Under the pieces are notes generated by a model that was given only the letters and a program-made list of their open reading frames with translations, made no database searches and was not told where the DNA came from. The position numbers and the translations under genes were made by a program. This document shows, one piece after another, positions 1-64,000 of a stretch of 64,000 nt of DNA (its first letter is position 1; each line of letters opens with the position of its first letter). The DNA is from Escherichia coli (GTDB lineage Bacteria > Pseudomonadota > Gammaproteobacteria > Enterobacterales > Enterobacteriaceae). Where the stretch lies: NCBI GenBank assembly GCA_025336685.1, contig GCA_025336685.1_4717.1; one strand, written 5' to 3'.

Positions 1-2127
1 AACGTTCAGTTGATGATACAGAATCCTCAACGCACGGTTACCACCAATGGGATACTTCTCGAAGTTGGTCGCAATAGGAATCGCTGACGGCTTATCGGTC
101 GCATAGATGCTTTCAGTGATGCTATCCACCTGTTTTGGATTGTTTGCATAGTCCATAAAGACGCTCGCAAACCACCCACCAGCAAAGGCGGTAACTTCGC
201 GATGTTCAGATTCACCACAGTAACGAGTTGGTTGCTCTTTACCAGGAGAACTGTACTTATCGCTATTACTGAGTTTCGACGGTAATCCGTGCGCTTGCAG
301 TTTAGGAATACCCACCGCTGACCAATCGTTCGCCGTCTTCTCCAACATCATGATGTACGTGTCACCGATCGCAATATCGTTCTTGGTTGTCCGCCACTGC
401 CCAGAACGTCCGCGGTACCGTACAGGACCTTTCTTCAACGGGAACTCACGAATCAGATTCTCCATACGTTCTGAACCCGCTGCGATACTGTCTGTCGGGA
501 TATAAACTTCCGTACCGTGGCGTTGTACGTACCGTAAATGATCCCATTTATCCTCATCCGTGATACAGTATTTTTCAACAACCTGTTCCACGAACTCAGG
601 ACTGACGATATAGTAGTAGCGCATCAGTGTGTTCCAAGCGGTCTCCAGATCGCCTGCATCCATCACTGGTTTCAGCTCACGCATGATCTGGTCACCAACA
701 CCGTTGATGTATGGCGCATTAACACGACTTAAACTCATCCTTTTGATTACCGTGCTATCGTCAAACATAAAGTCCGCAACGTTACCCCATTGGTCAACCG
801 GCATTTCATCGTCTTCCATGATGTCGGTTACGACGAATTTATCACCCGCCATACCCGTGAATTTAAACCCGATACCTGGAACAACGTCATACGTGTACGT
901 GATGGTCACACGCCAATCATCGAGATTCTCTTTACGGTAATCGCGGGTTGGTAATACATGACGTAGCTGTCCGTTAGGATTGCGGATATCAATACCGTGT
1001 TCAGCATCAGCCAGGTTCAACCACCACATCACCGTTTGATGATGACGTATCGGCGTACCAACGCGTTCACGTTCGTACTTACGAACAGCATCCTGAATTC
1101 GGGTGTAAAGCAAACCGATTGCGTTTTCATATTTCAGGAATTGACGATACGGAGGACGCATCTTCTCTTCCATCATAATCGCACGCTCGCGGGCTTGACG
1201 TCCAGAACGACGATGTCGATCGCTGACAACATCGATATCCGTTACACGCGCATTCGGTTCAGCGTAAGTGAGATCATCGTAAACATAATCCACGCGCTGA
1301 AGGTTACACGTCATCATGTCAACAACGCTGAGGATAGGATCTATTTCGCGTGTTGCTGCAAGCAACCCATCCTTACGAATGCGCTCACCGTTCTCGGGTA
1401 TTGCTTGGTATACTTCGTCATCACCGTAGAGATTGATTGGGTATCGCGATTTACCTGATGTAATTGTTCGCTTCTCAATACCAGTACTGGTGAAATGCTT
1501 CAATACACCGCGACGGGCAACGCCACCATCTTCAATACACTGGTAGAAGCTACCGAAACACACCTTGCAATCGCGACCGTAACCCCACTCACGTGTTTCT
1601 TGATTGATCGCTGGGCTTTCCATCAAACGAGAATATCGTGGTACGATCTGGCCTCGACGAAGGGAATGGAACAAGTTGGTTGGTCGAAAACGGAAACCGT
1701 ACTGCTGATGCATGATGTGATGCTCGGGCACTTCAAGCAAGCGTAGCTCGTGACGGTTACCATCCTCTTGGTTTTCATACAGCACGTAATGCATCGTGTT
1801 TGTTTTGATGCTGTTTGCTGTATGCCCTGGTTGAAACCGCGGAATGATATCTATGATGCGAGATTCAACTGGAAACTCTACTGACCAAGTGTTTTGTCCG
1901 TACTGGTATTCAATCCCCGTCGTTAGTCGGGACGGCTTCGCATCTTTGATAACCAACGCTTGGCTAAGATGTCCACCAAACATCGCAGCGCGCTGTGCTG
2001 AGTTATAATGCAATAGCCCGTTAAGTCCAGTCCCTACGCCAGTATACTCCTGTTTAATGGGAATGATTTTACCTTCAGCGATTGCCTGCTTCACAGATTC
2101 ATAAAGAGGTTTTTCTTTATAATGCAT
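1..2127 (-). CDS. RNA polymerase beta-like subunit, C-terminal fragment (partial; 3' end lies beyond window start)
   Basis: Unlisted minus-strand ORF, manually translated, starting at ATG 2125-2127 with AGGAAG RBS 6 nt upstream and open to position 1. Contains LLHYNSAQRAAMFGG (cf. beta FLEHDDANRALMG), GMAGDKFVVTDIMEDDEMPVD (cf. GDKMAGRHG...IEDMPYDENG) and GESEHREVTAFAGGW (cf. GEMEVWALEAYG). The plus-strand ORFs 538-1746 inside it are antisense artefacts. Confidence 0.65.
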   Translation of the reverse strand, partial: MHYKEKPLYESVKQAIAEGKIIPIKQEYTGVGTGLNGLLHYNSAQRAAMFGGHLSQALVIKDAKPSRLTTGIEYQYGQNTWSVEFPVESRIIDIIPRFQPGHTANSIKTNTMHYVLYENQEDGNRHELRLLEVPEHHIMHQQYGFRFRPTNLFHSLRRGQIVPRYSRLMESPAINQETREWGYGRDCKVCFGSFYQCIEDGGVARRGVLKHFTSTGIEKRTITSGKSRYPINLYGDDEVYQAIPENGERIRKDGLLAATREIDPILSVVDMMTCNLQRVDYVYDDLTYAEPNARVTDIDVVSDRHRRSGRQARERAIMMEEKMRPPYRQFLKYENAIGLLYTRIQDAVRKYERERVGTPIRHHQTVMWWLNLADAEHGIDIRNPNGQLRHVLPTRDYRKENLDDWRVTITYTYDVVPGIGFKFTGMAGDKFVVTDIMEDDEMPVDQWGNVADFMFDDSTVIKRMSLSRVNAPYINGVGDQIMRELKPVMDAGDLETAWNTLMRYYYIVSPEFVEQVVEKYCITDEDKWDHLRYVQRHGTEVYIPTDSIAAGSERMENLIREFPLKKGPVRYRGRSGQWRTTKNDIAIGDTYIMMLEKTANDWSAVGIPKLQAHGLPSKLSNSDKYSSPGKEQPTRYCGESEHREVTAFAGGWFASVFMDYANNPKQVDSITESIYATDKPSAIPIATNFEKYPIGGNRALRILYHQLNV

Positions 2128-2146
2128 AGGACTTCCTATTATCGAA

Positions 2147-2512
2147 TTGAGGTACGTCATGTCTAACACGCCCCTGAACGACTTTCTTAAGACAAACCCC
2201 GATGACCTCATCCACGATCTTGATTTCAGGAACGTTGTTGAGATGCATCTGGAATATTTCAAAAATGCCGGACTGGTCTCTACGATAGACATACCACCCG
2301 AACGCGCCTACGAATTCGATGGTAACTTTTATGGATTGTGTCGTGTTCTGCTCGGCGAGGGCAGTGAATCAATGCACTGGATCACCATGAGACTCAATGG
2401 TTATCGCGACCCTACGGAATACACCGCCGATGTTCTAACCATGAAGATTGTCGATACAAGCGCAATCAACACATTAAAACAACAGTACCGCACAATCCAC
2501 TACAGCGCTTAA
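2147..2512 (+). CDS. hypothetical protein (121 aa, TTG start)
   Basis: ORF convergent with the 2578-3858 gene and followed by a GC-rich hairpin; no recognisable motif. Confidence 0.35.
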   Translation: MRYVMSNTPLNDFLKTNPDDLIHDLDFRNVVEMHLEYFKNAGLVSTIDIPPERAYEFDGNFYGLCRVLLGEGSESMHWITMRLNGYRDPTEYTADVLTMKIVDTSAINTLKQQYRTIHYSA

Positions 2513-2517
2513 GATAA

Positions 2518-2546
2518 CCCTCCCACAGCGTAAAGCGTAGGGAGGG
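2518..2546. terminator. GC-rich stem-loop CCCTCCC-N15-GGGAGGG between convergent genes (putative bidirectional terminator)
   Basis: Perfect 7-bp inverted repeat read directly in the sequence, placed between the stops of 2147-2512 (+) and 2578-3858 (-). Confidence 0.5.
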
Positions 2547-2577
2547 CATTTATGCCGTCGTTCGTTGGCTTAGCACA

Positions 2578-3858
2578 TCAGAAACGATTTACAGTACGTC
2601 CTGTCCATGCACTCAGGATGTTGTTACGTTCCATCTCAGCCCGACGACGTAAGCCGTTTGGTGACTGCGGTGCTTGCGGCATCCCCCACCCAGCAGGCTG
2701 CATACCCATACCAGGCCAAGCGGAATTATTGAACATCGTACCGTTACGTTCCGCAACACGATTCATTAATGTATCAAACGTGCTATTACCTGCCGGTTGA
2801 TTACCGCCGCTTTCCCATTGATTAGGTTGAACAGGTGTAGTTTTACCCAACAGGTTATCAATCACGTTACTCGTTGCAGCAGGACGCGGTTGCATGCCTT
2901 CATGTGCAGCTGCTGATGGATTTGGCTTAACCGTCGGCTGCGGACGACTGTTCAGCGTTACACCCATGTTGTATTTCGCTGGTGGAATCTGACCACGATG
3001 TTGGGTAATCGGCTCAAAATCCTCGACCCAGGTAACATCGCAATAACCGTTCTCTTTACCGTCGTACTTATCACCAAACAGTTTGATAAGATTGTTCAGC
3101 GGTTCCATCAGCTTCGCGAAGCTGTGGATAAGACAATCGAAATACGGAGCATGAGGATCGCTTGACCCAGCATTATACGTTTCACTTACCTCACCGGAGT
3201 GAGGGATAACGTACTCAACCAGGTTTCTCAGCATGTTAAGATCTTTCTTGGAAATCTCAACACCACACCAGTACGTTTTCTTATCTTTCGTGCTGATGTG
3301 TTCCTCTTCCATGAACGGGAAAGTAACTACCGCAACGCGGGTCATCTTCTTACCCATGTAGGTTGCGCCAGTACGACGAAGATAAATTTTAGACAACGTA
3401 TACGGTGTGTCACGTTTCAACCAAACGGTGACCAGTTTACCTAACGTCGTTAGCGTTTTATCGCTGGCATCCGCAAGGATATTGAAGAACTCTTTTTGCT
3501 TCGGTCCGAAACGTTTTGCTTCTTTAGGATTGATTGCGGTTTCAACCATCCAAATCAGCATGGAACACAGTGTGGCGTTAAAACGAACAACCATTGCACG
3601 ACGCAGGAACTGAAGTACTTCCGATTCACCATTCATCACGTCTTCACTTAGCGGATGGAACAGTACACGTTCGGCGAGTTGATTTCCGGTACGAACTTCG
3701 GGAACCGGCATCAGCAACGGCATGCTTTCCACGGTAGCGGCAACTGCAACAACTTTACCATCCCCATCTGTAAAACGATATTCTAATTCGTGGGCGTCAT
3801 TTTCAAAATAGTTAACGCTTTGCAGCGCTTTGCGATAAGCTTCAATAAGCTTCGACAT
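2578..3858 (-). CDS. hypothetical protein (426 aa) with Q/P/G/M-rich C-terminal region
   Basis: Long ORF; low-complexity C-terminus (GMGMQPAGWGMPQAPQSP); no catalytic motif recognised. Confidence 0.55.
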   Translation of the reverse strand: MSKLIEAYRKALQSVNYFENDAHELEYRFTDGDGKVVAVAATVESMPLLMPVPEVRTGNQLAERVLFHPLSEDVMNGESEVLQFLRRAMVVRFNATLCSMLIWMVETAINPKEAKRFGPKQKEFFNILADASDKTLTTLGKLVTVWLKRDTPYTLSKIYLRRTGATYMGKKMTRVAVVTFPFMEEEHISTKDKKTYWCGVEISKKDLNMLRNLVEYVIPHSGEVSETYNAGSSDPHAPYFDCLIHSFAKLMEPLNNLIKLFGDKYDGKENGYCDVTWVEDFEPITQHRGQIPPAKYNMGVTLNSRPQPTVKPNPSAAAHEGMQPRPAATSNVIDNLLGKTTPVQPNQWESGGNQPAGNSTFDTLMNRVAERNGTMFNNSAWPGMGMQPAGWGMPQAPQSPNGLRRRAEMERNNILSAWTGRTVNRF

Positions 3859-3886
3859 ATTGCGTTTCCTTTTCTTTTACGTCAAC

Positions 3887-3907
3887 GGTCCCCTACAACA
3901 GGGGACC
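3887..3907. terminator. stem-loop GGTCCCCT-loop-AGGGGACC downstream of the 3914-5500 gene
   Basis: 8-bp inverted repeat immediately after the stop of the minus-strand two-gene operon. Confidence 0.4.
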
Positions 3908-3913
3908 TATGGA

Positions 3914-5500
3914 TTAGAAGTTGCCTTTGGTAGTTACCGCATCCACCAGGTTAAACAAATCAACACTCAGCTTGTAAACCTCCTGCTGACTACGGTTGAG
4001 CAGCGGGCTGTACGCGGATGGGTTGATGTTCGGCATGGTGTACGGAATCGGTGAAGAGCCGTCAACGCTGATCTTGAACTGGCTGTCCAGGAACAGGTTA
4101 ATCGCACCACTCACCATAACCGCGTTCGGGTTGTTACCCAACATGGAGGGCAGGATATTGGTAATCATGTCGGAACGCATCTGTTCAGCAGCGCGGTTAC
4201 AATCATACCCTTTAATGAACGGTACAGCGTCAGTAACCGCAACCGCCCATTGCCCAGGCATGATGCCTAGTTCTGGATGGCCGTGGTTATCAGCAATGAA
4301 ACGGAACGACTCCAACATGCGATACGTCATCGCAGCAGGCATCATCGCAGCAAGTGATGAACAATACAGCGTTGGATAATCGATAACGTCCCAGCTCTGG
4401 CTATCGGTCGGCATCCAACCAAACTCGGTGGTTGCCGATGTACCGCGACGAGCTTCCACGTACGGGAACAGTCTTAAGACATCACGGACATGCTCGCCGA
4501 ACATCCGTTTCATATCAGCCCAACTCAGGCTACCGCTGAAGGCGAATCCCTCATCACGCATAATCGCACCGAATACCGGATGCGCAACCAACGGTTCTTC
4601 ACGAACAGCTTGAGCTGCTTCTACGTAAATATCCTCATTCTCTGCGCTACCTGGATGAGACCCGCTTTCGTACGTCTGACGAATAGCCCCGACGTTATCG
4701 AAGGCTTTTCTTAGATAGATGGTTGGGATGTTCGTATCAGCACTCGCTGGTTTGATTTTCTCCGTTGCGAAACACATTGCTGCTTCCACACCACGAAAAA
4801 CCGGTTCCGGTTGCGATTGATAGGAAGAGCGATGAACCACATCAGCGTAGGCTGGATCGAACTGCTGCATCACGTTCTGCATGGCTGGGTCCATGAACTG
4901 GTTATCAAAACCACCATTGCCTACCCAACGTGCAGTCGACGCATAAGTCAGCGTATCCTGAACACGAGTACTGAACTGAACATCACGATTAACAGGGTCG
5001 TATGCGCCAGTCAAAAGGTTCGTTGCGTCCATCGGGGTCGCGCGAACGATTTGCTTACCGAACATATCCGTTGTGGTTGTTTCGGTTACCTGGATTACAT
5101 TCGTGAAGAAGAACACCAGTTCGTTCGGCAGATCGATGGCACGTGTTGTAAACGCATCGAGGCTTACCGAATGGTCGGTGTATCCAGAAATGTAATGGAC
5201 GCGCTTGGTTCCTGGTGCAAGGGCCAAGGATTCTTCCACAGCCATCATGAAATGGAAACGACGTGTGCCCCAACCATTCGCAATCTCCGAAACCCCCTCA
5301 GGTTCTGCAGACTGCTGTAACAAACCGGTTGCAAGCTTATTGATTGCTGATGGGGTTGTTGCCGTACCGAACTTCGTCGTGTTAATAAAGTCTTCGATGC
5401 TACGCATGCTATCTGCATGGAATCGTAGTGGACGACGTTGTACGTTGTTGTACGGTGCGGTTTCAACCATCAGTATTTCACGAACATTCATCGGGATCAT
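3914..5500 (-). CDS. hypothetical protein (528 aa)
   Basis: Long ORF starting 1 nt after the stop of the upstream 5502-7088 gene, so probably co-transcribed from the promoter at 7184; no motif recognised. Confidence 0.55.
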   Translation of the reverse strand: MIPMNVREILMVETAPYNNVQRRPLRFHADSMRSIEDFINTTKFGTATTPSAINKLATGLLQQSAEPEGVSEIANGWGTRRFHFMMAVEESLALAPGTKRVHYISGYTDHSVSLDAFTTRAIDLPNELVFFFTNVIQVTETTTTDMFGKQIVRATPMDATNLLTGAYDPVNRDVQFSTRVQDTLTYASTARWVGNGGFDNQFMDPAMQNVMQQFDPAYADVVHRSSYQSQPEPVFRGVEAAMCFATEKIKPASADTNIPTIYLRKAFDNVGAIRQTYESGSHPGSAENEDIYVEAAQAVREEPLVAHPVFGAIMRDEGFAFSGSLSWADMKRMFGEHVRDVLRLFPYVEARRGTSATTEFGWMPTDSQSWDVIDYPTLYCSSLAAMMPAAMTYRMLESFRFIADNHGHPELGIMPGQWAVAVTDAVPFIKGYDCNRAAEQMRSDMITNILPSMLGNNPNAVMVSGAINLFLDSQFKISVDGSSPIPYTMPNINPSAYSPLLNRSQQEVYKLSVDLFNLVDAVTTKGNF

Positions 5501-5501
5501 T

Positions 5502-7088
5502 TTATTTTTTTCCTCTTAAATTTACTACATGTTCATTTAATCGAACAACTAATTGCACAAGCTGCTGACGGATATCTGCTGGGCAAAGCATCAATCCTTT
5601 ACGATCAGCTGGGACTTTCTCAAGGATTTCCGGACCTGCTGCGGAAACATCCCAATCCCATTCACAAAACGCATCAGCCACCATGTTAATACCGACAACC
5701 GGTAAAGTTGTACGTTCATCTTCATACATGGCATGCGGATACAATTTATTGACGGTAATGACCTCCTGTGGTTTTAACTGATGGATAATCTGGTAAACGT
5801 CGTCGCGTTTAACCTGGATACCTACGGTCAGCGCAGCCAGTTGAGGAAAACCCCAATGGTCTAATAAGCACGCTGCGATTGCTAACGCTTTTGCCTGATG
5901 TACGGCTTCAATCGGTGATAGACTTCTCGCTGGAAGATGACTATCAAGCAACCATTGTGCCAATGCTCGGCATCCACGGTTGATTGGTTTTAACTCAATG
6001 CTGTCATCATGTTTAGCGTAGGTGTATCCGTCGTAACGTTTTGCGATACGCGCATACATGTCTTCAACTTTACCGTAAGGTGCTGTTTCGTCGACGTCAT
6101 GCAACACCCGTTCCATCTGGGTAAGATACGCGATATCAAGGATGAGTACGCGTGGTGAACGTTTATCTTTCACCATCAACGCATCAATCACGCCTTGACT
6201 GTCTTCATCTTGCGCATTCCCTCGCGGCGTTTTCTCGCGAATCGGTCCGCTGAAACGTCGTTCCGTACAAAGGTTATTCACATAGCTAAAGATCAACGTT
6301 ACCAGGTGCGTACAACTCACCAACACTCCATCTTTAACGACAGGCTGTACGGCTTGGTCCAAATCGCGTACTGCGAGACGGCGAACGATGGCTTGTGAAC
6401 GCAACCAACCAGGTACTTTCTCTGTCGACATGTAATCCACCGTCATCGACAGCGTGATCTTTTTATCGCCTGTCTGTGCACGGATATAATCTTCCAGTCG
6501 GTCGTAAGCAGCGATATCATGAATGCGTGTTTTATACATCAACGACATAGCCACTTCTTCTTTACGTACCGTCCCGTACGTTTTCCCTGCGTCAATCAGA
6601 AACTCCGCCCAAATCGGCACCATCAGCCGGACGTAGATCGCTAACGCCGTTAACTCAACGTAATCGTTTCGTAAATAGGTTTTCTCAGGTATGTCATCCT
6701 CACCTAATGTTGTTTTCATGTCTGGCGGTAATTTTACCCAACCTGGGGTATTACACAACGCCAGAATCTCTTCATAGACGATCGGTTTGTAAATTTCACC
6801 GACGGCGCGGCTCAACTCCTCCATTTGTTGCTGTGGAGCAATGTAGTTATCCATCGCTTCACGTGCTTTAACGAACCCTTCGAAGATGTCGTCGATTCGA
6901 CGTGGGTTCTTTTGTTCTATCCAAGCGAGATACTTATTAATCTCTCGCATCTGATTGCTAGCCATATCCCCATCAATCTTGATGTAGCCTTGGCCTGAAA
7001 ATTCCACGGCACGTCCGTCACGATGTTTGATGAGATAGTGATCCAGCTTTTCTTTGCCTTGCGTCGTAATGACGGGCACAATGTGCAT
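5502..7088 (-). CDS. hypothetical protein (528 aa), first gene of a promoter-driven operon
   Basis: Long ORF about 96 nt downstream of a TATATTAC-type promoter motif. Confidence 0.55.
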   Translation of the reverse strand: MHIVPVITTQGKEKLDHYLIKHRDGRAVEFSGQGYIKIDGDMASNQMREINKYLAWIEQKNPRRIDDIFEGFVKAREAMDNYIAPQQQMEELSRAVGEIYKPIVYEEILALCNTPGWVKLPPDMKTTLGEDDIPEKTYLRNDYVELTALAIYVRLMVPIWAEFLIDAGKTYGTVRKEEVAMSLMYKTRIHDIAAYDRLEDYIRAQTGDKKITLSMTVDYMSTEKVPGWLRSQAIVRRLAVRDLDQAVQPVVKDGVLVSCTHLVTLIFSYVNNLCTERRFSGPIREKTPRGNAQDEDSQGVIDALMVKDKRSPRVLILDIAYLTQMERVLHDVDETAPYGKVEDMYARIAKRYDGYTYAKHDDSIELKPINRGCRALAQWLLDSHLPARSLSPIEAVHQAKALAIAACLLDHWGFPQLAALTVGIQVKRDDVYQIIHQLKPQEVITVNKLYPHAMYEDERTTLPVVGINMVADAFCEWDWDVSAAGPEILEKVPADRKGLMLCPADIRQQLVQLVVRLNEHVVNLRGKK

Positions 7089-7182
7089 AACAACCTCTTT
7101 TCGCGGTTCCCTGTTGAAACGTCTTCTGTGACGTCTACCACAAAGGTAACATTTATGTCGCCTCTATGACTTTGTTCATAGA

Positions 7183-7200
7183 GGTAATATAAGCGTGAAT
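7183..7200 (-). promoter_or_regulatory. phage promoter, minus-strand core TATATTAC with extended consensus (attcacgCTTATATTACC)
   Basis: Plus-strand gtaatata at 7184-7191. One of five sites sharing ttcaSg-N-YTATATTACC with an A/T-rich upstream flank, all upstream of minus-strand genes. Core matches the early promoter element reported for phiKZ-like phages. Confidence 0.6.
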
Positions 7201-7330
7201 AATTTTGGATTCCAGCTGAGTTATCGCTCAGCATGCAAGGCATCCCGCCGAAGCGAGACACCTTGCACTAACGGAAAGTATTCGCGTTACCTTCTGAGTC
7301 TTCGATTCAGAATGCGAAGCTAAAGCATTA

Positions 7331-8119
7331 TTAGAACGCTAAGCCATCAAAGGCTACAGACGGATCATCGTCGTCATTTGCGCTTGGTGCATCCCAACGG
7401 GTATCAGGGGCAGCTGGGGCCGAACGTGATGCGTTAGAGTTACCGTTGTACTGGCCGTTACCAGCATTACGGTTACCGCCGCCGTTATTATTGTTGCGAT
7501 TATAGCTGTTGTTGCCATTACTTACGCTACGGCTCTCACCATCGAAATTGGTTGCGAGGATGCTTGGCAACACAGCACGATGGATGCGTACGAATTCCAA
7601 TGCACAAAGCGGAGAAACAACCCCGATCTGCAACGGTTGCCCAGACTCATCAACCAGAGAGTGGAAACGTGGTGGTTTGAATACGAACTGGATGTTTGGT
7701 TTCTGGTATGCTGTTACAGCGATGTATACCGAACCATCATCATTCTTACCAACCCATGTTGTACTTTCGGTAATCTGTTTCTTCTTACCTGGGTTATTGC
7801 GATCATCAATAACCTTTTCGTTCTTCATCGCAAAGCGTTGACCTGGTTTACCCTTAGCAACCTGCTCAAGGATCGCAAGCAGGTTGTAGAACGCGTATGA
7901 ACTCATGCGTGCCCAAATGCTTTCAGCGCGACCCTGCTGGTCTTTACGACCTGTATAAACCGTGATACGCGGTTGATTCTTAGCAACGCTAATTTTCAGT
8001 GAGGGGACCGAATTGCCACCCTCAACTTTTTCGTCCGCCCACAGTTTCCAGTTGTTGTCGTCGTAAGCCGTAGGAATAATGTTTCCTTGTGGTTTACTAC
8101 CCGAATTCCAATTGCTCAT
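7331..8119 (-). CDS. hypothetical protein with N/G-rich linker and acidic C-terminal tail (possible ssDNA-binding protein)
   Basis: C-terminus is NGNNSYNRNNNNGGGNRNAGNGQYNGN...DDDDPSVAFDGLAF, resembling the flexible linker plus acidic tip of SSB proteins; the N-terminal domain is not recognisably an OB fold by eye. Confidence 0.3.
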   Translation of the reverse strand: MSNWNSGSKPQGNIIPTAYDDNNWKLWADEKVEGGNSVPSLKISVAKNQPRITVYTGRKDQQGRAESIWARMSSYAFYNLLAILEQVAKGKPGQRFAMKNEKVIDDRNNPGKKKQITESTTWVGKNDDGSVYIAVTAYQKPNIQFVFKPPRFHSLVDESGQPLQIGVVSPLCALEFVRIHRAVLPSILATNFDGESRSVSNGNNSYNRNNNNGGGNRNAGNGQYNGNSNASRSAPAAPDTRWDAPSANDDDDPSVAFDGLAF

Positions 8120-8192
8120 TTTCAGCCTCGTTACGTAGTGTGCATCAATTTCTGGTTCAGATGATTGTCAATATTAGTTAAAAATTACAGCC

Positions 8193-9026
8193 TCAGCGGA
8201 ACATGTCCAACAGAAAACGTTTTGCGAAGGGGTCGCGTAACTGGTTGACACCAAAGCGTGTACGGTCTTCCGTTGTTAACGGATTCCACTGACTCTGTTT
8301 CGCAAGATCTAACAGCATCCTTTTTATTTTCACCGGTCCGCTGTTAAACTGTACGGCTTGGTCACCGAACGTTCCCAATGTCATCTTTGTAAATGGGAGG
8401 TTCGCAACCTCTGGACGATCCCCACCAGTAAGTTTGGTTGACCACTGATGTTTTCGTTTCAAAGTTCCGGTATGACTCTCTACCAAAATAAGTTCACCAA
8501 AACCGGTTCTTGCCAACAAGTCAGAAACATAGTGCGTGGTGATATACGATGTTTTGGTTATCGTGGGTAATTTACAATCCATCGATTCGATATTAGGGAG
8601 TCGATCTACAGACGCCATCAACCCACGATAAAGTGTAGCGAGTCCTTTTTGTTTTTCGGTATGTGGCTCCTTGTGTATAGCGTGCGGATAAACACGCTTT
8701 ATTGATGCATAGGTTGGCGCATATATCCGCAAACGAATATGGGGAACGAGTTCATTCACCAACTGCCTTAGCTGCAGCAACTCGTTTTGAAAATCCCCCG
8801 TTATCATCGATAATGGTAATTTATGTTGCTCGACGTCTTCAAAGCTTTCAACAAAATTGCGCGCTAAAGTACGCAGGTTGAACAACCAATCCATCGGTGT
8901 TTCTGGCTGTTGCTGTACTGCTGATAATGTTGCTGACGTCCCCACCGATAAAGGATAATCACCTAGCGTGCGGGCGTACATATCGCTCATACCCCACAAC
9001 TCCTTCTTATCATGGCAACGTATCAA
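8193..9026 (-). CDS. hypothetical protein (277 aa)
   Basis: ORF in the same-strand operon; no motif recognised. Confidence 0.5.
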   Translation of the reverse strand: MIRCHDKKELWGMSDMYARTLGDYPLSVGTSATLSAVQQQPETPMDWLFNLRTLARNFVESFEDVEQHKLPLSMITGDFQNELLQLRQLVNELVPHIRLRIYAPTYASIKRVYPHAIHKEPHTEKQKGLATLYRGLMASVDRLPNIESMDCKLPTITKTSYITTHYVSDLLARTGFGELILVESHTGTLKRKHQWSTKLTGGDRPEVANLPFTKMTLGTFGDQAVQFNSGPVKIKRMLLDLAKQSQWNPLTTEDRTRFGVNQLRDPFAKRFLLDMFR

Positions 9027-10152
9027 GCCAAGCAGAAACCTTTAAGGCATCAACGTTCGGGTATTTATTACGGATGCGTTCGACCAACAAACGCTTAACG
9101 TTGTCCTTTGTCAAGTCCCCACCCTTCTCGATAACGTTATTGACAAAACTGTTCTTTAATAGCGACTGGTTGTTCTTGGCATCCGTTTTAATTGACCAGA
9201 CAAAACCTGGATACAAAGAAGGGATAGAACGAAACGTTTTCGCTGCGTCGTCTTCCTTATCGCAGCGTATTCGAATATGATCGCCCTTCTTCAATGGAGC
9301 CAATTCCCGTTCCAACACACGGACAATTTCATCTCCAACAAGACCATGCAGTTTTATCGTCTTGTAGACATCTGCTTTCTTGTTCTCAACAAATTCCCAT
9401 TGGTCGTTAAACGATTCTGTTAACGTATAACGGAGGTACCCCTTTGGACCTTCTTCGCCATGCGACAAGCGACCGAACGAACCGCCAACCATGATACGTC
9501 CTTTCTGGGATTGTAAGTGAATATGTCCGCTCACAATCCATCCCTGGGTCTTCTCCACCATTGCGTTATACGCATCACTGCTATGAACACATGTCGCTTT
9601 TAACGCTTCTGGTGGAAGCTGATATTCGAACGCACCGTGCATCAGAATGAAGTCCGGCGATCCCTTCTCATCAATAAGTCGGTTCACGGCTGACAACGTC
9701 ACATCCGGGTCGTGGCTGTAGTTATCTGGAAGATAAAGTACTTTTAAACCAAAGTCTTCATCAACCATGCAGAGGTCATCGTAATAACGAACTTTCGCTC
9801 CTATCTCCATGACCTCGTTCTGCTCAACGAACCACTGGCTTTGCTTCTGGTCGTGTAAATTGGTACCCTCAAGAAAGATCAATGTAATATCGTGTTTTCT
9901 CGCATACCGTAACAACCAGGTACCCCAAGCACGAACAGCAACCACGTCACTCGTTACAAACGTCGTAATACGATCGAAGACATCACCACTGAACGTAATC
10001 ACGTCAAGCAGCGCAGGATCTTCTTTGGTGATGTAATAACGTAGCTGGTTAATCAGGTTTACTGTTGGTGTTTGACGATGGATAAAGTGAATATCCGACA
10101 AATTGATTCCACGTAATACCCCAGGCGTTTTATTTCGACTGAAGTCTCGCAT
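9010..10152 (-). CDS. calcineurin-like metallophosphoesterase (Mre11/SbcD-like nuclease candidate)
   Basis: Ordered phosphoesterase motifs: LSDIHF (D-x-H), GDVFD (GD), GTNLHD (GNHD-like), MHGAFEY, SGHIHLQ (GH-x-H). Confidence 0.6.
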   Translation of the reverse strand: MRDFSRNKTPGVLRGINLSDIHFIHRQTPTVNLINQLRYYITKEDPALLDVITFSGDVFDRITTFVTSDVVAVRAWGTWLLRYARKHDITLIFLEGTNLHDQKQSQWFVEQNEVMEIGAKVRYYDDLCMVDEDFGLKVLYLPDNYSHDPDVTLSAVNRLIDEKGSPDFILMHGAFEYQLPPEALKATCVHSSDAYNAMVEKTQGWIVSGHIHLQSQKGRIMVGGSFGRLSHGEEGPKGYLRYTLTESFNDQWEFVENKKADVYKTIKLHGLVGDEIVRVLERELAPLKKGDHIRIRCDKEDDAAKTFRSIPSLYPGFVWSIKTDAKNNQSLLKNSFVNNVIEKGGDLTKDNVKRLLVERIRNKYPNVDALKVSAWLDTLP

Positions 10153-10934
10153 CAGAATTCCTCTAAATCGCTGCTGCTAATAGTCCCCGTCGTAGACGAC
10201 ATGTTTCTACTGCTCGCCGACGCTGTTGTTGCGGATGTTCTGGCTAGATTCAATCCATTTAATAACCCGCGCTCTTTTACCGTACGACGCGAACCATCAC
10301 GAACATCGTAAAGAGGTACGTTGTAATGGTCAAAAATCCGAAGCCATTGCACGTAATCAGCAACAACATGGTCTTTGCTTTCATTCGGAGCAAAGCGATC
10401 GAGCTGATGGTCAACATACGCTTTTGCGCTTTCAGGATTGAAGTTATACTGTCGACGTGCTTTATCCACCATCGCGAGGAAACATGTGTTGGGGTCACGA
10501 TTGATGTATGAACGCGTCCGGATAAAGATAGCCGGTACCGTAAACAGAACCTTGTTGTTATTCCCGTCAGTGACAATATTAACGGCACGATGTGGCTGAC
10601 CTGCTATCTTACACCAATCATGGACAATGGTGCTATTACTCAACATCTCCGCGTATTCAGGATCCTGAGAAAACATTCCTGCGAACGGATACAAGAAATG
10701 TTTAACAAACAGCGATTCGGGCAGGATGTTGGGACGCGTCATCTCCTGTAAACCTTTTCGTAGAAGCTCGCTGTTGTCTACCAGCTCCTGCCACATGTCC
10801 GGTCGTGTTTTCGGGATGGACGGATCCTGAGCGCGACGAATGCGTTCTTCTTCATTTACAACCACTACCCCGGCCGGATACCCCAATAAATCCGTTCCTT
10901 CGCTAACGTTGCTGTTAGTTTGGTGCGCCTTCAT
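10152..10934 (-). CDS. hypothetical protein (260 aa)
   Basis: ORF abutting the phosphoesterase gene (start/stop overlap); no motif recognised. Confidence 0.5.
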   Translation of the reverse strand: MKAHQTNSNVSEGTDLLGYPAGVVVVNEEERIRRAQDPSIPKTRPDMWQELVDNSELLRKGLQEMTRPNILPESLFVKHFLYPFAGMFSQDPEYAEMLSNSTIVHDWCKIAGQPHRAVNIVTDGNNNKVLFTVPAIFIRTRSYINRDPNTCFLAMVDKARRQYNFNPESAKAYVDHQLDRFAPNESKDHVVADYVQWLRIFDHYNVPLYDVRDGSRRTVKERGLLNGLNLARTSATTASASSRNMSSTTGTISSSDLEEF

Positions 10935-11322
10935 TTACTTCCTCCTGCCACTTGACAAAATTACCACGCTCGGATCGCAGAACACCGCCCAAATCGTACG
11001 ATATACCTTTCTCTGTGACAATCCCGCCAATCTGGAGATCGACACGTTCCGTCGTCGGATCGATATACTTGACACGGACTTTCAATTCCACACGATCGTA
11101 ATAACGCATTAAATAATCATACAACATCCGGTATGTCGCATCTTCCAATTTGGGTGCGCTATACTGCGATGTTGCAATGAGGTACGGTAGTGAAACGATG
11201 GAACCTTGATAGCAATACGACTGGGAATGATTCGATATTGCGAAATTGGTCATTAACCCATCCAGCTTTTTTCCCGACGCGGTTAAAAAGCTCGACAGTC
11301 CAGGTAACGGATTCGATGCCAT
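10915..11322 (-). CDS. hypothetical protein (135 aa)
   Basis: ORF in operon context. Confidence 0.4.
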   Translation of the reverse strand: MASNPLPGLSSFLTASGKKLDGLMTNFAISNHSQSYCYQGSIVSLPYLIATSQYSAPKLEDATYRMLYDYLMRYYDRVELKVRVKYIDPTTERVDLQIGGIVTEKGISYDLGGVLRSERGNFVKWQEEVNEGAPN

Positions 11323-11335
11323 GAGGAACTCCTCT

Positions 11336-11785
11336 TTAAGCGTAATTCATTCCAACCAATCTATCGTAGTTAGGCATATGCCCTAACTTCAGTTCGATAG
11401 GCATGGATACGTTGGTGCGCGGTGCGTAAAATGTTCGCGTATGCATATCGATATACCCACAGTCCAAATAAACAATATCGGACAACTCTGCCGGATGTTT
11501 AGGTGTGGGAATCTTTAGTCGATTATAACACTCGAGCTGCCACCAGGCATGAAAAAAGTTATTGTAAGCGTACGATTTACTGTTGGCAACTTTAAGTCCG
11601 TAGACCACCCATAACGCCGCCATGAAGTTGGTTGCGTTAATTCGCATCGGTTGTTCATTATTGAGCATGTACGTGTAGGTAAACAAGGGCGTGTTACCAT
11701 CACCGAAACGTCCGACCAAGGTATTGTTTGTGCGTTCGACCTCAAAGGAAAAATGCTGGCTGCTATTACCATCAAAATGAATCAT
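11336..11785 (-). CDS. hypothetical protein (149 aa)
   Basis: ORF in operon context. Confidence 0.45.
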   Translation of the reverse strand: MIHFDGNSSQHFSFEVERTNNTLVGRFGDGNTPLFTYTYMLNNEQPMRINATNFMAALWVVYGLKVANSKSYAYNNFFHAWWQLECYNRLKIPTPKHPAELSDIVYLDCGYIDMHTRTFYAPRTNVSMPIELKLGHMPNYDRLVGMNYA

Positions 11786-11902
11786 TCTGTTCTCCCCAAG
11801 CTTTTCATTTCATAGAGTGGTGGAAATTCGTAGAAAGTTACAAAAATAAAAAGAATGGGTAGTCCCTCCCCACCCGAAGGTAGGGAGAGACCACAGATGT
11901 AT

Positions 11903-12367
11903 TTAAACCAATGCTGCGATAACGTCGTTAACATTACGACCACGCAACTCTGCCGCCAAACGAATAACTTCATCCAGGGAACGGTTTGTACGAATCTTAG
12001 CTACTTTCCAATTTTCAGGATACTGTTCGAAGTTAAGTAACCAAGTCATTACCTTTGCTTGTTCCACACCGTTGAGTTTGATTGTCGTGCGTGGATTGGC
12101 TTTGAACCACTTCTTGCTCAGCTGTGCCATACGGCGAACAGGGTAAGCGTAAGCGCGAGTCCAATCTTTGGACAGATTGTCGAGTAACTCACGGTAGCTG
12201 CTATCGTAGTCTTTGTTGATACGACGTAATAACCAGTTGGCGGTCATCTGATAGAGTTTATCATCTTCGCGTAACCGCATCCCTGCTACTGCTAAATAAA
12301 CGATAAGACCTGCACCCATGATGAGAGACAGGATAAACAGAACTTGGGTTTCTTGTGCTAAAGTCAT
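11903..12367 (-). CDS. hypothetical membrane-anchored protein (154 aa)
   Basis: N-terminal hydrophobic segment VLFILSLIMGAGLIVYLAVAG followed by a charged domain; first gene after a TATATTAC promoter. Confidence 0.5.
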   Translation of the reverse strand: MTLAQETQVLFILSLIMGAGLIVYLAVAGMRLREDDKLYQMTANWLLRRINKDYDSSYRELLDNLSKDWTRAYAYPVRRMAQLSKKWFKANPRTTIKLNGVEQAKVMTWLLNFEQYPENWKVAKIRTNRSLDEVIRLAAELRGRNVNDVIAALV

Positions 12368-12459
12368 TTTACTATCCTCGGATTTCGTTAGGATTTGATT
12401 TCCAATATAAGGACAATGTGATATGCCTTATACAGTCGATTGATGTTGTACATCACTTA

Positions 12460-12477
12460 AGTAATATAGCCGTGAAA
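12460..12477 (-). promoter_or_regulatory. phage promoter, minus-strand tttcacgGCTATATTACT
   Basis: Plus-strand gtaatata at 12461-12468, about 94 nt upstream of the 11903-12367 start; matches the extended consensus. Confidence 0.6.
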
Positions 12478-12486
12478 AATGTTGGA

Positions 12487-13302
12487 TTAACGTGTTCTCC
12501 TATCACGATGCGTATACGACTGAAGACCGATGTCCATATGCGGTAACGTCAGCGTCTGCCAGATCTGTCGTGCATAGCGATCGAGCGTATGATCGTCAGT
12601 AACACAATCGACCGGTTCGATGAGGTGCGTCGTATACTGGCTTTTCTCGGAGAAAGGTTCTATGTTAGCGGTGTCCCCTAATCCGCTTTTCACCGTGAAG
12701 ACGAGACGAGTAATTATCATCGCCTTATGCTGCTGTTCATTATAGCGAAGGCTACGATATACGGCATAGCTCCCCCCTTTTAAGCTTCGGGTATAACGAA
12801 GGTCGGAGGTCGTCTCGGAAATCTGATACAGCATCCAATCCAACGTATCTCGCCAGTACGCATCATCCACATCAGGAACCGTGATACCATAACGCGTAGG
12901 CAGCAGTTCTAAAAGCAATTTATAAAGTCCTCGACGCAGACCATGCTCTTCTGTTTCAGACAAACCGTGTCCAACGTAACGTGAGATACGCGTACGTAAA
13001 TACGTACGGATGAACATATTTGTCATCAGTGATTTCGCGCTACTACTGGTATCCTCAAAGCGATCAACACTGAAACTCGTTTCAATCGGCTGCCCATTAA
13101 AGTACAATGCGGCAACATACATCGCATTACTGCTATCTCGTTCAATGTTTAAACGCCCGCAGATATTGGCTGCGTCGTTCATGGTAAATTCTAACTTATC
13201 GTGTTCGATACGATAGATAATATCCTCTTGGGTTGCTAAGCTCGCAATGCGACGATAACCCGGAGAAGTGCGTTTTACACCCATGATTGTCCTCGTTTTC
13301 AA
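12487..13302 (-). CDS. hypothetical protein (271 aa)
   Basis: ORF; no motif recognised. Confidence 0.5.
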   Translation of the reverse strand: MKTRTIMGVKRTSPGYRRIASLATQEDIIYRIEHDKLEFTMNDAANICGRLNIERDSSNAMYVAALYFNGQPIETSFSVDRFEDTSSSAKSLMTNMFIRTYLRTRISRYVGHGLSETEEHGLRRGLYKLLLELLPTRYGITVPDVDDAYWRDTLDWMLYQISETTSDLRYTRSLKGGSYAVYRSLRYNEQQHKAMIITRLVFTVKSGLGDTANIEPFSEKSQYTTHLIEPVDCVTDDHTLDRYARQIWQTLTLPHMDIGLQSYTHRDRRTR

Positions 13303-13325
13303 TTTAAGATTACATGCAGCATAAA

Positions 13326-13350
13326 CCCTCCCCGCATAAGGCAGGGAGGG
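13326..13350. terminator. GC-rich stem-loop CCCTCCC-N11-GGGAGGG
   Basis: Inverted repeat between the 13366-14004 stop and the 12487-13302 start. Confidence 0.5.
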
Positions 13351-13365
13351 TAGCCATTGAATAGA

Positions 13366-14004
13366 TTAACCTAATTTACCACCGGCGATATTGGTGAAAT
13401 CTTCGCCATCAGGAACTTGCAGTAGAATACGTGCCATGTCCCAGTTGGTTAATGTGATTGCTTTATCATCGATACTCAGTTCTGGTAGGTCGAGTTCATG
13501 ATCATCAAACTCGTAGGAAATACTCCACGTTTCATCTGTTTTAGGATCCGTCATCAATACACCGTCTGTCACACGCATGTAGTCCGGATGCAGTTCATTA
13601 CTGAACGTACTGAACGGATCGGTGTAACATTCAGCATACCCCTCGATCTGCTGACGCTGTGCCTTCGTACGTAATTCAGGGCACGCCATGATCAGTTGTC
13701 GAGATATGCCGTTTGCAGCACGGAAGTCTTCCACAGTGTTACATGGCATAACCACATCGTCATGGAAGATGTTCTCCGATTGTCTCAACAGCGTCTTACG
13801 GAGTTCAGCATAGTTTATCTGATTGAATGCATCGAACGTTGCTAACGATTCAGCGTAAAAATGCTTTACGTGTTCGCTTGCGCCACCGAGACTATTCATC
13901 AACTTATGGCCGTACTCCATAAAGCTTTTATCGAGACCGGAGGACATTTCTCCGAACCTCAGTGCACGATAACTGTCTCGTCCACCTGTAAATATTTGCG
14001 CCAT
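13366..14004 (-). CDS. hypothetical protein with RNA polymerase beta 'region I'-like motif (possible small beta C-terminal fragment)
   Basis: N-terminus FTGGRDSYRALRFGEMSSG resembles the universal beta motif GG...RFGEME. Gene starts 13 nt after the beta-prime exon-2 stop with an AGGAGG RBS. Confidence 0.4.
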   Translation of the reverse strand: MAQIFTGGRDSYRALRFGEMSSGLDKSFMEYGHKLMNSLGGASEHVKHFYAESLATFDAFNQINYAELRKTLLRQSENIFHDDVVMPCNTVEDFRAANGISRQLIMACPELRTKAQRQQIEGYAECYTDPFSTFSNELHPDYMRVTDGVLMTDPKTDETWSISYEFDDHELDLPELSIDDKAITLTNWDMARILLQVPDGEDFTNIAGGKLG

Positions 14005-14019
14005 TACAGGCGTCCTCCT

Positions 14020-14257
14020 TTAGCAATGGTTGTTAGTTGCTTCTATTTCATCAAGATACGGTTCTACGTCATCGCCCTCCACGAATTCGTTGAACCAACA
14101 GTCAATGGTAGAAATAACCGGTGACTGGTGTTCACATTTCTTAGATACCTTAAAAGGCACGTTATTATCCATCATACCGAGTTCGGGTCGAAAACGCCCG
14201 AAATGTTTCGCAGTCCAAATGTCTGGGACGATATGGTTGTTCATCGCGTCCCCATCG
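14020..14257 (-). CDS. RNA polymerase beta-prime-like subunit, exon 2 (begins DGDAMNNHIVP...)
   Basis: The reading frame of listed ORF 14020-14244 extends upstream to ...C GAT GGG GAC GCG ATG, encoding DGDAMNNHIVPD (cf. beta-prime NADFDGDQMAVHVP). Joining to exon 1 (ending ...GAC TT) restores NADF-DGD in frame. Confidence 0.7.
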
Positions 14258-15669
14258 CTTCAGTTTAATTTGGTCGAACGTATTCCAATTTCAATCCATG
14301 CCAATCACCGCCTTTACTAATAGCGGTACTTATCGTAGTCGGATGCACTTTATGTTCTTCAGCAAGGGCGAATCTATCAGGATAGACTTTATGTGTACCA
14401 TCCTCAAACACCACCTTTACTGGGAACCTTTGTAATCCACCAGTTTTTGGTCTAGGCTCTTTAGGAATATATTTACATTCGTTCACATCGCCAGGATAAT
14501 TCCTTGTCCACCATGCTTTCCAACCGTTTCTGGAAAACATCTTATCTCCATGACATAAGCTATGACTTAATGTCGCATAGCTCACTCCCACCATTGTTGC
14601 CGCCATTACGGTACTTTCCATGTGATACTTGTCTCCATCGGGCGATATTAAAACCAACCCGCCGTAAATAACATACGACTTACCGGCATCTTCGGATGTG
14701 AAACCGACAAATTCCATTCCGTGGGTAGCCGCATCGTAATATTTCATCAACGGCCATTGTCGTGTAGTACGGAACCATTTTGAAATCTGGGTGTGTGGGA
14801 TACCGTAACACTTAGCCGCATCGCGCATACTGTAATGTTCGGTTATCTCGCCAGTTCTCAAATCCTTTATCCATACTGTTTTAGCTTTCCAGTTCAAGCC
14901 CGTACGATAGGCATGGTACGTATTTTGGGATTGACTCGTCCATTCAAGATTATCCAAGCGGTTGTTATCTTTAACTCCGTCAAGATGGTTACCTACTAAC
15001 ATTGATCCCTCAGGCAGCATAGGTTTTTCACGAAAGGTGGATAAAACAACATGATGAGCTGCTATATCTCTACCTTCATGTCTGACCCTTACATATCCTA
15101 ATACGTTAGTTTTTCCTACTTCCTCTCCAGTATAGGCATCTATAATGACACCCTCCACAGAAGCGGCAAGTCCGGGATAATCTTTACAATGGTAAAATCC
15201 TGGGAATTTTGTCTCTCTAAGTTTCATCTTCTCTCCGCTATCGGCCAACAGAGAGAAAACGTTCCTCGGAGGCCGACGTTTTCAAATTAAACTACGTTAT
15301 CGACTATATCTTCATCCTCATTGCGAGGAGTCTCCCGTTTGGGTCTGTGTTTAACAGAGCCTACTCTACTCGACATCGCGTCTTTCGATAGTCTGTGAGC
15401 ACACATCTTAACGAACATTCGTGGACTCCTAAACAGGTGAACATTCTTGTTAAGATGCTTCGCTGCGGGTTATTCCCGTCCTACCTCTTTTACCATACCC
15501 AGTTCATTACGCTGGCCCTCATCTATGTCGCCACGATGAGTTGGTGTGTAGTCCGATTACAGAAACTTCCCGTCAATTAGAGAGTTTTAACTATGTTCCT
15601 GTTACCAGAAACCCGACTCCGATGATATCAATAAATCAACGTAAGTTATTGATTTAATTGAAGAAACTG
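14258..15669 (-). mobile_element. group I intron (about 1.4 kb) with HNH endonuclease ORF in its 3' part, interrupting the beta-prime-like gene
   Basis: Minus-strand core elements: P/Q-like GGACGGGAATAACCCGCAGCG (plus 15461-15482), R-like GCTCACAGACTATCG (plus 15386-15399), S-like AAGATATAGTCG (plus 15301-15312). The 5' exon ends in U, the intron ends in G, and splicing yields a perfect NADFDGD. Confidence 0.75.
14265..15248 (-). CDS. intron-encoded HNH homing endonuclease
   Basis: HNH motif HHVVLSTF...VGNHLDGVKDNNRLDNLEWTSQSQN plus helix-turn-helix-like repeats (YGIPHTQISKWF, MVGVSYATLSHSL); sits inside the intron; TTG start with an in-frame ATG 7 codons downstream. Confidence 0.85.
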   Translation of the reverse strand: MADSGEKMKLRETKFPGFYHCKDYPGLAASVEGVIIDAYTGEEVGKTNVLGYVRVRHEGRDIAAHHVVLSTFREKPMLPEGSMLVGNHLDGVKDNNRLDNLEWTSQSQNTYHAYRTGLNWKAKTVWIKDLRTGEITEHYSMRDAAKCYGIPHTQISKWFRTTRQWPLMKYYDAATHGMEFVGFTSEDAGKSYVIYGGLVLISPDGDKYHMESTVMAATMVGVSYATLSHSLCHGDKMFSRNGWKAWWTRNYPGDVNECKYIPKEPRPKTGGLQRFPVKVVFEDGTHKVYPDRFALAEEHKVHPTTISTAISKGGDWHGLKLEYVRPN

Positions 15670-16925
15670 AAGTCGGCATTGTATCCCTTAAGGATCATCA
15701 CGCTTAACCCGATGGTGTTATCCTGCGGATCGCGTTTAACCTTGGTGATTTCAAGACATTGGTTACTGCTTCGGTCAAGTGATGGGTTTCGAACAAAACC
15801 ACACACAATCCCATCGAACGGTGTATCGGCAATAAGCTCATCGTGTAGCTCGCTCATCATCGGGTGGTAATTACGGACATGTTCCGCAACGAACGCACGT
15901 GCTGCTCTTGGTGAATAACCACGATGGAATAACTTGGATTGGATGTGTTCTTTATTGGTTAATGTAAATGGCGCGTATGGGAAATGCAGATGATAATAAC
16001 GATGGTTCGCTGTTATCGAACTGATTACGGTACGCGTGGTGAATGGGTGTAATGTACCTAATATGTTTTTACGCGTGATACCTTTCTTCTTACCGATGAA
16101 CTCATCGAAAATCGCCGAGTGGTACTGCAGCAGCTTCAGTTGTACTTTCGCCATCCAGTTTTCTTTCTTTCTGGCGCTCAAAGGTGTTGTTGGGTGATAG
16201 ATACTATTCAATGTGCCGATAGCATCGATCGCACCTTCCATTTTGCTATCTGCATAACGGCCGGTCGGTGTATTTTCGATAACGAACATCATGGCCGCAG
16301 GAAAGCTGATATACTGGCTGAAGAACTTATCACGATGGATACGGATGAATTCTCGTAGCGTGTCAACTTTCTCTGTGTTCTTCGGTCCACGTAACGTAGG
16401 TCCTTTATACAAGATCTCCATGATGCGATCGAAGTTCTGTATAAAGCTATTTACGCCACGTCGTATCCCGAATACATCGAATTGCTGCTCCAGATAGTTC
16501 TTGAGTTCGATGGGTCGTTTTACATTTGGACGGTAACTGGCATCAATGAGCCACGTCATCGTTTCGAAGCTTTTGATATTCAACTCGCTTGCCAGCACGA
16601 GATGGACCAACGGGTTAATGAACGCATCGATTCCTTCAGGGACACGCGCCCAGACCGTCGAACGAATCTCCTGTTCTGCTGGGTAGGTCACAACCGTTTT
16701 ACAGTTTGGACACACCGTGCCGAGCAGCTCACCACGATTGTAAAAACCGCATCCACATTGCGGTGTGATATCCAACGTATCGCTGGAGTAAACACGGGTG
16801 ATAAAACTGTTTAATTTCTTCTTCTCTTCGACGACTTTTGTATCGTAATCGTTCAACAAAATCGGCGTAAAGGGAAGTTCTGCGAGCTGTCTATCGAAAC
16901 TCACGATATCGAGCATGATGGCCAT
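15670..16925 (-). CDS. RNA polymerase beta-prime-like subunit, exon 1 (zinc-finger N-terminus through NADF)
   Basis: CGCGFYNRGELLGTVCPNCKTVV matches the beta-prime zinc-binding motif (E. coli [23 protein letters not shown]); GKKKGITRKNILGTLHPFTTRTVIS matches [24 protein letters not shown]; the listed ORF ends ...KGYNADF followed by SFFN-stop, which is the start of the intron. Confidence 0.8.
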
Positions 16926-16967
16926 GGGACATCTCCTACAAATGAAAAAGAACGTTAGGACGTATAA

Positions 16968-16991
16968 GGGAGGGAGGTTGCCCTCCCTCCC
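16968..16991. terminator. strong GC hairpin GGGAGGGAGG-loop-CCTCCCTCCC downstream of the 17018-18913 gene
   Basis: 10-bp perfect stem with a 4-nt loop, 27 nt after the stop codon, followed on the minus strand by a T-rich stretch. Confidence 0.55.
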
Positions 16992-17017
16992 GTCAGATTA
17001 CATCGAACGTTCTTCCA

Positions 17018-18913
17018 TTAGAACAGGTTGAATGCCCCACCCATGTTGTTACCGCCAACATTCGGACGATCGCTACGTGCATAGATGTTGCCGGAGATGT
17101 TACCCAGACCACGAGCACGTGCTGCTGTGTTACCACGAACAGCGGTACCTGCCAGATGCTGGATGTTCTCAGGACGGATGGTGAAGCCAGCTTCGGCAGC
17201 CGCTTCAATCAATGCCGCAAGCGCATTCGGTTCGAAATCGTAACGCATTGCCCAACCGGTTTGTTCCCAGCTACCAGACAGAACGCGATCGATGATTTCG
17301 TGACGAGCAACAACACGCTGAGACATCGACATATCGGTACGGTCGAAGCTGTCTTCCCAAGCTTCTACGGTATCCGGGTTAGTGATGTTCATCATGTACA
17401 GATCGTCCATATCACGAATATCGTGACGGTGGCCATCCTGGTGGTTGTAGTGACCCAGCGGGATACGGTTACCGGTAGCGTACACTAACGGCTGGCCGTA
17501 TTGATATTTCTTGCTGAAGCAACCCAGGGTGGTATCATCGAATGCACGATAGAGTGCTTTATAGCCTTCGGAGATTTCTTGAACTTTACCGTCAACGTTG
17601 CCCGTAAAGATCTTCTCAGCTGCAGGGATCATACGCAGCAACCAGCTATATTCACCTTCTTCCGGTACATCGATAGAAATCAGCAGAGACGGATACAGTA
17701 CCTGTTGCAGGAACTTGTAAATCTGCTCGTTGGTTTGAGTAGACAGATCCAGCGGTGCGGTAACTTCCGGATCCAGTACCATTGCCAGAGCACCCGGGTT
17801 ATGAGGACCGATGCCACGAGCAGCGTTGCTGATTAAAGACTGTGCCCACGCCATACCGCTGTTCAGCGTAGCGATGGTACCAATCAGACCTAACACGAAA
17901 GTGTTCGGAGTGAACGCATCCAGCTCCAGCGGGTAAGCGCTGGTCATCACGTAACGCGGCTGGTATTGTACAGTCGGCGGTACCGGATAACCGTTAACCA
18001 GAACAGGACCTTGGTTGAAGGTCGGGTTCTGCGGGCTGTAGGTCAGGTCAATGTAACCAGTGGTTGCGACCAGGCGCTGTTGACTATCGTAATCGCTCAT
18101 CGCTTGACGGATACGGTTAGAGATAGTTACAGTGATGTCAGAACGTACTGGGTTACCGACGATATCGCTGTCCTGCATACCGCTGGTGTTGTACTGAACG
18201 CTGCTGATCGGCTGATCGCTTGCCATCATGCCCAGGTTGAACTGCGGCAGGCCCAGTTTATCGCCGAGACGGATTTCGATCGCGGTTTGGATTGCGTTAT
18301 CTGCAGCAGACAACAGGGTGGTTGCCAGATGTGCAGATTCAGCGGTGATTTCATTGGTCACCACAGCCAGACCGGCGATACGAACAGTACCATTAGCCTT
18401 ACCACCAATAGCCGCATACATTGCCGCCATGACTTCGTTGATGAACGTGCCGTTCAGGTTATCAACCCAGGTACGTGGTACCAGAATGTTACCATGCGGA
18501 CCTTGTTCTTCACGACGCGGCAGCGGAGCCAAACCGGCAACCAGCGGAAGCACATAACCGAAGAAGTGGTTATGGTCACCAACTTTTGCACCGCTCATAA
18601 CAACCAGGGTCGGATACGGTACACTGTACTGGTTAGGATCGACGGTCACCATGATGAAGTCGTCTTTGAATCCTTTATCTTCCAGTTCTTTTTCCATCAG
18701 ACGGCGGAGATTCAGTACCTGCTCGGAGCCAGTATTACGGCTAATACGACGGCTCAGTGTACGGTTGATCGTACGCATCGTATGAGTTACTTTAGGCTGG
18801 CCAGCAAAATCTGCAGCGGTTTCCAGCGCCTCATCAGCACGTTGTGCGGTGCGGGTTTCAGCTGCACGAATTTCTACATTATCGTTACCGTTATTACGTA
18901 CGTCTAAGCCCAT
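17018..18913 (-). CDS. chmA: candidate phage nucleus shell protein (chimallin-like), 631 aa; alternative: major virion protein
   Basis: Size typical of chimallin; stand-alone gene bracketed by a TATATTAC promoter (73 nt upstream) and a strong hairpin; flexible N-terminal region and G/N-rich C-terminal tail ending ...GGNNMGGAFNLF; PhuZ present in the same genome. No direct sequence confirmation. Confidence 0.4.
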   Translation of the reverse strand: MGLDVRNNGNDNVEIRAAETRTAQRADEALETAADFAGQPKVTHTMRTINRTLSRRISRNTGSEQVLNLRRLMEKELEDKGFKDDFIMVTVDPNQYSVPYPTLVVMSGAKVGDHNHFFGYVLPLVAGLAPLPRREEQGPHGNILVPRTWVDNLNGTFINEVMAAMYAAIGGKANGTVRIAGLAVVTNEITAESAHLATTLLSAADNAIQTAIEIRLGDKLGLPQFNLGMMASDQPISSVQYNTSGMQDSDIVGNPVRSDITVTISNRIRQAMSDYDSQQRLVATTGYIDLTYSPQNPTFNQGPVLVNGYPVPPTVQYQPRYVMTSAYPLELDAFTPNTFVLGLIGTIATLNSGMAWAQSLISNAARGIGPHNPGALAMVLDPEVTAPLDLSTQTNEQIYKFLQQVLYPSLLISIDVPEEGEYSWLLRMIPAAEKIFTGNVDGKVQEISEGYKALYRAFDDTTLGCFSKKYQYGQPLVYATGNRIPLGHYNHQDGHRHDIRDMDDLYMMNITNPDTVEAWEDSFDRTDMSMSQRVVARHEIIDRVLSGSWEQTGWAMRYDFEPNALAALIEAAAEAGFTIRPENIQHLAGTAVRGNTAARARGLGNISGNIYARSDRPNVGGNNMGGAFNLF

Positions 18914-18984
18914 TTGGGATTCCTCTTTTCTTAACCTTTATTAAATGACGTCATTGAATCAGCTTCTACTCGCTCATTCACCTA

Positions 18985-19002
18985 GGTAATATAACCCTGA
19001 AA
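18985..19002 (-). promoter_or_regulatory. phage promoter, minus-strand tttcaggGTTATATTACC
   Basis: Plus-strand gtaatata at 18986-18993, about 73 nt upstream of the 17018-18913 start; matches the extended consensus. Confidence 0.6.
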
Positions 19003-19167
19003 TTTTTTTCAATATTGGTGTAACCGCATTGAACGATATAAACCCCTAGGCGAACGCTGCCGAGAAGCAACATTCTTTCTACATATAATCAGGATATGTC
19101 TGTAAACTTTTACTTCTCTTATTGAGAGTAATGTCATATCCGTTTACCATCTTCTTACGGAGTTCGT

Positions 19168-20262
19168 ATGTTTCGTGTTTTAAATAACCTCCCGCGAACA
19201 TCATCGGGTGTGCAACCCGTCCCTCAGAAAGACTATCTAATACGCGAAGTTCAAAGAAACCTACAGACAATCCAGAACCACTATCAGGGTTTTACCTTCG
19301 CGGTTCAGAGCGATCACATCCTTGCGTTGCTGCTCGCACAGCTCCCTATGAGATACGACATCTCAGTACAAACTTACTACGACATGATTCTCGATCTTAC
19401 TCCAGAATTGGGTAATCGTGTTAAGTTGACAACATCAAGATACGCGGGTAAGTTATTCGACGGAGCCTTCTATCCGGGATTGCATGAAGCTATTATCGCA
19501 ACCGGTGAAAGTCGTCTTATTTCACGTGACGTTCTTGACAACTGGCGTAATTGGTCACCAGTTAGAATCGTGACGCACCCATACGCAAATCTTCGTTACA
19601 TTCCTCTTCACCAAAAGCAGGTTGAGGAAGGACGGGGGTTTGCGGTCATTATGGTTGATGTACCTTTATTAGCGCTACAGTATCGAATGTGGTCTTTGGT
19701 CATGGGGCATAACGTCGATGGTAAATGGGTGGTTAAAGAACCGGTTACAAGCTTCCTTGCGAGTTTTCCGTTGGTTAACGCATTATACTCACACAACGAT
19801 GTTGTCGTACGCAACCGCTGTTTGTGGGTATCTCCGGCTAAGAATCCACTCAAATCACCAATTTACGTTAACGACCTTGATAACGTATTCGACCAAGTCG
19901 CTCTGTCCGTACAGCATCATTTATTACGAAGAAGACGAAGCTACACCGACATGCTTAAACAGATACCGAGTTTATACGGGGATCAGTACCAAGCAACCCG
20001 AATGGGCTACACCGTTGATCTTCGACAAACCCGATGGGCAAGGGATCTGGGTTGTCTGTCATTATGGCAGCAACTCGTCACGTTGCAAAACGTATCTGAA
20101 AGCGTCGGATTTAGCAGTCAAATCGATAACGACCTGTACCGTGCTGCCGACCGGAGTCTAAAAGAAGGTAACTGGGAATCCTCTCCGTTACCTGGCGATT
20201 TAAGACGTGAAGTTATTGCACAGGTTGCCGACCTCTTAAAAATTCTTCCTGCTGGTGCATAA
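19168..20262 (+). CDS. hypothetical protein (364 aa)
   Basis: Plus-strand ORF convergent with the 20329-22482 gene; no motif recognised. Confidence 0.5.
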   Translation: MFRVLNNLPRTSSGVQPVPQKDYLIREVQRNLQTIQNHYQGFTFAVQSDHILALLLAQLPMRYDISVQTYYDMILDLTPELGNRVKLTTSRYAGKLFDGAFYPGLHEAIIATGESRLISRDVLDNWRNWSPVRIVTHPYANLRYIPLHQKQVEEGRGFAVIMVDVPLLALQYRMWSLVMGHNVDGKWVVKEPVTSFLASFPLVNALYSHNDVVVRNRCLWVSPAKNPLKSPIYVNDLDNVFDQVALSVQHHLLRRRRSYTDMLKQIPSLYGDQYQATRMGYTVDLRQTRWARDLGCLSLWQQLVTLQNVSESVGFSSQIDNDLYRAADRSLKEGNWESSPLPGDLRREVIAQVADLLKILPAGA

Positions 20263-20281
20263 CCACCTCCTTCTTTCCACG

Positions 20282-20313
20282 CATCCTCCCAACCCGTAAG
20301 GGAAGGGAGGATG
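20282..20313. terminator. stem-loop CATCCTCCC-N14-GGGAGGATG between convergent genes
   Basis: 9-bp inverted repeat between the stops of 19168-20262 (+) and 20329-22482 (-). Confidence 0.5.
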
Positions 20314-20328
20314 GGGTGGTGGGTTATG

Positions 20329-22482
20329 TTATTCTGCGGTTTCTTGCTTCGGTAAATAACTTGCTGCGATGTCTTGGGCCAACAATGTATTGTTTTTATT
20401 CGAGATGAAAATACCGTAACTTTCCATTAACGCATAATACGAACGAACGAGCGTAGAGATCAGTCGACGAATATCCATACCTTGAATAAAGATATCAGGA
20501 AGCCCGGAGGCTTCGATCACCGGTAATGGTATCGTTAAGTTGCTTATCGTTTTCTTATCGTTACGTACAATCCAATCACGGAAACGTTGTTGTAACCCTT
20601 TATCCTCCCATGAATCAATCCAATCATTAAGAAGCGTTTTGTTCTTCGTCGCCAGCGGTACACGAACCCCAACATAAGGCGGTTCAGAGCAATGGCCGTA
20701 CGATTGAGCAAACACCTCTTCCCACATATCGTAAGACTGTTTCGTTACTGCAACATGTGGTTTCACTTTAACACGTGTTAAGAAATCGGGGTCACCTCGT
20801 TTCATTGACTCAACGATTTCGTTTTCTAACGAGATGATATCATCAAGAACCAATCGAATACTGATCTTCTCGTTACGTAACAGCTTATCCATGATACCAC
20901 ACATCATCCGCTCAACACGTTGGACGATCATCTTCGGCGCTGATGCGTCGCGCATAACAGGGCCTTTCAATTCCAGCTTCGGTGGATTGATAGGAACCCC
21001 TTCACGCATGGTCATGTATCCGTAATAGTTTTTACCCATCGAGGTTAACGACAGGATTAAGAACATATATTCGTTCTTCATCTCCATTACGTACATATGC
21101 TCTTTCGCTACACCGATATTACCAGAACACATCGCCATCAGATGAACCGTAATCTGCGTAACCAGATAGATAAGCGTGTTTGCTAAGCGCGTCGAAATTG
21201 GATTGATCTCCATATTTCCAAATCGCCACTGAACCCACTCCTGGCAGGTAAACACCGTCGAGTCGGTATCAGACAACACACCCACTTCACGGATTGCCGA
21301 CGGAAAAGCATAAACGCCTGCCGGTTGGTTCTCGGTACGCCATAACGCCTTAATTAAATCAGCGTAGCTTTGGATGCGTTGCAGCATTAATTTTGTCGTT
21401 GCTGCAGTAAGACGATAACCGAGTTCATTTCCTTTTTCTAGCGCTACGTAAATCGCTTCCCCGTTCAAGAACTCCGTGCATTGTGCTGTAATCCAAGCTA
21501 CCGTGTTGTTATCCATGGAAGCAATAATGGCTTTAGCCTCTTCCATCGTTTCAACAGGTTCGGATGCCAGTTCACATAACGAGTCAAGAAAATCTCGAAC
21601 AAATTCAGGATTAAGCTCACGTAACGAGTACAGGTTATTGCTGTACATGTAGCAGGCACGTTCCAACGGCGTTAAACCGGTAATTAGCTCCCGGATGGTC
21701 AGCTCTTTCTCTGGGTCGAAAGTATACCGATGTAAGCATTTCGATACGTTAGCCCAAACCTCTTCCGGCGTAGGGTAATGCAGTTTGTATTTTACCATTA
21801 CCTGCTCAATGGCTTTACGATCGCTGTTACGGACAATACTCACGATGTTTTCAATTGCGATATCACAATCGTAATAATGGAAATTACCCGCAAGGAAGCG
21901 TTCGTTGTTCGCATTGGCTGAACCTGAAGCACAGCGACATGTTGTCGTTAGACTCGGATGCGCGATCGGATTGTAAAATGGGTTAAACTTGGACGCTTGG
22001 GTTCCTGACAAGCTGTTGTTATCTAACTTGGTGTTGGTTTGTCGTTTATCGTGTAACTCAGCTTCGTCTTTACGTCCGTGAGCTTGCGCTATCGACATTT
22101 GTTTCTTCTGTTTCTTACGCAACTTACCGTTTTCAACCGCAAAGTCGCTTAGCACACTGGAACGTGTTTCACGTGGATAACAGTTAGCCCATACCGGCGT
22201 GATAATTAAATTATTTTCTTTAATATCGTTGAAGTATTGGCTGAACTTGATGACTTCTTTTTCTCGGTTTCCTTCAGTACGCTGTGTTAGTACAAGGCAG
22301 TCGGGATCAACCATCCCGTATTTTCCACCAGGACTAACCGTATCAAGAACAAACTGCAACGCTTCCTGCTGAGAAATCCCACGCATGCGCATTAAGAACA
22401 GGGTATAATCCTGTACCGCTTCTTTGGTCATATCCAACGTACGGCCATATCCGTTTTCATCGTAAAAGAACGGATTTTCCAT
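20329..22482 (-). CDS. hypothetical protein (717 aa); weak polymerase-like motifs
   Basis: Long ORF containing GVLSDTDS and YDMWEEVFAQSYG, which loosely resemble nucleotidyltransferase / RNAP beta region I motifs; not sufficient for assignment. Confidence 0.5.
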   Translation of the reverse strand: MENPFFYDENGYGRTLDMTKEAVQDYTLFLMRMRGISQQEALQFVLDTVSPGGKYGMVDPDCLVLTQRTEGNREKEVIKFSQYFNDIKENNLIITPVWANCYPRETRSSVLSDFAVENGKLRKKQKKQMSIAQAHGRKDEAELHDKRQTNTKLDNNSLSGTQASKFNPFYNPIAHPSLTTTCRCASGSANANNERFLAGNFHYYDCDIAIENIVSIVRNSDRKAIEQVMVKYKLHYPTPEEVWANVSKCLHRYTFDPEKELTIRELITGLTPLERACYMYSNNLYSLRELNPEFVRDFLDSLCELASEPVETMEEAKAIIASMDNNTVAWITAQCTEFLNGEAIYVALEKGNELGYRLTAATTKLMLQRIQSYADLIKALWRTENQPAGVYAFPSAIREVGVLSDTDSTVFTCQEWVQWRFGNMEINPISTRLANTLIYLVTQITVHLMAMCSGNIGVAKEHMYVMEMKNEYMFLILSLTSMGKNYYGYMTMREGVPINPPKLELKGPVMRDASAPKMIVQRVERMMCGIMDKLLRNEKISIRLVLDDIISLENEIVESMKRGDPDFLTRVKVKPHVAVTKQSYDMWEEVFAQSYGHCSEPPYVGVRVPLATKNKTLLNDWIDSWEDKGLQQRFRDWIVRNDKKTISNLTIPLPVIEASGLPDIFIQGMDIRRLISTLVRSYYALMESYGIFISNKNNTLLAQDIAASYLPKQETAE

Positions 22483-22557
22483 AAATCCTCCAAAAGTTAT
22501 TTAGTCTGTCTACATCATCTCGTATATCTGTTAAAAAAGAAGGACGGCATAAAAAGA

Positions 22558-22583
22558 ACCGATCCAGCCGAAGCCAGATCGGT
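22558..22583 (-). terminator. hairpin ACCGATC-N12-GATCGGT followed on the minus strand by a T-tract
   Basis: Minus strand reads ACCGATCTGGCTTCGGCTGGATCGGTTCTTTTTATG, a rho-independent-terminator-like structure in the 300-bp intergenic region. Confidence 0.4.
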
Positions 22584-22638
22584 TTAAAGGATAATAACTG
22601 ACTGAAAGATATCGATGATGTTCGTGAAACAAGATCTT

Positions 22639-22687
22639 CTCTCGTGTTACAATGATGCCAGATCAGAGGGAGGTTGTAACACGAGAG
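22639..22687. other. long stem-loop (14-bp perfect stem, 21-nt loop) in intergenic region
   Basis: CTCTCGTGTTACAA...TTGTAACACGAGAG inverted repeat read directly; sits between the promoter-proximal end of the 20329-22482 gene and the 22781-23194 stop. Confidence 0.45.
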
Positions 22688-22780
22688 ATGGTTCGCCAAA
22701 GAAGGAATAAAAAACACGAACCTATCTTATTTCACTGATGGCACTAACCACTCAAAATATATAGTACCGTATGTAAAAGT

Positions 22781-23194
22781 TTACTGATTAATCAAGTCGT
22801 TAGCAACAATCTTGGTGTAACCCGCCTGATTAAGAATTTGATTAATTTTTGTCATGTCGGTCGCATCCTCGATAACGATGCTAGGTTTATAGATCAGCGT
22901 CTTGGTAACGACGATCGTGCTCTCCTTAATCCAAGGAATCCCTAAAATCACATACTCACCATCAGCTGTGATGACCTCGACGTAATTGTACTTCGTCGGA
23001 TCGTTCGGTACACTCGACGGGAGCCGGGAATAAATCTGTTGGTGAATGGCGTCCACATCGCGGCCGTTACGTACGGCGGTACGATAATTGTACACCGCGC
23101 TAATTTCTACTCCGTTGAAGTTAACCCCAAGTTCTGGGGCGTACACATCAAAACTCACAACAGAGCCAATCTTTTCTAAATCAGAAGCTGGCAT
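22781..23194 (-). CDS. hypothetical protein (137 aa)
   Basis: ORF; no motif recognised. Confidence 0.45.
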   Translation of the reverse strand: MPASDLEKIGSVVSFDVYAPELGVNFNGVEISAVYNYRTAVRNGRDVDAIHQQIYSRLPSSVPNDPTKYNYVEVITADGEYVILGIPWIKESTIVVTKTLIYKPSIVIEDATDMTKINQILNQAGYTKIVANDLINQ

Positions 23195-23205
23195 AATAGC
23201 ATCCT

Positions 23206-23727
23206 TTATTTAAAAATGTATTCATATCCGAAAGTCGTCGCCGACCAGACCCGGATAGATGATAGTGTTCCACCACGATAAAACGTTTTTGTGAACTCCA
23301 TATCCTGGACAACACGATAATAAACACGTCCGATAATACGTACGATAAGATATCGTGATAACGATCTCTCCTCGCAGTACTCATCGATAAAGTCATCGTC
23401 GATATCCGATAAGACAACATCTGCGATTTCTTGCAGTAGATTCCTCATCAGCATCTGCCTTCCTTCGGTACCCCACCCAGACAAACAGTAATCGTCTTCC
23501 GCCTGACTATAGATGTCGTTAACCGCCTGTTCGAGCAGTTGCTCAAGATAGTAGTCATCGCGCTTTATAACGTGGCGACGGCGCTCAGTGGCGTATTTTT
23601 CCATCCTGTGTTTCTCTTGTTCGGCGTATGTATTAACGACGCCACAGTCTTTTCTGGATCGTCCCACAATGCGCGACGAAAACTGGATACTACCATAACG
23701 GTAGGATAGATTTGTACGACCTCCCAC
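23206..23727 (-). CDS. hypothetical protein (173 aa or less)
   Basis: ORF in a run of frame-shifted overlapping ORFs; the true start is probably internal. Confidence 0.35.
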   Translation of the reverse strand: MGGRTNLSYRYGSIQFSSRIVGRSRKDCGVVNTYAEQEKHRMEKYATERRRHVIKRDDYYLEQLLEQAVNDIYSQAEDDYCLSGWGTEGRQMLMRNLLQEIADVVLSDIDDDFIDEYCEERSLSRYLIVRIIGRVYYRVVQDMEFTKTFYRGGTLSSIRVWSATTFGYEYIFK

Positions 23728-24053
23728 CCGTAACGATGCGTGTTAGTCGTACGACCGACATTGAACAGACATAACTGATTTAAGAAACAGAGCTGCATCT
23801 TCGTAAACAACACCATGTCTTCACGTTTAACGTATCCGAGGATATATGCATTCTCGAACGCCTCGCGTGACAAGACAGGACGATTAAGATACCGCAACGC
23901 TAATACCAGCAACGTTGTTATACGCAACGGATCTTCCGGGTCATTCATGGTGTTCAGCTCTGCTTGTAACCAGTCGGGGATAGTAACCGTCAGACGATAG
24001 GTATCTGTTCCACGATCAACCACATTCAACGTTGAAAAAGGCAACATATCCAT
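23565..24053 (-). CDS. hypothetical protein (162 aa or less)
   Basis: ORF overlapping its neighbours in a different frame; start uncertain. Confidence 0.35.
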   Translation of the reverse strand: MDMLPFSTLNVVDRGTDTYRLTVTIPDWLQAELNTMNDPEDPLRITTLLVLALRYLNRPVLSREAFENAYILGYVKREDMVLFTKMQLCFLNQLCLFNVGRTTNTHRYGWEVVQIYPTVMVVSSFRRALWDDPEKTVASLIHTPNKRNTGWKNTPLSAVATL

Positions 24054-24591
24054 GAATTCCTTCTAGCTCGAGGTTGTTCTCGACGGTCTTCGGTAATAAC
24101 CCACTGGCCGTTAACATCTGTGTCATCGAGTAATCAAAGCACGGAAATATAAGGTTAACGGTTTCCTGGATCGCGTCAACATAACTATAAATGGCTTCAT
24201 AATACTCACCGTCATGATCTACGCTAACCAGTTCCTGACACAGTTCTTCGCTTATCATTTCATATACCGGTGGATACCACGATTGAAATGGTCGCTGCAT
24301 ACGTAACGACCAGTACTCGTACGTCGTATACTGAAGCACGTCATAAGCCGATACGTTAATGCGGTCGAAGAAAGCATACTTGTCCATATGCTGATACAAC
24401 ATCGCCAGTACGGTTTCCAAGCACACCGATATCCGCACGCCATCATCTTTCCCGTTAAGAAAATTAGGTTTCTGCCGATAACGCACAAATGCCGACGGCT
24501 TTGATTGTATTATTCCACCACCAACCATAACGTCATACTCGTATCTAACGTAAAATTGAAATGCCACCAATCTTCTACACGTGGAATCCAT
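24016..24591 (-). CDS. hypothetical protein (191 aa or less)
   Basis: ORF; start uncertain. Confidence 0.35.
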   Translation of the reverse strand: MDSTCRRLVAFQFYVRYEYDVMVGGGIIQSKPSAFVRYRQKPNFLNGKDDGVRISVCLETVLAMLYQHMDKYAFFDRINVSAYDVLQYTTYEYWSLRMQRPFQSWYPPVYEMISEELCQELVSVDHDGEYYEAIYSYVDAIQETVNLIFPCFDYSMTQMLTASGLLPKTVENNLELEGIHGYVAFFNVECG

Positions 24592-25193
24592 GTACGAAGG
24601 ATTTGGTTAACTTCGCTTCGCATCACCGATAAACGACAACGAAAGTCGAACTTCTCATCGTGGCCGTAGTCTTCATGCATGAAAACTTCATCCAAAACGA
24701 ACTCAAGTTGCGTGTCTACATCACGACCGGAGATATTTCGTTTGTACAGATACAGTTCAATCGTGTCGTAAAGCAACGTATGAATATCATAATTTCCGTT
24801 CGGCGAGAAATAAGGTAATCGCTCATCGAGCATCGAAAACAGATACTCACTGTAGTTTAATAACGGGATGATGTACCGACGTCCGGTCTGTGGTGTGCGA
24901 ATATGTATCGAAACCTGACTTGGACGCGGAATAGCCGACGGCTTAGAATCGTCTCTCTGAAATTGCTCTAAAGATCGCAACAAAGGTGGCCGCATTGTAA
25001 CTCTCCAACGCCCAATTGTAAGGCCCTTCCAACATGTGTTCCCATACGTGAATAAACTCACTACCGAAGACAGGCTCGAGCGCCATGGTGAGATTCGTAA
25101 GTTCTGACGCTGCCGCATGGTAAGCATCAACATGTCTTTCCATCGACGGATCGTCTTCATTGAAAATACGTTCTGTGTCGCCAGCCCTCTCAA
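24510..25193 (-). CDS. hypothetical protein (about 160 aa if started at an internal Met)
   Basis: The first 60-80 codons overlap the upstream ORF and have atypical composition; a downstream start is likely. Confidence 0.3.
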   Translation of the reverse strand: MRGLATQNVFSMKTIRRWKDMLMLTMRQRQNLRISPWRSSLSSVVSLFTYGNTCWKGLTIGRWRVTMRPPLLRSLEQFQRDDSKPSAIPRPSQVSIHIRTPQTGRRYIIPLLNYSEYLFSMLDERLPYFSPNGNYDIHTLLYDTIELYLYKRNISGRDVDTQLEFVLDEVFMHEDYGHDEKFDFRCRLSVMRSEVNQILRTWIPRVEDWWHFNFTLDTSMTLWLVVE

Positions 25194-25572
25194 TAAGTTC
25201 GGTAATGAGATCTGTCCATGTTTCGTGGCACGTCATCATTTCCTGTTCTCGACTTAGTATTCCGATGTCTGCGTGGACGCTGGACTCGAACCGGTCTAAA
25301 AGGACCCGAAGAACATGCACCTTGTCGATGTATTTCACCGTTATCCAAGAAAGCGGTCGCCATCGACTCAGCGTCCATCCGGTACTCGGGAACCCCAAAC
25401 TCATATAGTACGGGTTGCACGGGACCGAAGACGGAGCGACGTTGTTTAAATCGTTCCTTAATGGCAATGCCCTGTTTAATGTAAATGGGTTCATTGGCGA
25501 GTTGTTTCGCTTTTCGTTTCGCGTGAGCCAATCGAAGTTCTTCCAATTGCCCAAGCCATTCAAATTGTTCAT
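24943..25572 (-). CDS. hypothetical protein (about 100-200 aa)
   Basis: Overlaps 25190-26167 by about 380 nt; the real start is probably the internal Met near 25250. Confidence 0.3.
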   Translation of the reverse strand: MNNLNGLGNWKNFDWLTRNEKRNNSPMNPFTLNRALPLRNDLNNVAPSSVPCNPYYMSLGFPSTGWTLSRWRPLSWITVKYIDKVHVLRVLLDRFESSVHADIGILSREQEMMTCHETWTDLITELIERAGDTERIFNEDDPSMERHVDAYHAAASELTNLTMALEPVFGSEFIHVWEHMLEGPYNWALESYNAATFVAIFRAISERRF

Positions 25573-26167
25573 CTGTTAGCTCCTGGGGACGTTCAACAAT
25601 CGCGCCAGATGGGCAGACATTGATCGTGATGTTAATTGATGGCATCGCCATCACTTGAGGGTTACTATTACGTACGCGGACAACATGTTCGGTTGCTGAC
25701 TTACGATCAACGCAATACTCTGTTTCTTGGAACTCAAATGCTTTTAACGGTGTTGGTTTTGTTTGATGTTTCTTAACACGACCAAGATCAACGATATAGA
25801 CATAGTCGCACACACGCTCTATTCCGTAAATACGGTTATCCGACCAGTTCTTACCAAACAGCTTGTTGTGATGATAAGACAAATATTCGGTTACCATACC
25901 CTGAACAACATCGAAGTCTTCTCGAAAGTCAGGTTGATACCAAATCGGGCCGAGAATATCTGCGAACGATTCGTGACGATATCGAGGATCATGTCGAGTC
26001 CAGGGCATTCTCTGATTAAGATCGAAATCCACCAACAATTCCGTTAATTGCAGTTTTTCCTTCGGAGAAAGCTGGCGTTGATGATGCAAACTCAAGCAAT
26101 CGATAAGTGGTAATGAAACCCACGATGCTAATGTGTACAAATCGATCCTGGCTAGTCTCTTGGTCAT
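25190..26167 (-). CDS. hypothetical protein (325 aa as listed)
   Basis: Long ORF; the C-terminal third overlaps the next ORF. Confidence 0.4.
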   Translation of the reverse strand: MTKRLARIDLYTLASWVSLPLIDCLSLHHQRQLSPKEKLQLTELLVDFDLNQRMPWTRHDPRYRHESFADILGPIWYQPDFREDFDVVQGMVTEYLSYHHNKLFGKNWSDNRIYGIERVCDYVYIVDLGRVKKHQTKPTPLKAFEFQETEYCVDRKSATEHVVRVRNSNPQVMAMPSINITINVCPSGAIVERPQELTDEQFEWLGQLEELRLAHAKRKAKQLANEPIYIKQGIAIKERFKQRRSVFGPVQPVLYEFGVPEYRMDAESMATAFLDNGEIHRQGACSSGPFRPVRVQRPRRHRNTKSRTGNDDVPRNMDRSHYRTY

Positions 26168-26258
26168 ACTCTTTTCCTAAGTCCCCATTGTTTATACACA
26201 CGATATCTGGGAATAGTTAAAATATACGGCGTAAAACGAAATAGGAGAGTTTCTGGCA

Positions 26259-26558
26259 TCATTTTCTCCCTCTTCGAATACCACCGATACCTCTTCGATC
26301 CAAGACGTCCCAAGCACGCTTTATTTCTTCCTCCCGTTCCTGATTCCAATCGTTAAATCGTTTTCTTATTTTATCCCACCACTCTCCCATGCTTTCTCCT
26401 ACACGGCATAAAAGCCTGCCCCGAAGGACAGGCTCGATAGAACTTAATAACCATCCAATTTCAATGAAGGATGGTTGACGATATGTGCGTGTTTTGCTGG
26501 GTCGTATGGTTGATATGGAAAATAACCATGCCACTGACGACCTTGGCATTTCGTACAT
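26259..26558 (-). CDS. hypothetical small protein (99 aa)
   Basis: ORF; overlaps 26444-26644, so only one of the two may be real. Confidence 0.25.
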   Translation of the reverse strand: MYEMPRSSVAWLFSISTIRPSKTRTYRQPSFIEIGWLLSSIEPVLRGRLLCRVGESMGEWWDKIRKRFNDWNQEREEEIKRAWDVLDRRGIGGIRRGRK

Positions 26559-26644
26559 ACGAACTGACCATCGCTTCGCTGATTCTCGTAAGCGAGTTCA
26601 GTACTATCAACATGACCGCAACGTTCGCAGATAAACAGCGACAT
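26444..26644 (-). CDS. small zinc-ribbon-like protein (66 aa)
   Basis: Two Cys pairs, CERCGH...CTKCQG (C-x2-C ... C-x2-C). Confidence 0.4.
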   Translation of the reverse strand: MSLFICERCGHVDSTELAYENQRSDGQFVCTKCQGRQWHGYFPYQPYDPAKHAHIVNHPSLKLDGY

Positions 26645-26826
26645 AGCGCATCTCCATTCACTTGAACTTTTTGGTTCGGTGTTAGAAAAGCAAGAAACCG
26701 CTGTTCTTCGCTTCCGCTACAGTTTCGTCACCAACTTTCGGTGCCTGTTGACGCGCGTTACGATGTTCGATGTAACGTTTCGCTTCGTCAGCGATTTGTT
26801 TGATAATACCCTAAACGATCCAGTAC

Positions 26827-27660
26827 TTAAAACAAACGACGTCGCTTCTGAATCAGGCTGCTTTCAGGTACAAAACCGTCACAGCTGTAAATAGCGTTAA
26901 CACCCATGACTTTAGTCGCGTCTTTCGGATAAAGCGTACAGAAAGCAATAGGACTATCGTTCTCTTTCGTCCAATCGTATCCCACGAACGTATTCAGTTC
27001 GGTGATCGTTGGTTCCAAACCGGTAACACGTGGATGGTTTAAGAAGTTTTCCAGGTCGGCGCTGTCAAGACGACGGTTCTCACCAGAAAACAGAACACAA
27101 AGCTGGCTAATAACAACCTGCACGTCCAGGTTGACATCCTGCTCCGATTTCCCATTTTCGCCATTCATGTGATAGCTAACAATCACCGGACGTTTCAATC
27201 CTTCTGCAGCTGCCATCAGTCCTTTAAAGGTACGATCGGCGTTGATCGTTTGACGCTCATCATCGAACGAGGCAACGATGCAACACACCACACGTTCACC
27301 GCGTTCCAGCAGGTTAGCAACCAACGCAGGACCTGCAACAGAACCTGAACCACCGCTCAGACTAAAGACCACGATATTAAATTTACCAGGCGTATGCTTA
27401 TTGAGAATGCCTGGGATTTGTGAACAGATCAGTTCAGCGTTCTCATCACGCTTCTTACCAGAACCGTCTAACTCACGACCCGCCGCATCTTTAAAGATGT
27501 AGATATGATCGTCGTCCAGTGCGCTATCGCGTAGGTTAGCCCGGCTGGTATCAACATACGTCATGCTGTGTAATCCTTTCGCGACTTCGCCTTCAAACGC
27601 TGAGCCGATTTCGCCACCACAACCACCAACAGCCCAAATATGTACTTGGTTCTCTTGCAT
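26827..27660 (-). CDS. phuZ: PhuZ-like phage tubulin/FtsZ-family GTPase
   Basis: N-terminal glycine loop IWAVGGCGGEIG and tubulin signature FSLSGGSGSVAGPALV (cf. PhuZ SLGGGSGSV / tubulin GGGTGSG); size and spacing fit the tubulin fold. Confidence 0.8.
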   Translation of the reverse strand: MQENQVHIWAVGGCGGEIGSAFEGEVAKGLHSMTYVDTSRANLRDSALDDDHIYIFKDAAGRELDGSGKKRDENAELICSQIPGILNKHTPGKFNIVVFSLSGGSGSVAGPALVANLLERGERVVCCIVASFDDERQTINADRTFKGLMAAAEGLKRPVIVSYHMNGENGKSEQDVNLDVQVVISQLCVLFSGENRRLDSADLENFLNHPRVTGLEPTITELNTFVGYDWTKENDSPIAFCTLYPKDATKVMGVNAIYSCDGFVPESSLIQKRRRLF

Positions 27661-27724
27661 GTGAACTCCTAATTTAATATGTATTTAACGTACAATGAAT
27701 CTTTCTTTGCTAAAGGGGTGACCC

Positions 27725-28567
27725 ATGGGTGCTATTGACCACAGTGTAGATCGTATCTGTCGTACAATACCGGCAGATATCCTACAGTATTGCTATATCG
27801 ATCGTTACGACTGGCGTAATCGCTATCCTCGTTCCGTAGAAGACATCATTACCGATTGGGTAATCCGTAAACGGGTTATCGGTGACATCGATATCTACGG
27901 GGGACTACAAACCGTTATTCCCCTCGATGATGCTGGCGTCACAGTCGAAGAAGTCACCATTAATTGTTATGTTTTCCACATCCCGTTGGAAGCCACGCAG
28001 GGACGTTATATCACGTCCGCATTATCCATTATCTCAGGGAGCGTGAACAACTACGGAATAAACTATAACGGGCAATGGGGTGCTTTCAACCAAACCCAGT
28101 TTCAACGTCAGCTTTGTGGGTGGAACCCCGCAAGCAACACGTTACAGCAAGGGATGAATGCTTTCGGTCCCATGAACGTTCTTAGTACGGCCAACGTTGA
28201 TATCATCGCCCCTAACACCATCATGGTGAACAACGTCACGCCGGTACAATTTCCCCTGAGTCTACGTTGTTTTCTTGCCCACGATCCGGAACTCACCAAC
28301 CTCAGCATGGAAGTTTGGAACGACTTCTACAAACTCTGTTTATACGCCACGCAAAGTGACATCTACAACAGAACCGTTATCCGTCTCGATAGAGGTGTTA
28401 CAGCACAAGGACAAGAAGTCGGTGCATTCAAGGAATACATCGATCGCTTTGCTGATGCTGAAAACACATATCAGGAATTCCTGAACGAAACGTGGGCTGG
28501 CGTTGCTGCCTGGAACGATCCACAAACTAAACGTCGCGCCATTCGACTACAAACCGGCTACTTCTGA
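27725..28567 (+). CDS. hypothetical protein (280 aa)
   Basis: Plus-strand ORF followed by a hairpin and T-rich tract. Confidence 0.5.
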   Translation: MGAIDHSVDRICRTIPADILQYCYIDRYDWRNRYPRSVEDIITDWVIRKRVIGDIDIYGGLQTVIPLDDAGVTVEEVTINCYVFHIPLEATQGRYITSALSIISGSVNNYGINYNGQWGAFNQTQFQRQLCGWNPASNTLQQGMNAFGPMNVLSTANVDIIAPNTIMVNNVTPVQFPLSLRCFLAHDPELTNLSMEVWNDFYKLCLYATQSDIYNRTVIRLDRGVTAQGQEVGAFKEYIDRFADAENTYQEFLNETWAGVAAWNDPQTKRRAIRLQTGYF

Positions 28568-29175
28568 TTAACGACAGCTTCCTCCCTCGGTGTTTTCGAG
28601 GGAGGTATTTGCCGTTTGAACACTTTCAGCACGTTCGCAAAATCAGCAGCAATAATACAGGCCGAGGCTGATAGCTTATTGCTGAAAATGAGATCGTCCG
28701 GTAAACAATCGAACTGAATACCATATTGCGTCTTTGTCTCGTCAACGATCAGTGACGGTGTCGATCCTGTCTTCGCAATATCGGTGATGTACAAACGTAA
28801 AAATAATTCACCGTCTTCGCTATCAATAAAACGATAAGCGTTACCGGAAAACGCAGCATACGGCGTAACGATAAATTGAACACGATCGTCGGTCGGGTGG
28901 ATTTGTAACCAACGTTCGACATCGTTATTGCTCACATTCTGCATACGTAACACCGTGAATGCGAACAGTGTATCGTGATGCTTGGAATAATGCAGCACAT
29001 ACGCCGCATCTTTCTTTCTGTGAATCCCTTCAATATATTCTATTGTCGTGTAGCCTGATTTATATAGCTTTACTTGCGGTTTATCACTCATCATAACAGC
29101 CCTTCCCGTTTCATCGCAGCGCGCATACTTGCGTAAAGCGCATTCTTCATCGCACCTGGACGCAACGGATAACAA
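28558..29175 (-). CDS. hypothetical protein (boundaries uncertain)
   Basis: ORF whose 3' end overlaps the plus-strand terminator hairpin and whose 5' end overlaps 29091-29390; the real gene is probably shorter. Confidence 0.35.
   Translation of the reverse strand: MLSVASRCDEECALRKYARCDETGRAVMMSDKPQVKLYKSGYTTIEYIEGIHRKKDAAYVLHYSKHHDTLFAFTVLRMQNVSNNDVERWLQIHPTDDRVQFIVTPYAAFSGNAYRFIDSEDGELFLRLYITDIAKTGSTPSLIVDETKTQYGIQFDCLPDDLIFSNKLSASACIIAADFANVLKVFKRQIPPSKTPREEAVVNQK
28581..28605 (+). terminator. rho-independent-like terminator CCTCCCTCG-loop-GAGGGAGG then TATTTGCCGTTTG
   Basis: Hairpin plus T-rich tail 14 nt after the 27725-28567 stop. Confidence 0.55.
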
Positions 29176-29390
29176 ATCTCATATCGACGTCCTTGTTTTA
29201 CAGCAATTTTCCTTCCGTTCAAAAACAGCGTACCATTATCCAGCAACAACTCACCTTGTAGTACCATGAGTCCTGCTTTAACATGCCGTCCTTCTTCTTT
29301 AGTTAAGACCTTATAGCCGTGTTTATCCAATAACCACAATTCGTAGATACCATGCGCAGCCTTCGGCATTACTTTCTTCTTCGTCGTCAT
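29091..29390 (-). CDS. hypothetical protein (99 aa)
   Basis: ORF. Confidence 0.4.
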   Translation of the reverse strand: MTTKKKVMPKAAHGIYELWLLDKHGYKVLTKEEGRHVKAGLMVLQGELLLDNGTLFLNGRKIAVKQGRRYEICYPLRPGAMKNALYASMRAAMKREGLL

Positions 29391-29402
29391 GGAAGATCCT
29401 CC

Positions 29403-29777
29403 TTAAACTCCTTGTCGGACCATCACCAACCGGAGCATGTTGTATTCCAATGTAGCGCTTTCTAATTCGAATTCATATCGATACCAGAAATTCGGCTCTA
29501 GTTGACCTACAACACATTTACGAACGTCTGTCTGCACCTTCCTCGACAATCCCTGTAATAGTTGCGTTATCTCTGGCCTGAAGTAATACGCCAAACCTAA
29601 CTGGTCAGAGTAAAACAGGCCACAATCAAAGATGGCCTGTAAAATAACATATTCAACCATCAGGTGCCGTGCATGGGGCTCAGGGAATGGCGAACGTAAA
29701 GCAAGATCTAACACATCGACGATTGGGCCGACATAAATGGCGGCACGGTACTCACGAATAACACTGATGTTATCCAT
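29403..29777 (-). CDS. hypothetical protein (124 aa)
   Basis: ORF. Confidence 0.45.
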   Translation of the reverse strand: MDNISVIREYRAAIYVGPIVDVLDLALRSPFPEPHARHLMVEYVILQAIFDCGLFYSDQLGLAYYFRPEITQLLQGLSRKVQTDVRKCVVGQLEPNFWYRYEFELESATLEYNMLRLVMVRQGV

Positions 29778-29790
29778 GGTAGCCTATTCA

Positions 29791-30615
29791 TTAACTATCG
29801 CTTTCTGATGTATCAACGTAGTTGAAAATACGATCCCGTAAACACTCATAACGAGGCAACGCACTAAGAATGATCATCTTCAACTGCATCGCGATCGATA
29901 CGCGTTCTTCATCCGATGCATCGTCTCCCCATTTACCCGGCTTAACCTGAATAGGTTCACGCGGATCCTGCGGAAATATGAAACTTAACAACAGATAATC
30001 CGTACGGAACTCCCACACTTCTCGGCCGTCGTTATCGGTTTCTTTACGCAACGTGAAGAGTTGACGTTCGGTGGTTGGATCCAGCATCAGCGGTCGACCA
30101 CGAACGATCTCCAGTTTACGTGGACTGACGAACGTCGTACGTTCAGGAAGGTATTTTTCAACATCATCCGTATCCAACAAGAACAAAATGATGTCGTCGA
30201 AATACTTCGGTGCGTACGTGTGTATCGGTTCGCCATCGCTATACGAAGAGATCTCTTGGAGTATTGGCGTCTTAGACGAAAAGTTCTGGCATGAACCACG
30301 AGTGATCGGTAAGGTGTTCCATTGATGTTCCGTAGACAATTCGACAGGCACCAACGGATAATCATCGATGAAGACCGCGCACGTTGTGCTAATGGGTATT
30401 CTTCCATCATTGTTCGGTTCAAAAACCAGACGTATCTTACCGGTAATTAACGCCATCTCATCTGGCATTAAGTGGCTCGCTGACCGGGCAAGTCTGAAAC
30501 CGCTCGCCTGTTTATAAGGTTCGGGTTTATAGCCACGGACAATAAGAGAGACATCCGCAAGTTCAACGCTCACGAACGCATCTTTGATGTCTTCATTGTT
30601 CGTCGTTAACGTCAT
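29791..30615 (-). CDS. hypothetical protein (274 aa)
   Basis: ORF; a TTTATTACG motif lies about 39 nt upstream on the minus strand. Confidence 0.5.
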   Translation of the reverse strand: MTLTTNNEDIKDAFVSVELADVSLIVRGYKPEPYKQASGFRLARSASHLMPDEMALITGKIRLVFEPNNDGRIPISTTCAVFIDDYPLVPVELSTEHQWNTLPITRGSCQNFSSKTPILQEISSYSDGEPIHTYAPKYFDDIILFLLDTDDVEKYLPERTTFVSPRKLEIVRGRPLMLDPTTERQLFTLRKETDNDGREVWEFRTDYLLLSFIFPQDPREPIQVKPGKWGDDASDEERVSIAMQLKMIILSALPRYECLRDRIFNYVDTSESDS

Positions 30616-31630
30616 TGTTCATTTTCTCCATTGCTACAAATCGTTCAAGTTCACGTAATAAACGCTCTTTTAAAGCAGGATCAACTTCCGGAGCATGTTT
30701 ATCACGATACCATTCGGTCCCGTTGTATTGCAGGCTAACATGCCATGTTCCTAACGGGCTTTCCTCTGCAGCGGCGATGAAATTCTTAACGCCGGTTTTG
30801 GTAGGATACTCCATGATAGGAACAGCCTGCTTCGGATCCATTACGGTAAGATCCTGGAAGTTATAATCCAGGAGTGTTAACGCGCGTTTGTCGCGTAACA
30901 GTAATCCGCAATCCAAGATAGTGAAATCAATACCCCAGAAACGTAACTTACCTCCAACCCCAACAGGGGTATGGCCACGATAAACCGCGAGATAAATCTC
31001 ACCTTTATCGGTTTCTTTGTTGTATCCTGCAATGAAAGCAGCCGTAATTAATGGCTGGTGTCCTTTCGCTAAGAAGACAGGGTGGTTATGATACAACCAG
31101 TCACTACGAATCAGATCGGTAACCTGACCTAAACGTGCTGTTGGTACCATCACCGATCCCAGAGTTTCATCAACAGGAACCTGGTAATATTCAAACAGAA
31201 CACCATCGATTTCTTCGGTAGCGTAAGGCGTACGTGTGGGATCGTTAAGAAGTTTACGGAGTTTTGTGTCGATTTCGTTAACACGGCTACCCTGTTCTTT
31301 CTCGCGGCTACCGATAACAAAAGCAACAAGATTACGTACGCTAACAAAAACATCATCTTTCTCGGTGTCGCTGAGATCAGCCTCATCCGGCATCGTTGTC
31401 CAATGTAACGGACCTTCAACGACCTTAAGCCATCTATCTTCACGTCCCGGATAAATAAAAGGCTTATGTACAGGAACACTGGTATGCTGAACCCGTAATA
31501 ACAGATTACATAACGATGGCAATGTTTTCTCCAGAGGAGGAACAATACCTGATGTAACGGAAATAACGTAACGATTAAGAACAAGAGAAGCTGAATAGGT
31601 GATGTTATCTAATCCTGGTAATTGATCCAT
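30593..31630 (-). CDS. hypothetical protein (345 aa)
   Basis: ORF preceded by a 300-bp AT-rich intergenic region. Confidence 0.5.
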   Translation of the reverse strand: MDQLPGLDNITYSASLVLNRYVISVTSGIVPPLEKTLPSLCNLLLRVQHTSVPVHKPFIYPGREDRWLKVVEGPLHWTTMPDEADLSDTEKDDVFVSVRNLVAFVIGSREKEQGSRVNEIDTKLRKLLNDPTRTPYATEEIDGVLFEYYQVPVDETLGSVMVPTARLGQVTDLIRSDWLYHNHPVFLAKGHQPLITAAFIAGYNKETDKGEIYLAVYRGHTPVGVGGKLRFWGIDFTILDCGLLLRDKRALTLLDYNFQDLTVMDPKQAVPIMEYPTKTGVKNFIAAAEESPLGTWHVSLQYNGTEWYRDKHAPEVDPALKERLLRELERFVAMEKMNNDVNDEQ

Positions 31631-31885
31631 GATAAGAATCCTTAGTATGTTTGATATGTTGTTTAATTGACATATTAAGTTTAAAAGAGGTTATGTTTTA
31701 CGTATTGTTAATAACGTATTCTTATTTCTATTAGGTTATGTTCTATCTAAAGATAGTAAACAGATATAATGCTCCCCACCTCCCCATTCTCCCAAGTAAT
31801 ACTGGCCTACCGGCCCTCTCCTTTTTAAGGGAGAGAGTAAGCATTCAGTATTGCTCAAATGAATAAGCAAAACAGTATAAACTTA

Positions 31886-31909
31886 CCGTCTCGGGATAAC
31901 TCGAGACGG
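31886..31909 (-). terminator. hairpin CCGTCTCG-loop-CGAGACGG with T-rich tail on the minus strand
   Basis: 8-bp inverted repeat downstream of the 31935-32288 stop. Confidence 0.4.
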
Positions 31910-31934
31910 CGTAGTATCTGTTTATCTCTTTATG

Positions 31935-32288
31935 CTAACAACCTATTTCTGCATAAACCTTTAACGATTCGAATACATCTCCCTTCTTTATCATCGTCTT
32001 GTATAAACGTGATTGAGCAATGATCTTTATCCATTGTTGCGGATCGTGTAAATTCACATTTTCAAAACGGGGTGGGGTATTATCTCCGTCGAGTCGGATA
32101 TACCCTAAGAGCAATCCCTCATGGTGTCCTCGACGTATTTCGATATGTGGTTTGAGGAAGGTATGATTGTCTGGTGGATACCAGCTTACGGTGTAATAAT
32201 GGTTTCCTGAAACAACGATTTCGTGAACGGTTTTTGTTTCATCGTCAATAATCGCGTTTACGCAGGGAATCATTAATTTTTGAAGCAT
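31935..32288 (-). CDS. hypothetical protein (117 aa)
   Basis: ORF. Confidence 0.45.
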   Translation of the reverse strand: MLQKLMIPCVNAIIDDETKTVHEIVVSGNHYYTVSWYPPDNHTFLKPHIEIRRGHHEGLLLGYIRLDGDNTPPRFENVNLHDPQQWIKIIAQSRLYKTMIKKGDVFESLKVYAEIGC

Positions 32289-32872
32289 GGGACATAAACC
32301 TCCATCAACATCGCATAAAGCGCACCAAGCCCATGCAGGACTCGGTCAGGTGCAAAGGTTGGTGTGTAACATACTTGTTCGGTTGGTGCTTGTTGACGTA
32401 AGTCTAACGGGTCTCCGTTGATAAGCATCTGCAGGAGATCAACATCATCTTGCAATGTATCCTCATCGATGTATGCATCAACAAAAAGCAATCGGTGTAA
32501 CTGTTCCGGTTTAATTGAGATACCTACAACCATGCAGTTGTTGTAGGTGGCGTTGTCCAGAAAGAAGTGAATGACACCCGCTTGTGGATCGCCGTTGTAA
32601 TGCAGCCATCGCGTAAAGCCAGCCGACATCATCCACAGCGGATTGTGTTGTAGCGCACTGACGACGCGGGTCTCGAATTCCAAACCGAACTTCTGGAAGA
32701 TTGCGCCCATCTGGAAACGATCTTCATCGAGACGGTAACGGAATATACAAGCATCCGATCCCGTTGAGTTGTCGTACACCGAAAGATACCCACGATGGAT
32801 TTCCACGGTAACATTGTTGTCGTCAAGCGTGGCGCTCGCAACACCGTTAGAAAAGGTTGGAACAAAGCTCAT
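32273..32872 (-). CDS. hypothetical protein (199 aa)
   Basis: ORF. Confidence 0.5.
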   Translation of the reverse strand: MSFVPTFSNGVASATLDDNNVTVEIHRGYLSVYDNSTGSDACIFRYRLDEDRFQMGAIFQKFGLEFETRVVSALQHNPLWMMSAGFTRWLHYNGDPQAGVIHFFLDNATYNNCMVVGISIKPEQLHRLLFVDAYIDEDTLQDDVDLLQMLINGDPLDLRQQAPTEQVCYTPTFAPDRVLHGLGALYAMLMEVYVPCFKN

Positions 32873-33420
32873 CTTGTAATCCTTAATTTACCTGAATGAA
32901 TTATCGTTGATGGGTCTACGACGCGACCGTATTTCGCATTGCGTAATACACGATGCCCGAAGAAGTCCGCGGTTTCCAAAACAACCGTGTAACAACCCAG
33001 CTGATGTTGGTGTCCCCAAAACCGTTCAATGGGGATCCAGCATGGCGTCATGCCTTTGTGTCGCCAATCCGTAACACAGCCGAATTCAGCAAACTGTTCA
33101 GTAAACCACTCGTCAATATCGGTATCCGTAAAGAGAAACACGTGGTTTTTAACCAGATAAGCGAACCCTGGATAAAAAAGCTGAGGGTCATCCGGGTCAC
33201 GAAGGTAAACACGAAGTTTGTCTAGCGTACCCTCGATAACGATCGTATCGGGTAATCCCGGCGGTGTGAACCGAAGTTGGAAGTTATCCTCGTTTGCCGA
33301 GGCGTTAACCAAATACCCCAATTGAAGGGGTCGATGCAATTCGAAAAGGTTAAACGTTAATGCATATTCGATATACTCTAATCCTATATTCATGTCTGAC
33401 CTATGTGGTATGGACGGCAT
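32869..33420 (-). CDS. hypothetical protein (183 aa)
   Basis: ORF; 4-nt start/stop overlap with the downstream gene. Confidence 0.5.
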   Translation of the reverse strand: MPSIPHRSDMNIGLEYIEYALTFNLFELHRPLQLGYLVNASANEDNFQLRFTPPGLPDTIVIEGTLDKLRVYLRDPDDPQLFYPGFAYLVKNHVFLFTDTDIDEWFTEQFAEFGCVTDWRHKGMTPCWIPIERFWGHQHQLGCYTVVLETADFFGHRVLRNAKYGRVVDPSTIIHSGKLRITR

Positions 33421-33525
33421 TGCATTGCCTTCCGCGAGTGTAATCAGGAAGGTAATGTAGGTTTATTTTAATCTCCATTTCGCGATGATATGACAGTCTT
33501 TATTACGTTTACCATCTGAGGGAGC

Positions 33526-34770
33526 ATGCTCATGTCTTCTATTTTACAGGTGTTTAATGCGCATGCGGAAGGCATTGACATCGACGAGTATTTTGTTAAT
33601 CAGGTTATCCGTTACGCGACACGCTTCCGCACGCAAGACCAAGAACACATGCGTTTTTTCGGTGGGGTTCTGTTAGGTGTGCAGAAAATCCGATTCACAA
33701 CAAGACATAACGATATGTGGTTTTCCGACGTCTTGATGATGGATGAAGAAAGCTTACGACGCGATTTGAGTAAACTGCCCTTTTACAATACGCAGACCAA
33801 CCGTGTTGCCTCAAACGCATTTAACCTAAGTTGCTGTTGGTTGCTTTATGCGATTTTCCATAGCAAACAAATCAAAAAAGAAAAGGTTCGTGAGGCCGGG
33901 ATGCTTGCTGCAATGCAAGTCCTTCATTATAAATTCATTTGCGGTCTGGTAGCACGACGTTATCCTTATAACGCTGATCCGGCTATCGCTATTAAGGCGT
34001 ACGATGAGTTAACGCTCAAATCAGGTATCAAACGCATGAATAGCTGGAATGAGTACATTGACGAACGCTGTAATGCCATCATTGCGCGTAATAGCACACA
34101 TTTCAGTCGCTGGTCAACCCTGGAACCAGATAGTGTCGCCGAACGTTTTGTACGTGATGTGAATACCGGAATCCGTAAAGTTATCAACCGTATCACCGAT
34201 ACGTACTACGCGATGTACGAAGAAGGTAAGAAGATAGGCACGTCCTCTCAAACCGTAGAATTAGACGATGGTCTTGCTGTTCGCGATATTAAACGCAATG
34301 AAACCACTTACCGTCAATATCTGTTCGAAATCGCTTATGACCGGACAAGTTTCGTTAAACGCGAACTCATGGTCGTCATCCTCGACGTGCATCATACTAC
34401 CAATCTCCTATCCCTTGAGCGAGCGTTAAGCTATATCAGCGCTAACGTAGAGCGGCCAACAAAAGACGGAAAGCAGGTCTCTCAGATGTTGAGGCTTGTA
34501 ATGGAACATGCTATCGAGTATATCATCTTGAATAAGGTTGATATGCGCGATCTTACGTTCTTATTCTACATGCGTAACGTGTATACGTCTAACCGCACTA
34601 GCAACCCGAAACTGTTAGAGCTGCGTAAACTCGGCTCTGAAGTCATTAAGAAAGCAACCAACGCGAGAAACGACGCTGAAGCTGCAGCGACACGCACAGG
34701 TGTCTTTCTGTATATCCTGCTTCGGGTGTTTAGCCGCAACTATTACGTTCGTCGCGCGATGTCTCGCTAA
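33526..34770 (+). CDS. hypothetical protein (414 aa)
   Basis: Plus-strand ORF with GAGGGAG RBS; terminator hairpin about 140 nt downstream. Confidence 0.5.
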   Translation: MLMSSILQVFNAHAEGIDIDEYFVNQVIRYATRFRTQDQEHMRFFGGVLLGVQKIRFTTRHNDMWFSDVLMMDEESLRRDLSKLPFYNTQTNRVASNAFNLSCCWLLYAIFHSKQIKKEKVREAGMLAAMQVLHYKFICGLVARRYPYNADPAIAIKAYDELTLKSGIKRMNSWNEYIDERCNAIIARNSTHFSRWSTLEPDSVAERFVRDVNTGIRKVINRITDTYYAMYEEGKKIGTSSQTVELDDGLAVRDIKRNETTYRQYLFEIAYDRTSFVKRELMVVILDVHHTTNLLSLERALSYISANVERPTKDGKQVSQMLRLVMEHAIEYIILNKVDMRDLTFLFYMRNVYTSNRTSNPKLLELRKLGSEVIKKATNARNDAEAAATRTGVFLYILLRVFSRNYYVRRAMSR

Positions 34771-34911
34771 CAATGTAACAGTAAAACTTTACTGATGTTG
34801 GTTATTATTTGAAGCATAGGGCTTCACCCAGGAGTACCATCCCTGTAAGTCGTTTGTCCTCTCCTGGTTAACTGTCGTTCTCTCACAGTGCTCGACAGAC
34901 CAAAAATGCTC

Positions 34912-34940
34912 AAGCCTCATAGCCTCCTCTGGGAATGGAA
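34912..34940. terminator. hairpin CCTCCTCTGGG-loop-CCCAGAGGAGG followed by a T-rich tract (between convergent genes)
   Basis: 11-bp inverted repeat; the listed ORF 34789-35055 overlapping it is probably spurious. Confidence 0.55.
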
Positions 34941-34963
34941 CCCAGAGGAGGACTATGTTTGCT

Positions 34964-35284
34964 TTAAAATTCAATGCGACCCTTAGTTGTAAACAATACA
35001 CCTCTTTGCCAACAGAAAAGATCCTCCGATTGAGCGCAAACACGAATACCCGCATCGAATAGATGTTTTGTTCTGGCGCTTAAACAATCTGGATCTTCTA
35101 CATACAACAGAAGACGTTGGCATTTATTTTGAATGCGTTCGACAAGGATGTTCTTATCGCTTAAAATAAAATGCGCGTTATCTGTTAAGTTGTCGTCGGT
35201 TTCCAGCTGCCCGACAAGTTTGATTAAAATACGTAATTGCTCAAGTGTGTCATGATCAAATGAATCGCCCATGGCGTACCTCAA
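34964..35284 (-). CDS. hypothetical protein (106 aa)
   Basis: ORF downstream of the terminase gene. Confidence 0.4.
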   Translation of the reverse strand: MRYAMGDSFDHDTLEQLRILIKLVGQLETDDNLTDNAHFILSDKNILVERIQNKCQRLLLYVEDPDCLSARTKHLFDAGIRVCAQSEDLFCWQRGVLFTTKGRIEF

Positions 35285-35331
35285 CGTTATACGTCGTTAG
35301 TATTATAATACGTTATAGTCTCCCTGCCGGT

Positions 35332-37584
35332 TTAACGGGGAGTCTGCGGACTACTCTTAGAAACCTCCGGTCGGTATTGGCCCATCGTCATCCACGCGTT
35401 ACGAGAAATATTCCGTTCGTTCGAAGAGCGACTTATTTGACGATACGTATTCGCTCGTTCCTCCCTTGCTTTCGTAATCATCGCGTCGATAGAGACAGAC
35501 GCTGAATCCTCCCCGCGTATTTTTCCTTTATAGGTAAGAAGCTCCGCCTCCAACCGATCCAAGATAAGGCCATTGGTTTCGGTCTTAAGCAGCTCATAGA
35601 TTTCAGCAACGCGTTGACGTAGCTTCGCCTGCTGTTGGTTAAGATAAGCTTCATACGGATCTATTTCACCCGTCACAGATGCCGGTAAACGACTCATGAC
35701 TTTAAGCGGATCGATACCGTAATGAATCTGTTTCTTAGCACGCTTGATGAACCACATCGCTAACATCCATGCGAACGTCATGTCATCGTGCATTCCATCC
35801 TGGTGGTCGACACGCCCATCTTTGATAACCAATCCGAGAATCTCGGAACACAGCATCTTATCGCGTAACTGCCCGCGGGTTTCTACGATACCTTCCATCA
35901 AGATGTCGGAGTACAACTCCATGCGTTTGCGTGCATCCGTCGTGAAGCCCAAGTGTCGTTTACGCTGAGCGTACCAACTTTCATCACGCATGCTCAACGG
36001 CAGTTTCAGGTCTTCGAACATTGCTGGATTATCAGCATGTCTGTCCACAATCGTGTTGTATACACGTTTGAATACGTCGATGCCTGCTTGCCGCAAGAAC
36101 TCTTCAATTGCGTCTAACAACATGATTGCACTGCTCTTACGTTCGGGAATCAACGTAACGTTCTTATAGCGCATCATGAAGTTGGCCATCCAACGAGCAA
36201 AAGAAAGCAGACTCAGTTTATTAAAACGTCCTGTCGCAACAACTTCTGCTGTTTCCACATCCACCATCACCAAACCGATCGCGTCACGACCTATCGCGTC
36301 ACTGGTATCTAAACCAGCAACCACCTTGTTGTTCTGCATGTATGTCTCGATTTGACCTCGAGGTATATACCAGTTAATGCAGTAGCCTTCAGGTGAGATC
36401 TCGATATGGTCGATTTCACGTTGTCCTGCCATGATCATCTCAACCATCTCAGCGGTTAACGGGCTTTCTGCTGAACCGTTGGTCCAAATGTTCATGTAGT
36501 CACGGTCTTTCTGAAGCTTATCACCTTCCGTTTCGTTCATGGTTTTTGCTAACCATTCGTCACTGAATCCTAATTGAGCATGGTTCCATTGTGCCCCGAT
36601 CCTGACGGTCGCCTTGCTAAGTTCACACGGTACGTTGTTCAATACCGTCTGATGCAGATGCTTTTCGTTACGGCAGTCAAAGAAACTTTCAGAAAACGGT
36701 GCGGAACGCATGAAAACTTCATAAGCCCATTTACCCTCGCGTTTATCCAATTCACCTGCTGTTGTCGTATAGATGATACTTGTCAGGTCGCCGTTGCTTA
36801 ATGCTTCATCGCGTGCTGCACCCATCGCACCGATACCGGCAGGGACAATGATTTCGATGTATTTCGTAAACGCGGTTTCGTCGCTATGGAATATCGGGGT
36901 TGTTAGACCACGACCGATGTTTGTTGCTTGTTTCTTATCCGAACGTGGAATCTTTACCGATAACTTGTTCTTGAAACGTGTGTAGGTTACGTTCTCTTTG
37001 TTCGATGAATCACGGCTATCCAGCGTCCAGAGATACGCAGGCAGTAGATCACGTATACTACGCACGTCTTCTACTGTTTTCGTACGGGCATCACCGTCTT
37101 TTGTTAACTGAATAACCTCGGTGTTTCGACTACGAACATAGGTTAGATAGCAGAACAATCCTAACATGGTCATGGATTTACCCGTCTGACGTATCTGTAT
37201 CTGATACCAGTTCGTTCGGGTAAATATCCCCCAAAGCATCGGAATGTTACCGCGGTTAGCACGGAACGAGATCTTGTTATCACCCGCCTTAGCCGGAACC
37301 CGCATCACTTCACGGAAGAAGTACCATGGGTTAAGGTAACACTCCGCACTGATCATCTGAATCTGTTCTGACGTCAAATTCGGTGCGTGGGGATCAACAC
37401 CGATTAATCTTGGGTTTAATAGCGCCATGAAAAACGCAGAGTTTCGGACACCGAATTCACGACGATACAAGATCGCTAAATCACGCCAACTTGTGTTTGT
37501 TGTTTCCCAGTGTGGAACAGCTTGAGGAAAATAATCCCAATCTTCCTCAAACAAGATGATTTTCTTCGGATCGACAATCGACAT
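35332..37584 (-). CDS. terL: terminase large subunit (ATPase plus nuclease)
   Basis: Walker A-like QIRQTGKSMTM; C-terminal RNaseH-like nuclease motifs VVAGLDTSDAIGRD...GLVMVD and HQDGMHDDMTFAWMLA; size 750 aa. Confidence 0.8.
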   Translation of the reverse strand: MSIVDPKKIILFEEDWDYFPQAVPHWETTNTSWRDLAILYRREFGVRNSAFFMALLNPRLIGVDPHAPNLTSEQIQMISAECYLNPWYFFREVMRVPAKAGDNKISFRANRGNIPMLWGIFTRTNWYQIQIRQTGKSMTMLGLFCYLTYVRSRNTEVIQLTKDGDARTKTVEDVRSIRDLLPAYLWTLDSRDSSNKENVTYTRFKNKLSVKIPRSDKKQATNIGRGLTTPIFHSDETAFTKYIEIIVPAGIGAMGAARDEALSNGDLTSIIYTTTAGELDKREGKWAYEVFMRSAPFSESFFDCRNEKHLHQTVLNNVPCELSKATVRIGAQWNHAQLGFSDEWLAKTMNETEGDKLQKDRDYMNIWTNGSAESPLTAEMVEMIMAGQREIDHIEISPEGYCINWYIPRGQIETYMQNNKVVAGLDTSDAIGRDAIGLVMVDVETAEVVATGRFNKLSLLSFARWMANFMMRYKNVTLIPERKSSAIMLLDAIEEFLRQAGIDVFKRVYNTIVDRHADNPAMFEDLKLPLSMRDESWYAQRKRHLGFTTDARKRMELYSDILMEGIVETRGQLRDKMLCSEILGLVIKDGRVDHQDGMHDDMTFAWMLAMWFIKRAKKQIHYGIDPLKVMSRLPASVTGEIDPYEAYLNQQQAKLRQRVAEIYELLKTETNGLILDRLEAELLTYKGKIRGEDSASVSIDAMITKAREERANTYRQISRSSNERNISRNAWMTMGQYRPEVSKSSPQTPR

Positions 37585-37596
37585 ATAAACTCCTCC

Positions 37597-37623
37597 GATG
37601 GAGGGTGCCGAGCACCCTCCATC
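37597..37623. terminator. hairpin GATGGAGGGTG-CCGAG-CACCCTCCATC
   Basis: 11-bp perfect stem between the 37635-39374 stop and the terminase start; overlaps the terminase RBS region. Confidence 0.5.
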
Positions 37624-37634
37624 GTTGTATTACC

Positions 37635-39374
37635 TTATGCGACTTTACTAATAACGACTGCGGTGATACCAAGATGTAGGTCAACGCCATTCTGTACTTT
37701 AATCCAGCGGATATACAGGTTAGCGTTATCCTGTCCCGTACCACCTGGGACGTTATTGTTCTTATTCCATTGTGAGATTTCGAAACGTTTCTGCACGTTA
37801 GGACCAACCATGATTTCAAAATGGGTCGGTTCTGGCGCTTTCGATTCCGTCTTCTCAAGATAGAGCGGATGTGTCGCGTAGTAAAGCTGGTTCAACCATT
37901 CACCCAGATCTGAGTGTTTGTTCGTCAAGTCAACATACGCGTTACCAGCAACATCGTAAGTAAACAACGCTTTCGTGTTACGGCCATACACGTCCGTTGT
38001 CGTCGGCGTTGTTTGCGAACTAAATGTTACTGTCCAGTAATCACCGGATGTTGCCGAACCTGCTTGCAGTAACGTCATTCGAATAGTCTGCGTATGACGT
38101 ACGCGTTTGTAAACGGTAGGATCGACTTCATCTAACCAGATATTGTACGCAAATTCCTGGGGTTGTCCGTATTTCTTCGGATTAAACTCAGGACTGTTCA
38201 GTGCCAATTGTACTTTATCGGTTACGTTGTAGTATCGCTCACGGTCAACGTTGTACAACCAGAATACCAGCTCATATCCCACTGCATCAGATACCCATTG
38301 CGGATAGCAGAACAGTTTAACACTGTATGCCCCTTTCGCTTCTTTAGAAACAACTGTATAAGGGACACTAATATGTTTCACTGCACCAGGTAACGCGTAG
38401 GATGTGTCCTCATCGTCGTCCAGGTAGTAGTGTAACGCCAGCGGATGTTTGCTGTTGATGACCTGGGACGTGAAGACGTTAAGACCATCCAATACAACCT
38501 TGTTACCAGTAACCGGCCAATGTTTAATGGAGCCGTCACTGTAAGTGACTTCAGCCTGAAGGTCAACGGAGTCCAGGTTGACGTTGATCGGCAACTCAAG
38601 CAGTTTGGTATCGCTGCTGCTCAGCCACGTTGACTTCAGTCGTACCCCGTCTTCCAGAATATATTTAATACCCTGGTCTGGAGTGCGTACGTAGTCAGTG
38701 ATACGAACGATCATGCGCTTCATGGATAACGGCTGCGGACCGTCACCATAACCCACTACCATCACCTGCTCAAAATCTTCGACGGGTTTAATGCAGTAAC
38801 CTTCGCGGGGTGCCCAGATGGCTTTATTCGTTCCGTCTTTGTAAGCGATAAGCTGACACGGAATGAAGTCACTGATCTTATTTCCGCTGTTGTCATACAT
38901 TGCACTGATGATTTCGCCTTTGGCGCTAATATCAGAACCACGGAACACCGCGATACGTCGAATATCCGAACCATGTAGATGGAAACGACGATCGATATTC
39001 ATCGTAGCTGGGATCGTGTTCGTATTAATCAATACACGCCATGTGTCGTACGACCACGTCGGATCGATACCTTCAAAGGTTGTCGTCCCATCGCCCTGAC
39101 CGTCGAACGGAGCAGATAGCTGACCGATAAGTTTAAGGGTACTTAGCTTCGTACGATCATCTACAGCGATAACACGGTATACCGCATTCGTATCCCAGTC
39201 TTCAACCTTATCATCCACGTTGGGAACATAAAGTTTCCAGTCTTCTTCAACGCCATTATAGATCTCTTTATACGCATAGGTGGTATAGCGTCTGTCGAGA
39301 TCCTGAATAGCGAGTTTATCCGGATGCTGTTGTGCGTAAAGCACCGGATTGGTAATTTCTCTTCCCATTATCAC
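37635..39374 (-). CDS. hypothetical protein (579 aa), possible virion protein
   Basis: Long ORF in the structural/packaging block; no motif recognised. Confidence 0.5.
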   Translation of the reverse strand: MIMGREITNPVLYAQQHPDKLAIQDLDRRYTTYAYKEIYNGVEEDWKLYVPNVDDKVEDWDTNAVYRVIAVDDRTKLSTLKLIGQLSAPFDGQGDGTTTFEGIDPTWSYDTWRVLINTNTIPATMNIDRRFHLHGSDIRRIAVFRGSDISAKGEIISAMYDNSGNKISDFIPCQLIAYKDGTNKAIWAPREGYCIKPVEDFEQVMVVGYGDGPQPLSMKRMIVRITDYVRTPDQGIKYILEDGVRLKSTWLSSSDTKLLELPINVNLDSVDLQAEVTYSDGSIKHWPVTGNKVVLDGLNVFTSQVINSKHPLALHYYLDDDEDTSYALPGAVKHISVPYTVVSKEAKGAYSVKLFCYPQWVSDAVGYELVFWLYNVDRERYYNVTDKVQLALNSPEFNPKKYGQPQEFAYNIWLDEVDPTVYKRVRHTQTIRMTLLQAGSATSGDYWTVTFSSQTTPTTTDVYGRNTKALFTYDVAGNAYVDLTNKHSDLGEWLNQLYYATHPLYLEKTESKAPEPTHFEIMVGPNVQKRFEISQWNKNNNVPGGTGQDNANLYIRWIKVQNGVDLHLGITAVVISKVA

Positions 39375-41965
39375 TCACCTTTGATTGTGTAAAACTTCGT
39401 GAAGTCCACGCGATCTTTCAAGAACTCACGACTGACACGTTCTAAGAATCGCAGTTGTTTAACCGTAACTTCGAGCGGTGTCCAACTGTCGTGTGGATGA
39501 ATAGAAACCATCCGCCAATCGTATTTACGTAACGCAGGATCATAGTCATAGAACCATTTATACGGCTCCATGAAATCCATCAGTTTAACGTCCTGCATAT
39601 CAGGATCGGGATCGATAACACCGTTGATGAGATCGTACGTTACAGCCATCAGCGTTGGACTGATAAGCTGGTATTTGTTTTCAATCGTTACCGGCGTATC
39701 ATACTTCACACGAGGGAAATACAAGGACATATAGTCTTCAACGCGTTTATCGGTTTCAAGACTTTTGTCGCGTAGATAATACGTGTCTGTGTTCACGAGA
39801 CCGCGGATAGGGGCAATAACACGGTAAATCGCATAAGGCACCCCGTCGTTGACTTTGATGTCGGTCGGGTATTGCGTGTCCTCTGCGGTAACCACTTCGC
39901 TACGATCGTAAATACGTCCACCAACCACAACACGAACAACATGGTCATCACGAACATTAAACACGTCGTCGTAAGAAAGCTGACCGTGCATCGTCCAACC
40001 AGTATCGTAAACAGCTTCACCGGTTAAGTCCGCGCGCGGAAAACCGGTGCATCTCACGGTAACCGTGTGTGTGTTCCCTTCACTGAAATAACGTTTCGCG
40101 TTGATCATGATCGTTGGCCATTTTACGATATAATCAATATCGCGCACCAAGCTGTAGCTTTTGGTTGCTCGCTCGTCACCTAACCACACTTCGATTTGAC
40201 CAGGTTCGAACGGCAGCGGGTATTCAACATCGATACCCGTGGTAACATCCAACCATACGGTGTGGTTACGATGTTGTATTGTGGTCTTATACGCTAAGAA
40301 GTAGGTGTCGAACAACACTAAACCGGTTTGCTTTCTTCCATCCAACGACCATTTTATTACCCCGTTCTCTTCCGTTACCACAGAAGCATCGTCGGTAACA
40401 TCCTTCCATGTGTTCGCAACAGGTTGTCCGTTACGAAGGTTTACGCTATAGCAACGGTAACTCGCCCATTCACGGATTGGGACGTCGGCAACACCCATCA
40501 CGTAATCGAGCGTTCTTCCACCAACACCCGATCGACCCTCAACATAGGACGTGGTTTCATATTGCGGATAAAAAAGTCGACCTGCGGGATGTTGCGTGAT
40601 ACCCAATAACAGACCGTTACTGTCGTACTCGAAGAACGTCGCGTTTGCACGCAATCCCCATGGTACTTCAGCCGCGGGTGTGCCCATTTTGTCAGTAACA
40701 CGTTGGGGGCTGTCTGCAACCAGTTTCGCCATCGCGTTATACCCGTAAGCAGAGGTCACCATGTCGATCGTGATATTGCTTTCCTTATTACGCATGATAC
40801 GCGTATAGTCACTGGCTTCAAGCGTACGTGCAAAGAACTCAGGTATATTGGCGTTCTGTTCCAACATCGCACCGACGATAACGTCGTCTGGAAGTTTATA
40901 CAATTCGTGGATGCGGTTATGTTCAAAGGTTAAATACGTTTTCAAACCGCTATCACGGACAACCACTTCCAGGGTTAAATCACGAAGCGAATCCGCACCA
41001 TCAATTCGTTCAACGAAATAGCTGACGTAATCAACAGGAATCCCATAATCACGATGTGTGAGCATGCGGATACTGTTTTCCTGGTTGGTGTGGTAATAAC
41101 GTCCTTTTCCGTTAGGGCCTTTCACGTAGATATCAACGTCATCACGATATTGGATTTTAGTATCCACTTCATCTTTCGGTGGGTGAATAAGATACTTCAC
41201 TTTTTTATCCAGATCGCTGTTGTACGTTTTAAGATCTTCTACACGGAAGCTATATCGATGTACAACCGTACCGTCATAGACGACTTGAATGCTATCACCG
41301 ATCTTAAAACTTGACGGTGGGATATCATCAACCGCTTCACCGTTGATGCTGCAATGCGTCCAACCGATTCCGGTTTCCTGGATCTTTTTACGCCATGCGT
41401 ATAGCTGACGTTGCCACTGCAGAACCTGTGTTGAACTGGTTACAATCCCCCCAAGGACATGCACTTCGCGTCCCGTCGGTTTCGTGTATGATGGATAACC
41501 TTCCGCGAAGTCAGCATTGAGATAGGTGCGCCAGTAATAATCACCAACGCCAAGGTCAGCGATATTCGGTTGGTCTAGCACACAGACCAACATCGTTTCG
41601 TTTTCCAGATTACCTGTCCATGTCAATGTCAGCGGGAATTCTTTACCGTCCTCAGTATAGATGTTGTAATATGAACCCTTCACTTCGCAGAACTTGCTGA
41701 GTTCTCGCCACCACAACCGCCCAGCCCCGACATTAAAATCCTCACCCATATGTCGTCCGATAACAAACACATGGAACGTATTCGTGTCGTCAGGAAGATT
41801 GAATGTACGATGCCAAGCTGTAAAGTTTTTTACGGCACCGGTCTTTCCGGTAATACGACGCATCTTGATACGATGCTGGTTGTCCATTAATGGACGACAG
41901 TTCACATTCAGCGCAGCATGATTTATCAAGTATTGCGCTGTAGGATTAGAAGCGTTCAACACCAC
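39371..41965 (-). CDS. hypothetical large protein (864 aa), possible virion protein
   Basis: Long ORF with 4-nt overlap to the downstream gene. Confidence 0.55.
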   Translation of the reverse strand: MVLNASNPTAQYLINHAALNVNCRPLMDNQHRIKMRRITGKTGAVKNFTAWHRTFNLPDDTNTFHVFVIGRHMGEDFNVGAGRLWWRELSKFCEVKGSYYNIYTEDGKEFPLTLTWTGNLENETMLVCVLDQPNIADLGVGDYYWRTYLNADFAEGYPSYTKPTGREVHVLGGIVTSSTQVLQWQRQLYAWRKKIQETGIGWTHCSINGEAVDDIPPSSFKIGDSIQVVYDGTVVHRYSFRVEDLKTYNSDLDKKVKYLIHPPKDEVDTKIQYRDDVDIYVKGPNGKGRYYHTNQENSIRMLTHRDYGIPVDYVSYFVERIDGADSLRDLTLEVVVRDSGLKTYLTFEHNRIHELYKLPDDVIVGAMLEQNANIPEFFARTLEASDYTRIMRNKESNITIDMVTSAYGYNAMAKLVADSPQRVTDKMGTPAAEVPWGLRANATFFEYDSNGLLLGITQHPAGRLFYPQYETTSYVEGRSGVGGRTLDYVMGVADVPIREWASYRCYSVNLRNGQPVANTWKDVTDDASVVTEENGVIKWSLDGRKQTGLVLFDTYFLAYKTTIQHRNHTVWLDVTTGIDVEYPLPFEPGQIEVWLGDERATKSYSLVRDIDYIVKWPTIMINAKRYFSEGNTHTVTVRCTGFPRADLTGEAVYDTGWTMHGQLSYDDVFNVRDDHVVRVVVGGRIYDRSEVVTAEDTQYPTDIKVNDGVPYAIYRVIAPIRGLVNTDTYYLRDKSLETDKRVEDYMSLYFPRVKYDTPVTIENKYQLISPTLMAVTYDLINGVIDPDPDMQDVKLMDFMEPYKWFYDYDPALRKYDWRMVSIHPHDSWTPLEVTVKQLRFLERVSREFLKDRVDFTKFYTIKGE

Positions 41966-42893
41966 GGCATGCCTCCAGGAGGTATTTCATGTTGGCTTGG
42001 AAATCATTGACGTCACGCGCCATACGACGCTGATCCGCCATGAGACGAGCCAACACGGTATCACGGTAACCACGATCGTGGTCAGCAGCAGAGCATAAAA
42101 GAATAAATGTTGGCGGATGCTCTAAAGCAATCCCAGCAACTTCTTTACTATAACCCCCAACCCAGCTGTAAGCGGTGATTTCAAATAACAACGCTTGGGT
42201 TAACGTGTTCAAACGGGGACTAATATTACTTTCTTTTAATGCTGTTACGAAAGCTGCCATGTTAGGGATATAACCCAGGTTTTCGGTTGCGATACCGATG
42301 CTCGCAAAATCGTAACGAAGCGTTGTCTGGATGGTGCGCACCATAGTTAGTCTTTCATTATTTGTAAGGCTATCTTTAAACAAGCAAAGATAATACCATG
42401 CGGTTATGATGGCAACATCGCGACGTTGCTGAAGATCCAGCCCTAAACGTTGTGTGATTTGTCCGCTAATCCAATCACAAAAGACACGCATCGGGATAGG
42501 GCCAAGACGTTCAAAAGGACGTGTGCCCAAGGATTCCCATCCTACCTGAAGATACGCACGTGATTGAAGAAAGTTATATTCACGTTCGTTAACAACGGTA
42601 GTACGCGATCCTGGGCGTGAGGTGTCTGTTGGGGTGCGTGCGTAAGCGCGCTGGTCGACAACAACGCGTCGTCCATCCATCACCGTTTTAATGACCAACG
42701 GATGGCCAAAAGAAGGGATATCGTCCAGCGTATTTTTGTTGCCGATAACTTCGAGAACGGGGGTGTTTACAGCACTTTCTTCACCTGGTGCACTTAACAA
42801 TCCGCCGACGTAAGCAATTTCGACAGCGGTTCGGATACGGTCAACGCCTTTCAGTTTTGTTCCAACAGTTGTGTCGTAAGGAGAGATGAACAT
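41946..42893 (-). CDS. hypothetical protein (315 aa)
   Basis: ORF divergent from the tail sheath gene. Confidence 0.5.
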   Translation of the reverse strand: MFISPYDTTVGTKLKGVDRIRTAVEIAYVGGLLSAPGEESAVNTPVLEVIGNKNTLDDIPSFGHPLVIKTVMDGRRVVVDQRAYARTPTDTSRPGSRTTVVNEREYNFLQSRAYLQVGWESLGTRPFERLGPIPMRVFCDWISGQITQRLGLDLQQRRDVAIITAWYYLCLFKDSLTNNERLTMVRTIQTTLRYDFASIGIATENLGYIPNMAAFVTALKESNISPRLNTLTQALLFEITAYSWVGGYSKEVAGIALEHPPTFILLCSAADHDRGYRDTVLARLMADQRRMARDVNDFQANMKYLLEACRGVERF

Positions 42894-43036
42894 ATGTAAT
42901 TCCTTTATTACGGCATATAAGAAAACGGGTTAAGCACACAGATTTACGCATAATTGTAATTTTTTACGTTATGCCTATGACATTGTGTCACGTGTGCAAT
43001 TATGTCATACAATTTCCTTAAATTAAGGAGAGTTCC

Positions 43037-45109
43037 ATGAGGCTTAAGAATAGCACGCCTCGCGCGATTTTTACGGGCTTTAAAGAGGGTCTTACCACGG
43101 ATCCGGTTACAGCCCCAGAGATCACGCCCATTCACCTCCCGTATGTATTCATTCAGGGTGGTCGTGGTAAAGAGGACACCTTGCTGTTAACAGGGGACGC
43201 CCTGTCTACAGTTTACGGTGAAGATATGCTGAACTACCGTAGTAAGTACGCTTCTCCAGCAACACTGATTGCTCGCCAAGCTGCTTCTACGGGTAGCGCG
43301 ATCTTCACAAAACGTTTGGTTGCGCCGGATGCAACGGCAGCACGCCTCCGTATCGGTGTTGAAGTGGTCGCCGATAAACTGGTCGTTTACCAGCGTAATG
43401 CTGACGGGTCTTTCAAAAAGGACACCGCCGGTAACAAAATCCCCGACGGCGATAAAACCGTTGATGGGTTGAAACTGCGTTGGGTTGTTAACCACGACAA
43501 AGATGCTGAAACGCCGAATGTTTTCGGTAAAGATGAAGTGGTTATCGGCCAACTGACGGCAACTGACGGTACCCAGAGTAACTACTATCCTATTCTGGAT
43601 GGGTTAGTAAGCTGGCGTGGTGCTGACGGGGATAACATCGGCGTGCGTTTGGAAGCACCGACCGCGCTGAGCAGTAACCCTACCCGTACCGATATTATCG
43701 AACGCATCGGTGCTTTCCTGTACCGCATCCAGTTCGTGGAACGCAAGTCTTCACGTACTGCGCCGACAGTCATTCGTACAATCAGCGGTATGGAACAAGA
43801 AACCTTCGCACTGCAGGAAGGTGTTATCCAACCTGATGATGAAACCGATCTGTCCTTCGGTAAAGTGGTCGTTGACGCCTACGAGTATAATGAGACGGGT
43901 AACACCCCGATCTTTGCTCCGATGGATCAGATGCATCTTTATCAGAAGAACATCGACGAAATCGTCAAGAAGCTGTACGAATCTGAAAGCAAAGCTAACA
44001 ACGATCTGTTAACCGACGTCGAATTCGTCGAAGGCCAGATGAACATCTTCACTGGTGTTGATTACAACGGTATTCCGTATCAAACCATCGAAGTTCTCGA
44101 TGCGGATCAGGGCGGCGCTATCTTCGATGGTACCAGCACCTTCTACGCAATCGATGGTAGTGATGGCGACGTAAGCTGGGATACCTTCGATGCGTTAGCG
44201 AAGCAGCAGTTCGAATCGTTCGGCAACATGGGTGAAGACCTGGAAGACATGGCTTTCTATCCGTTCTCTATTGTGTACGACATTGGTTACAAAGTCGACA
44301 CGAAGAAAGCGATGGCGAATGTCTTGTCTCTGCGTCCTGACGTCATGATCATTGCATCAACCCACACCTGGAAGGGCGTGGAGCTGAACGTCGACGAAGA
44401 AAGCTCCATGGGTGCAATGCTGCGTAACTACTACCGTCTGCATCCAGAAAGCGTGCTTTACAATACCCCAGCCTGTCGTGCTGCTGTGTTCATGCAATAT
44501 GGCGAAAGCATCGAAGCGCCAAGCCTGGGTAAAGTTCCGCTAACGCTGGAAGTTGCTAATAAACTTGCAACGTACATGGGTGCTTCAGATGGTGTTATCC
44601 GCGGTACCCGCATCGATAACAACCCTGGTAACGTTGTCACAACGATGCGTAAAATCAACAAGACGTATCGTAACGCAACGGTCCGCGATCGTGATTGGGA
44701 AAACGGCTTGAACTATGTTCAGACCTACAACCGTAATTCCAACTTCTTCCCGGCTTGGGGCACGATCTACAATAACGACCGTTCGGTATGGCGTTCGTTG
44801 ATCAACGTGATCATCGGCTGCGATCTGACCCGTGTGTGTTATCGTCTCTGGGCAGAAACCACCGGTACTACAGGAATGGATGAAGCGCTGTTCCTGAAGC
44901 TGATGGGTGAACGCTTCCTGGAATACACCACGGGTCGTTACAACGATCACGTGACCGTTAAAGGACGTTTCTACCTGGATAAAGAAGACGGTTACAACGG
45001 CTTCAGCTATCACGGCGATATTAGCCTTATCGGCGATCCGGGTATGACCGTGGGTACGTTTACCATCACCGGGCTGCGTCGTAACACCGAAGCAGCAGAA
45101 GCGGCGTAA
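43037..45109 (+). CDS. putative tail sheath protein
   Basis: 690-aa ORF with strong RBS (AAGGAGAG), followed 15 nt later by a roughly 300-aa ORF and then a strong terminator, which is the typical sheath-tube arrangement. Size matches myovirus sheath proteins. No motif-level confirmation. Confidence 0.5.
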   Translation: MRLKNSTPRAIFTGFKEGLTTDPVTAPEITPIHLPYVFIQGGRGKEDTLLLTGDALSTVYGEDMLNYRSKYASPATLIARQAASTGSAIFTKRLVAPDATAARLRIGVEVVADKLVVYQRNADGSFKKDTAGNKIPDGDKTVDGLKLRWVVNHDKDAETPNVFGKDEVVIGQLTATDGTQSNYYPILDGLVSWRGADGDNIGVRLEAPTALSSNPTRTDIIERIGAFLYRIQFVERKSSRTAPTVIRTISGMEQETFALQEGVIQPDDETDLSFGKVVVDAYEYNETGNTPIFAPMDQMHLYQKNIDEIVKKLYESESKANNDLLTDVEFVEGQMNIFTGVDYNGIPYQTIEVLDADQGGAIFDGTSTFYAIDGSDGDVSWDTFDALAKQQFESFGNMGEDLEDMAFYPFSIVYDIGYKVDTKKAMANVLSLRPDVMIIASTHTWKGVELNVDEESSMGAMLRNYYRLHPESVLYNTPACRAAVFMQYGESIEAPSLGKVPLTLEVANKLATYMGASDGVIRGTRIDNNPGNVVTTMRKINKTYRNATVRDRDWENGLNYVQTYNRNSNFFPAWGTIYNNDRSVWRSLINVIIGCDLTRVCYRLWAETTGTTGMDEALFLKLMGERFLEYTTGRYNDHVTVKGRFYLDKEDGYNGFSYHGDISLIGDPGMTVGTFTITGLRRNTEAAEAA

Positions 45110-45124
45110 TGAGAGGAGTCCATA

Positions 45125-46015
45125 ATGCGTCCTGATAATACCCTACTCGGTGAACAGGGTGTTGGTGCTCTTAGCAACGCGGCTATGGTCGATATTCGTG
45201 CAGGTGCCCAAAACGGGTACATCAGCAATATCGGTACGTACGTTGCTAACGCCAACTACATTCCGAACCAAATGTTCTGTCTCCTGCTGGAGGCACCACG
45301 TGGTTTCAACTATCTACCTAACCCGGATGTACAGATTGGTTATCTGAAGGCGCTGGTAGAAGAGGTTGCGCATTCGATTACCGGTCTGCAACGCGGATTG
45401 GAAGTTGAATTCGTTAGCGTCCCGGTTTCTGGTTCCGGTGAAATCCAGGAAGAAGTCTCTGACGTTAAACGTCCTCGCTCTAACCCGACTTTCGGGATCT
45501 ATGAGAAAGAAGGTCGTTCCGTTAGTTACTTCCTGGAACAATGGATCACGTATCTGTTGATGGATCCGGATGCCAAATATCCGATGTTGTCGTCTATCGT
45601 ATCCACCGGTGGTCCAACCGACCTGCTGGCGGATTATCGTAGCGCAACAATGCTGTTCGTTGAGCCAGACCGTCAACACAAGAAAGTGGTTAACGCCTGG
45701 CTGTGCACGAACATGATGCCTCACGGTACCGGTGACTGGACATCACGTCGTAACAAGAACGATGCGCCAAACGTGGTAGAATTGAGCATTCAGTTCACTG
45801 CGTTAACACAGACCAACTACGGCGTGCGTGCTTTTGCACAACGTCTGCTGGATAAGATGAACCTGCTTAAAGTGAACCCGGATTTCCGTCCGGCTTATCT
45901 GAGCGACATCGATCCTGCTGTGGCAGCGCAGAAGGTTGGCTACACCTTCGACTTTGATAACAGCGATACCTTTGAGGTACCGAACGCTTATCAAAACGTA
46001 ACACCTCGCGTGTAA
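45125..46015 (+). CDS. putative tail tube protein
   Basis: 296-aa ORF immediately downstream of the sheath candidate with GAGAGGAG RBS; terminator follows. Confidence 0.4.
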   Translation: MRPDNTLLGEQGVGALSNAAMVDIRAGAQNGYISNIGTYVANANYIPNQMFCLLLEAPRGFNYLPNPDVQIGYLKALVEEVAHSITGLQRGLEVEFVSVPVSGSGEIQEEVSDVKRPRSNPTFGIYEKEGRSVSYFLEQWITYLLMDPDAKYPMLSSIVSTGGPTDLLADYRSATMLFVEPDRQHKKVVNAWLCTNMMPHGTGDWTSRRNKNDAPNVVELSIQFTALTQTNYGVRAFAQRLLDKMNLLKVNPDFRPAYLSDIDPAVAAQKVGYTFDFDNSDTFEVPNAYQNVTPRV

Positions 46016-46040
46016 CGTAAAAAAAAAGCATATTAACCTC

Positions 46041-46077
46041 CCTTCCTTCCCCGGCCTTGATGGCTAGGGAAGGAAGG
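46041..46077. terminator. bidirectional terminator CCTTCCTTCCC-N15-GGGAAGGAAGG flanked by A-run and T-run
   Basis: 11-bp perfect stem, AAAAAAA upstream and TTTATGGTTTATTT downstream; between convergent genes 45125-46015 (+) and 46090-46629 (-). Confidence 0.6.
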
Positions 46078-46089
46078 TTTATGGTTTAT

Positions 46090-46629
46090 TTACTGTTTGT
46101 TCTTAGCTTCGCGAATGAAAATAACGTCAGGATATTCTTGAGATTCAATGAATTCAGGATTACGATAACGACGAATATGACGCATCGCCGTACAGGCAAG
46201 TTTGTAAAGATGTTCCTCCTCACGTTGCGTTAATAACATCAGCTGTGTGTCTGGAATCACGAATGGAAGTCTTTCATTCACATATTCCCGGAGGTCATCG
46301 AGATCATCATGATGAATACCCTCTGAGAGTTTATATAACGCTTCCAGCAGTTCTAATCCGCCAAACTGGTAACTTCCTATTGTCGTCTTAAACAATGCGC
46401 CAGAACGCGTGGTGGATGCTCTATCGGCAACATCGTACTGTTCCAACACATATCCGTAGACCATGCTACGTCGATCCAGTGTATCTGTAACGAGATTACG
46501 CCATCGTTCCAGTCTTTTGAGCGCCTTGTCGATAGAGTAAACGATCATGCCGTGCTCATCTAACTCTTCTGCGATACCCATTAGTTCGGTGTTGTTCGGT
46601 TTTGCTGCGCCGATAAGAAAAACACTCAT
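46090..46629 (-). CDS. hypothetical protein (179 aa)
   Basis: ORF. Confidence 0.45.
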   Translation of the reverse strand: MSVFLIGAAKPNNTELMGIAEELDEHGMIVYSIDKALKRLERWRNLVTDTLDRRSMVYGYVLEQYDVADRASTTRSGALFKTTIGSYQFGGLELLEALYKLSEGIHHDDLDDLREYVNERLPFVIPDTQLMLLTQREEEHLYKLACTAMRHIRRYRNPEFIESQEYPDVIFIREAKNKQ

Positions 46630-47090
46630 TACTCAAACTCCTTATTCCAAAACTCGATTAACGAATCGAGCTGTTCCTTACTGGTTATCTCACCTCCCTT
46701 AACAAAATGAAATCGTTCTTGAATCGCGATCTTTTCAAGGATATCGGTAAGCAAATGACGATGACAGAAATTTCCTGCAGGACAATAACACCCTAACACC
46801 ATAACCGGATGGGAGAATAAAGACAACCATTCCGATGTATGATCAACAAAGCTTTTACGCATGAGTGCGTAGTAGCCTGCGGTATATTCATCCTCGGTTA
46901 ACGTTTTTGATTTGATTCCTGTAACAAGTTCCCATGAAGGTGCGTAGAGCGGGTTACCTGTTTTCACCGTTGTGTCCAGTAGGAACGCCCGTGTGTCTGA
47001 AAGCCAACGATATTTAGCTAATTGAAGGGTGTATAAAAACATAGCACTAACCCCCAAAGGATAAAAATAAAACCTTAACATAACCACCAC
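46629..47090 (-). CDS. hypothetical protein with Cys/His cluster (GCYCPAGNFCHRHLL)
   Basis: ORF; conserved-looking C-x-C...C-H-R-H motif suggests a small metal-binding domain of unknown function. Confidence 0.4.
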   Translation of the reverse strand: MVVMLRFYFYPLGVSAMFLYTLQLAKYRWLSDTRAFLLDTTVKTGNPLYAPSWELVTGIKSKTLTEDEYTAGYYALMRKSFVDHTSEWLSLFSHPVMVLGCYCPAGNFCHRHLLTDILEKIAIQERFHFVKGGEITSKEQLDSLIEFWNKEFE

Positions 47091-47147
47091 CGCAACCCCA
47101 TTACAGGGCTACGGTGGGGTCATACAGAGAGACGTGTTATGTTACAA

Positions 47148-47627
47148 TCAGTCTTTCAACAGCTCGGCTGCATACGCACTGATGTTGTCGCGAATATGCT
47201 TAACCTGAGTTGTCGGGAAAGATTTCTTATACGCGGTGGTCAGACGTCCGTAAACCTGTTTCTTCTCGTTAGAGCCGAAACCAACTTCAGCGCTACGTTG
47301 AACTGTTGCAGACACAACGTCTTTGCCCAGCGGCAGCGTCACAGAAACAACGTCAACCTGCTTGTTATCCGCCATGAACTGCGCGCCAACACGGCCAACC
47401 GCCAGACCGTGAGCCAGACCGATATCGGTGGTCAGTTTCTGTGCTTTTTCCAGGATTTCTTTTTCTTCCGGCGTTACCAGAGTACCCAGGAAATCACTGC
47501 CCAGCTTCTGGCTACCTGATTCGTCCAGTTTGAGGCCAGCGGCGATTTTATCAGAAAGGGCCTGAACTTCCGGACGTACGTTAGAAGTGGTTTCAGTTGC
47601 TACGGTGGTTTCTACAGCTTCAGACAT
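47148..47627 (-). CDS. hypothetical protein (159 aa)
   Basis: ORF downstream of a TATATTAC promoter. Confidence 0.5.
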   Translation of the reverse strand: MSEAVETTVATETTSNVRPEVQALSDKIAAGLKLDESGSQKLGSDFLGTLVTPEEKEILEKAQKLTTDIGLAHGLAVGRVGAQFMADNKQVDVVSVTLPLGKDVVSATVQRSAEVGFGSNEKKQVYGRLTTAYKKSFPTTQVKHIRDNISAYAAELLKD

Positions 47628-47749
47628 GTTAATACTCCAATTAGTTTTTTCGATCGATCAAAAGGATAAAATCAGAAGATTCTTTCTTCATAGGGAAAAC
47701 ACAAGTCGGTTAAGGTTTACTTCTTAAACTCCTTGCGTTCTATCAGTTA

Positions 47750-47767
47750 GGTAATATAGACCTCAAC
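47750..47767 (-). promoter_or_regulatory. phage promoter, minus-strand gttgaggTCTATATTACC
   Basis: Plus-strand gtaatata at 47751-47758; matches the extended consensus. Confidence 0.6.
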
Positions 47768-48560
47768 TTTTTTCCAATAATGCCGCAACGTTCCGCGCGA
47801 AACGAATAACTTTGTAATTGCGGGTTTGTTTGACATCTTCTCCATCACTATCATCTTCGGACGGATCTTCCCACATGAAGTCTTGTTCGTCCGCTTTCTG
47901 TAAGTAGTGGTATAACTGCACCATGCTGCGTGCGGTTGGAGAGATAGCGCGAAGTTCGTCTAAATCTTCATCGGTAAGCAGAACATGCGGTGAACGCAGT
48001 GGTTCCATTGCCGTATTACACAGCAGACGAATAAGCAGATCGACACACGGAATAACGGAACTTGGTGAGGCGATTTCTGGGTGTAGTGTATAACCCCAGT
48101 ACACGCTGTTAAAATAGGCCAATACCGCAGGTAGTGAAGGATGTTCCATCACACGACCAATTTGCTGTCTTACAATAGATGCACGATCGTTCAGTACATC
48201 GAGAGTAATTTGTTGCGGTTCCATAACAGCGAGTGACATACCGTACGCATCGGCTACGCCAAGGATTTCATGAAGAGCCGAACGCTCTTCTTCTGCGGAT
48301 GTTGTCCCGATCGCTTTACGTCCAGCAAGTTCGATTAGCATCGGTGAAACAGTTTCTTTAACCTCGTTTAAAGAAGCCTGGTAAGCATGTTTGTGAAGGT
48401 ACAGTGTCCACGCTAATGCGCGCTCAGCTGCATGAAGCAGATCGACATAAGACTGTTCTTGATAGCATGGTCCGTACACGCTCACCGCAAGCTTGGTGGC
48501 TTTCTCGGAAGCTTGCATAATAGCATCAGGTGATTTAGGCATATCGCGTTCTTCTTGCAT
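47763..48560 (-). CDS. hypothetical protein (265 aa)
   Basis: ORF. Confidence 0.5.
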   Translation of the reverse strand: MQEERDMPKSPDAIMQASEKATKLAVSVYGPCYQEQSYVDLLHAAERALAWTLYLHKHAYQASLNEVKETVSPMLIELAGRKAIGTTSAEEERSALHEILGVADAYGMSLAVMEPQQITLDVLNDRASIVRQQIGRVMEHPSLPAVLAYFNSVYWGYTLHPEIASPSSVIPCVDLLIRLLCNTAMEPLRSPHVLLTDEDLDELRAISPTARSMVQLYHYLQKADEQDFMWEDPSEDDSDGEDVKQTRNYKVIRFARNVAALLEKS

Positions 48561-48663
48561 CTTTTAAATTCCTACTTAACAATAAAGTTTATATACGGCG
48601 TATGTATCCGTAGAATAATGAGTTCTGGTAAGATCTTACATCAAAATGACGGCATAAAAAGTA

Positions 48664-48689
48664 CCTCCTTACCCATGTGGGTAAGGAGG
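48664..48689. terminator. hairpin CCTCCTTACCC-ATGT-GGGTAAGGAGG
   Basis: 11-bp perfect stem in the intergenic region between 47763-48560 and 48842-49651. Confidence 0.45.
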
Positions 48690-48841
48690 TTCGTCCATCA
48701 CGACGGAAGGACGTTATGTGACGCGGTGTCCATAACGGCCCTGGTAGCAGGCATTAAAAAGATAACAAAAGGATGTAAGTTGAGCTAAACCACCTAAATA
48801 CGGTAACGATTACTTCCGTACACAATATAACGTAACATCTT

Positions 48842-49651
48842 TTACCACTGATTAAAGCTGCCCGCTTTAACGATGTCACAACGCAGATGGTTACATAACT
48901 GATCCAGGAAGACAACCGGACTGTCACCGGACAACATGGCCAGTGCGTGCTGACCGCCAGAACGAACAACCAGATCATCAACCATTGGCGCAGTAATCGG
49001 GAGATCGTACGCGTCCATGATTGCTTTGGCTTCCTGTTCTACGTCTTTCTGAAACCCTTCCATCGTCGGAGAGTCATATTTGGTTGCAAACTCGATCCCA
49101 GGCAAGTTAACGTAATCGTAAGTCATCACGCGGGTCATAACGCGACGGCGCTCACGTTGCCAGATCTGAGGATCGGTTAACGCACGAACCGAAAAACACA
49201 CGTTCACCAGAGGCGTTTCAAAATCCTTACGTAACGCATCACCGTACGGACCACAAGGAATAACGTCCCCCATCACCATCACGACAGGACGACCACGACG
49301 ATCGCGTCCTGCTTCTTCCAACCAAATCTTAGAAAAGCAATGACTCACTTTGGTTTCTTCGATTCGTAACGCTCGCTGTAAAAAGCTGGTGGCATCCTGA
49401 CCGATCTCTGGTTTAGGGTGACCGTATTCACCTTTCAGCGAACGATTGCGTGCGTTTGTTTGCAGTAAGCTGTTTTCCAGGAACAACGGTTTCGAACGCT
49501 CAAGTTCGTAATATTCTTCGGTATTGTTAAAACAGTTAAACCCACCGATAACACAGGTGTAGGCACCGTCAGCGTTAGGACGGATAATACCTTTTTTATT
49601 CACACCGAGATAACTGGTGCAAACAAGATTACTAATTGGTGGTTGCATCAT
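48842..49651 (-). CDS. hypothetical protein (269 aa)
   Basis: ORF. Confidence 0.5.
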   Translation of the reverse strand: MMQPPISNLVCTSYLGVNKKGIIRPNADGAYTCVIGGFNCFNNTEEYYELERSKPLFLENSLLQTNARNRSLKGEYGHPKPEIGQDATSFLQRALRIEETKVSHCFSKIWLEEAGRDRRGRPVVMVMGDVIPCGPYGDALRKDFETPLVNVCFSVRALTDPQIWQRERRRVMTRVMTYDYVNLPGIEFATKYDSPTMEGFQKDVEQEAKAIMDAYDLPITAPMVDDLVVRSGGQHALAMLSGDSPVVFLDQLCNHLRCDIVKAGSFNQW

Positions 49652-49729
49652 AACCCCTTTATAAGCAACTGAATGAAAAACGTTACCTTCCCGCTTTTTA
49701 TATCAAGAAGGCGACACGTAAGCGTTATA

Positions 49730-50461
49730 TCACCATTCATACGATCCGGCGCACTGATGTCCCAACAGCACCAATGCGTCGTCTTTGGCGGCCAGGTATT
49801 TTTCTAACGTTATCCGTGAAACAGACACATTGGAGAAATCCATCACACCTAAGCGATGATCGTAATGGTTAATTTGCATCCGGTAATAACCTTTCTTTAC
49901 CACCAAAAACTCACCCTGACGCAACCATAACGGAACGTTGTCCACCTCCGCATGGATATAAAACACCGGACATTCTGTCGTAACGGAGTTTTCCTTCCCA
50001 TCACTATCCGTGATCTTCCCTTTGGGAACAGCCGCGATAAAACATTCTCCGATACGTTCGGTTTGATACCCGTTGGGATAGCGTGGATCGTGAAATAGCC
50101 AATGCTCATCGCTGATATCAACATCGGATAACAGCGTACGATGTGGACGTAAGGCGATGTCAAACGGAACACGATAGATAATGTACCCGCCTAACCAATG
50201 CGCTAAGTGACCACCGGAATAATACTGCTTGATTGCGGTACTGTAACCGTATACACAACCCATCAAACTGCTGGATACACAGATCCTTGGAAACGATCCA
50301 TCCTCCATACGCAAGGTACGTTGAGGAATACGCGGCATCATCGTTTTCAGTTCGGTATCGGTGCTAATATGCAATAAACCGAAAGGAAGCGTTTTACTCG
50401 GGACCCACGCGCAACGTTCCATAATCGCTCTTGGGACAATAGTCTCGATAGACGATAACAT
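49730..50461 (-). CDS. hypothetical protein (243 aa)
   Basis: ORF. Confidence 0.5.
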   Translation of the reverse strand: MLSSIETIVPRAIMERCAWVPSKTLPFGLLHISTDTELKTMMPRIPQRTLRMEDGSFPRICVSSSLMGCVYGYSTAIKQYYSGGHLAHWLGGYIIYRVPFDIALRPHRTLLSDVDISDEHWLFHDPRYPNGYQTERIGECFIAAVPKGKITDSDGKENSVTTECPVFYIHAEVDNVPLWLRQGEFLVVKKGYYRMQINHYDHRLGVMDFSNVSVSRITLEKYLAAKDDALVLLGHQCAGSYEW

Positions 50462-50462
50462 A

Positions 50463-51173
50463 TCACCCCCTCAGAATCGCTTCTGTTTCGCTGATCGTAT
50501 CCGCAGGATAAACCAAACTACTGTCGATTGCGTTATTCACGTAACCACCCATTAAGTTGGTGATGGTGTTTGTACCACTATCGATAATGTTTCGTAATCC
50601 GATGTCGATGGCTTTTAAGGTGCTGCGTTCCTCATCCGAAAGTAAACGCCACGCTCGACGACGATCGTTGGGGTCACGTGTGGTGATAGAAGCCAGAACA
50701 GAATAGATGCTGCTGTCTGCGTTCAGTTTAACACCCGCCAATTTCGCTGACGTGTAGAGCAGCTGATATTTTTCTTTTTCGGTATACCACCATGGCACTT
50801 TACCGAGCGTATAGATCTCGTTATACATCAGCCATGGGAAAGAGTTTCGCATCACGACATCGGTTGACACCAACACCGTGTCGCCGGGAAGAAATACAAA
50901 TTCGTAAAACGGCTGACCATCCATGGTAATCTCACGGATGTCAGATGGGTCGATATGGAGCTGAGTCAATGCGTGGCTGACACCATACTGACCATCGGGA
51001 AGAATAATCGGGCAGCACGCACAAACCCGGTTCTCACTCCCGATGATAGATAAACCCAATCCCTCGTAACGGACGGGCGTCAGAATCGAACACCCGCCAC
51101 GAGTAACAACAGATTTATCTTCTTGTATGTCCCAGTCCGCAAGCACCGCAGCACCGTTGCGGACAAGCGCCAT
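50463..51173 (-). CDS. hypothetical protein (236 aa)
   Basis: ORF starting 1 nt after the stop of the upstream gene. Confidence 0.5.
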   Translation of the reverse strand: MALVRNGAAVLADWDIQEDKSVVTRGGCSILTPVRYEGLGLSIIGSENRVCACCPIILPDGQYGVSHALTQLHIDPSDIREITMDGQPFYEFVFLPGDTVLVSTDVVMRNSFPWLMYNEIYTLGKVPWWYTEKEKYQLLYTSAKLAGVKLNADSSIYSVLASITTRDPNDRRRAWRLLSDEERSTLKAIDIGLRNIIDSGTNTITNLMGGYVNNAIDSSLVYPADTISETEAILRG

Positions 51174-52697
51174 TTACACCTCGCTAATCTGGATAACGTA
51201 AAGCTGTTGGGCCACGTAATCGGTGGTCAGATGCATTGTTGCGATGGTCGCAGCTTCGAATACCGTGAGTTCAGGACGTTCACGCATAATCAAATCGATC
51301 TCGTCGATGAGACGGTTAACGCCTTGAGCGTCTTCATGATGCATGGTTTTCACGTACAGTGTGCGGAAATACTGCTGGAAGTTAGCTACGTCGGTATCGG
51401 TAAGAGTAGCAACTTCACCACGCACAATTTCCATAACCTTCTTACGGGTATCTTCATCGAGGTCCACCGTAATCAGGTCAGCAAATACACCCTGCAATGC
51501 CAACGCGTATGCACGTAAGCGGTTTGCGGCTTGCTGGCTGGCTTTCATGTTGATGTAGTTACGGTAATGCTGCATGAAGCCAGCACCGTTAGCCAACAGT
51601 TCGTCTTTACTGATGAGTTCGCGTTCTAACAGGACGGCTGCGGTTAGTGCTTCCGGTGAACCGCCTTCTTGCAGATAACCCATGTAGACATCCGCATTAA
51701 CGAAAATCGTCATCGTTGATGCGTCTTCAGCACGTTGAATCTGAGAAGCTGATGGTGCAGAAAGAATCAGCTCACCACGCTCCATACGCAGGATACGATC
51801 ACGACCGACGCGTGCCATCCCATTGATCGCCGCAGCACGAGCTTGTTGCATTTTAGCGCGGTAGTTTTCAAGCATCATGTCGTTGCCGTCCTGGATATCT
51901 TCCAGCAGGTTAACGGCCCACATGTAGCAGAGGAATGCAGGAGTTGCCGCAGCGCGCGAACCATGGAATGCAACGTTGTCGCTATCCGGATACGTAATCA
52001 GATAAGCGGTGGTGTTCGAAGAAGGAGCGGAGCCACGGAAGAAATAGTTGTAGATGTCTTCCAGTGCCTGATCGCTCATCCCTTCCGTCGCTTGCTGCAC
52101 AAAACGATCCAGGTTTTCATTACCAGTATACAGCAACGTACGCAGCTTATCACCGGTGATAAACGCAAGCTTTTCGGTTGGGGTGAAATCGTTATTAATC
52201 GAAATCAAGCCGTTGAGATCGTAATCGCCAACTAAGGCCTGGTACTCTTCGGAGTTATAAAACTCAGGATAGTAACTCAGACTTACCGTCGGGATCAGTT
52301 TCGGGGCCAGGATGATCGAATCGATACGTTTTTCCAGTTCCGGGTACAGCGCACGGCATTTCGGCAGGATGGTATTACGTGCCAACTCTTTGGCATACAC
52401 CACTTTTTCCACCACGTCTTGAACTGCGGTCTGTAAAACTTCATCGTGGATATAAACCTCGCGTTCGCTGGCAGGTGCTACAGCGCCATCTTCGGTTTCA
52501 TCAAGTGTTTCAGCAACAACCATACGTTCAGCACTAAGCTGCACCAACGCATCCGCATCTTCCGGCGGCTGGTTCCAATGCATGGTTTCACAAACCGCGG
52601 CTAACGGGGTACCTGGAATGGCTGCGACGATTTGGTTACGTTTGATAAACCCTTCGACAATGGGCTCAACGGCATAAACGGTTTTATTGGTGATCAT
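51174..52697 (-). CDS. hypothetical protein (507 aa)
   Basis: ORF; tightly packed with neighbours. Confidence 0.5.
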   Translation of the reverse strand: MITNKTVYAVEPIVEGFIKRNQIVAAIPGTPLAAVCETMHWNQPPEDADALVQLSAERMVVAETLDETEDGAVAPASEREVYIHDEVLQTAVQDVVEKVVYAKELARNTILPKCRALYPELEKRIDSIILAPKLIPTVSLSYYPEFYNSEEYQALVGDYDLNGLISINNDFTPTEKLAFITGDKLRTLLYTGNENLDRFVQQATEGMSDQALEDIYNYFFRGSAPSSNTTAYLITYPDSDNVAFHGSRAAATPAFLCYMWAVNLLEDIQDGNDMMLENYRAKMQQARAAAINGMARVGRDRILRMERGELILSAPSASQIQRAEDASTMTIFVNADVYMGYLQEGGSPEALTAAVLLERELISKDELLANGAGFMQHYRNYINMKASQQAANRLRAYALALQGVFADLITVDLDEDTRKKVMEIVRGEVATLTDTDVANFQQYFRTLYVKTMHHEDAQGVNRLIDEIDLIMRERPELTVFEAATIATMHLTTDYVAQQLYVIQISEV

Positions 52698-52930
52698 TAC
52701 TGCGCTCCCTCCAACGCATTACTACCTACGGGTTCTTTGGTTTCCAGACGGCTGTTTAAGCGTGCAGCAACCGCATCTTCCAATCCCAACGGCATAACCT
52801 TTTTGTTCACGTCAGGATCGGCGGCATCATTACCAACGGTTTGACGTACGACCTCAGCAACCAACGTTACCGCGTTCGTCAGCGCAACAAAGCTCGCTGC
52901 CCGAGCCGTGTTAAGTTGTTCTTGGTTCAT
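52697..52930 (-). CDS. hypothetical small protein (77 aa)
   Basis: ORF. Confidence 0.35.
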   Translation of the reverse strand: MNQEQLNTARAASFVALTNAVTLVAEVVRQTVGNDAADPDVNKKVMPLGLEDAVAARLNSRLETKEPVGSNALEGAQ

Positions 52931-53006
52931 TCACTTTTCCTTTTAATGTCAGAGCATCGCATTCTTGACGTACGTCAAGAAGGTACTGCGTTCAGCGAAA
53001 TAAACG

Positions 53007-53030
53007 AGCAGGGGCATGAAGCCCCCTGCT
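53007..53030. terminator. hairpin AGCAGGGG-loop-CCCCTGCT with T-rich flanks
   Basis: Inverted repeat immediately after the 53032-54255 stop. Confidence 0.5.
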
Positions 53031-53031
53031 C

Positions 53032-54255
53032 TTATTTAGCGTCGTTAAAGTAAATATCAACAGCTCGTTCCGTTGCGTAGAGGAGACCAAGATTCACAGT
53101 CCCAACCACTTCCGGTGAACCGATGATACGGTTAGCGATACTGGTGCCACTGAAGATAGCATCAAGGGTGTGCCCGTCTTCGGTTTTGTTCACACCATGA
53201 CCCACGGAAGAGACAACGGATTTCGCTTGTGCTGCGAAGGTACCCTTATCACCCATCCCCGCACCAAGGTCGTAACGCATGAAAATACGGATGGCGATCT
53301 GGTTCTCGCCTAACGGATTACCGTCTATTCTCACGTTACTGTTGTTGATACGCCCCGTCGTTGCTTCATTGAGTTTCAGTTCCTTGACGCGTTTAGCTCG
53401 CGCTTTATCTGCGTCACCGACGAGCGCCGCCATGGTTTCACTCATATCCTCAATCTGAGCGCGGTACAGCACATCGATCTGTACAACTTCACCATGAACG
53501 TCAGCACGTGGGTTATACTGACTCATACGACGTAATGCTTCAACGGCTTCCTGACTCTCATCACTCAGATCAGTTGCGATCGGTTCTTCCAGTGTTGCAA
53601 GAATAGTTCGAGGTTCAACATGATCGCCGATTTTTACGAGACCACGAATGTTGAGATGGGCGTCAACAATGAGCGTGCGGCTCTTAATCGATGGTGTTAC
53701 GAGACGATCGGCAAGATTGTCGAAGATATACGAACTGTCCTCGTGAGTCTCTGGAATATCCAGAATACCGACAAGAGACAGAACACCTGCGCGCCAAACA
53801 ACCTGACCTGGGTTCCACCAGTCGCGTTTAAAATAAAGACGATGGAAAACTACCACATCTTGATCCTTAACGCGATCCCCAACTTTATAATCGGTAATGA
53901 GGTCATGCGGATAATACTTACCTGGTCCTTTCCCGATTATCGTACCGAGTTGGAAAACCTCTTCTCCTAACTCTGGATCATCGTATTGTATCGTAAGCGC
54001 AGTTTTGGTGACCTTCTTCACAACACCATCGCCTTGGGCGGCAGCTGCGAAGAGTTTACCAACGCGATGCGCGATAACGGTCTCGCCACCAGTACGCCAT
54101 GGTTGTACATCGTAACCTTCAGCAGCAATCATGCGGTTGTGTTGGATGCCTATAAATACGAGACGCTTTGGCGGAATCCAGCAAAATACATTTACTGTGC
54201 GTCCGGATTGTTCAGATAAGGTCGTTAATCTTATCCCGGAGGCGATGATAGGCAC
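53032..54255 (-). CDS. RNA polymerase beta-like subunit, middle segment (probable 3' exon)
   Basis: [23 protein letters not shown] resembles beta [40 protein letters not shown]...[13 protein letters not shown] resembles GDKMAGRHGNKGVIS...GVPSRMNIGQILE. The listed start is GTG, and the frame stays open a few codons upstream, consistent with an exon. Confidence 0.6.
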   Translation of the reverse strand: [407 protein letters not shown]

Positions 54256-54483
54256 ACCGCCTCCCGCTTACGCTCTCACGTAAGAGCAGACTATATCACA
54301 TCTCGTCTTAGGCTTGTTTTCACAAGTCAAACGGTGCTTCTTCAGCACCTCAACGAGAGTTCACTTCTTCCCAGCGCATCCAGCGCCATTCTCTTATCCA
54401 AGGAGAATGCCTCACTCGAGGGGTACAGGGGGATGAATCCCTTAGTCGTTGAACCGTCACCCTAGAACGTTTCACAACGATCC

Positions 54484-55695
54484 TTAGGCGATTGGCTGCG
54501 GATTACCCTTGGCCTGCGGACCACGAACTTTTGTCGCGGTCAACTCTTCATTTTTAAAGCCTGCTTTACGAGCAATACGTCTCGCTTCTCGCACGTCTAA
54601 CGTTTCCGTTTCCGCTTTGGCTGAAGGCAGCATTGGGCGTCCTCGCAATTCAATGAATCTCGTCCATACGTCACCGTATAAACGGACCCGCTCTTTGTAA
54701 ACAGAATAGTAAATATAACGTTTTCCGTCAGGGAATTTAGTCATCCCATCGGACTTCAAACGGTAATTGAGTAACGTAGTAGATATACCCATTTCTTCGG
54801 CGCAATCAACGGCTGAAAGGTACAATAGCGGTACATCATTTTCAGGAATGACGACAATAGCACGTTTGTTGGTTGTCTTCTCCAACTCCAGGATACTATC
54901 TTCGACTTCCCGCCACGGCGTCTCATCAGTAACCCATTTAACTTGATAACAGCCATTAACGACAGGTTGGTTCTTGTCGTTAACGTACATCGACGCAGTG
55001 GGTAACTTAACACCAATGTGATTAGCGAATTCAGTCAATGATTCGAAAAGATGAATCTCTTTTGTTATCGTTGACCTTGCAATCACGCCCTTACTCCCCG
55101 TATCCGTCAACGTTGCTAACTCGTATTTGGTAGGAATACGCCACGGTTCATCGCCGTAATCTTTGCGGTACTGCTTACGTTCAGGAAACGCTCGCTGTTT
55201 ACCTCTATAGACACGATGATGAATGAAGTCGATATTCACACCAAGATCGCGTGCCGCTTCCGTCATGGATGGATATCTAGTTACAACACCGGTGTCAACA
55301 TCACGAACCTGAATAGGTTTACCGTAAGCAGCAATAGAACGTTTACGCATGTTCATAATGCGGGCATGCTGATTGTTCTCTTTCTGTGTAACCCATTCAA
55401 GATTGTCATTCTCTGTGTTACCGTCGGGATCAAGGTAGTTATTAAGTCTGTTGCCGTCCTTGTGGTTCACATGGAGCAAATGCGCATCATCGATGTTACG
55501 GAACGTTAACATTAGAAGTCTATGCATGGAACGGTAAACCAATGTTCCATCGTGACCTCGAAACGAATAACGATAATACCCAGCAATGATGATGGGCAAA
55601 TATTCAAACTTCGATTCCTTGTTACGCAATGTTCCATCTATGGATATCTCCAGGAACGGGAATTCCGGTACGGTCTTAAATACCTTCTCACTCAT
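54484..55695 (-). CDS. HNH homing endonuclease (intron-associated)
   Basis: HNH motif HRLLMLTF...HVNHKDGNRLNNYLDPDGNTENDNLEWVTQKENNQHA; helix-turn-helix-like repeats; located between the two beta-like segments. Confidence 0.85.
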   Translation of the reverse strand: MSEKVFKTVPEFPFLEISIDGTLRNKESKFEYLPIIIAGYYRYSFRGHDGTLVYRSMHRLLMLTFRNIDDAHLLHVNHKDGNRLNNYLDPDGNTENDNLEWVTQKENNQHARIMNMRKRSIAAYGKPIQVRDVDTGVVTRYPSMTEAARDLGVNIDFIHHRVYRGKQRAFPERKQYRKDYGDEPWRIPTKYELATLTDTGSKGVIARSTITKEIHLFESLTEFANHIGVKLPTASMYVNDKNQPVVNGCYQVKWVTDETPWREVEDSILELEKTTNKRAIVVIPENDVPLLYLSAVDCAEEMGISTTLLNYRLKSDGMTKFPDGKRYIYYSVYKERVRLYGDVWTRFIELRGRPMLPSAKAETETLDVREARRIARKAGFKNEELTATKVRGPQAKGNPQPIA

Positions 55696-55735
55696 TGACT
55701 ATATTCCTCTTGTGCAGTGATATTAACTACACTTT

Positions 55736-55750
55736 CGTAATATAGCCTTA
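55736..55750 (-). promoter_or_regulatory. phage promoter, minus-strand attaaggCTATATTACG, inside the putative intron upstream of the HNH ORF
   Basis: Plus-strand gtaatata at 55737-55744, about 42 nt upstream of the HNH start. Confidence 0.55.
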
Positions 55751-55770
55751 ATTCTGTTTACATTGAAGCC

Positions 55771-58700
55771 TTAATCATCTCTATCAGCAGCAGGTACTGC
55801 AAGTGCTGATGTACTCATTATTGACGAGCTACCATCCGTTTTCTCGTCGTAGGGTTTCGTTTCACCGTATACAGACACAATGTTTGCGTTAGGTGCGAGG
55901 TAAGCAGAAATACCTACATCCCCACTATCCTTCGTACCTTCGGATACAACACCAATGTCCGACTTGTCGTATTCACGATCGCGTGCGCGTCGAAGCGATG
56001 TCTTTGAACGCCCCCCGATACCGGTCATCGTTGCTTCTTCACCCTGCTTGATATCCAGCATCGGGTTGGTTTCATCGATCACGATGGAAGCGCTGTCGTC
56101 GAGAATTTGGTTCCAGACACTCACTGGACTGATTGAGATTTTCTGGCGGTTTCCTTGACTGCTGTTCTCGTTTTGACGAATAGCGCTAACCAGGTCCTTA
56201 TACACCAGTTCGGCGAACTTATCGTACGTTTTAAAACGTTGGTAGTTCACATCGTTCGTGTTAGGTGCCCAGTCATCCAGAAGCAGTTCAACAGCACGCA
56301 GTAACAACATGGCGAAATCGGTAGGTTCTCCCATGTTCTGTAGCAACGTACGGCTCACCGGATCGATGAAAAGACGCTCCATGAGTTCAAGTTCGCGTAA
56401 ATGGCGAACCTTAAGTCCAGCACCATCGACAACGTTAAAATAGATATCTCGATTGTCAAAAGCACCGCGAGCGTAACCGATGTAGTTACGGTACTCGTTG
56501 AACCCACCCAACAGCAACGTCGTCATGCGATCGTCTTTACTGAAGATCAAACTTTCGTCGTCAAAGCTCACCGCGAATTCATCGGGTGCTAGACCCATAC
56601 GAGAGCCGCGAGGTACCGTACGATAGTTCGCTTTAAGGTGTTCTAATAACGGGGTAAGCCCACCCAGATAACTTAGAACAACACCGACCGGAATACGTAC
56701 ACCCATGAATTCAAGATCGGCGGCTTCGATCGGCATCTTAGCCGCATTGATACCGAAGAAATCAGGGAACGTCCCTACAGGTGTTGGTGTTTGTCCTGAC
56801 TGACAGATATAGAGCTGATTGCGTTCATCGATTGCTAAGAATTCACCCAACGTGTTACGTGCAAACGTCAGGAGCCCTTCGGCTAACTGTTCGTTGAACC
56901 GATCTTCCCCAATGAACTCCGGCAATGTCTTTATATCGAGACGTATATCCCAATCAGCGAATTGGATTTGGGTATAGTTGCGTGCAAGCACTGCGAAGTA
57001 ATACGGGACTTTGACAGCCGGATCAAAGACGTTACCGCGTTTTAACGTGGTTAAGGGTGAGGACTTATCGTAATACATCGCCGTAAGTTGACGTGTTAGC
57101 CAACGACCCGCATTATTAACGACGCGCTCTGAACGTTTAACAAACACCTTACCGTAGGCGGTACTCAATGCAACTTCGGATGACGATACCTTTCTAATAG
57201 GTTTATCGACGCGTTGTTTACGCATCCGGTACTTGATGCCGTTAACGACATAAATGCCGTCCTTACGAACCTTCGGTAACATCACCGGGAACGTGGTCGG
57301 GACACCGCCTACGGGGGCCAGTTTAATCGTGATGACTTGATAATCCCCCATCACGTCAACAACATCTTCGACTTTATATCCCGTGACTGGGTAACCTGCC
57401 TGCTGTACCGCAACAACAGCAGCTGCGATGTCCTTTTGCATTACGTGTTCGACGTAATGTTTATCCCACACCGCAAGCGTCGATTTACATAAGCTCTTAT
57501 CGACGATAACGTCCGCTTCCGGCATAACCTTTGCGGGAGCTAATTTCGCGGCTTTTGGTTTAACTTCAACATACTCAGCAAGTGTTAATCCAGAACCGTC
57601 GGGTGCTTCGATTTCATGGATGGCGTCAGCGTTACGCATCGCTGCTTTATATTGGACGCCACTTAACTGCCCCGCATCCGCCAGATCGCCCGCGCGTACC
57701 AACACCGCATCCGATAACGACTGAATATACTCACCGTGTGTTTTTGGTAACGTTGTCGCGTCAAAGACATCAACCTTTTCTTCTTCGGTATCGTCAGTAA
57801 CGACTTCGAAGAGATCGTCGGTAATGTCCTGATCTTCATCAGGTTGGAAATCCGGTTGTACTTCTACCCCGGGTACTTCACGGACATCTTCGAACGTGCG
57901 TTCTACAACGGCGTTCCATGCATCAGCGTCATCGTCTTCATCCGACCCACCGACCAACTCCGCTTCTAACTCATCGGGGTCAAGAACAGTGGCCAGATCC
58001 TCACCGTTAGGAAGCACGACGTCACGATCGTCGTACTCCGCATCCGGGTTGTCGGTAAGAATATCTCGCTCTTGACGAAGAACCTGTTCCTCTTCTTGTT
58101 TCTGTTCTTCTTCATTCGCGCTCTGCGACCACAAACGTGTTACCGCCATCATCCAACGACGTTGGAAGGTTTCAAGTGTCGTTTTGTCGAGTTCTTCCCC
58201 TTCCTTTACAAGCCCGGTACGCCATTCCTCCAGCAGGCCGAGATTCAACGTAAAGAAGTACACACCGTCTGTAAATACAACGTTAAGCTTATCCAGCGTG
58301 GCCCTGTCTAACGAAGCCATCGTGCTGTTCTCACGATCGGTTCCCAACCAGCGGAAGAAGTCAAAGAACGACAGCTCCTCCGGTGTGGCGAAATTCATGA
58401 GGTTGTTACGGGTCGGTGCCTGTTGTGTGGTACGCATCAACGAAATCTTCGGCAATGTTGACGGTAAACGGAACAACAAAAAGTGTTGACGATCGCTTTG
58501 TTGTGCGATTTCGTTGGCTTTCGACCAAATTGTTTTACGTACGTTGAACCATTCATCATACCAACGGGTGAGCGTTGGACGATAGATGTACATGTGGTTA
58601 AGATGCGCGTAGTTAGCAACGATCTGAGCGTTGATGTTTTTCTCCACCGTACTTAGATCGGTAACCAAACGAAAACGACGATGCGATGCACGATAATCCA

Positions 58701-58980
58701 ATTTCGCTCGTGGAAGTTGGAATCGTTGATCGCGTCGAGGTGCGCCTTGTTTGGTTGCGAGATCATCAGCAAACGAAATCCATAGTTGAGCATTTTCTTT
58801 ACTCAGCATGTATTCGTTTTCTGGAGGACCTATCAATGAAGGATCCGTTGCGGTGTAATGATAGACAGCATAACGCGGCAGCTGCAATAGCTGCACTAAA
58901 CGTAATCTTGGTGATAGTAGCTCTTGGTAGCGTCTGACACCGAACTGTCGGTAGTAATCAAGGTATTTAAGTTTTGCCAT
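55771..58980 (-). CDS. RNA polymerase beta-like subunit, N-terminal segment (probable 5' exon), 1069 aa with acidic insertion
   Basis: C-terminus SEGTKDSGDVGISAYLAPNANIVSVYGETKPYDEKTDG aligns with beta region D ([37 protein letters not shown]); contains a D/E-rich insert. Confidence 0.65.
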   Translation of the reverse strand: MAKLKYLDYYRQFGVRRYQELLSPRLRLVQLLQLPRYAVYHYTATDPSLIGPPENEYMLSKENAQLWISFADDLATKQGAPRRDQRFQLPRAKLDYRASHRRFRLVTDLSTVEKNINAQIVANYAHLNHMYIYRPTLTRWYDEWFNVRKTIWSKANEIAQQSDRQHFLLFRLPSTLPKISLMRTTQQAPTRNNLMNFATPEELSFFDFFRWLGTDRENSTMASLDRATLDKLNVVFTDGVYFFTLNLGLLEEWRTGLVKEGEELDKTTLETFQRRWMMAVTRLWSQSANEEEQKQEEEQVLRQERDILTDNPDAEYDDRDVVLPNGEDLATVLDPDELEAELVGGSDEDDDADAWNAVVERTFEDVREVPGVEVQPDFQPDEDQDITDDLFEVVTDDTEEEKVDVFDATTLPKTHGEYIQSLSDAVLVRAGDLADAGQLSGVQYKAAMRNADAIHEIEAPDGSGLTLAEYVEVKPKAAKLAPAKVMPEADVIVDKSLCKSTLAVWDKHYVEHVMQKDIAAAVVAVQQAGYPVTGYKVEDVVDVMGDYQVITIKLAPVGGVPTTFPVMLPKVRKDGIYVVNGIKYRMRKQRVDKPIRKVSSSEVALSTAYGKVFVKRSERVVNNAGRWLTRQLTAMYYDKSSPLTTLKRGNVFDPAVKVPYYFAVLARNYTQIQFADWDIRLDIKTLPEFIGEDRFNEQLAEGLLTFARNTLGEFLAIDERNQLYICQSGQTPTPVGTFPDFFGINAAKMPIEAADLEFMGVRIPVGVVLSYLGGLTPLLEHLKANYRTVPRGSRMGLAPDEFAVSFDDESLIFSKDDRMTTLLLGGFNEYRNYIGYARGAFDNRDIYFNVVDGAGLKVRHLRELELMERLFIDPVSRTLLQNMGEPTDFAMLLLRAVELLLDDWAPNTNDVNYQRFKTYDKFAELVYKDLVSAIRQNENSSQGNRQKISISPVSVWNQILDDSASIVIDETNPMLDIKQGEEATMTGIGGRSKTSLRRARDREYDKSDIGVVSEGTKDSGDVGISAYLAPNANIVSVYGETKPYDEKTDGSSSIMSTSALAVPAADRDD

Positions 58981-58983
58981 GGG

Positions 58984-60672
58984 TTAGGCTCCACGAGGTC
59001 CCGTTAAGTTGCGTAATAGGAACGCAACCGTATCGTAACCAATATCAATGTTGAATTTATTTTTACCACTTACCCAGAAAGCTCGCTTCTTGTGCGAGTT
59101 GGTAATTTCGTCAATGGCTTCCATGGAATAAAGAACGTTAACCGAGACCGTATCACCATCAAAGTCCCCGCCAAGTCCGGCGAGGTATGGGGCAGGGACA
59201 ATAGTCGTTTCTACGAACGAAGCATTAGGTAACCAGTCAGGGTATTCCCATGCGATAAATCGTTCATCCGTTATTGGTTCCCAGTTACTATCCAGTTCGG
59301 TTTTCGGTTTTGCGGCGACGGTTGTACGCGCATAACAGGTTAACGGGATAACGGATTGCATACCCGATACCGGATAACGTGTTACCATTGCAGCCAGGTT
59401 ATTCCAGTACTTATATCCGGCGATGTACACTAATTCGGTATACGTGATGGGGTGAACATCCGCACCAGGTTTATTCAACATTTCTGGGGGTAATTCACTC
59501 ATACCACGGAACAGTCGAAACGAATCATTGTTCACATAGACGAGGCAAAGATAACGTCCATTAACCATGATAGGTTCGTTACGCACGCCTGGATCGCTTA
59601 AGGTGTTCAATAAACGTTCTATTCCGTCCCATGTCGTAAAGTCATCGATGGTGTCTGGATCAAGCGTGACGCGTTCACGTTCCATCGTTTCGGTATCGAT
59701 AAGTTCAACTTCTGTAACATCACGGACAAATATTTCCTGCAAAATCCCCGTACGTAACGCATGTTGCGTCACGGGTAGGGCGGCTTTGCTCATCTGGTAT
59801 AACCCTAACTGAACTGCAGTACAGGAAGGCTGGTTGGGCGATCCTAGTACCTCCGTTGTGGGGTTAATTGCCGAAATAACGTTACGGGTTGAGTTCCAAA
59901 CACGACGTGAGCCGAACTTCCCTTGAAAGATCCCTTTCTTACCTTGGAACATATCCAACAACAAAGCGTAGATATCGTTAAATGTTCTCTGTAAGCTCCA
60001 GCGTTGGCCGTCGTAAACGGGATCGGAATAATCTTTTAATCCATCGGGGACGGTGTTAGAAATTGCAAGGAAACGACGATACAACTCCGTGATTTCTTGC
60101 TCGCTTTCATACCCGCCTTCTTTTACTTCTATTTCACGTAAGCCCGCAGGTAAAACCAGTAAGTGACGGGTCATCGCTTTGAACATGTTCTCTTCGACAA
60201 CTTTAATTCGTAGCTCTCGTTGAGCTGAACCCGTTGAAACGAACTTGATATCCGCGACGTGTTGTGCAAAGAACCCGTACCCTGTCTGTCCTGTTAACGC
60301 ATCAGACGCAACGAAATCGCGTTGTTCAGGATCCCACCGAGCGTACGCCTTCCCCGACATGATATCACCATAGAGGTGTTTTAATCGAATGAGGCGGTCG
60401 TAAATGACAGGATGCAGGATTTCAACTTTGCATTCAATCACCGCAAATCGACGGTCTCGATCTTCACTACCTGCACTACCAAAGATGGTGTAAGAATAGA
60501 AACCATCATCGTGGAAATTACCGGTGCTTGGGTCACGAATGCTCATGCTCGTGATCTTGGGGAGAAAACGTAACTGTTGTTTATCGAGGTGTAAAATACT
60601 AATATTAAACGGCTCTCTGACTTTAGCCATGGAGACACTCCTCTTTACCACCACCGGCTGCGGCGGTATCAT
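58984..60672 (-). CDS. RNA polymerase beta-prime-like subunit fragment with catalytic DFDGD motif
   Basis: GGDFDGDTVSVN matches NADFDGDQMAVH; GKKGIFQGKFGSRRVWNSTRNVISAINP matches [27 protein letters not shown]. No zinc finger in this copy. Confidence 0.75.
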   Translation of the reverse strand: MIPPQPVVVKRSVSMAKVREPFNISILHLDKQQLRFLPKITSMSIRDPSTGNFHDDGFYSYTIFGSAGSEDRDRRFAVIECKVEILHPVIYDRLIRLKHLYGDIMSGKAYARWDPEQRDFVASDALTGQTGYGFFAQHVADIKFVSTGSAQRELRIKVVEENMFKAMTRHLLVLPAGLREIEVKEGGYESEQEITELYRRFLAISNTVPDGLKDYSDPVYDGQRWSLQRTFNDIYALLLDMFQGKKGIFQGKFGSRRVWNSTRNVISAINPTTEVLGSPNQPSCTAVQLGLYQMSKAALPVTQHALRTGILQEIFVRDVTEVELIDTETMERERVTLDPDTIDDFTTWDGIERLLNTLSDPGVRNEPIMVNGRYLCLVYVNNDSFRLFRGMSELPPEMLNKPGADVHPITYTELVYIAGYKYWNNLAAMVTRYPVSGMQSVIPLTCYARTTVAAKPKTELDSNWEPITDERFIAWEYPDWLPNASFVETTIVPAPYLAGLGGDFDGDTVSVNVLYSMEAIDEITNSHKKRAFWVSGKNKFNIDIGYDTVAFLLRNLTGPRGA

Positions 60673-60875
60673 CTGAACACACGAGAGACGTAATGGGTGA
60701 TGGCGTCACCCATCGCTTCCTTGCTTGAGGCGAGGAAGTTATTAGGTTACGTACCTGCCTGATTTTATCAGGTGGGCGATGTGTGAAGTTACGCTTCAAC
60801 ATTATCAATGCCGAAGGTAAACTTCGTGCATCACGTTCCAACGTAACATGGGAACGTATCGAACTGGAGGTATAC

Positions 60876-63479
60876 ATGGTAGATAAAACCCGTGTTGAGG
60901 GTGATGATAATTGGGATAACTGGGATGATGACTTCTCCCTGGATCTCGATTTTAACGAACCCAAAGACGATCGTAAACCGATAACACGCTTTGCGGTAGG
61001 AGCGGTTAAAGGTGCCGCTGAGGATCTTACTTCCTACGAAAGAATGAAGGAGATCGCCAGAAACGCATTGCCTAAGGGCTATAGCGACGGTATGGATCTT
61101 ATCGATTCCGCCGTCGGATCCACGAAGGAACTATACAATGAAGCCGTTCGTGATGTTCTTCCTAAGGTCCAAAGCTCAAAACGGTTAGCTGCACAACTGA
61201 CCAAGAAATACCGTGCGAGCATGCCCGATTTCTCGAAGAAAATTCTTGAGCAATGGGAGCGAGAAGCCAAGGAAGAAGACGAACGTAAACAAGCTGAAGA
61301 AACCCTTCGTCAACGCATGGCGAGCGCGGGGGACGATGAGGTCGCCCGCAAGGTTGCCGAGGCGTTAGGTGAATCAGCAAACCAAAGCGCGGATCAGTTT
61401 GCCGAGCAGCAAGCAAAAGAAAGTATCCGTGACGATATCGCTGACAAACGGTACGCTGTAACCAACAAACAAATGAGTGCGATGCAAGAAGGCGTCGCCA
61501 AGATGGTTGGTTTCAACAATGAATTCGCTGCGCGCTACATGCGTAAAAGCCTGGAACTGAAATATCGTTCCTTAGCGATTCAACGCGCAAGTTTCGATCA
61601 GCATAAAAAGTTAGCCGAAGTCTATATCGGTTTATTACAAAACATCCAGAAGAATACGGCTTTACCTGATGCGGCTAAAGCAAAAATGTCGGAAGAATTC
61701 CGCCGTAGCGCGTACCAACGTTTCTTTGGTAATGCGTTAGATGCGATGAGTTCTTTCGAGAACCGTTTCTTTGCCGATGTTAAGAAAAACCTTGCCACCA
61801 ACGCATTAGGTGCTTTAAAAGGCGTCGTGTCTGGCGCAAACGATGCGTTATACGGTTTAAACGAAGCACGTGACTCGATGTCCATGATGGATGGGATGGG
61901 GTCAGAAGGCGATATTAAGGAAATGCAAGGAAAGATGTTGGGTCAGTTCATTGGCTCAACTGTCGCACCATGGATGGCTAATAAAGGCAGGATGGCGTTA
62001 CGCGATTTAGCAAAACGTCACCCCAATGCTAAATTCGCTAGCGCGTTAAAAGCCGTGGATCAAGGTGGTGAAGCAGCCGCTTACACAACGCGCAATATCG
62101 GTAAACTGCTCCAGGAAGATATTCGTAAGAACGAATTCAATCTTAGCGATCCGTTTTACAAGCAATTGTTACGCGGCGCAGGGCGTTGGGCGTTCAACAT
62201 GGACAGCGGACGTAACTTCCGCGTGATGAACGACTCCGCTGAAACATTGGCTGAGCAAACGTCTTTCGACGGTTTAACCTACCGCAGCATCAACGAGGTT
62301 ATTCCCGGCTTTCTTGCGCGCATTCTGAAAAGCAGTGAGGGTATCCGCACTGGAAACAGCGATCCTGACTACGAGGTCTATGACGGCATCAGCGGGCAAT
62401 TCGTGTCTCAGCGCACGCGTGAACAAAGCGTCAACGACACGCTGTTTAACAAACGTTCGTTTGGTTATTACGCAAGCCGTTTCAATGAGGTTATCTCGGT
62501 CATCGATCCCGATAAACAATTATCGGAAAAAGCCAGAAAGGCGCTGGCTAAGCAGTTGGCACGAGATAGCGACGCAAATATCGCATTCGACCCGGCCCGT
62601 TTTACGGATGAAAGCAACTTCGATCGTAGTATTGACCGCGACGCTATTAAGGAACTTTCCACGTACTTTCGTGATCGTTACGGTATTCGTGACGATATCA
62701 ACGATAAGGGCGAACGTCATCAGGTCGTTGGAAACCGCGGGCAATATTACACGGAACGTAACCGAGCCGATCTTCGTTACGGAAATCTGAAATCTTTACA
62801 ACCGGATATCCAGCGTAACCTTAACCTGCTGAAACGTACTGGTGACGTCCAATATCTGGAACGGATTGGGATTGTAACGAGAAATAGCGACGGAAGCTAC
62901 TCGGTTAATCACGATCGGTATTTCTCTGAAATTGATCAATACATCGACCGACCGGAGTACGCCGAACGTAATGATGTTAATACGCGATTAACCGCTCAGG
63001 AAACAAGAGCGCTGGCGCTGGGTTATCGTGACGCAAAACCATCAGTTGATGACGTGCAAAATGCGGGTCTGCCGAACATCGATCGTAAGGCTGTTGGAAC
63101 AGTAACCGTTGATGAAAACATCGGCTACGATAAATGGTGGAACGACACGGGTGTTATCACCACATCGCTTGAAGAACAGAATCGAGCGTGGCAAGAGCTT
63201 TATCTCGAGGCCTTGTCTGAAGCATCCGAACAACGTGTTGAAATGCTTGCGTTACTGAAAGCCATTTCTGAGAAAGACTGGTCTAATAACGTTTCACTGG
63301 ATGGCGAAGATGTACCTGAAGGTACGGCACCCATTTCATTTATCGATCGTGCCAAACAAAAACTCGGCGCACGCAACCTCTTTAAAGGCGGTCGTAATCT
63401 CCTCTGGAAAGGAATTAAAAATACCGCACGGTTGGGTGTTAAAGGTGCACGCTGGGAGTGCAGAACACACACTAGGTAG
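60876..63479 (+). CDS. hypothetical large protein (about 868 aa), coiled-coil / charged-rich
   Basis: Listed ORF begins at 60783, but the in-frame ATG at 60876 has a GGAGG RBS (ggaggtatacATG); long K/E/A/R-rich helical-looking regions; no catalytic motif. Confidence 0.5.
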   Translation: MVDKTRVEGDDNWDNWDDDFSLDLDFNEPKDDRKPITRFAVGAVKGAAEDLTSYERMKEIARNALPKGYSDGMDLIDSAVGSTKELYNEAVRDVLPKVQSSKRLAAQLTKKYRASMPDFSKKILEQWEREAKEEDERKQAEETLRQRMASAGDDEVARKVAEALGESANQSADQFAEQQAKESIRDDIADKRYAVTNKQMSAMQEGVAKMVGFNNEFAARYMRKSLELKYRSLAIQRASFDQHKKLAEVYIGLLQNIQKNTALPDAAKAKMSEEFRRSAYQRFFGNALDAMSSFENRFFADVKKNLATNALGALKGVVSGANDALYGLNEARDSMSMMDGMGSEGDIKEMQGKMLGQFIGSTVAPWMANKGRMALRDLAKRHPNAKFASALKAVDQGGEAAAYTTRNIGKLLQEDIRKNEFNLSDPFYKQLLRGAGRWAFNMDSGRNFRVMNDSAETLAEQTSFDGLTYRSINEVIPGFLARILKSSEGIRTGNSDPDYEVYDGISGQFVSQRTREQSVNDTLFNKRSFGYYASRFNEVISVIDPDKQLSEKARKALAKQLARDSDANIAFDPARFTDESNFDRSIDRDAIKELSTYFRDRYGIRDDINDKGERHQVVGNRGQYYTERNRADLRYGNLKSLQPDIQRNLNLLKRTGDVQYLERIGIVTRNSDGSYSVNHDRYFSEIDQYIDRPEYAERNDVNTRLTAQETRALALGYRDAKPSVDDVQNAGLPNIDRKAVGTVTVDENIGYDKWWNDTGVITTSLEEQNRAWQELYLEALSEASEQRVEMLALLKAISEKDWSNNVSLDGEDVPEGTAPISFIDRAKQKLGARNLFKGGRNLLWKGIKNTARLGVKGARWECRTHTR

Positions 63480-64000
63480 TTTGGTAAATTCCGGTCGACG
63501 CATTATCAACTTCAACCGATTCGTGTTCGGCGCATTATCCAAGGTTGATCAAGTTCCGTTTGACATTTATGTTAAAAGTCAATACGCATACTGGCTGCCA
63601 AACTTCGTCGGTTATACTTCGACGAAGCGACAGGAAAAACCATAAAACGAATGAAGGATATCAAAGGCCCACTCGTTGATGCTGATGGAAACATCGTAAT
63701 CAGCAGCAACGAGGATATCGAGAAAAGGGTTGGTCACTCGCGCCGGTCGTGCCTTTGAAATTCAGGACTTAAAGCGTGGGCACATGAAGGTCTTAATGGA
63801 ATCACGACAGTCTTATTCTGCCACGGATGTTAAAACGCGGTGCGGTTGAGATCTACAAACAGCTCGACAAAACGCCCGACGTTTACGTCAAGGGAGAATC
63901 AACACCTCGTCTATTATCCATGGTGTTAGCGGCAGGTGGGTATTTCCGTCGCTCCGACGGACAAACCGTCAAAAATCTTGAAGACATCGATGGTGATGTT

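Follow-up and report, generated by a model that had tools for sequence, protein, structure and literature searches.

The DNA analysed here, a stretch of 64,000 nucleotides (hereafter the window), is colinear with the genome of Escherichia phage Goslar (Chimalliviridae; vB_EcoM_Goslar, NC_048170.1), with the same genes in the same order and a nucleotide identity of 94.5-95.9%. It contains a Pfam match to chimallin and is syntenic with phiKZ gp54-gp73. Judged by its sequence, the window represents a 64-kb part of a Goslar-like chimallivirus, i.e., of a nucleus-forming jumbo phage of E. coli. To it are assigned, by homology, three genes of a non-virion RNA polymerase (nvRNAP: beta C-half, gp68-like subunit, beta' N-half) and three of a virion RNA polymerase (vRNAP: beta' N-half, beta N-terminal and middle part, gp176-like subunit). 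All features described below lie on the minus strand. A first-pass annotation had flagged six open reading frames (ORFs) as carrying beta or beta' segments (1-2127, 13366-14004, 14020-16925, 53032-54255, 55771-58980 and 58984-60672), and all six exist on this strand. Five of them are RNAP-related, whereas 13366-14004 lacks similarity to any RNAP chain; the five, however, make up only four genes, since 55771-58980 and 53032-54255 map to a single profile, phrog_3148.

Concerning the non-virion polymerase, the C-terminal half of beta (1-2127, with its final 14 codons situated beyond the window edge) corresponds colinearly to Goslar 153639-155765 (gp171) and is homologous to phiKZ gp71-73 (7OGP_C, phmmer E 4e-85). 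Phmmer matches also extend to AR9 (7S00_C, E 2e-17) and to residues 1063-1241 of E. coli beta; the gene belongs to phrog_3295 (E 1e-178) and possesses its own region I, RYCGESEHRE. In phiKZ this part of beta is divided into gp71 and gp73 by gp72, whereas in the window it is uninterrupted. The ORF at 5502-7088 is the homologue of the fifth nvRNAP subunit, phiKZ gp68, as indicated by phmmer (residues 23-518 against PHIKZ068, 7OGP_B and 9RJS_B, E 2.4e-28), by phrog_3209 and by its place in the phiKZ gp65-gp73 synteny; the phiKZ protein is sigma-like and is required there for promoter recognition. This gene and the gp176-like ORF of the virion polymerase at 50463-51173 carry no beta or beta' motifs and had been overlooked in the first-pass annotation.

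The N-terminal half of the nvRNAP beta' subunit is called as two ORFs (15654-16925 and 14020-14259). Its first exon (15670-16925; phrog_2987, E 3e-117) contains a zinc finger of the form CxC...CxxC, with cysteines C57, C59, C72 and C75, and ends with GYNADF; the second (14020-14257) begins with DGDAMNNH and continues an unbroken alignment to phiKZ gp55+gp56.1. The spliced product of 497 aa matches phiKZ gp55 (7OGP_A) with E 9e-75, continuously across NADFDGD, such that the earlier reading of 14020-16925 as an intron-split beta' N-half with a zinc finger is borne out. The non-virion polymerase of phiKZ consists of gp55, gp68, gp71-73, gp74 and gp123 (PDB 7OGP/7OGR), and the comparison with these proteins, as proposed at the outset, recovers homologues of gp55, gp68 and gp71-73. 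PHROG scans of the larger ORFs revealed neither a gp74-like beta' C-half nor a gp123-like beta N-half in this stretch; presumably these genes lie elsewhere in the genome. The window also matches the phiKZ neighbourhood in its succession of chimallin, beta' N-half, Imp3, and, further on, ChmC/Imp6, gp68, Imp1, gp70 and beta C-half.

Concerning the virion polymerase, the beta' N-half (58984-60672, 562 aa) is an intronless gene that corresponds to Goslar gp205 together with its short second exon and, by gene order, to phiKZ gp180. GGDFDGD is situated at residues 501-507 and the cysteine cluster is absent; the protein belongs to phrog_2986 (E 3e-179), with phrog_2987 as a secondary match, and is also similar to the beta' of AR9 (E 5e-4) and of plastids. 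Its description as a second beta' piece with DFDGD and without zinc finger was therefore correct.

The beta subunit of the same polymerase is encoded by two exons, of which the first (55774-58980; phrog_3148 positions 2-1050) ends with AADRDD and the second (53032-54171) begins with PKRLVF, contains the ED and GDK motifs and stops past the first part of region H. As called, ORF 55771-58980 covers positions 1-1050 of phrog_3148 (E 1e-290) and ORF 53032-54255 positions 1051-1420 (E 4e-120). The protein by itself had no match in PDB, and a family profile (A2) was required, which matches Thermus beta at residues 535-698 and 822-880 (E 2.6e-11), i.e., RpoB regions D-H, and aligns the GGR, DRDD/HDDANR, ED and GDK segments. 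The two ORFs thus do represent the N-terminal and middle parts of beta, but as two exons of one gene. As to the search with RNAP profile HMMs that had been suggested for all fragments, the Pfam models stayed below their cut-offs (Rpb2_6, 16.5 bits, cut-off 23.4; Rpb1_2, 15.7 bits, cut-off 25.3), whereas the PHROG families and the comparison of the family profile with RpoB gave matches.

The fifth vRNAP subunit (50463-51173, phrog_2926) is identical (100%) to Goslar gp210 and homologous to SPN3US gp244 and phiKZ gp176 (E 7e-26 for the latter). Its status as a vRNAP subunit is taken from the literature. A profile of 13 gp176-like sequences had no RNAP match in PDB, the comparison with phiKZ gp74 yielded E 0.3 (hhalign), and the AlphaFold model (pLDDT 42) is unusable; the published assignment to the C-terminal segment of beta' is likewise weak (HHpred E 0.05). 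The Goslar orthologues gp205, gp207 and gp210 were found in Goslar virions by mass spectrometry and are listed as vRNAP subunits. In SPN3US and phiKZ the virion polymerase is described as five pieces, namely beta N, small beta C, beta' N, beta' M and beta' C, the last being gp244/gp176 (Thomas et al. 2016, PMC5105663); the phiKZ-type set comprises gp178/149/180/80/176. The subunits are split in the same way here. Three of the five pieces (beta N, beta' N and the gp176-like one) are encoded in the window; the other two, small beta C (Goslar gp196) and the remaining part of beta' (Goslar gp78), are situated outside it.

That the window encodes two separate phiKZ-type multisubunit polymerases, one virion and one non-virion, had been proposed from two distinct beta' catalytic segments, and both statements hold: the two beta' N-halves are paralogous, each with its own DFDGD, and the beta segments overlap. 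One segment of AR9 beta-C is matched by both beta pieces, which also cover the same part of bacterial beta region H and each carry GDK. Because of this overlap on AR9 beta-C, they cannot belong to a single enzyme. A single polymerase with beta and beta' cut into many fragments might be suspected because the paired fragments are barely alike when compared directly (BLASTP E 0.07 between the beta' halves; no significant hhalign match between the beta pieces). Against the duplicated beta' N-halves and the shared beta region, and given that one set matches the solved phiKZ nvRNAP chains while the Goslar orthologues of the other are virion proteins, such a single enzyme is extremely improbable.

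The remaining flagged ORF (13366-14004, 212 aa) is a homologue of phiKZ gp59 (Imp3), a protein-import factor of the phage nucleus (bioRxiv 10.1101/2024.03.27.586873), and belongs to neither polymerase. Tblastn connects it to PHIKZ059 (E 1e-5) and to Noxifer gp052 (E 8e-11), and phrog_3254 is common to the window ORF, phiKZ gp59 and Noxifer gp052 (E 1.4e-26, 2.4e-71 and 1.3e-65, respectively). It is 99.5% identical to Goslar gp184, and its position downstream of chimallin and the nvRNAP beta' N-half is conserved. No RNAP match was found for it in Pfam, PHROGs or PDB, in the last case not even at E 10. Taken together, its sequence identifies it as a probable nuclear-import factor of the Imp3 family and not as a polymerase piece.

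The earlier interpretation, in which this ORF is a separate piece of beta with region I and one of the polymerases is split at an unusual point, started from the letters RFGEM, which do occur in it and, with a preceding GG.R, resemble GGQRFGEME; from composition, only about 0.01 occurrences per window would be expected. The ORF also sits directly downstream of the nvRNAP beta' N-half, and vRNAPs of this phage group do possess a separate beta C-terminal piece about 220 aa long. However, RFGEM is not kept among the homologues compared (phiKZ, Noxifer, pEa_SNUABM_54 and SA002), which read AGGHL, VYGER or MGGTR at this position, and the match to the family profile begins only at residue 29, past the motif. 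In phages of this type, the genuine small fragment with the C-terminus of vRNAP beta is represented by Goslar gp196 (224 aa, phrog_3233), which lies about 11 kb past the window's right-hand end and is unrelated to the 212-aa ORF (BLASTP E 1.4). Furthermore, the nvRNAP beta C-half already has its region I, and the Goslar virion study does not name gp184 as a vRNAP subunit. A region-I fragment at 13366-14004 is therefore highly improbable; with the Imp3 assignment, both the unusual split point and the supposed pair of distinct region-I-like motifs, which rested on this ORF, have to be given up.

In both interrupted genes the insertion contains the whole group I core, covering model positions 1-253. 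In nvRNAP beta', the insertion of 1412 nt (14258-15669) lies inside NADF/DGD and comprises the ribozyme core (15281-15660) and an ORF for an HNH endonuclease (14265-15248; Pfam HNH_3, 25.6 bits; phrog_59). It scores 50.3 bits (E 8e-10) with Rfam RF00028, whose gathering score is 50 bits; a 6-nt guide sequence, GAGUCG, is found 50 nt into the intron, and the junction 15670/14257 has U at the upstream exon end and G at the intron end and restores the NADFDGD frame. In vRNAP beta, the insertion of 1602 nt (54172-55773) follows DRDD, with the core at 54267-54709 and an HNH/NUMOD1 endonuclease ORF at 54484-55695 (NUMOD1, 34.3 bits; phrog_59, E 5e-38; HNH_3 sub-threshold at 16.8 bits). Its RF00028 score is 49.4 bits (E 4.7e-11), 0.6 bits under the gathering score, and no convincing guide-sequence pairing was found in it; 55774/54171 is the only junction that agrees with the U/G rule, and the spliced protein is identical to the intron-less Goslar gp207 at 1426 of 1449 residues. 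This second intron, which joins two ORFs as exons of one gene, had also escaped the first-pass annotation.

Alternatively, the interrupted genes could be truly split or dead, with the HNH genes as free-standing insertions and the flanking ORFs as separate polypeptides or pseudogenes. The slightly low Rfam score of the vRNAP beta intron and the in-frame stop that both first exons run into within the first few codons of the insertion would fit with this. The complete cores, the splice sites and the restoration of highly conserved motifs in frame at both insertions speak against it, as does the gp55 chain of phiKZ in 7OGP, in which PHIKZ055 and PHIKZ056.1 are fused across this very site; in the phiKZ gene, too, an HNH gene (gp56) is inserted here. 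Moreover, an intron at the same site of vRNAP beta is documented for PhiPA3, and the intron-bearing allele is shared by 11 independent public contigs. Truly split or dead genes are thus very unlikely, and on the evidence of sequence both insertions are regarded as group I introns, the predicted excision of which restores the reading frames.

Despite the general similarity to Goslar, with which the RNAP genes gp171, gp175, gp247/gp185, gp205, gp207 and gp210 are shared in the same order, intron content differs: Goslar gp207 is uninterrupted, whereas the vRNAP beta' of Goslar carries a 2044-nt intron with gp206 at GGD/FDGD, and its nvRNAP beta' an ORF-less second intron of about 355 nt, both of which are missing in the window. 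Even in the shared nvRNAP beta' intron, the HNH proteins of the two phages are only 29% identical. The endonuclease in vRNAP beta has its best E-value among phage records with PhiPA3 gp210 (36.5% identity, E 5e-47), the mobile intron gene within PhiPA3 vRNAP beta (gp211/209), which has been studied experimentally (Birkholz et al. 2024, Science, PMC11620839). Both phages have, directly behind the conserved pair of aspartates in vRNAP beta, a group I intron that encodes an HNH endonuclease; PhiPA3, however, belongs to another phage genus with another host, and the window endonuclease is longer (403 aa) at about 36% identity. Around this insertion, exon identity to Goslar drops from about 95% to 63-77% (in the last 120 nt or so of exon 1 and the first 30 nt of exon 2), which appears as a co-conversion-like tract and would indirectly support nicking of the intron-less allele.

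All findings combined are best explained, with high confidence, by a Goslar-like chimallivirus with two split polymerases, mobile introns in two of their genes, and an Imp3 homologue as the 212-aa ORF. The pair of virion and non-virion polymerases is already known for phiKZ and Goslar and is not new; intron content is the only new detail. By analogy with phiKZ and Goslar, the vRNAP would be packaged in the capsid, enter with the DNA at injection and transcribe early genes, whereas the nvRNAP would be synthesised early and, after import into the phage nucleus bounded by chimallin, transcribe later genes, with the gp68-like subunit providing its promoter recognition as in phiKZ. Group I splicing would rejoin the reading frames of nvRNAP beta' and vRNAP beta. 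The intron endonucleases are expected to nick intron-less alleles of co-infecting relatives, which would drive homing or interference; as the intron-less Goslar counterpart is about 95% identical, homing rather than killing may dominate.

The stretch carries genes of two RNA polymerases, a non-virion (nvRNAP) and a virion (vRNAP) enzyme, as the first-pass annotation had proposed. All six ORFs named there are present on the minus strand (1-2127, 13366-14004, 14020-16925, 53032-54255, 55771-58980, and 58984-60672), and the observation is largely real, but the one feature considered unusual, a small ORF taken for a polymerase fragment, is not. There are two beta' N-halves (beta'N), each with the catalytic DFDGD, and the beta pieces overlap: residues 43-302 of the nv beta-C align to AR9 beta-C 32-272, positions 446-708 of the v beta profile to AR9 beta-C 12-279, and both contain the GDK segment of region H. 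One set of pieces matches chains of the solved phiKZ nvRNAP. In the second set, v beta'N and v beta are orthologues of gp205 and gp207 of Escherichia phage vB_EcoM_Goslar; these two proteins were detected in purified virions and belong to the five Goslar vRNAP subunits gp78, gp196, gp205, gp207, and gp210 (bioRxiv 10.64898/2026.04.21.720040). Direct comparisons between the sets are weak (no significant hhalign score for nv beta-C with the v beta profile, and only local motif matches by BLASTP between the two beta' N-halves), such that paralogy is argued via common third parties, i.e., AR9 and bacterial chains. The reading of two polymerases is right, but it is known biology, the phage being nearly identical to a published one.

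Goslar was the sole megablast match of window 53000-61000 (95% identity). In a blastn comparison of the whole window with Goslar 152000-221000, window 1-64000 corresponds to Goslar 153639-218641 in five colinear blocks of 94.5-95.9% identity. The gene neighbourhood fits a nucleus-forming jumbo phage of the Chimalliviridae: chimallin is encoded at 17018-18913 (Pfam PF25677, E 7e-28), and DNA polymerase, PhuZ, terminase, and tail sheath genes are also found. The left 17 kb are syntenic with phiKZ gp54-gp73 and include homologues of Imp1/PicA (phiKZ gp69; 3914-5500, BLASTP E 7e-17) and, assigned by synteny, of ChmC/Imp6 (gp67, Goslar gp176; 7331-8119), followed by genes for a gp66-like protein and an SbcD-like nuclease (8193-10152). 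As in phiKZ, and in the same order, such genes for phage-nucleus factors, among them the putative import factors Imp1, Imp3, and ChmC/Imp6, are interleaved with those of the nvRNAP. Two local differences from Goslar were also observed. A segment of 188 nt around gp236 (Goslar 180320-180507) is absent from the window at 26334, and the PhuZ gene, expected at about 26682-27662 on the minus strand, shows indels of -1, +1, and -2 nt relative to Goslar gp234 within about 65 nt (window 26800-26870). The PhuZ ORF consequently stops at 26827 after 277 instead of 326 aa, with the conserved C-terminal part of about 45 residues in another frame; these frameshifts may stem from an error in sequencing or assembly, or the PhuZ tail may really have been lost.

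Concerning the nvRNAP, the assignment of 1-2127, truncated at the left edge, to beta-C is borne out by its match to the phiKZ chain gp71-73 (7OGP_C, E 4e-85). It also matches phrog_3295 (E 1e-178), AR9 nvRNAP beta-C (E 2e-17), and, in E. coli beta, the segment 1063-1241; its region-I equivalent reads RYCGESEHRE. The stretch 14020-16925 had been interpreted as an intron-split beta'N, and this holds as well. The ORF at 15654-16925 ends with ...GYNADFSFFN before its stop codon, and DGDAMNNH resumes in frame at 14257; between them lie a complete group I core (15281-15660; Rfam, 50.3 bits) and an HNH ORF (14265-15248). Joining 15670 to 14257 yields a beta'N of 497 aa with the predicted splice junction GAC TT/C GAT GGG, which has an exon-final U and an intron-final G. 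A search for the guide sequence (P1) gave a plausible site, GAGUCG, 50 nt into the intron. The predicted spliced product can be aligned with phiKZ gp55 in 7OGP (E 9e-75), with no gap across NADFDGD; this 7OGP chain is itself a fusion of PHIKZ055 and PHIKZ056.1. A fifth nvRNAP subunit, the homologue of phiKZ gp68, had been overlooked and is situated at 5502-7088 (E 2.4e-28).

The ORF at 13366-14004 (212 aa), which carries an RFGEM segment, had been read as a further polymerase fragment and as an unusual split point. This is a misreading. Its product matched nothing in Pfam or PDB, even at E 10, and phrog_3254 is its only family, with a match that begins at residue 29, past RFGEM. With tblastn, 90 homologues were found in chimalliviruses, among them PHIKZ059 and Noxifer gp052, which both fall into this PHROG. 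RFGEM drew attention with good reason, since the expectation for an exact occurrence is only about 0.01 per window; in a five-sequence alignment, however, the homologues have AGGHL, AGGHL, VYGER, and MGGTR at this position, and without conservation the motif is to be regarded as a coincidence. Judged from these homologies, the product is identified as the homologue of the nuclear-import factor Imp3 (phiKZ gp59) and not as an RNAP piece. The genuine small C-terminal vRNAP beta fragment of these phages is, in contrast, Goslar gp196 (224 aa, phrog_3233; Goslar 228757-229431), whose region I is degenerate (...SQPEMQATLG...). Its position is outside the window, some 11 kb beyond the right edge, and it shows no relationship to the product of the 212-aa ORF.

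Regarding the vRNAP, the second beta'N at 58984-60672 (562 aa; phrog_2986, E 3e-179) contains GGDFDGD and, as had been noted, no zinc finger, a cysteine cluster being absent. It shows a weak second match to phrog_2987, the family of the nv beta'N, and also matches AR9 and plastid beta'. The ORFs at 55771-58980 and 53032-54255 had been correctly assigned to the N-terminal and middle parts of beta; they are, however, not separate genes but two exons of one, covering positions 2-1050 and 1051-1420 of phrog_3148, whereas Goslar gp207 is an uninterrupted allele of 1448 aa. The insertion of 1602 nt contains an HNH/NUMOD1 ORF (54484-55695), and its group I core is full-length (54267-54709; 49.4 bits, E 4.7e-11). 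Only the junction 55774/54171 obeys the U/G rule (GAT GAT/CCA AAG, predicted splice); a guide-sequence (P1) search of this intron gave no convincing site. The predicted spliced product reads ...AADRDD/PKRLVF... and is identical to Goslar gp207 at 1426 of 1449 residues; the residues spanning the predicted junction are AADRDDPKRLVF, and the intron-less gp207 sequence at this site is GTAGACCGTGACGATGGAAAACGTCTGG. While Pfam models scored below threshold with the RNAP ORFs or did not match them at all, and phmmer with the single v beta sequence found nothing relevant in PDB, a profile of 12 family members matches bacterial RpoB (Thermus beta, E 2.6e-11). This match extends across regions D and E/F (HDDANR...ED) and into the first part of H (GDK). 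Upstream of these RpoB-like regions, in the N-terminal part, residues of about 285-410 (window ~57750-58130) form a long, strongly acidic stretch of low complexity (EEEQKQEEEQ...DEDDDAD...DDTEEE).

A fifth vRNAP polypeptide, likewise overlooked, is encoded at 50463-51173. Its sequence is that of Goslar gp210 (100% identity), and its homologues phiKZ gp176 and SPN3US gp244 have been described as the fifth vRNAP polypeptide (PMC7618050; PMC5105663). The literature places this protein at the beta' C-terminus, with weak HHpred support (E 0.05; PMC5105663), and an early guess that it contains the bridge helix was dropped. A beta' fold was found neither by phmmer nor with a 13-sequence profile against PDB, nor by hhalign against phiKZ gp74; a word-indexed homologue search returned close relatives only, and an AlphaFold model from a shallow alignment reached a pLDDT of 42. 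The protein may represent the beta' C-terminal segment according to the literature, which our own searches did not confirm.

Like typical homing introns, the nv beta' and v beta introns both interrupt their genes at the most conserved codons. That of v beta occupies the same site as that of PhiPA3 gp210, directly after two conserved aspartates, and its endonuclease has, among phage records, its best E-value with PhiPA3 gp210 (36.5% identity, E 5e-47). The PhiPA3 gp210 HNH enzyme nicks phiKZ gp178 and confers a competitive advantage on PhiPA3 (PMC11620839). Next to the v beta insertion, over about 120 nt before and about 30 nt after it (window 55774-55900 and 54140-54171), the exons are only 63-77% identical to those of Goslar, compared with about 95% elsewhere, and the changes are mostly synonymous. 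This looks like the co-conversion footprint that intron homing would leave if the donor was more divergent. The endonuclease of 403 aa, unchanged in sequence, is encoded by 11 public (Logan) contigs, with the same exon context in the four loci shown; these four differ by 19-41 nt in the spacing between the endonuclease gene and the exon 2 end.

In the nv beta' intron shared by both phages (window 14247-15296, Goslar 167849-169281), identity is about 95% in the exons and in the ribozyme core, whereas the HNH proteins share only 29% identity. No closer relative was found in the phage collection. Such divergence within a conserved intron suggests that the endonuclease gene may have been exchanged or replaced. 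Goslar, unlike the window, apparently possesses a second, ORF-less intron of about 355 nt in nv beta'N (Goslar 167848-169654), 13 nt further downstream (weak partial Rfam match, 16.7 bits, E 0.3); the micro-exon between the two introns, CGACGGTGACGCT (13 nt), would encode DGD of NADFDGD. The annotated start of Goslar gp185 (MLNTTMNNH) then seems to lie inside this putative intron. Goslar v beta' is furthermore interrupted at GGD/FDGD by an intron of 2044 nt with gp206, which the window lacks. The two phages could tentatively be regarded as carrying reciprocal mobile introns in essential vRNAP genes, in which case, if the endonucleases are active, each would attack or convert the other's intron-less alleles during co-infection.

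Following the phiKZ and Goslar literature, the vRNAP would be assembled, packaged, and injected, and would transcribe the early genes; the nvRNAP subunits would be among the early products, imported into the chimallin shell, where the enzyme, with a gp68-like subunit in place of sigma, would transcribe later genes. The two split polymerases are the basis of the independence of chimalliviruses from host transcription and have been characterized well in phiKZ and Goslar; their presence in a Goslar relative is conceptually nothing new. The practical value lies in the corrected annotation, i.e., in the recognition of exons of one gene, of Imp3 instead of an RNAP piece, and of further subunits in the window. 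A modest lead comes from the intron polymorphism, which offers, in an E. coli system, a natural intron(+)/intron(-) pair at the vRNAP beta site studied experimentally in PhiPA3 and phiKZ, usable for testing homing versus interference. If such reciprocal attack or conversion takes place, it would be a natural counterpart, in E. coli chimalliviruses and acting in both directions, of the interference by an intron endonuclease that was shown for PhiPA3 against phiKZ.

Follow-up and report, generated by a model that had tools for sequence, protein, structure and literature searches.

The GC-rich hairpins found at gene ends in the 64,000-nt stretch of DNA analysed here (the window) are most probably the phage's factor-independent transcription terminators, of a conserved type first defined in phage phiKZ. 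The window is related at 95% identity to the E. coli jumbo phage Goslar and belongs to a Goslar-like, nucleus-forming, phiKZ-like chimallivirus with phage RNA polymerase genes, and homologous beta/beta'-like RNA polymerase subunits are encoded in it. We infer termination in this phage from homology of the signal. A role in termination or at mRNA 3' ends had been proposed in an earlier reading of the DNA (the sequence-only reading), and this is supported by the position of the hairpins after stop codons, by their sense-strand fold and by their phiKZ-type arms and downstream box.

Results

The hairpins are genuine, and chance does not account for them. Of the ten in the list of the sequence-only reading, nine were found where it had placed them, and folding against shuffles showed these nine to be strongly stable single stem-loops (-16.8 to -28.0 kcal/mol, z -3.5 to -7.0; none of 200 shuffles folded as well). 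The tenth exists at 34923-34951 (-21.5 kcal/mol, z -5.0) but had been placed 11 nt away, at 34912-34940, a stretch that fails to fold (-4.7 kcal/mol, z +0.6). Inverted repeats of the form CCTCC-N3-25-GGAGG occurred seven times in the window against 0.40 +/- 0.67 in 300 dinucleotide shuffles (maximum 3), and six of the seven were in intergenic DNA, which makes up 7% of the window. An unbiased catalogue of compact strong hairpins gave 4.24 loci per kb of intergenic DNA (19 in 4,486 nt) and 0.42 per kb of coding DNA (25 in 59,514 nt), a 10-fold difference (binomial p = 3e-11). About nine family members lie beyond the original list: 3887-3907, 11859-11894, 22557-22584, 26412-26435, 31886-31909, 33421-33459, 47084-47119, 49681-49713 and 60716-60738.

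Two descriptions of the ten original hairpins had to be narrowed. They were said to be intergenic, but 28581-28605, 13 nt past the stop of convergent gp233, lies inside the last codons of gp232 on the minus strand. Arms made only of pyrimidines or only of purines are found in the stem cores alone; in the hairpins at 16968 and 53007 the purine-rich arm leads, and the one at 37597 has mixed arms, with a pyrimidine fraction of 0.31 on the 5' side.

As had been claimed, the elements are located 0-31 nt past stop codons or at convergent junctions, except those at 22557 and 48663, which are 150-200 nt beyond the preceding stop codon. On the 3' side of the stem we found a conserved box, TTAT(G/T)YYGT, usually TTATGCCGT, which had been overlooked. 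TTAT occurs 0-9 nt past the stem in 14 of 19 elements (background 0.10; p = 7.5e-11), and TTATKYYGT is matched at 9/9 positions in four elements (null 4e-4 each) and at 8/9 in three. TATG, present after 10 of 19 stems, is also the tetranucleotide read by the phage RNA polymerase at promoters. T-tracts were previously described as following several hairpins, but a canonical one (5 or more T within 8 nt) was found in fewer than half of the elements (9 of 19), the conserved feature being the box instead. The gene arrays in the window run mostly on the minus strand, and in tandem minus-strand arrays the box is always on the sense side. It is absent from three to five elements, namely 3887, 49681 and 7233, together with 28581 and 34923, which carry box-like sequence without an exact TTAT.

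A pyrimidine-first hairpin stays pyrimidine-first when it is reverse-complemented, so one element can serve both strands at convergent junctions, and some elements are probably bidirectional. The putative terminator of gp172(+), convergent with gp173(-), spans 2518-2558 on the plus strand and is composed of a CCCTCCC...GGGAGGG hairpin (2518-2546; -16.8 kcal/mol, z -5.0), the spacer CAT and TTATGCCGT (2550-2558; box 9/9); it is probably bidirectional, since TTATC follows the same hairpin on the minus strand. The other plus-strand elements at convergent gene pairs are 20277-20332, between gp245(+) and the DNA polymerase gene(-), with a hairpin at 20282-20313 (extended 20277-20319; -22.0 kcal/mol, z -5.3), TGGG and TTATGTTAT at 20324-20332 (box 8/9); 28581-28615, the predicted gp233(+) terminator, located within the 3'-terminal part of the convergent gene gp232, with CCTCCCTCG...CGAGGGAGG and then TATTTGCCGT (-18.1 kcal/mol, z -4.8); 34918-34962, between gp224(+) and gp223(-), with the hairpin at 34923-34951, A and CTATGTTTG, CTATG following on the minus strand; and 46041-46087, between gp217(+) and gp216(-), with CCTTCCTTCCC...GGGAAGGAAGG, T and TTATGGTTT (-28.0 kcal/mol, z -5.1), the inner part of which is reverse-complemented in Goslar.

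The minus strand carries most of the remaining putative terminators. That of gp182 (11840-11894) has a pyrimidine-first hairpin of 16 bp at 11859-11894 (-29.5 kcal/mol, z -6.7), followed by CCATTCTTTTTATTTTTGT, and that of gp184 (13316-13351) has ACCCTCCC...GGGAGGGT at 13325-13351 with TTATGCTGC directly after (-21.4 kcal/mol, z -5.1). Following the nuclear-shell gene (chimallin, gp246), the element at 16959-16991 is purine-first, with GGGAGGGAGG...CCTCCCTCCC at 16968-16991 (-22.4 kcal/mol, z -4.6) and then TTATACGTC. Upstream of the DNA polymerase gene (22544-22584), a hairpin at 22557-22584 without purine/pyrimidine segregation (-17.8 kcal/mol, z -6.5) precedes CTTT and TTATGCCGT (box 9/9). 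The gp235 element (26403-26435) has TTATGCCGT (box 9/9) directly after its hairpin at 26412-26435 (-17.4 kcal/mol, z -4.5), and the gp227 element (31872-31909) has TAAGT and TTATACTGT (box 8/9) after the hairpin at 31886-31909. The gp221 element (37582-37624) is a 13-bp hairpin with mixed arms at 37596-37624 (-24.7 kcal/mol, z -7.0), beyond which lie, in order, the Shine-Dalgarno (SD) sequence GGAGGAG, TTTAT and the terminase start codon. For gp214 (47075-47123) a hairpin at 47084-47119 is followed by TTATGTTAA (-26.0 kcal/mol, z -5.1), and 151 nt past the head protease gene (48649-48690) we found ACCTCCTTACCC...GGGTAAGGAGGT, ACTTT and TTATGCCGT (box 9/9; -21.8 kcal/mol, z -5.5). The element at 52995-53031 abuts the stop of the RNA polymerase beta-like gene gp207, with a purine-first hairpin at 53006-53031 (-18.7 kcal/mol, z -3.5), GT and TTATTTCGC (box 8/9), and TTATTTAGC following on the plus strand. 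A marginal member after gp211 (49671-49713) has a weaker pyrimidine-first hairpin (-10.3 kcal/mol) and then TTTTTCATTC, and an atypical one, GGTCCCCT...AGGGGACC at 3887-3907, lies 6 nt past the gp174 stop and has no TTAT box. In the Goslar record, the sites orthologous to the hairpins at 22557, 26412 and 53006 carry a putative-terminator annotation.

Two plus-strand copies are located in 5' leaders, as candidate 5'-UTR terminators that may act as attenuators. One is at 33421-33471, in a divergent intergenic region upstream of gp224(+), with a hairpin and TTATTTTAA; the other, in the leader of the tail-fibre gene (60716-60747), has CTTCCTTGC...GCGAGGAAG and then TTATTAGGT (-13.1 kcal/mol).

Where the two strands differ, it is usually the sense-strand RNA that folds more strongly. 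G·U pairs strengthen the sense fold at 11859 (-29.5 versus -16.1 kcal/mol antisense), 13325 and 49681 (-10.3 versus -6.7), and they also account for the difference in the extended hairpin 47080-47123 (-31.1 versus -18.5). Compared with Goslar, most elements have identical or almost identical arms and boxes, with flanks 89-95% identical; the exceptions are the 11859 hairpin, with compensated changes that include T-A to C-G, and the marginal 49681, with unpaired changes. The differences sit in loops or are compensatory. Both the G·U pairs favouring the sense strand and the compensatory changes point to a function at the RNA level.

In phiKZ, the terminator motif BCCYCCCCHWWDGGGRRGGBYTTATKYYGT was found at 61 RNA 3' ends by ONT-cappable-seq (Putzeys et al. 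2024, PMC10914365), and 42 mapped 3' ends are inside 5' UTRs (PMC10914365). Taken alone, 3' ends from this method do not separate termination from exonuclease trimming that stops at a protecting hairpin. "Motif A" of 201phi2-1 (PMC11512511) resembles the phiKZ motif, and eight 201phi2-1 terminators cloned between two reporter genes had termination activity in uninfected cells. Instances in phiKZ such as ACCCTCCC-ATTAC-GGGAGGGT-TTATTTCGT are nearly identical to ACCCTCCC...GGGAGGGT-TTATGCTGC at 13325(-) in the window, and the top window match of a covariance model built from phiKZ instances only (R1) was 13314-13354(-), at 23.9 bits (E 1.9e-4). For a second model (R2) we took 108 instances from phiKZ and further chimallivirus-like loci, leaving out those that are Goslar-like. 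It recovered 2514-2560(+) at 22.9 bits (E 7.6e-4) as well as 13314-13354(-) (E 1.5e-3), and 26412-26435 scored 12.9 bits; curated terminators made up five of its best six window matches. Only two of the approximately 19 elements were significant with these other-phage models, the rest sharing architecture and box with different, longer stems and loops. Scanning IMG/VR for the arms plus TTAT returned at least 120 loci, and in many cases the contig was longer than 140 kb or encoded chimallivirus proteins. In these chimallivirus-type loci the unconstrained bases after TTAT were G in 86%, Y in 84%, Y in 90%, G in 68% and T in 57% (n=96), a pattern not seen in the other loci of the scan (n=57).

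Discussion

We propose that the phage multisubunit RNA polymerases would transcribe the gene arrays as in phiKZ, and that nascent RNA at the ends of genes or operons would form a GC-rich hairpin whose C/U-rich arm usually precedes the G/A-rich one, a folding shown here computationally. By analogy with intrinsic termination, and with the phiKZ and 201phi2-1 transcripts whose 3' ends map to this motif, the polymerase would then pause and release the RNA at a short, weak U-rich stretch ending in UUAU and followed by (G/U)YYGU. The observation holds but is for the most part unremarkable, as the same signal has already been mapped by RNA-seq in those two phages; stems and loops are longer than in phiKZ, and the elements were previously undescribed for Goslar-like phages.

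Alternatively, transcription could end further downstream and 3' exonucleases trim the RNA back to hairpins that mainly stabilise it or stop processing, perhaps protecting the mRNA on its way out of the phage nucleus as well. At -17 to -30 kcal/mol, the stems would block such enzymes, half of the elements miss a canonical U-tract, and the mapped phiKZ 3' ends would fit either process. However, the TTATGYYGT box is DNA-encoded downstream of the stem and conserved across chimalliviruses, which is hard to explain by trimming alone, given that trimmed RNA would not contain it, and the cloned 201phi2-1 terminators were active between reporter genes in uninfected cells. We regard this as an unlikely main role; a stabiliser role is itself compatible with termination. 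It is about equally unlikely that the phage non-virion RNA polymerase (consensus TATG, initiation at G) uses the box as a promoter, the element being a terminator-promoter cassette or the hairpin a part of the promoter. The phiKZ late promoter consensus is indeed (-3)TATG(+1), the next gene is 18-93 nt downstream of several boxes, and TATGCCGT and TATGTCAT occur without a hairpin ahead of two late genes, 21 nt upstream of gp219 and 33 nt upstream of sheath, yet promoters at the convergent-junction boxes 2551+, 20325+, 34954+ and 46080+ would give antisense RNA only, the well-studied promoter p119L has no upstream hairpin, and in the published phiKZ analysis it was 3' ends rather than 5' ends that defined the class of the motif (PMC10914365).

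Functions outside transcript ends appear far less plausible still. Cruciforms, recombination sites or protein-binding sites would be in keeping with the perfect inverted repeats and with the inversion of several hairpins between closely related strains, which shows that they are recombinogenic or prone to template switching. However, neither stems equally imperfect on both strands nor randomly oriented boxes were observed: G·U pairs become C·A mismatches on the other strand, several stems are stable only as sense-strand RNA, and the asymmetric box is oriented with transcription. Masking of ribosome-binding sites, which the GGAGG of the purine arms and the anti-SD-like pyrimidine arms had suggested, has as little chance of being correct. 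The next same-strand start codon is 11-255 nt from the 3' end of the stem, so that no purine arm is at SD spacing; the five elements at convergent junctions have no downstream gene on that strand, and genes have their own SD outside the stems. The claimed overlap of 37597-37623 with the terminase ribosome-binding site did not hold: GGAGGAG is just outside the stem and unpaired in the minimum-energy fold, and the adjoining 3' arm (CCCTCC) pairs with it only if the 5' arm is artificially removed. The stem-to-start geometry largely refutes such translational operators, and co-transcriptional masking is unlikely because transcription and translation are spatially separated in nucleus-forming phages, as described in a review (PMC12908238).

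Relation to known systems

Some phage mRNAs carry SD-sequestering hairpins, for example the early transcripts of T4 gene e. The hairpins of the window are likewise built from SD-like and anti-SD-like sequence, but no adjacent gene uses their SD-like arm as its functional SD. With canonical bacterial Rho-independent terminators they share a GC-rich hairpin followed by a U-rich segment, and 201phi2-1 family members terminate in uninfected Pseudomonas, presumably with the host polymerase; they differ in a short or interrupted U-tract (UUAU), with 9 of 19 passing the 5-T-in-8 rule, and in the sequence conservation of the downstream box and stem arms. The consensus elemental pause is G-10 Y-1 G+1, extended to G-11 G-10 T-3 G-2 Y-1 G+1 (PMC6062546, PMC6336406). 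Assuming that the RNA ends with the last U of UUAU, the elements would have U at -1, G at +1 and U at -3, with the G at -10/-11 supplied by the G-rich 3' arm (G at -10 in 6 of 10 TATG-bearing elements; background 0.23), although position -2 is A rather than G and the consensus may not be that of the phage polymerases.

The closest relatives are the phiKZ and 201phi2-1 terminators. Window stems, at 8-16 bp, are longer than those of phiKZ and often contain a second, inner helix, and the loop or inner region is 3-15 nt instead of a loop of 4-6 nt, which is why the published phiKZ 30-mer had no gapless match in the window at >=25/30. Between stem and TTAT, the T-rich spacer also varies more in length (0-9 nt). 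The host here is E. coli, and the window elements are known from sequence, whereas 3' ends were mapped in the other two phages. All three share a CCCTCCC-type C-rich 5' arm, a GGGAGGG-type G-rich 3' arm and, after 0-3 nt, TTAT(G/T)YYGT; in all three the signals follow genes, are often bidirectional between convergent genes and have some copies in 5' UTRs, in chimalliviruses whose own multisubunit RNA polymerases do the transcription.

Strong hairpins at gene ends

The window is chimallivirus DNA which carries phage genes for RNA polymerase β/β′-like subunits. Goslar proteins are colinear with its whole length at about 91-100% identity, and a 10-kb stretch is 94.8% identical in nucleotide sequence to Escherichia phage vB_EcoM_Goslar, a nucleus-forming, phiKZ-like jumbo phage (chimallivirus). 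The minus strand carries nearly all the genes. Chimallin, PhuZ, DNA polymerase, terminase, tail sheath and several β/β′-like RNA polymerase subunits are encoded in the window.

A sequence-only reading had proposed ten hairpins in this DNA, built from a pyrimidine-only and a purine-only arm. Nine of the ten were found where that reading had placed them and, when folding energies were calculated, these nine formed single stem-loops of -16.8 to -28.0 kcal/mol (z -3.5 to -7.0), with none of 200 shuffles folding as well. The tenth, placed at 34912-34940, did not fold there (z +0.6), the actual hairpin being located at 34923-34951 (-21.5 kcal/mol), and the hairpin at 28581-28605, listed as intergenic, lies inside the last codons of gp232 (gp numbers are Goslar gene names), 13 nt past the stop of the convergent gp233. 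Folding of every intergenic region, together with an unbiased local-fold catalogue, added about nine elements, named here by their start coordinates (11859, 22557, 26412, 31886, 33421, 47084, 49681, 60716 and 3887), giving a curated set of about 19.

Counted against dinucleotide shuffles, CCTCC-N3-25-GGAGG inverted repeats occurred seven times, with 0.40 +/- 0.67 expected, and six of the seven were in intergenic DNA, which makes up 7% of the window. Strong compact hairpins reached a 10-fold higher density in intergenic DNA (4.5 kb with 19 loci) than in coding DNA (59.5 kb with 25 loci; p = 3e-11), which answers the objection that similar inverted repeats might be equally dense inside coding regions.

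The proposed segregation of purines and pyrimidines held for the stem cores only; as for whole arms, 16968 and 53007 are purine-first (that is, in their 5' arm) and 37597 is mixed. The 5'-arm pyrimidine fraction was at least 0.75 in ten elements, at most 0.25 in two and intermediate in the others, so that clearly segregated stems were pyrimidine-first in ten cases versus purine-first in two. As a set, the elements have the C/pyrimidine-rich 5' arm and G/purine-rich 3' arm of the CCYCCCC / GGGRRGG type, with exact CCCTCCC/GGGAGGG arms at 2518 and 13326. By its sequence, a pyrimidine-first hairpin stays pyrimidine-first when reverse-complemented, and the arm preference is therefore strand-independent and compatible with bidirectional use. 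Regarding placement, thirteen elements lie 0-31 nt past a stop codon, convergent junctions have five and 5' leaders two, which locates the elements downstream of genes in sense orientation or between convergent genes.

A conserved box 3' of the stem

Next to the stems, on their 3' side, is a conserved box which the sequence-only reading had missed. On the sense strand of the upstream gene, TTAT was found 0-9 nt from the stem in 14 of 19 elements (intergenic background 0.10, p = 7.5e-11) and TATG after 10 of 19 stems (background 0.069, p = 1.3e-7). The full box right after the stem is (B)YTTATKYYGT, where K is G or T and Y is C or T, and in all tandem arrays it is on the sense side. TTATKYYGT was matched at nine of nine positions in four elements, at eight in three and at seven in several more, the probabilities at a random position being 4e-4 for nine, 8e-3 for at least eight and 6e-2 for at least seven. 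Exact TTATGCCGT is present at four elements (2550+, 22552-, 26411- and 48657-). With up to one mismatch this sequence is not enriched window-wide (23 copies versus 17.2 +/- 3.4 expected); only the exact 9-mer (six copies) and its association with stems were significant. The box is found even beside 22557 and 26412, whose stems lack purine/pyrimidine segregation, and therefore the box, not arm composition, is the most constant feature.

Relation to the terminators of phiKZ and 201phi2-1

This kind of terminator is already known from phiKZ and 201phi2-1, as published in 2024. Transcript 3' ends of phiKZ were mapped by ONT-cappable-seq (Putzeys et al. 2024, PMC10914365), and 61 predicted intrinsic terminators of that phage have in common the motif 5'-BCCYCCCCHWWDGGGRRGGBYTTATKYYGT-3', in which a TTAT region comes after a hairpin (PMC10914365). 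A strongly similar motif A (n = 59) is found in 201phi2-1 (PMC11512511). No description of these terminators in Goslar-like E. coli phages was found in the literature searched, and just three terminators, none of the CCCTCCC type, are annotated for the region in Goslar's GenBank record. An Rfam search of the window gave one match at the gathering threshold, a group I intron, and no family matching the terminator elements.

Four comparisons link the window elements to the phiKZ motif: direct comparison, a shared minority class, models built from other phages and a metagenome scan. In 150 kb of phiKZ sequence, elements such as ACCCTCCC-ATTAC-GGGAGGGT-TTATTTCGT and GCCCTCCC-GCAAT-GGGAGGGC-TTATGCTGT are almost superimposable on 13325(-) of the window, which reads ACCCTCCC-TGCCTTATGCG-GGGAGGGT-TTATGCTGC. 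Of the 29 hairpin+TTAT elements counted over 100 kb of phiKZ, 19 were pyrimidine-first versus two purine-first, and the same minority class of purine-first or mixed stems is present, with a 5'-arm pyrimidine fraction below 0.75 in 10 of the 29 and the same box.

MAFFT alignments of the window and phiKZ elements suffered from register shifts (RNAalifold recovered only 3 pairs), which were overcome by an imposed structure and re-alignment with cmsearch. A covariance model built from phiKZ only had its top window match at 13314-13354(-) (E 1.9e-4, 23.9 bits); curated elements accounted for four of the model's five best matches. A second model, based on 108 instances from phiKZ and other chimallivirus-like loci with Goslar-like loci excluded, recovered curated elements in five of its top six window matches, reaching significance at two (2514-2560(+), E 7.6e-4; 13314-13354(-), E 1.5e-3), with E 0.45-10 for the others. 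The weak scores of the remaining elements are explained by longer stems and loops of different sequence; these elements share the architecture of the phiKZ type rather than its exact sequence.

Scanning IMG/VR with CCCTCCC-N3-12-GGGAGGG-N0-3-TTAT, a pattern which leaves the bases after TTAT free, returned at least 120 loci. At least 39 among 80 matches listed were on contigs at least 140 kb long; among the 120 loci listed, 44 encode proteins related to window or phiKZ proteins (28-67% identity). In the chimallivirus-like loci listed (n = 96) the bases following TTAT were G in 86%, C/T in 84%, C/T in 90%, G in 68% and T in 57%, while the other loci listed (n = 57) showed no base preference after TTAT. 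The full TTATGYYGT box is therefore family-wide, as recovered independently of the published motif.

In phiKZ (loci L003-L005, which are phiKZ sequence) many TTATGYYGT terminator boxes are followed, some 20-23 nt on, by the early-promoter octamer TATATTAC, forming regular terminator-promoter cassettes (e.g. 2130-2168, 29369-29405, 57950-57991 and 108030-108070). Cassettes of this kind, combining terminator box and TATATTAC, were not seen in the window.

A probable RNA-level role on the sense strand

G·U pairs, which on the opposite strand are C·A mismatches, occur in several stems, and the sense RNA folds much more strongly than the antisense RNA at 11859 (-29.5 vs -16.1), 47080 (-31.1 vs -18.5), 13325 (-21.4 vs -18.0) and 49681 (-10.3 vs -6.7); elements at convergent junctions fold equally strongly on both strands. 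These features point to a function at the RNA level, on the sense strand, and on this strand asymmetry we rejected the reading of the elements as DNA cruciforms.

The sequence-only reading had also suggested that the purine arms, which resemble Shine-Dalgarno (SD) sequences, could mask ribosome binding, in particular at the terminase gene. Such an operator would have its paired purine arm as the SD of the downstream gene, about 5-10 nt before the start codon. Here 11-255 nt separate the stem end from the next same-strand start codon, none of the purine arms has SD spacing, and five elements lack any downstream gene on the strand in question. The closest case is indeed the terminase (37596), where the SD GGAGGAG directly follows the 13-bp stem; it is unpaired in the minimum-energy fold and pairs with the 3' arm only after in-silico deletion of the 5' arm. 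The masking reading was thus rejected on geometry.

Comparison with Goslar, whose flanking sequences are 89-95% identical, showed outer arms and boxes unchanged or nearly so in most elements, the exceptions being 11859, with compensated arm changes, and the marginal 49681, with unpaired ones. Substitutions fall in loops, turn wobble pairs into Watson-Crick pairs or are compensatory (T-A to C-G at 11859). Three or four hairpins have an inner part that is reverse-complemented from one strain to another, as seen when 46041-46077, 13325-13351, 47080-47123 and 31886-31909 are compared with Goslar or a Goslar-like contig: 46041 has seven direct differences and one after inversion, and the loop of 13325 changes from GCATAAGGC to GCCTTATGC. 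The inner sequence is therefore free to vary provided that pairing is kept. The flips look like inversions that arose through template switching, or through recombination of the short inverted arms with each other; hairpin-flanked micro-inversions are known in chloroplast spacers. Evidence of covariation is confined to these few changes because moderately diverged relatives were not found: terminase amino-acid identity was at least 99% in Goslar-like genomes only and at most 38% in everything else, so that this comparison yielded no close sequenced phage outside the Goslar group, and IMG/VR contained only three Goslar-like contigs.

Other differences from Goslar were observed in the window. 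A group I intron at 15281-15660 (-), which reaches the Rfam gathering score, adjoins the RNA polymerase β′-like gene gp247; the adjacent HNH endonuclease ORF (14265-15248, -) is only about 29% identical to the ORF at the same Goslar position, suggesting that the homing endonuclease has been replaced. A second group I intron (54267-54709, -; RF00028 in Rfam with 49.4 bits, the gathering score being 50, E 4e-11) goes with an HNH-like ORF (54484-55695, -) inside the RNA polymerase β-like gene gp207, which is split into 55771-58980 and 53032-54255 and is uninterrupted at the same site in Goslar. The PhuZ tubulin gene (26682-27660, -) is in two pieces in different frames relative to Goslar, joined near 26810, owing to a frameshift or a sequencing error. 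The gp235-gp237 interval is shorter than in Goslar, and tblastn found no match to Goslar gp236 within the window.

Box-like sequences and promoters

The non-virion RNA polymerase of phiKZ recognises only TATG at promoters and initiates at the G (PMC7618050), and its β-like subunit GP123 binds the four non-template TATG bases in a pocket (PMC12809450). The box beside the hairpins might accordingly be a promoter. Hairpin-less copies, exact or near (TTATGCCGT, ATATGCCGT and TTATGTCAT), do occur at 52669-52677 (-), 52789-52797 (-), 42910-42918 (-) and 43000-43008 (+), two within gp209/gp208 and two upstream of gp219 and the sheath gene; they are candidate promoters, of the TATG type, for the non-virion RNA polymerase. 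Those upstream of the late genes gp219 and sheath (TATGCCGT and TATGTCAT, at 21 and 33 nt respectively) probably serve as promoters. Four of the hairpin-associated boxes, however, are at convergent junctions, where a promoter would fire only antisense, and the model promoter p119L has no hairpin. The best reading of the hairpin-linked box is accordingly that it belongs to the terminator, with a dual role possible at some tandem junctions.

The octamer TATATTAC occurs five times, always on the minus strand (7184-7191, 12461-12468, 18986-18993, 47751-47758 and 55737-55744). All copies are intergenic, on the sense strand and preceded by an A-run...TT.AG context, and one is upstream of the chimallin gene; phiKZ has TATATTAC in the same context at early-promoter-like sites, including upstream of its chimallin gene. 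These sites are probably promoters of the virion RNA polymerase. Taking early units as those with an upstream TATATTAC promoter, we read the G of TTATG in one of five early-unit terminators of the window; a programmatic test on 150 kb of phiKZ (7/15 vs 32/63, p = 1.0) led us to drop the idea that early-unit terminators avoid this G. Upstream of one TATATTAC site, the 242-nt gp176/gp175 intergenic region (7089-7330, -) contains a 16-bp hairpin lacking a TTAT box (7233-7268, -26.5 kcal/mol) and other helices, and could be a small RNA or structured leader.

Discussion

Gene ends in this Goslar-like phage carry strong sense-strand RNA hairpins with a conserved downstream box. Judging from the phiKZ and 201phi2-1 data, transcripts would end at these elements; by the general mechanism of intrinsic termination, the polymerase would pause on the weak UUAU hybrid, the hairpin would form and the RNA would be released. 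The box and the G-rich 3' arm may, speculatively, fit the consensus elemental pause, G-10 Y-1 G+1 (PMC6062546), with the last U of UUAU at -1 and the following G at +1; G is at -10 in six of ten TATG-bearing elements, against a background of 0.23. Equally speculative is a fit to capture of the non-template TATG, present in 86% of chimallivirus boxes among the IMG/VR matches listed, by a GP123-type pocket. That the box is more than a degenerate U-tract, namely a polymerase-read pause signal, re-using the promoter pocket or the elemental pause so that a hairpin can terminate with UUAU alone, we consider rather unlikely; if true, it would explain why stem arms and box are conserved from Pseudomonas to E. 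coli phages. A strictly phage-specific mechanism is made less likely by the eight 201phi2-1 terminators which are active in uninfected Pseudomonas, and by the spacer before TTAT, which ranges from 0 to 9 nt in the window. Conservation of the signal across hosts argues for co-evolution with the phage RNA polymerases, not with the host's.

A signal described in two Pseudomonas phages seems to be characteristic of the family as a whole. In Goslar-like phages, which are a main model of nucleus-forming jumbo phages in E. coli, the elements would map about 19 transcription-unit boundaries in 64 kb. With the pattern of arms and TTATGYYGT, metagenome contigs of chimalliviruses are easier to spot and compact terminators easier to find. 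The possible link between the TATG box and the polymerase is potentially of interest, as overlap of the box with the promoter tetranucleotide offers a testable hypothesis on termination by these unusual polymerases.

The elements can be set beside two known kinds of terminator. All have the GC-rich hairpin of canonical Rho-independent terminators; the T-tracts said to follow several of them are real in 9 of 19, which pass the U-tract rule (five or more U among 8 nt, no further than 2 nt from the stem), the others lacking a canonical tract, and a simple consensus scan of 1-20000 flagged 11859-11894 alone out of five curated elements. Compared with the phiKZ type, stems in the window are longer (8-16 bp) and often two-tiered and loops are larger (inner regions of 3-15 nt), departing from the compact phiKZ geometry of a 7-8 bp stem and 4-nt A/T-rich HWWD loop. 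Gapless matches of at least 25/30 to the published phiKZ 30-mer accordingly numbered none in the window versus 18 in 100 kb of phiKZ, because loops are longer and not because the motif is absent. As loops of other chimalliviruses measure 4-12 nt, the geometry of the window elements is variation within the phiKZ kind.

Follow-up and report, generated by a model that had tools for sequence, protein, structure and literature searches.

Predicted phiKZ-type early promoters on one strand of a Goslar-like chimallivirus genome, with a candidate site inside a putative group I intron

Every jumbo phage that encodes an RNA polymerase (RNAP) has, according to a review, an AT-rich motif centred at about -10, and all tests of it have been confirmatory (PMC7598289). 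In the accounts given by PMC8244752, citing Ceyssens 2014, and by PMC10914365, the early promoters of phiKZ are 28-32 AT-rich sites on one strand. A primary start site with an early-promoter motif has been mapped for PHIKZ054 (PMC8244752). The early promoter of phage AR9 has the form TATATTAT-(6N)-G+1, and in phiKZ and phiR1-37 the element is followed by the transcription start at a distance of 6 nt (PMC5312081). Goslar, a nucleus-forming chimallivirus that infects E. coli, has two phage RNAPs, and the virion-packaged multisubunit enzyme (vRNAP) is represented in virion mass spectrometry by gp78, gp196, gp205, gp207 and gp210. When ChmA is knocked down and infection arrests at the vesicle stage, Goslar chmA and chmC are still transcribed at normal levels, and the authors ascribe vesicle-stage transcription to vRNAP (PMC10541120). 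The same study detected 175 Goslar genes at 5 min and took the chmA start from the 5-min RNA-seq data; the 91 nt of upstream sequence that it shows contain the motif described below. No such promoter motif is described in the Goslar literature that we searched, and a full-text search for TATATTAC returned unrelated papers only.

The window analysed here, a stretch of 64,000 nucleotides, is about 95% identical to Goslar by blastn. It encodes homologues of gp205 and gp207; a PDB sequence search with the latter as query gave no match. Its minus strand carries a recurrent element that, on the evidence presented below, very probably represents phiKZ-type early promoters read by vRNAP. Since such promoters are already known from phiKZ, the sites amount to good annotation and not to a new kind of element.

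Placement and architecture of the motif in the window

An earlier note on this DNA had reported five minus-strand copies of the core TATATTAC and none on the plus strand. An exact search of the window returned the same five, at 7184, 12461, 18986, 47751 and 55737, and no plus-strand copy, and the flanks that the note had aligned agree with the sequence. Measured from the 3′ end of the core, the downstream ATG lies 96, 94, 73, 124 and 42 nt away, respectively, values that agree with the 40-125 nt given there. The raw count lies within chance expectation (5 vs 2.04, with at least 5 copies in 8 of 100 shuffles), and one-mismatch variants show no enrichment (51 vs 56.9 expected), so the case rests on placement and flanks. 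Non-coding sequence makes up 8.4% of the window and holds all five copies (binomial p = 4e-6, a value that is valid only as a directed test because it is lost on correction over all 8-mers), and TATATTAC ranks first among strand-specific 8-mers for non-coding enrichment. The note's description of the sites as intergenic holds for the cores but needs qualifying for the longer motif. The cores at 47751 and 12461 begin 5 and 19 nt past the stop codon of the upstream gene, so that the upstream part of the motif overlaps the end of that coding sequence. At 47751 the overlap takes in the upstream half of the site (stop codon at 47763).

The flanks were evaluated with a position weight matrix from which the core columns were omitted and which was trained on eight Goslar sites non-orthologous to those in the window. 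Four of the five sites occupy the first four ranks among 127,922 window positions (Table 1); the flanks of 55737 are much weaker, at rank 358. Both this matrix and an information profile of nine sites show conserved T/A-rich elements near -20 and -30, a feature also described in the literature on phiKZ-type early promoters, and a T-G step lies 6-7 nt past the core at every site. The element spans about 36 nt, comprising an AAT/A-rich tract from about -35 to -26, TTTCAsGGy at -23 to -15, the core TA(T/C)ATTAC at -14 to -7, and T(-1)G(+1)A. With the core in this register, the T-G step places the predicted start at a G that is the seventh base after the core (Table 1), a spacing that fits both AR9 and the start 6 nt downstream of the element in phiKZ and phiR1-37 (PMC5312081). 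Transcripts beginning at the predicted +1 would carry a 5′ hairpin at 7 of 14 sites, compared with 13-24% of controls; the hairpin peak is broad (offsets -4 to 0) and so supports the start position only weakly. A dyad around the core, TTCAC-N15-GTGAA, was considered as a sign of a dimeric protein and rejected, as changes in one arm are uncompensated in the other and the dyad is absent from phiKZ.

We also asked how the sites would look as host sigma-70 promoters, with TATATT as the -10 box and E. coli RNA polymerase acting at the start of infection. TATATT agrees with TATAAT at five of six positions, and a TTGAAA-like hexamer lies upstream at some sites. A scan for the sigma-70 consensus, a -35-like hexamer 16-18 nt upstream of a -10 hexamer, nevertheless called none of the five, and on that result the reading was rejected. 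Sigma-70-like matches overall fall under shuffle expectation (14 vs 21.8; 12 vs 16.1), TTGAAA and TATATT are separated at the chmA site by 13 nt rather than 16-18 nt, and conservation extends beyond the hexamer to the AC and the fixed downstream T-G step. Host RNAP is, moreover, dispensable in phiKZ-type infection, and after injection a vesicle surrounds the Goslar genome along with vRNAP. Use of these sites as host promoters is therefore highly improbable.

Table 1. Candidate promoter sites and associated features in the window
Feature	Coordinates	Strand	Core	Predicted +1	Remarks
Predicted early promoter (site 7184)	7177..7212	-	TATATTAC, 7191..7184	G 7177	flank rank 4
gp175 homologue	5502..7088	-			below site 7184; followed by gp174 and gp173 homologues
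Predicted early promoter (site 12461)	12454..12489	-	12468..12461	G 12454	53 bits; flank rank 1
gp182 homologue	11903..12367	-			below site 12461; co-oriented run extends to ChmC homologue
ChmC (gp176) homologue	7331..8119	-			in run below site 12461
Predicted chmA early promoter (site 18986)	18979..19014	-	18993..18986	G 18979	50 bits; flank rank 2
chmA (chimallin, nuclear shell protein)	17018..18913	-			first gene below site 18986; Pfam PF25677, 6.8e-28; PHROG nuclear shell protein
nvRNAP beta' subunit gene	15654..16925	-			next after chmA; PHROG RNAP beta subunit
Weak candidate site (site 33452)	33445..33480	-	TACATTAC (variant), 33459..33452		T-G step at N6; flank rank 51
gp225 homologue	32869..33420				32 nt downstream of site 33452
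Predicted early promoter (site 47751)	47744..47779	-	47758..47751	G 47744	42 bits; flank rank 3
gp214 homologue	47148..47627	-			below site 47751; followed by gp215 and gp216 homologues
Candidate early promoter in mobile insertion (site 55737)	55730..55765	-	55744..55737	G 55730	flank rank 358
1.6-kb insertion in vRNAP-subunit gene (gp207 homologue)	54170..55787	-			absent from Goslar (blastn)
HNH/NUMOD1 endonuclease ORF within insertion	54484..55695	-			Pfam, PHROGs
Putative group I intron core within insertion	54267..54709	-			Rfam Intron_gpI RF00028, full-length model match

Conservation in Goslar and across chimallivirus genera

The whole Goslar genome contains 12 strong sites with the core TAYATTAC (8 TATATTAC and 4 TACATTAC). 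Every one of the 12 has minus-strand orientation and precedes a minus-strand gene by 32-159 nt; the site at 49725 is located within gp047, a small annotated ORF. Exact TATATTAC cores are non-coding in 8 of 10 cases, and the two coding copies lack the flanks. A list built on exact matches, as in the earlier note, thus names five real sites and overlooks the TACATTAC variant, present at 33452 in the window and at four strong Goslar sites elsewhere. Site 33452, which is identical in Goslar, lacks the upstream element TTTCACGGC and scores 13 bits against a shuffle maximum of about 8.

The 145 promoter bases that align between the window and Goslar differ by one substitution, which falls on a degenerate position; the figure for non-coding DNA overall is 4.0%. 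The four Goslar-like genomes are 95-98% identical; their chmA intergenic region is almost invariant, and site 18986 is fully so. Because intergenic DNA in these genomes has 97% column identity, footprinting within the clade is underpowered, and its sole yield was a weak substitution deficit in the promoter spans. At site 7184 the window differs from Goslar by a 38-nt insertion directly after the core, with the T-G step at N6 retained.

Could the copies be chance occurrences, or duplicated sequence such as the remnants of gene cassettes, with no regulatory role? Besides a raw 8-mer count compatible with chance, Goslar sites 2560 and 166062 have a near-identical 30-nt upstream stretch in common. 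Chance is contradicted by the placement, the single-strand bias and the flank ranking, however, and the genes downstream of different sites are unrelated to each other by Pfam and PHROGs. The element also recurs upstream of chmA in genera whose chimallins are only about 24% identical, and we give an origin of this kind very little credence.

The closest counterpart is phiKZ itself. Its bases 1-50,000 contain seven copies of TATATTAC, each on the plus strand and immediately in front of a gene of that strand, the chimallin gene gp054 among them, which bears out the proposal that the core matches the phiKZ-like early element. The Goslar-trained matrix finds eight matches in the same interval, 8 on the plus strand and 0 on the minus strand, the best of them upstream of gp054. 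Site 18986 is orthologous to this gp054 site in position and sequence (aaaaaaatttgagattTATATTACtaaattGA at phiKZ 45568; aaaaaaatttcagggtTATATTACctaggtGA in the window). The two systems have in common an identical 8-nt core, the upstream A/T tract, the T-G step, the confinement to one strand and the location upstream of genes. They differ at -23 to -15, where the Goslar lineage has TTTCAsGGy and phiKZ has TTTAAACAG or AGAT, in the tolerance of TACATTAC as a core in Goslar, and in the density of detected sites, Goslar having about 12 per 237 kb and phiKZ 7-8 in its first 50 kb.

For a comparison across genera, a 4.5-4.7 kb chmA locus from each was scanned on both strands. In Eowyn, RSL2, RAY, PhiPA3 and Noxifer, the best match to the Goslar-trained matrix precedes chmA by 72-158 nt. 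In phiKZ, RAY, Eowyn and RSL2, the sequence immediately before the chimallin gene combines the core, the upstream A/T tract and the T-G step 6-7 nt downstream; in PhiPA3 and Noxifer, the equivalent place has TATATCAC. The region upstream of LucasX chmA gave no TATATTAC-type match with this matrix, and not every member of the family therefore has the core. The AR9 promoters, AAATATATATTAT-(6N)-G+1 (PMC5312081), have the TATATTA(Y) core and the 6-nt spacer in common with our sites, and an initiating G like the one predicted for them. AR9 differs in being a Bacillus phage with uracil-containing DNA, a longer AT core and other flanks, and is not a Goslar-type chimallivirus.

Proposed readout by the virion polymerase

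If the sites are early promoters, vRNAP would enter with the DNA and transcribe inside the early infection vesicle, and early transcription would require neither host sigma factors nor new protein synthesis. From each site the enzyme would proceed leftward on the minus strand through runs of co-oriented genes. The runs served would be that of chmA and the nvRNAP subunit gene (gp246 and gp247 in Goslar), the run that closes with chmC, and two others made up of genes of unknown function; the predicted chmA leader from site 18986 is 66 nt. For chmA, and for chmC in the run below site 12461, the earlier prediction that the downstream genes are early agrees with what has been published on Goslar (PMC10541120). 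Twelve or 13 sites are few for 175 genes detected at 5 min, which implies very long transcripts or further promoter classes.

These sites might instead be middle promoters, at which a form of the non-virion RNAP (nvRNAP) would read the TTACC as the phiKZ middle motif AAanTTACc at about -24 and start some 20 nt further downstream. phiKZ middle promoters do carry AAanTTACc / AAAATTACC at about -24 (PMC4666361), which the TTACC of our core resembles; TATATTACC can be read at three of the five window sites, and for phiKZ gp054 a middle start site is known alongside the early one (PMC8244752). What is conserved, however, is the full TATATTAC with a T-G step fixed at N6, which is the early architecture. 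Some phiKZ middle promoters have a TATG-type start, but a search some 20 nt past our cores gave no conserved TATG. The 12 Goslar sites and the eight phiKZ matrix matches are also confined to a single strand each, as in the early class, whereas the middle motifs of phiKZ are distributed over both strands. Transcription of chmA and chmC at the vesicle stage, which its authors ascribe to vRNAP (PMC10541120), also speaks against middle timing. We consider a middle-class assignment unlikely and retain the early, vRNAP-read interpretation.

A candidate promoter within the putative intron

The homing-endonuclease genes in T4 introns have their own promoters. The insertion in the gp207 homologue resembles this arrangement in pairing a group I intron-associated homing endonuclease ORF with a candidate promoter of its own, distinct from the one that serves the host gene. 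The systems differ in that the T4 promoters depend on host RNAP with phage middle or late factors, whereas here the predicted reader is an injected phage polymerase, and in that the intron's host gene in the window encodes a subunit of that predicted polymerase itself. A further parallel is AR9, in which an early promoter and the early gene g190 lie in an intron of the vRNAP-subunit gene g189, much as site 55737 lies in the putative intron of the gp207 homologue.

The Intron_gpI match scores 49.4 bits (E 5e-11), compared with a gathering score of 50. Site 55737 has an exact core, an exact T-G step and weak upstream flanks, and the HNH ORF begins 42 nt downstream. A 27-nt stretch of the site was found in one other viral contig only, IMGVR_UViG_3300011560_000001. 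Early expression of the HNH gene from this site, the weakest in its flanks, is only a prediction. As a single off-consensus base killed a predicted AR9 early promoter (PMC5312081), both 55737 and 33452 may be inactive. Tentatively, and with somewhat more doubt than confidence, we suggest that this intron/HNH element carries its own vRNAP-type early promoter. The endonuclease would then be made from the injected genome at the vesicle stage, ahead of phage-nucleus formation, and homing would be timed to co-infection with intron-less relatives; the divergent flanks would reflect import from another chimallivirus lineage. If this is true, the arrangement would represent, among chimalliviruses, what g189/g190 is in AR9.

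Taken as a whole, the sites extend known biology rather than change it. They provide a usable early-promoter consensus for Goslar-like phages, aAT-N-sAAAA-N-TTTCAsGGy-TAYATTAC-yTAnGT-G(+1), together with predicted start sites. As Goslar is the E. coli model among nucleus-forming phages, the consensus could serve in engineered early expression cassettes, for which the phiKZ consensus early promoter is a precedent, and in delimiting early operons. For the family, the comparison suggests that the promoter specificity of vRNAP, notably in front of the chimallin gene, has been kept across genera whose chimallins are themselves only about 24% identical.

Placement of the core copies and the extended element

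An exact search of the window for the octamer TATATTAC returned five matches, at 7184, 12461, 18986, 47751 and 55737, all on the minus strand. This reproduces the earlier note, which had counted five copies and none on the plus strand, and whose quoted flanks agree with the sequence. The count in the window is not unusual (5 versus 2.04 expected, with at least 5 in 8 of 100 shuffles), and one-mismatch variants of the core are not enriched there. What is non-random about the copies is their location and surroundings. Rather than being equally common in coding sequence, all of them fall in non-coding DNA, which makes up 8.4% of the window (p = 4e-6), and TATATTAC ranks first among strand-specific 8-mers by non-coding enrichment. 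Every core lies 42–124 nt upstream of a minus-strand ATG, within the 40–125 nt first proposed. The description of the sites as intergenic holds for all five cores, but not for the whole extended motif: the preceding stop codon is only 5 nt from the core start at 47751 and 19 nt at 12461, so that the upstream part of the motif runs into the tail of the gene before it.

In a phage collection, a 6-kb piece of the window matched only Escherichia phage vB_EcoM_Goslar (Goslar; 95.6% identity), and Goslar 153,639–218,641 aligns with the entire window at ~95%, bar a few indels. Goslar is a nucleus-forming jumbo phage of the Chimalliviridae, and genes in the region encode chimallin, PhuZ, terminase, tail sheath and several RNA polymerase subunits. 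No stored genome is identical to the window; two IMG/VR contigs reach 95–97% identity. The window and Goslar differ in their sets of mobile elements (see table).

The minus strand of the full Goslar genome carries all of its 10 exact cores; 8 share a long consensus, and the 2 inside coding sequence lack it. A matrix built from Goslar sites and scanned over the assembled complete genome added 4 strong sites with unchanged flanks and a variant core, one of which (49725) falls within gp047, a small annotated ORF. The resulting 12 strong sites, every one on the minus strand and 32–159 nt upstream of a minus-strand gene, score 24–54 bits against a shuffled maximum of ~8 bits. The extended consensus is aAT-N-sAAAA-N-TTTCAsGGy-TAYATTAC-yTAnGT-GA, and at every site a T-G step places G as the seventh base past the core. 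As a non-circular control, a flank-only matrix with the core columns removed was trained on the 8 Goslar sites outside the window-homologous region. Among 127,922 window positions it ranked 12461, 18986, 47751 and 7184 first to fourth, in that order; the weak variant site 33452 (core TACATTAC), which lacks the TTTCACGGC element, ranked 51st and 55737 ranked 358th.

Coordinates of promoter candidates and neighbouring features
Feature	Genome	Position	Strand	Detail
Strong sites, variant core TACATTAC	Goslar	15060, 43259, 49725, 86698	minus	matrix scan
Weak sixth candidate promoter	window	33445-33480	minus	core TACATTAC; T-G step at N6; 32 nt upstream of gp225 homologue
Matrix match	Klebsiella phage Eowyn	upstream of chmA		20 bits
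Matrix match	Ralstonia phage RSL2	upstream of chmA		19 bits
Matrix match	Erwinia phage RAY	upstream of chmA		35 bits
Matrix match	Pseudomonas phage PhiPA3	upstream of chmA		14 bits; core TATATCAC
Matrix match	Pseudomonas phage Noxifer	upstream of chmA		21 bits; core TATATCAC
Hairpin family (plus-strand AGGGARGG)	window	2539, 13343, 16967, 20299, 46066	minus	21 copies in Goslar
Stretch with 38-nt insertion versus Goslar	window	7140-7183	minus	directly after core 7184
1.6-kb insertion absent from Goslar	window	54170-55787		interrupts gp207 homologue (vRNAP subunit)
Goslar intron with gp206 HNH (2 kb)	window	59164		absent; Goslar comparison
HNH gene differing from Goslar's	window	14247-15296		after group I intron 15281-15660; Goslar comparison
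188-nt Goslar segment	window	26334		missing; Goslar comparison

Relation to early promoters of other jumbo phages

Across 145 aligned bases, the four promoter spans common to the window and Goslar differ by a single substitution, which falls at a degenerate position, versus 4.0% in all non-coding DNA; conservation within the Goslar clade is nonetheless uninformative, because the entire intergenic region is almost invariant. In other genera chimallin is only ~24% identical to that of the window. The Goslar-trained matrix was scanned over both strands of 4.5–4.7 kb loci around chmA, the chimallin gene, and in five phages (Eowyn, RSL2, RAY, PhiPA3 and Noxifer) the best match in the locus lies 72–158 nt upstream of chmA. 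Together with the flank ranking, this cross-genus conservation excludes chance or duplication as the source of the repeats. In the scanned locus of Xanthomonas phage LucasX there is no TATATTAC-type element upstream of chmA. Its place, ~92 nt upstream, is taken by aaaaacatttcgaaccCTTACTATCC, which suggests that in this lineage the promoter core of the virion-packaged RNA polymerase (vRNAP) has diverged.

The likeness to a phiKZ-like early element, stated in the earlier note, is borne out by phiKZ itself. In bases 1–50,000 of that genome, from which the phiKZ core was taken directly, TATATTAC occurs seven times, always on the plus strand with a plus-strand gene directly downstream, one of these being the chimallin gene PHIKZ054; the sequences there and at the window chmA site 18986 are nearly alike (aaaaaaatttgagattTATATTACtaaattGA and aaaaaaatttcagggtTATATTACctaggtGA). 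Over the same bases the Goslar-trained matrix gives 8 plus-strand and 0 minus-strand matches, with the top match at chmA. The one-strand distribution of TATATTAC agrees with the single-strand early class described for phiKZ (PMC8244752 and other papers), whose motif combines an extended -10 box with a motif rich in T that lies upstream of -19, and to which a primary start site of PHIKZ054 is tied (PMC8244752). AR9 early promoters read AAATATATATTAT-(6N)-G+1, and in phiKZ and phiR1-37 transcription begins 6 nt past the element (PMC5312081). According to a review, every RNAP-encoding jumbo phage has a bioinformatically detectable motif of this kind, which proved to be an early promoter wherever tested (PMC7598289).

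Middle promoters of the phiKZ type have TTACC in common with the sites, but occur on both strands and near -24, which clashes with the one-strand distribution and fixed T-G step seen here. A sigma-70 reading is likewise rejected: a consensus scan called 0 of 5 sites, and sigma-70-like matches were fewer than expected overall. The evidence supports reading the sites as early promoters, the Goslar-lineage form of a known class.

Early expression and a proposed mechanism

RNA-seq of Goslar at 5 min detected 175 genes (Armbruster et al., PMC10541120). Knockdown of ChmA arrests Goslar at the vesicle stage, and transcription at that stage is ascribed by the authors to injected vRNAP; the transcriptome is early-infection-like, with chmA, picA and chmC at normal levels and capsid, portal and tail sheath transcripts strongly down (PMC10541120). 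Normal chmA expression in this arrest is what the prediction of an early chimallin gene would lead one to expect. The gene directly below site 18986 is chmA, chmC (gp176) is the last gene of the co-oriented run below site 12461, and the tail sheath gene, on the plus strand, has no site. The start of Goslar chmA is given only as a region, the 91 nt upstream of the gene, a stretch that includes the motif (PMC10541120). Promoters go unmentioned in that study, in the original Goslar paper and in another E. coli jumbo-phage paper.

Beyond the motif, its strand and position bias and its conservation, all observed here, we infer vRNAP recognition, exact start sites and transcript length. The Goslar virion polymerase, with five subunits (gp78, gp196, gp205, gp207 and gp210), would enter with the DNA, recognise the ~36-nt element without host factors, initiate at the G seven bases beyond the core and read leftward along co-oriented genes. 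Set against 175 genes detected early, 12–13 sites seem few, and there must be long transcripts or additional promoter classes. At 7 of 14 independent sites (Goslar plus window) the predicted transcript opens with a local hairpin that has +1 as its first paired base, compared with 13% of random positions and 24% of random G-starting positions; the excess is spread broadly over offsets -4 to 0 and thus suggestive at most.

Neighbouring elements and the site in a putative intron

A conserved G+C-rich hairpin family on the minus strand (e.g. CCCTCCTCC-TTCCCTTACGGGTT-GGAGGAGGG) occupies the ends of gene runs; what comes after it is usually T(T)ATG and not a long T run. It accounts for the most non-coding-enriched k-mers of the Goslar genome, and several members are annotated there as terminators; the TATG recurring after the stem resembles the phiKZ late-promoter motif. 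The 38-nt insertion spans the predicted start site of 7184 and carries an inverted repeat, CTCTATGA-N5-TCATAGAG, then GCGAC. A similar CTTCATGA-N6-TCATGAAG with GCGAC comes after the core at Goslar 226688.

Within the 1.6-kb insertion lie an HNH/NUMOD1 endonuclease ORF and a putative group I intron core scoring 49.4 bits, slightly below the Rfam threshold of 50. Site 55737, which lies 43 nt into the insertion with the HNH start codon 42 nt downstream, combines the exact core and T-G step with poor upstream flanks, and its stretch recurs in one further viral contig only, a Goslar-like genome. In AR9, likewise, an intron of a vRNAP subunit gene, g189, houses an early promoter and an early gene, g190, and a single base off the consensus can leave a predicted AR9 early promoter inactive (PMC5312081). 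By this analogy, activity of the candidate promoter at 55737 is plausible but unproven. Rather than a new kind of system, the sites provide a useful annotation; their upstream element is specific to the lineage, and the copy in the putative intron is of interest.
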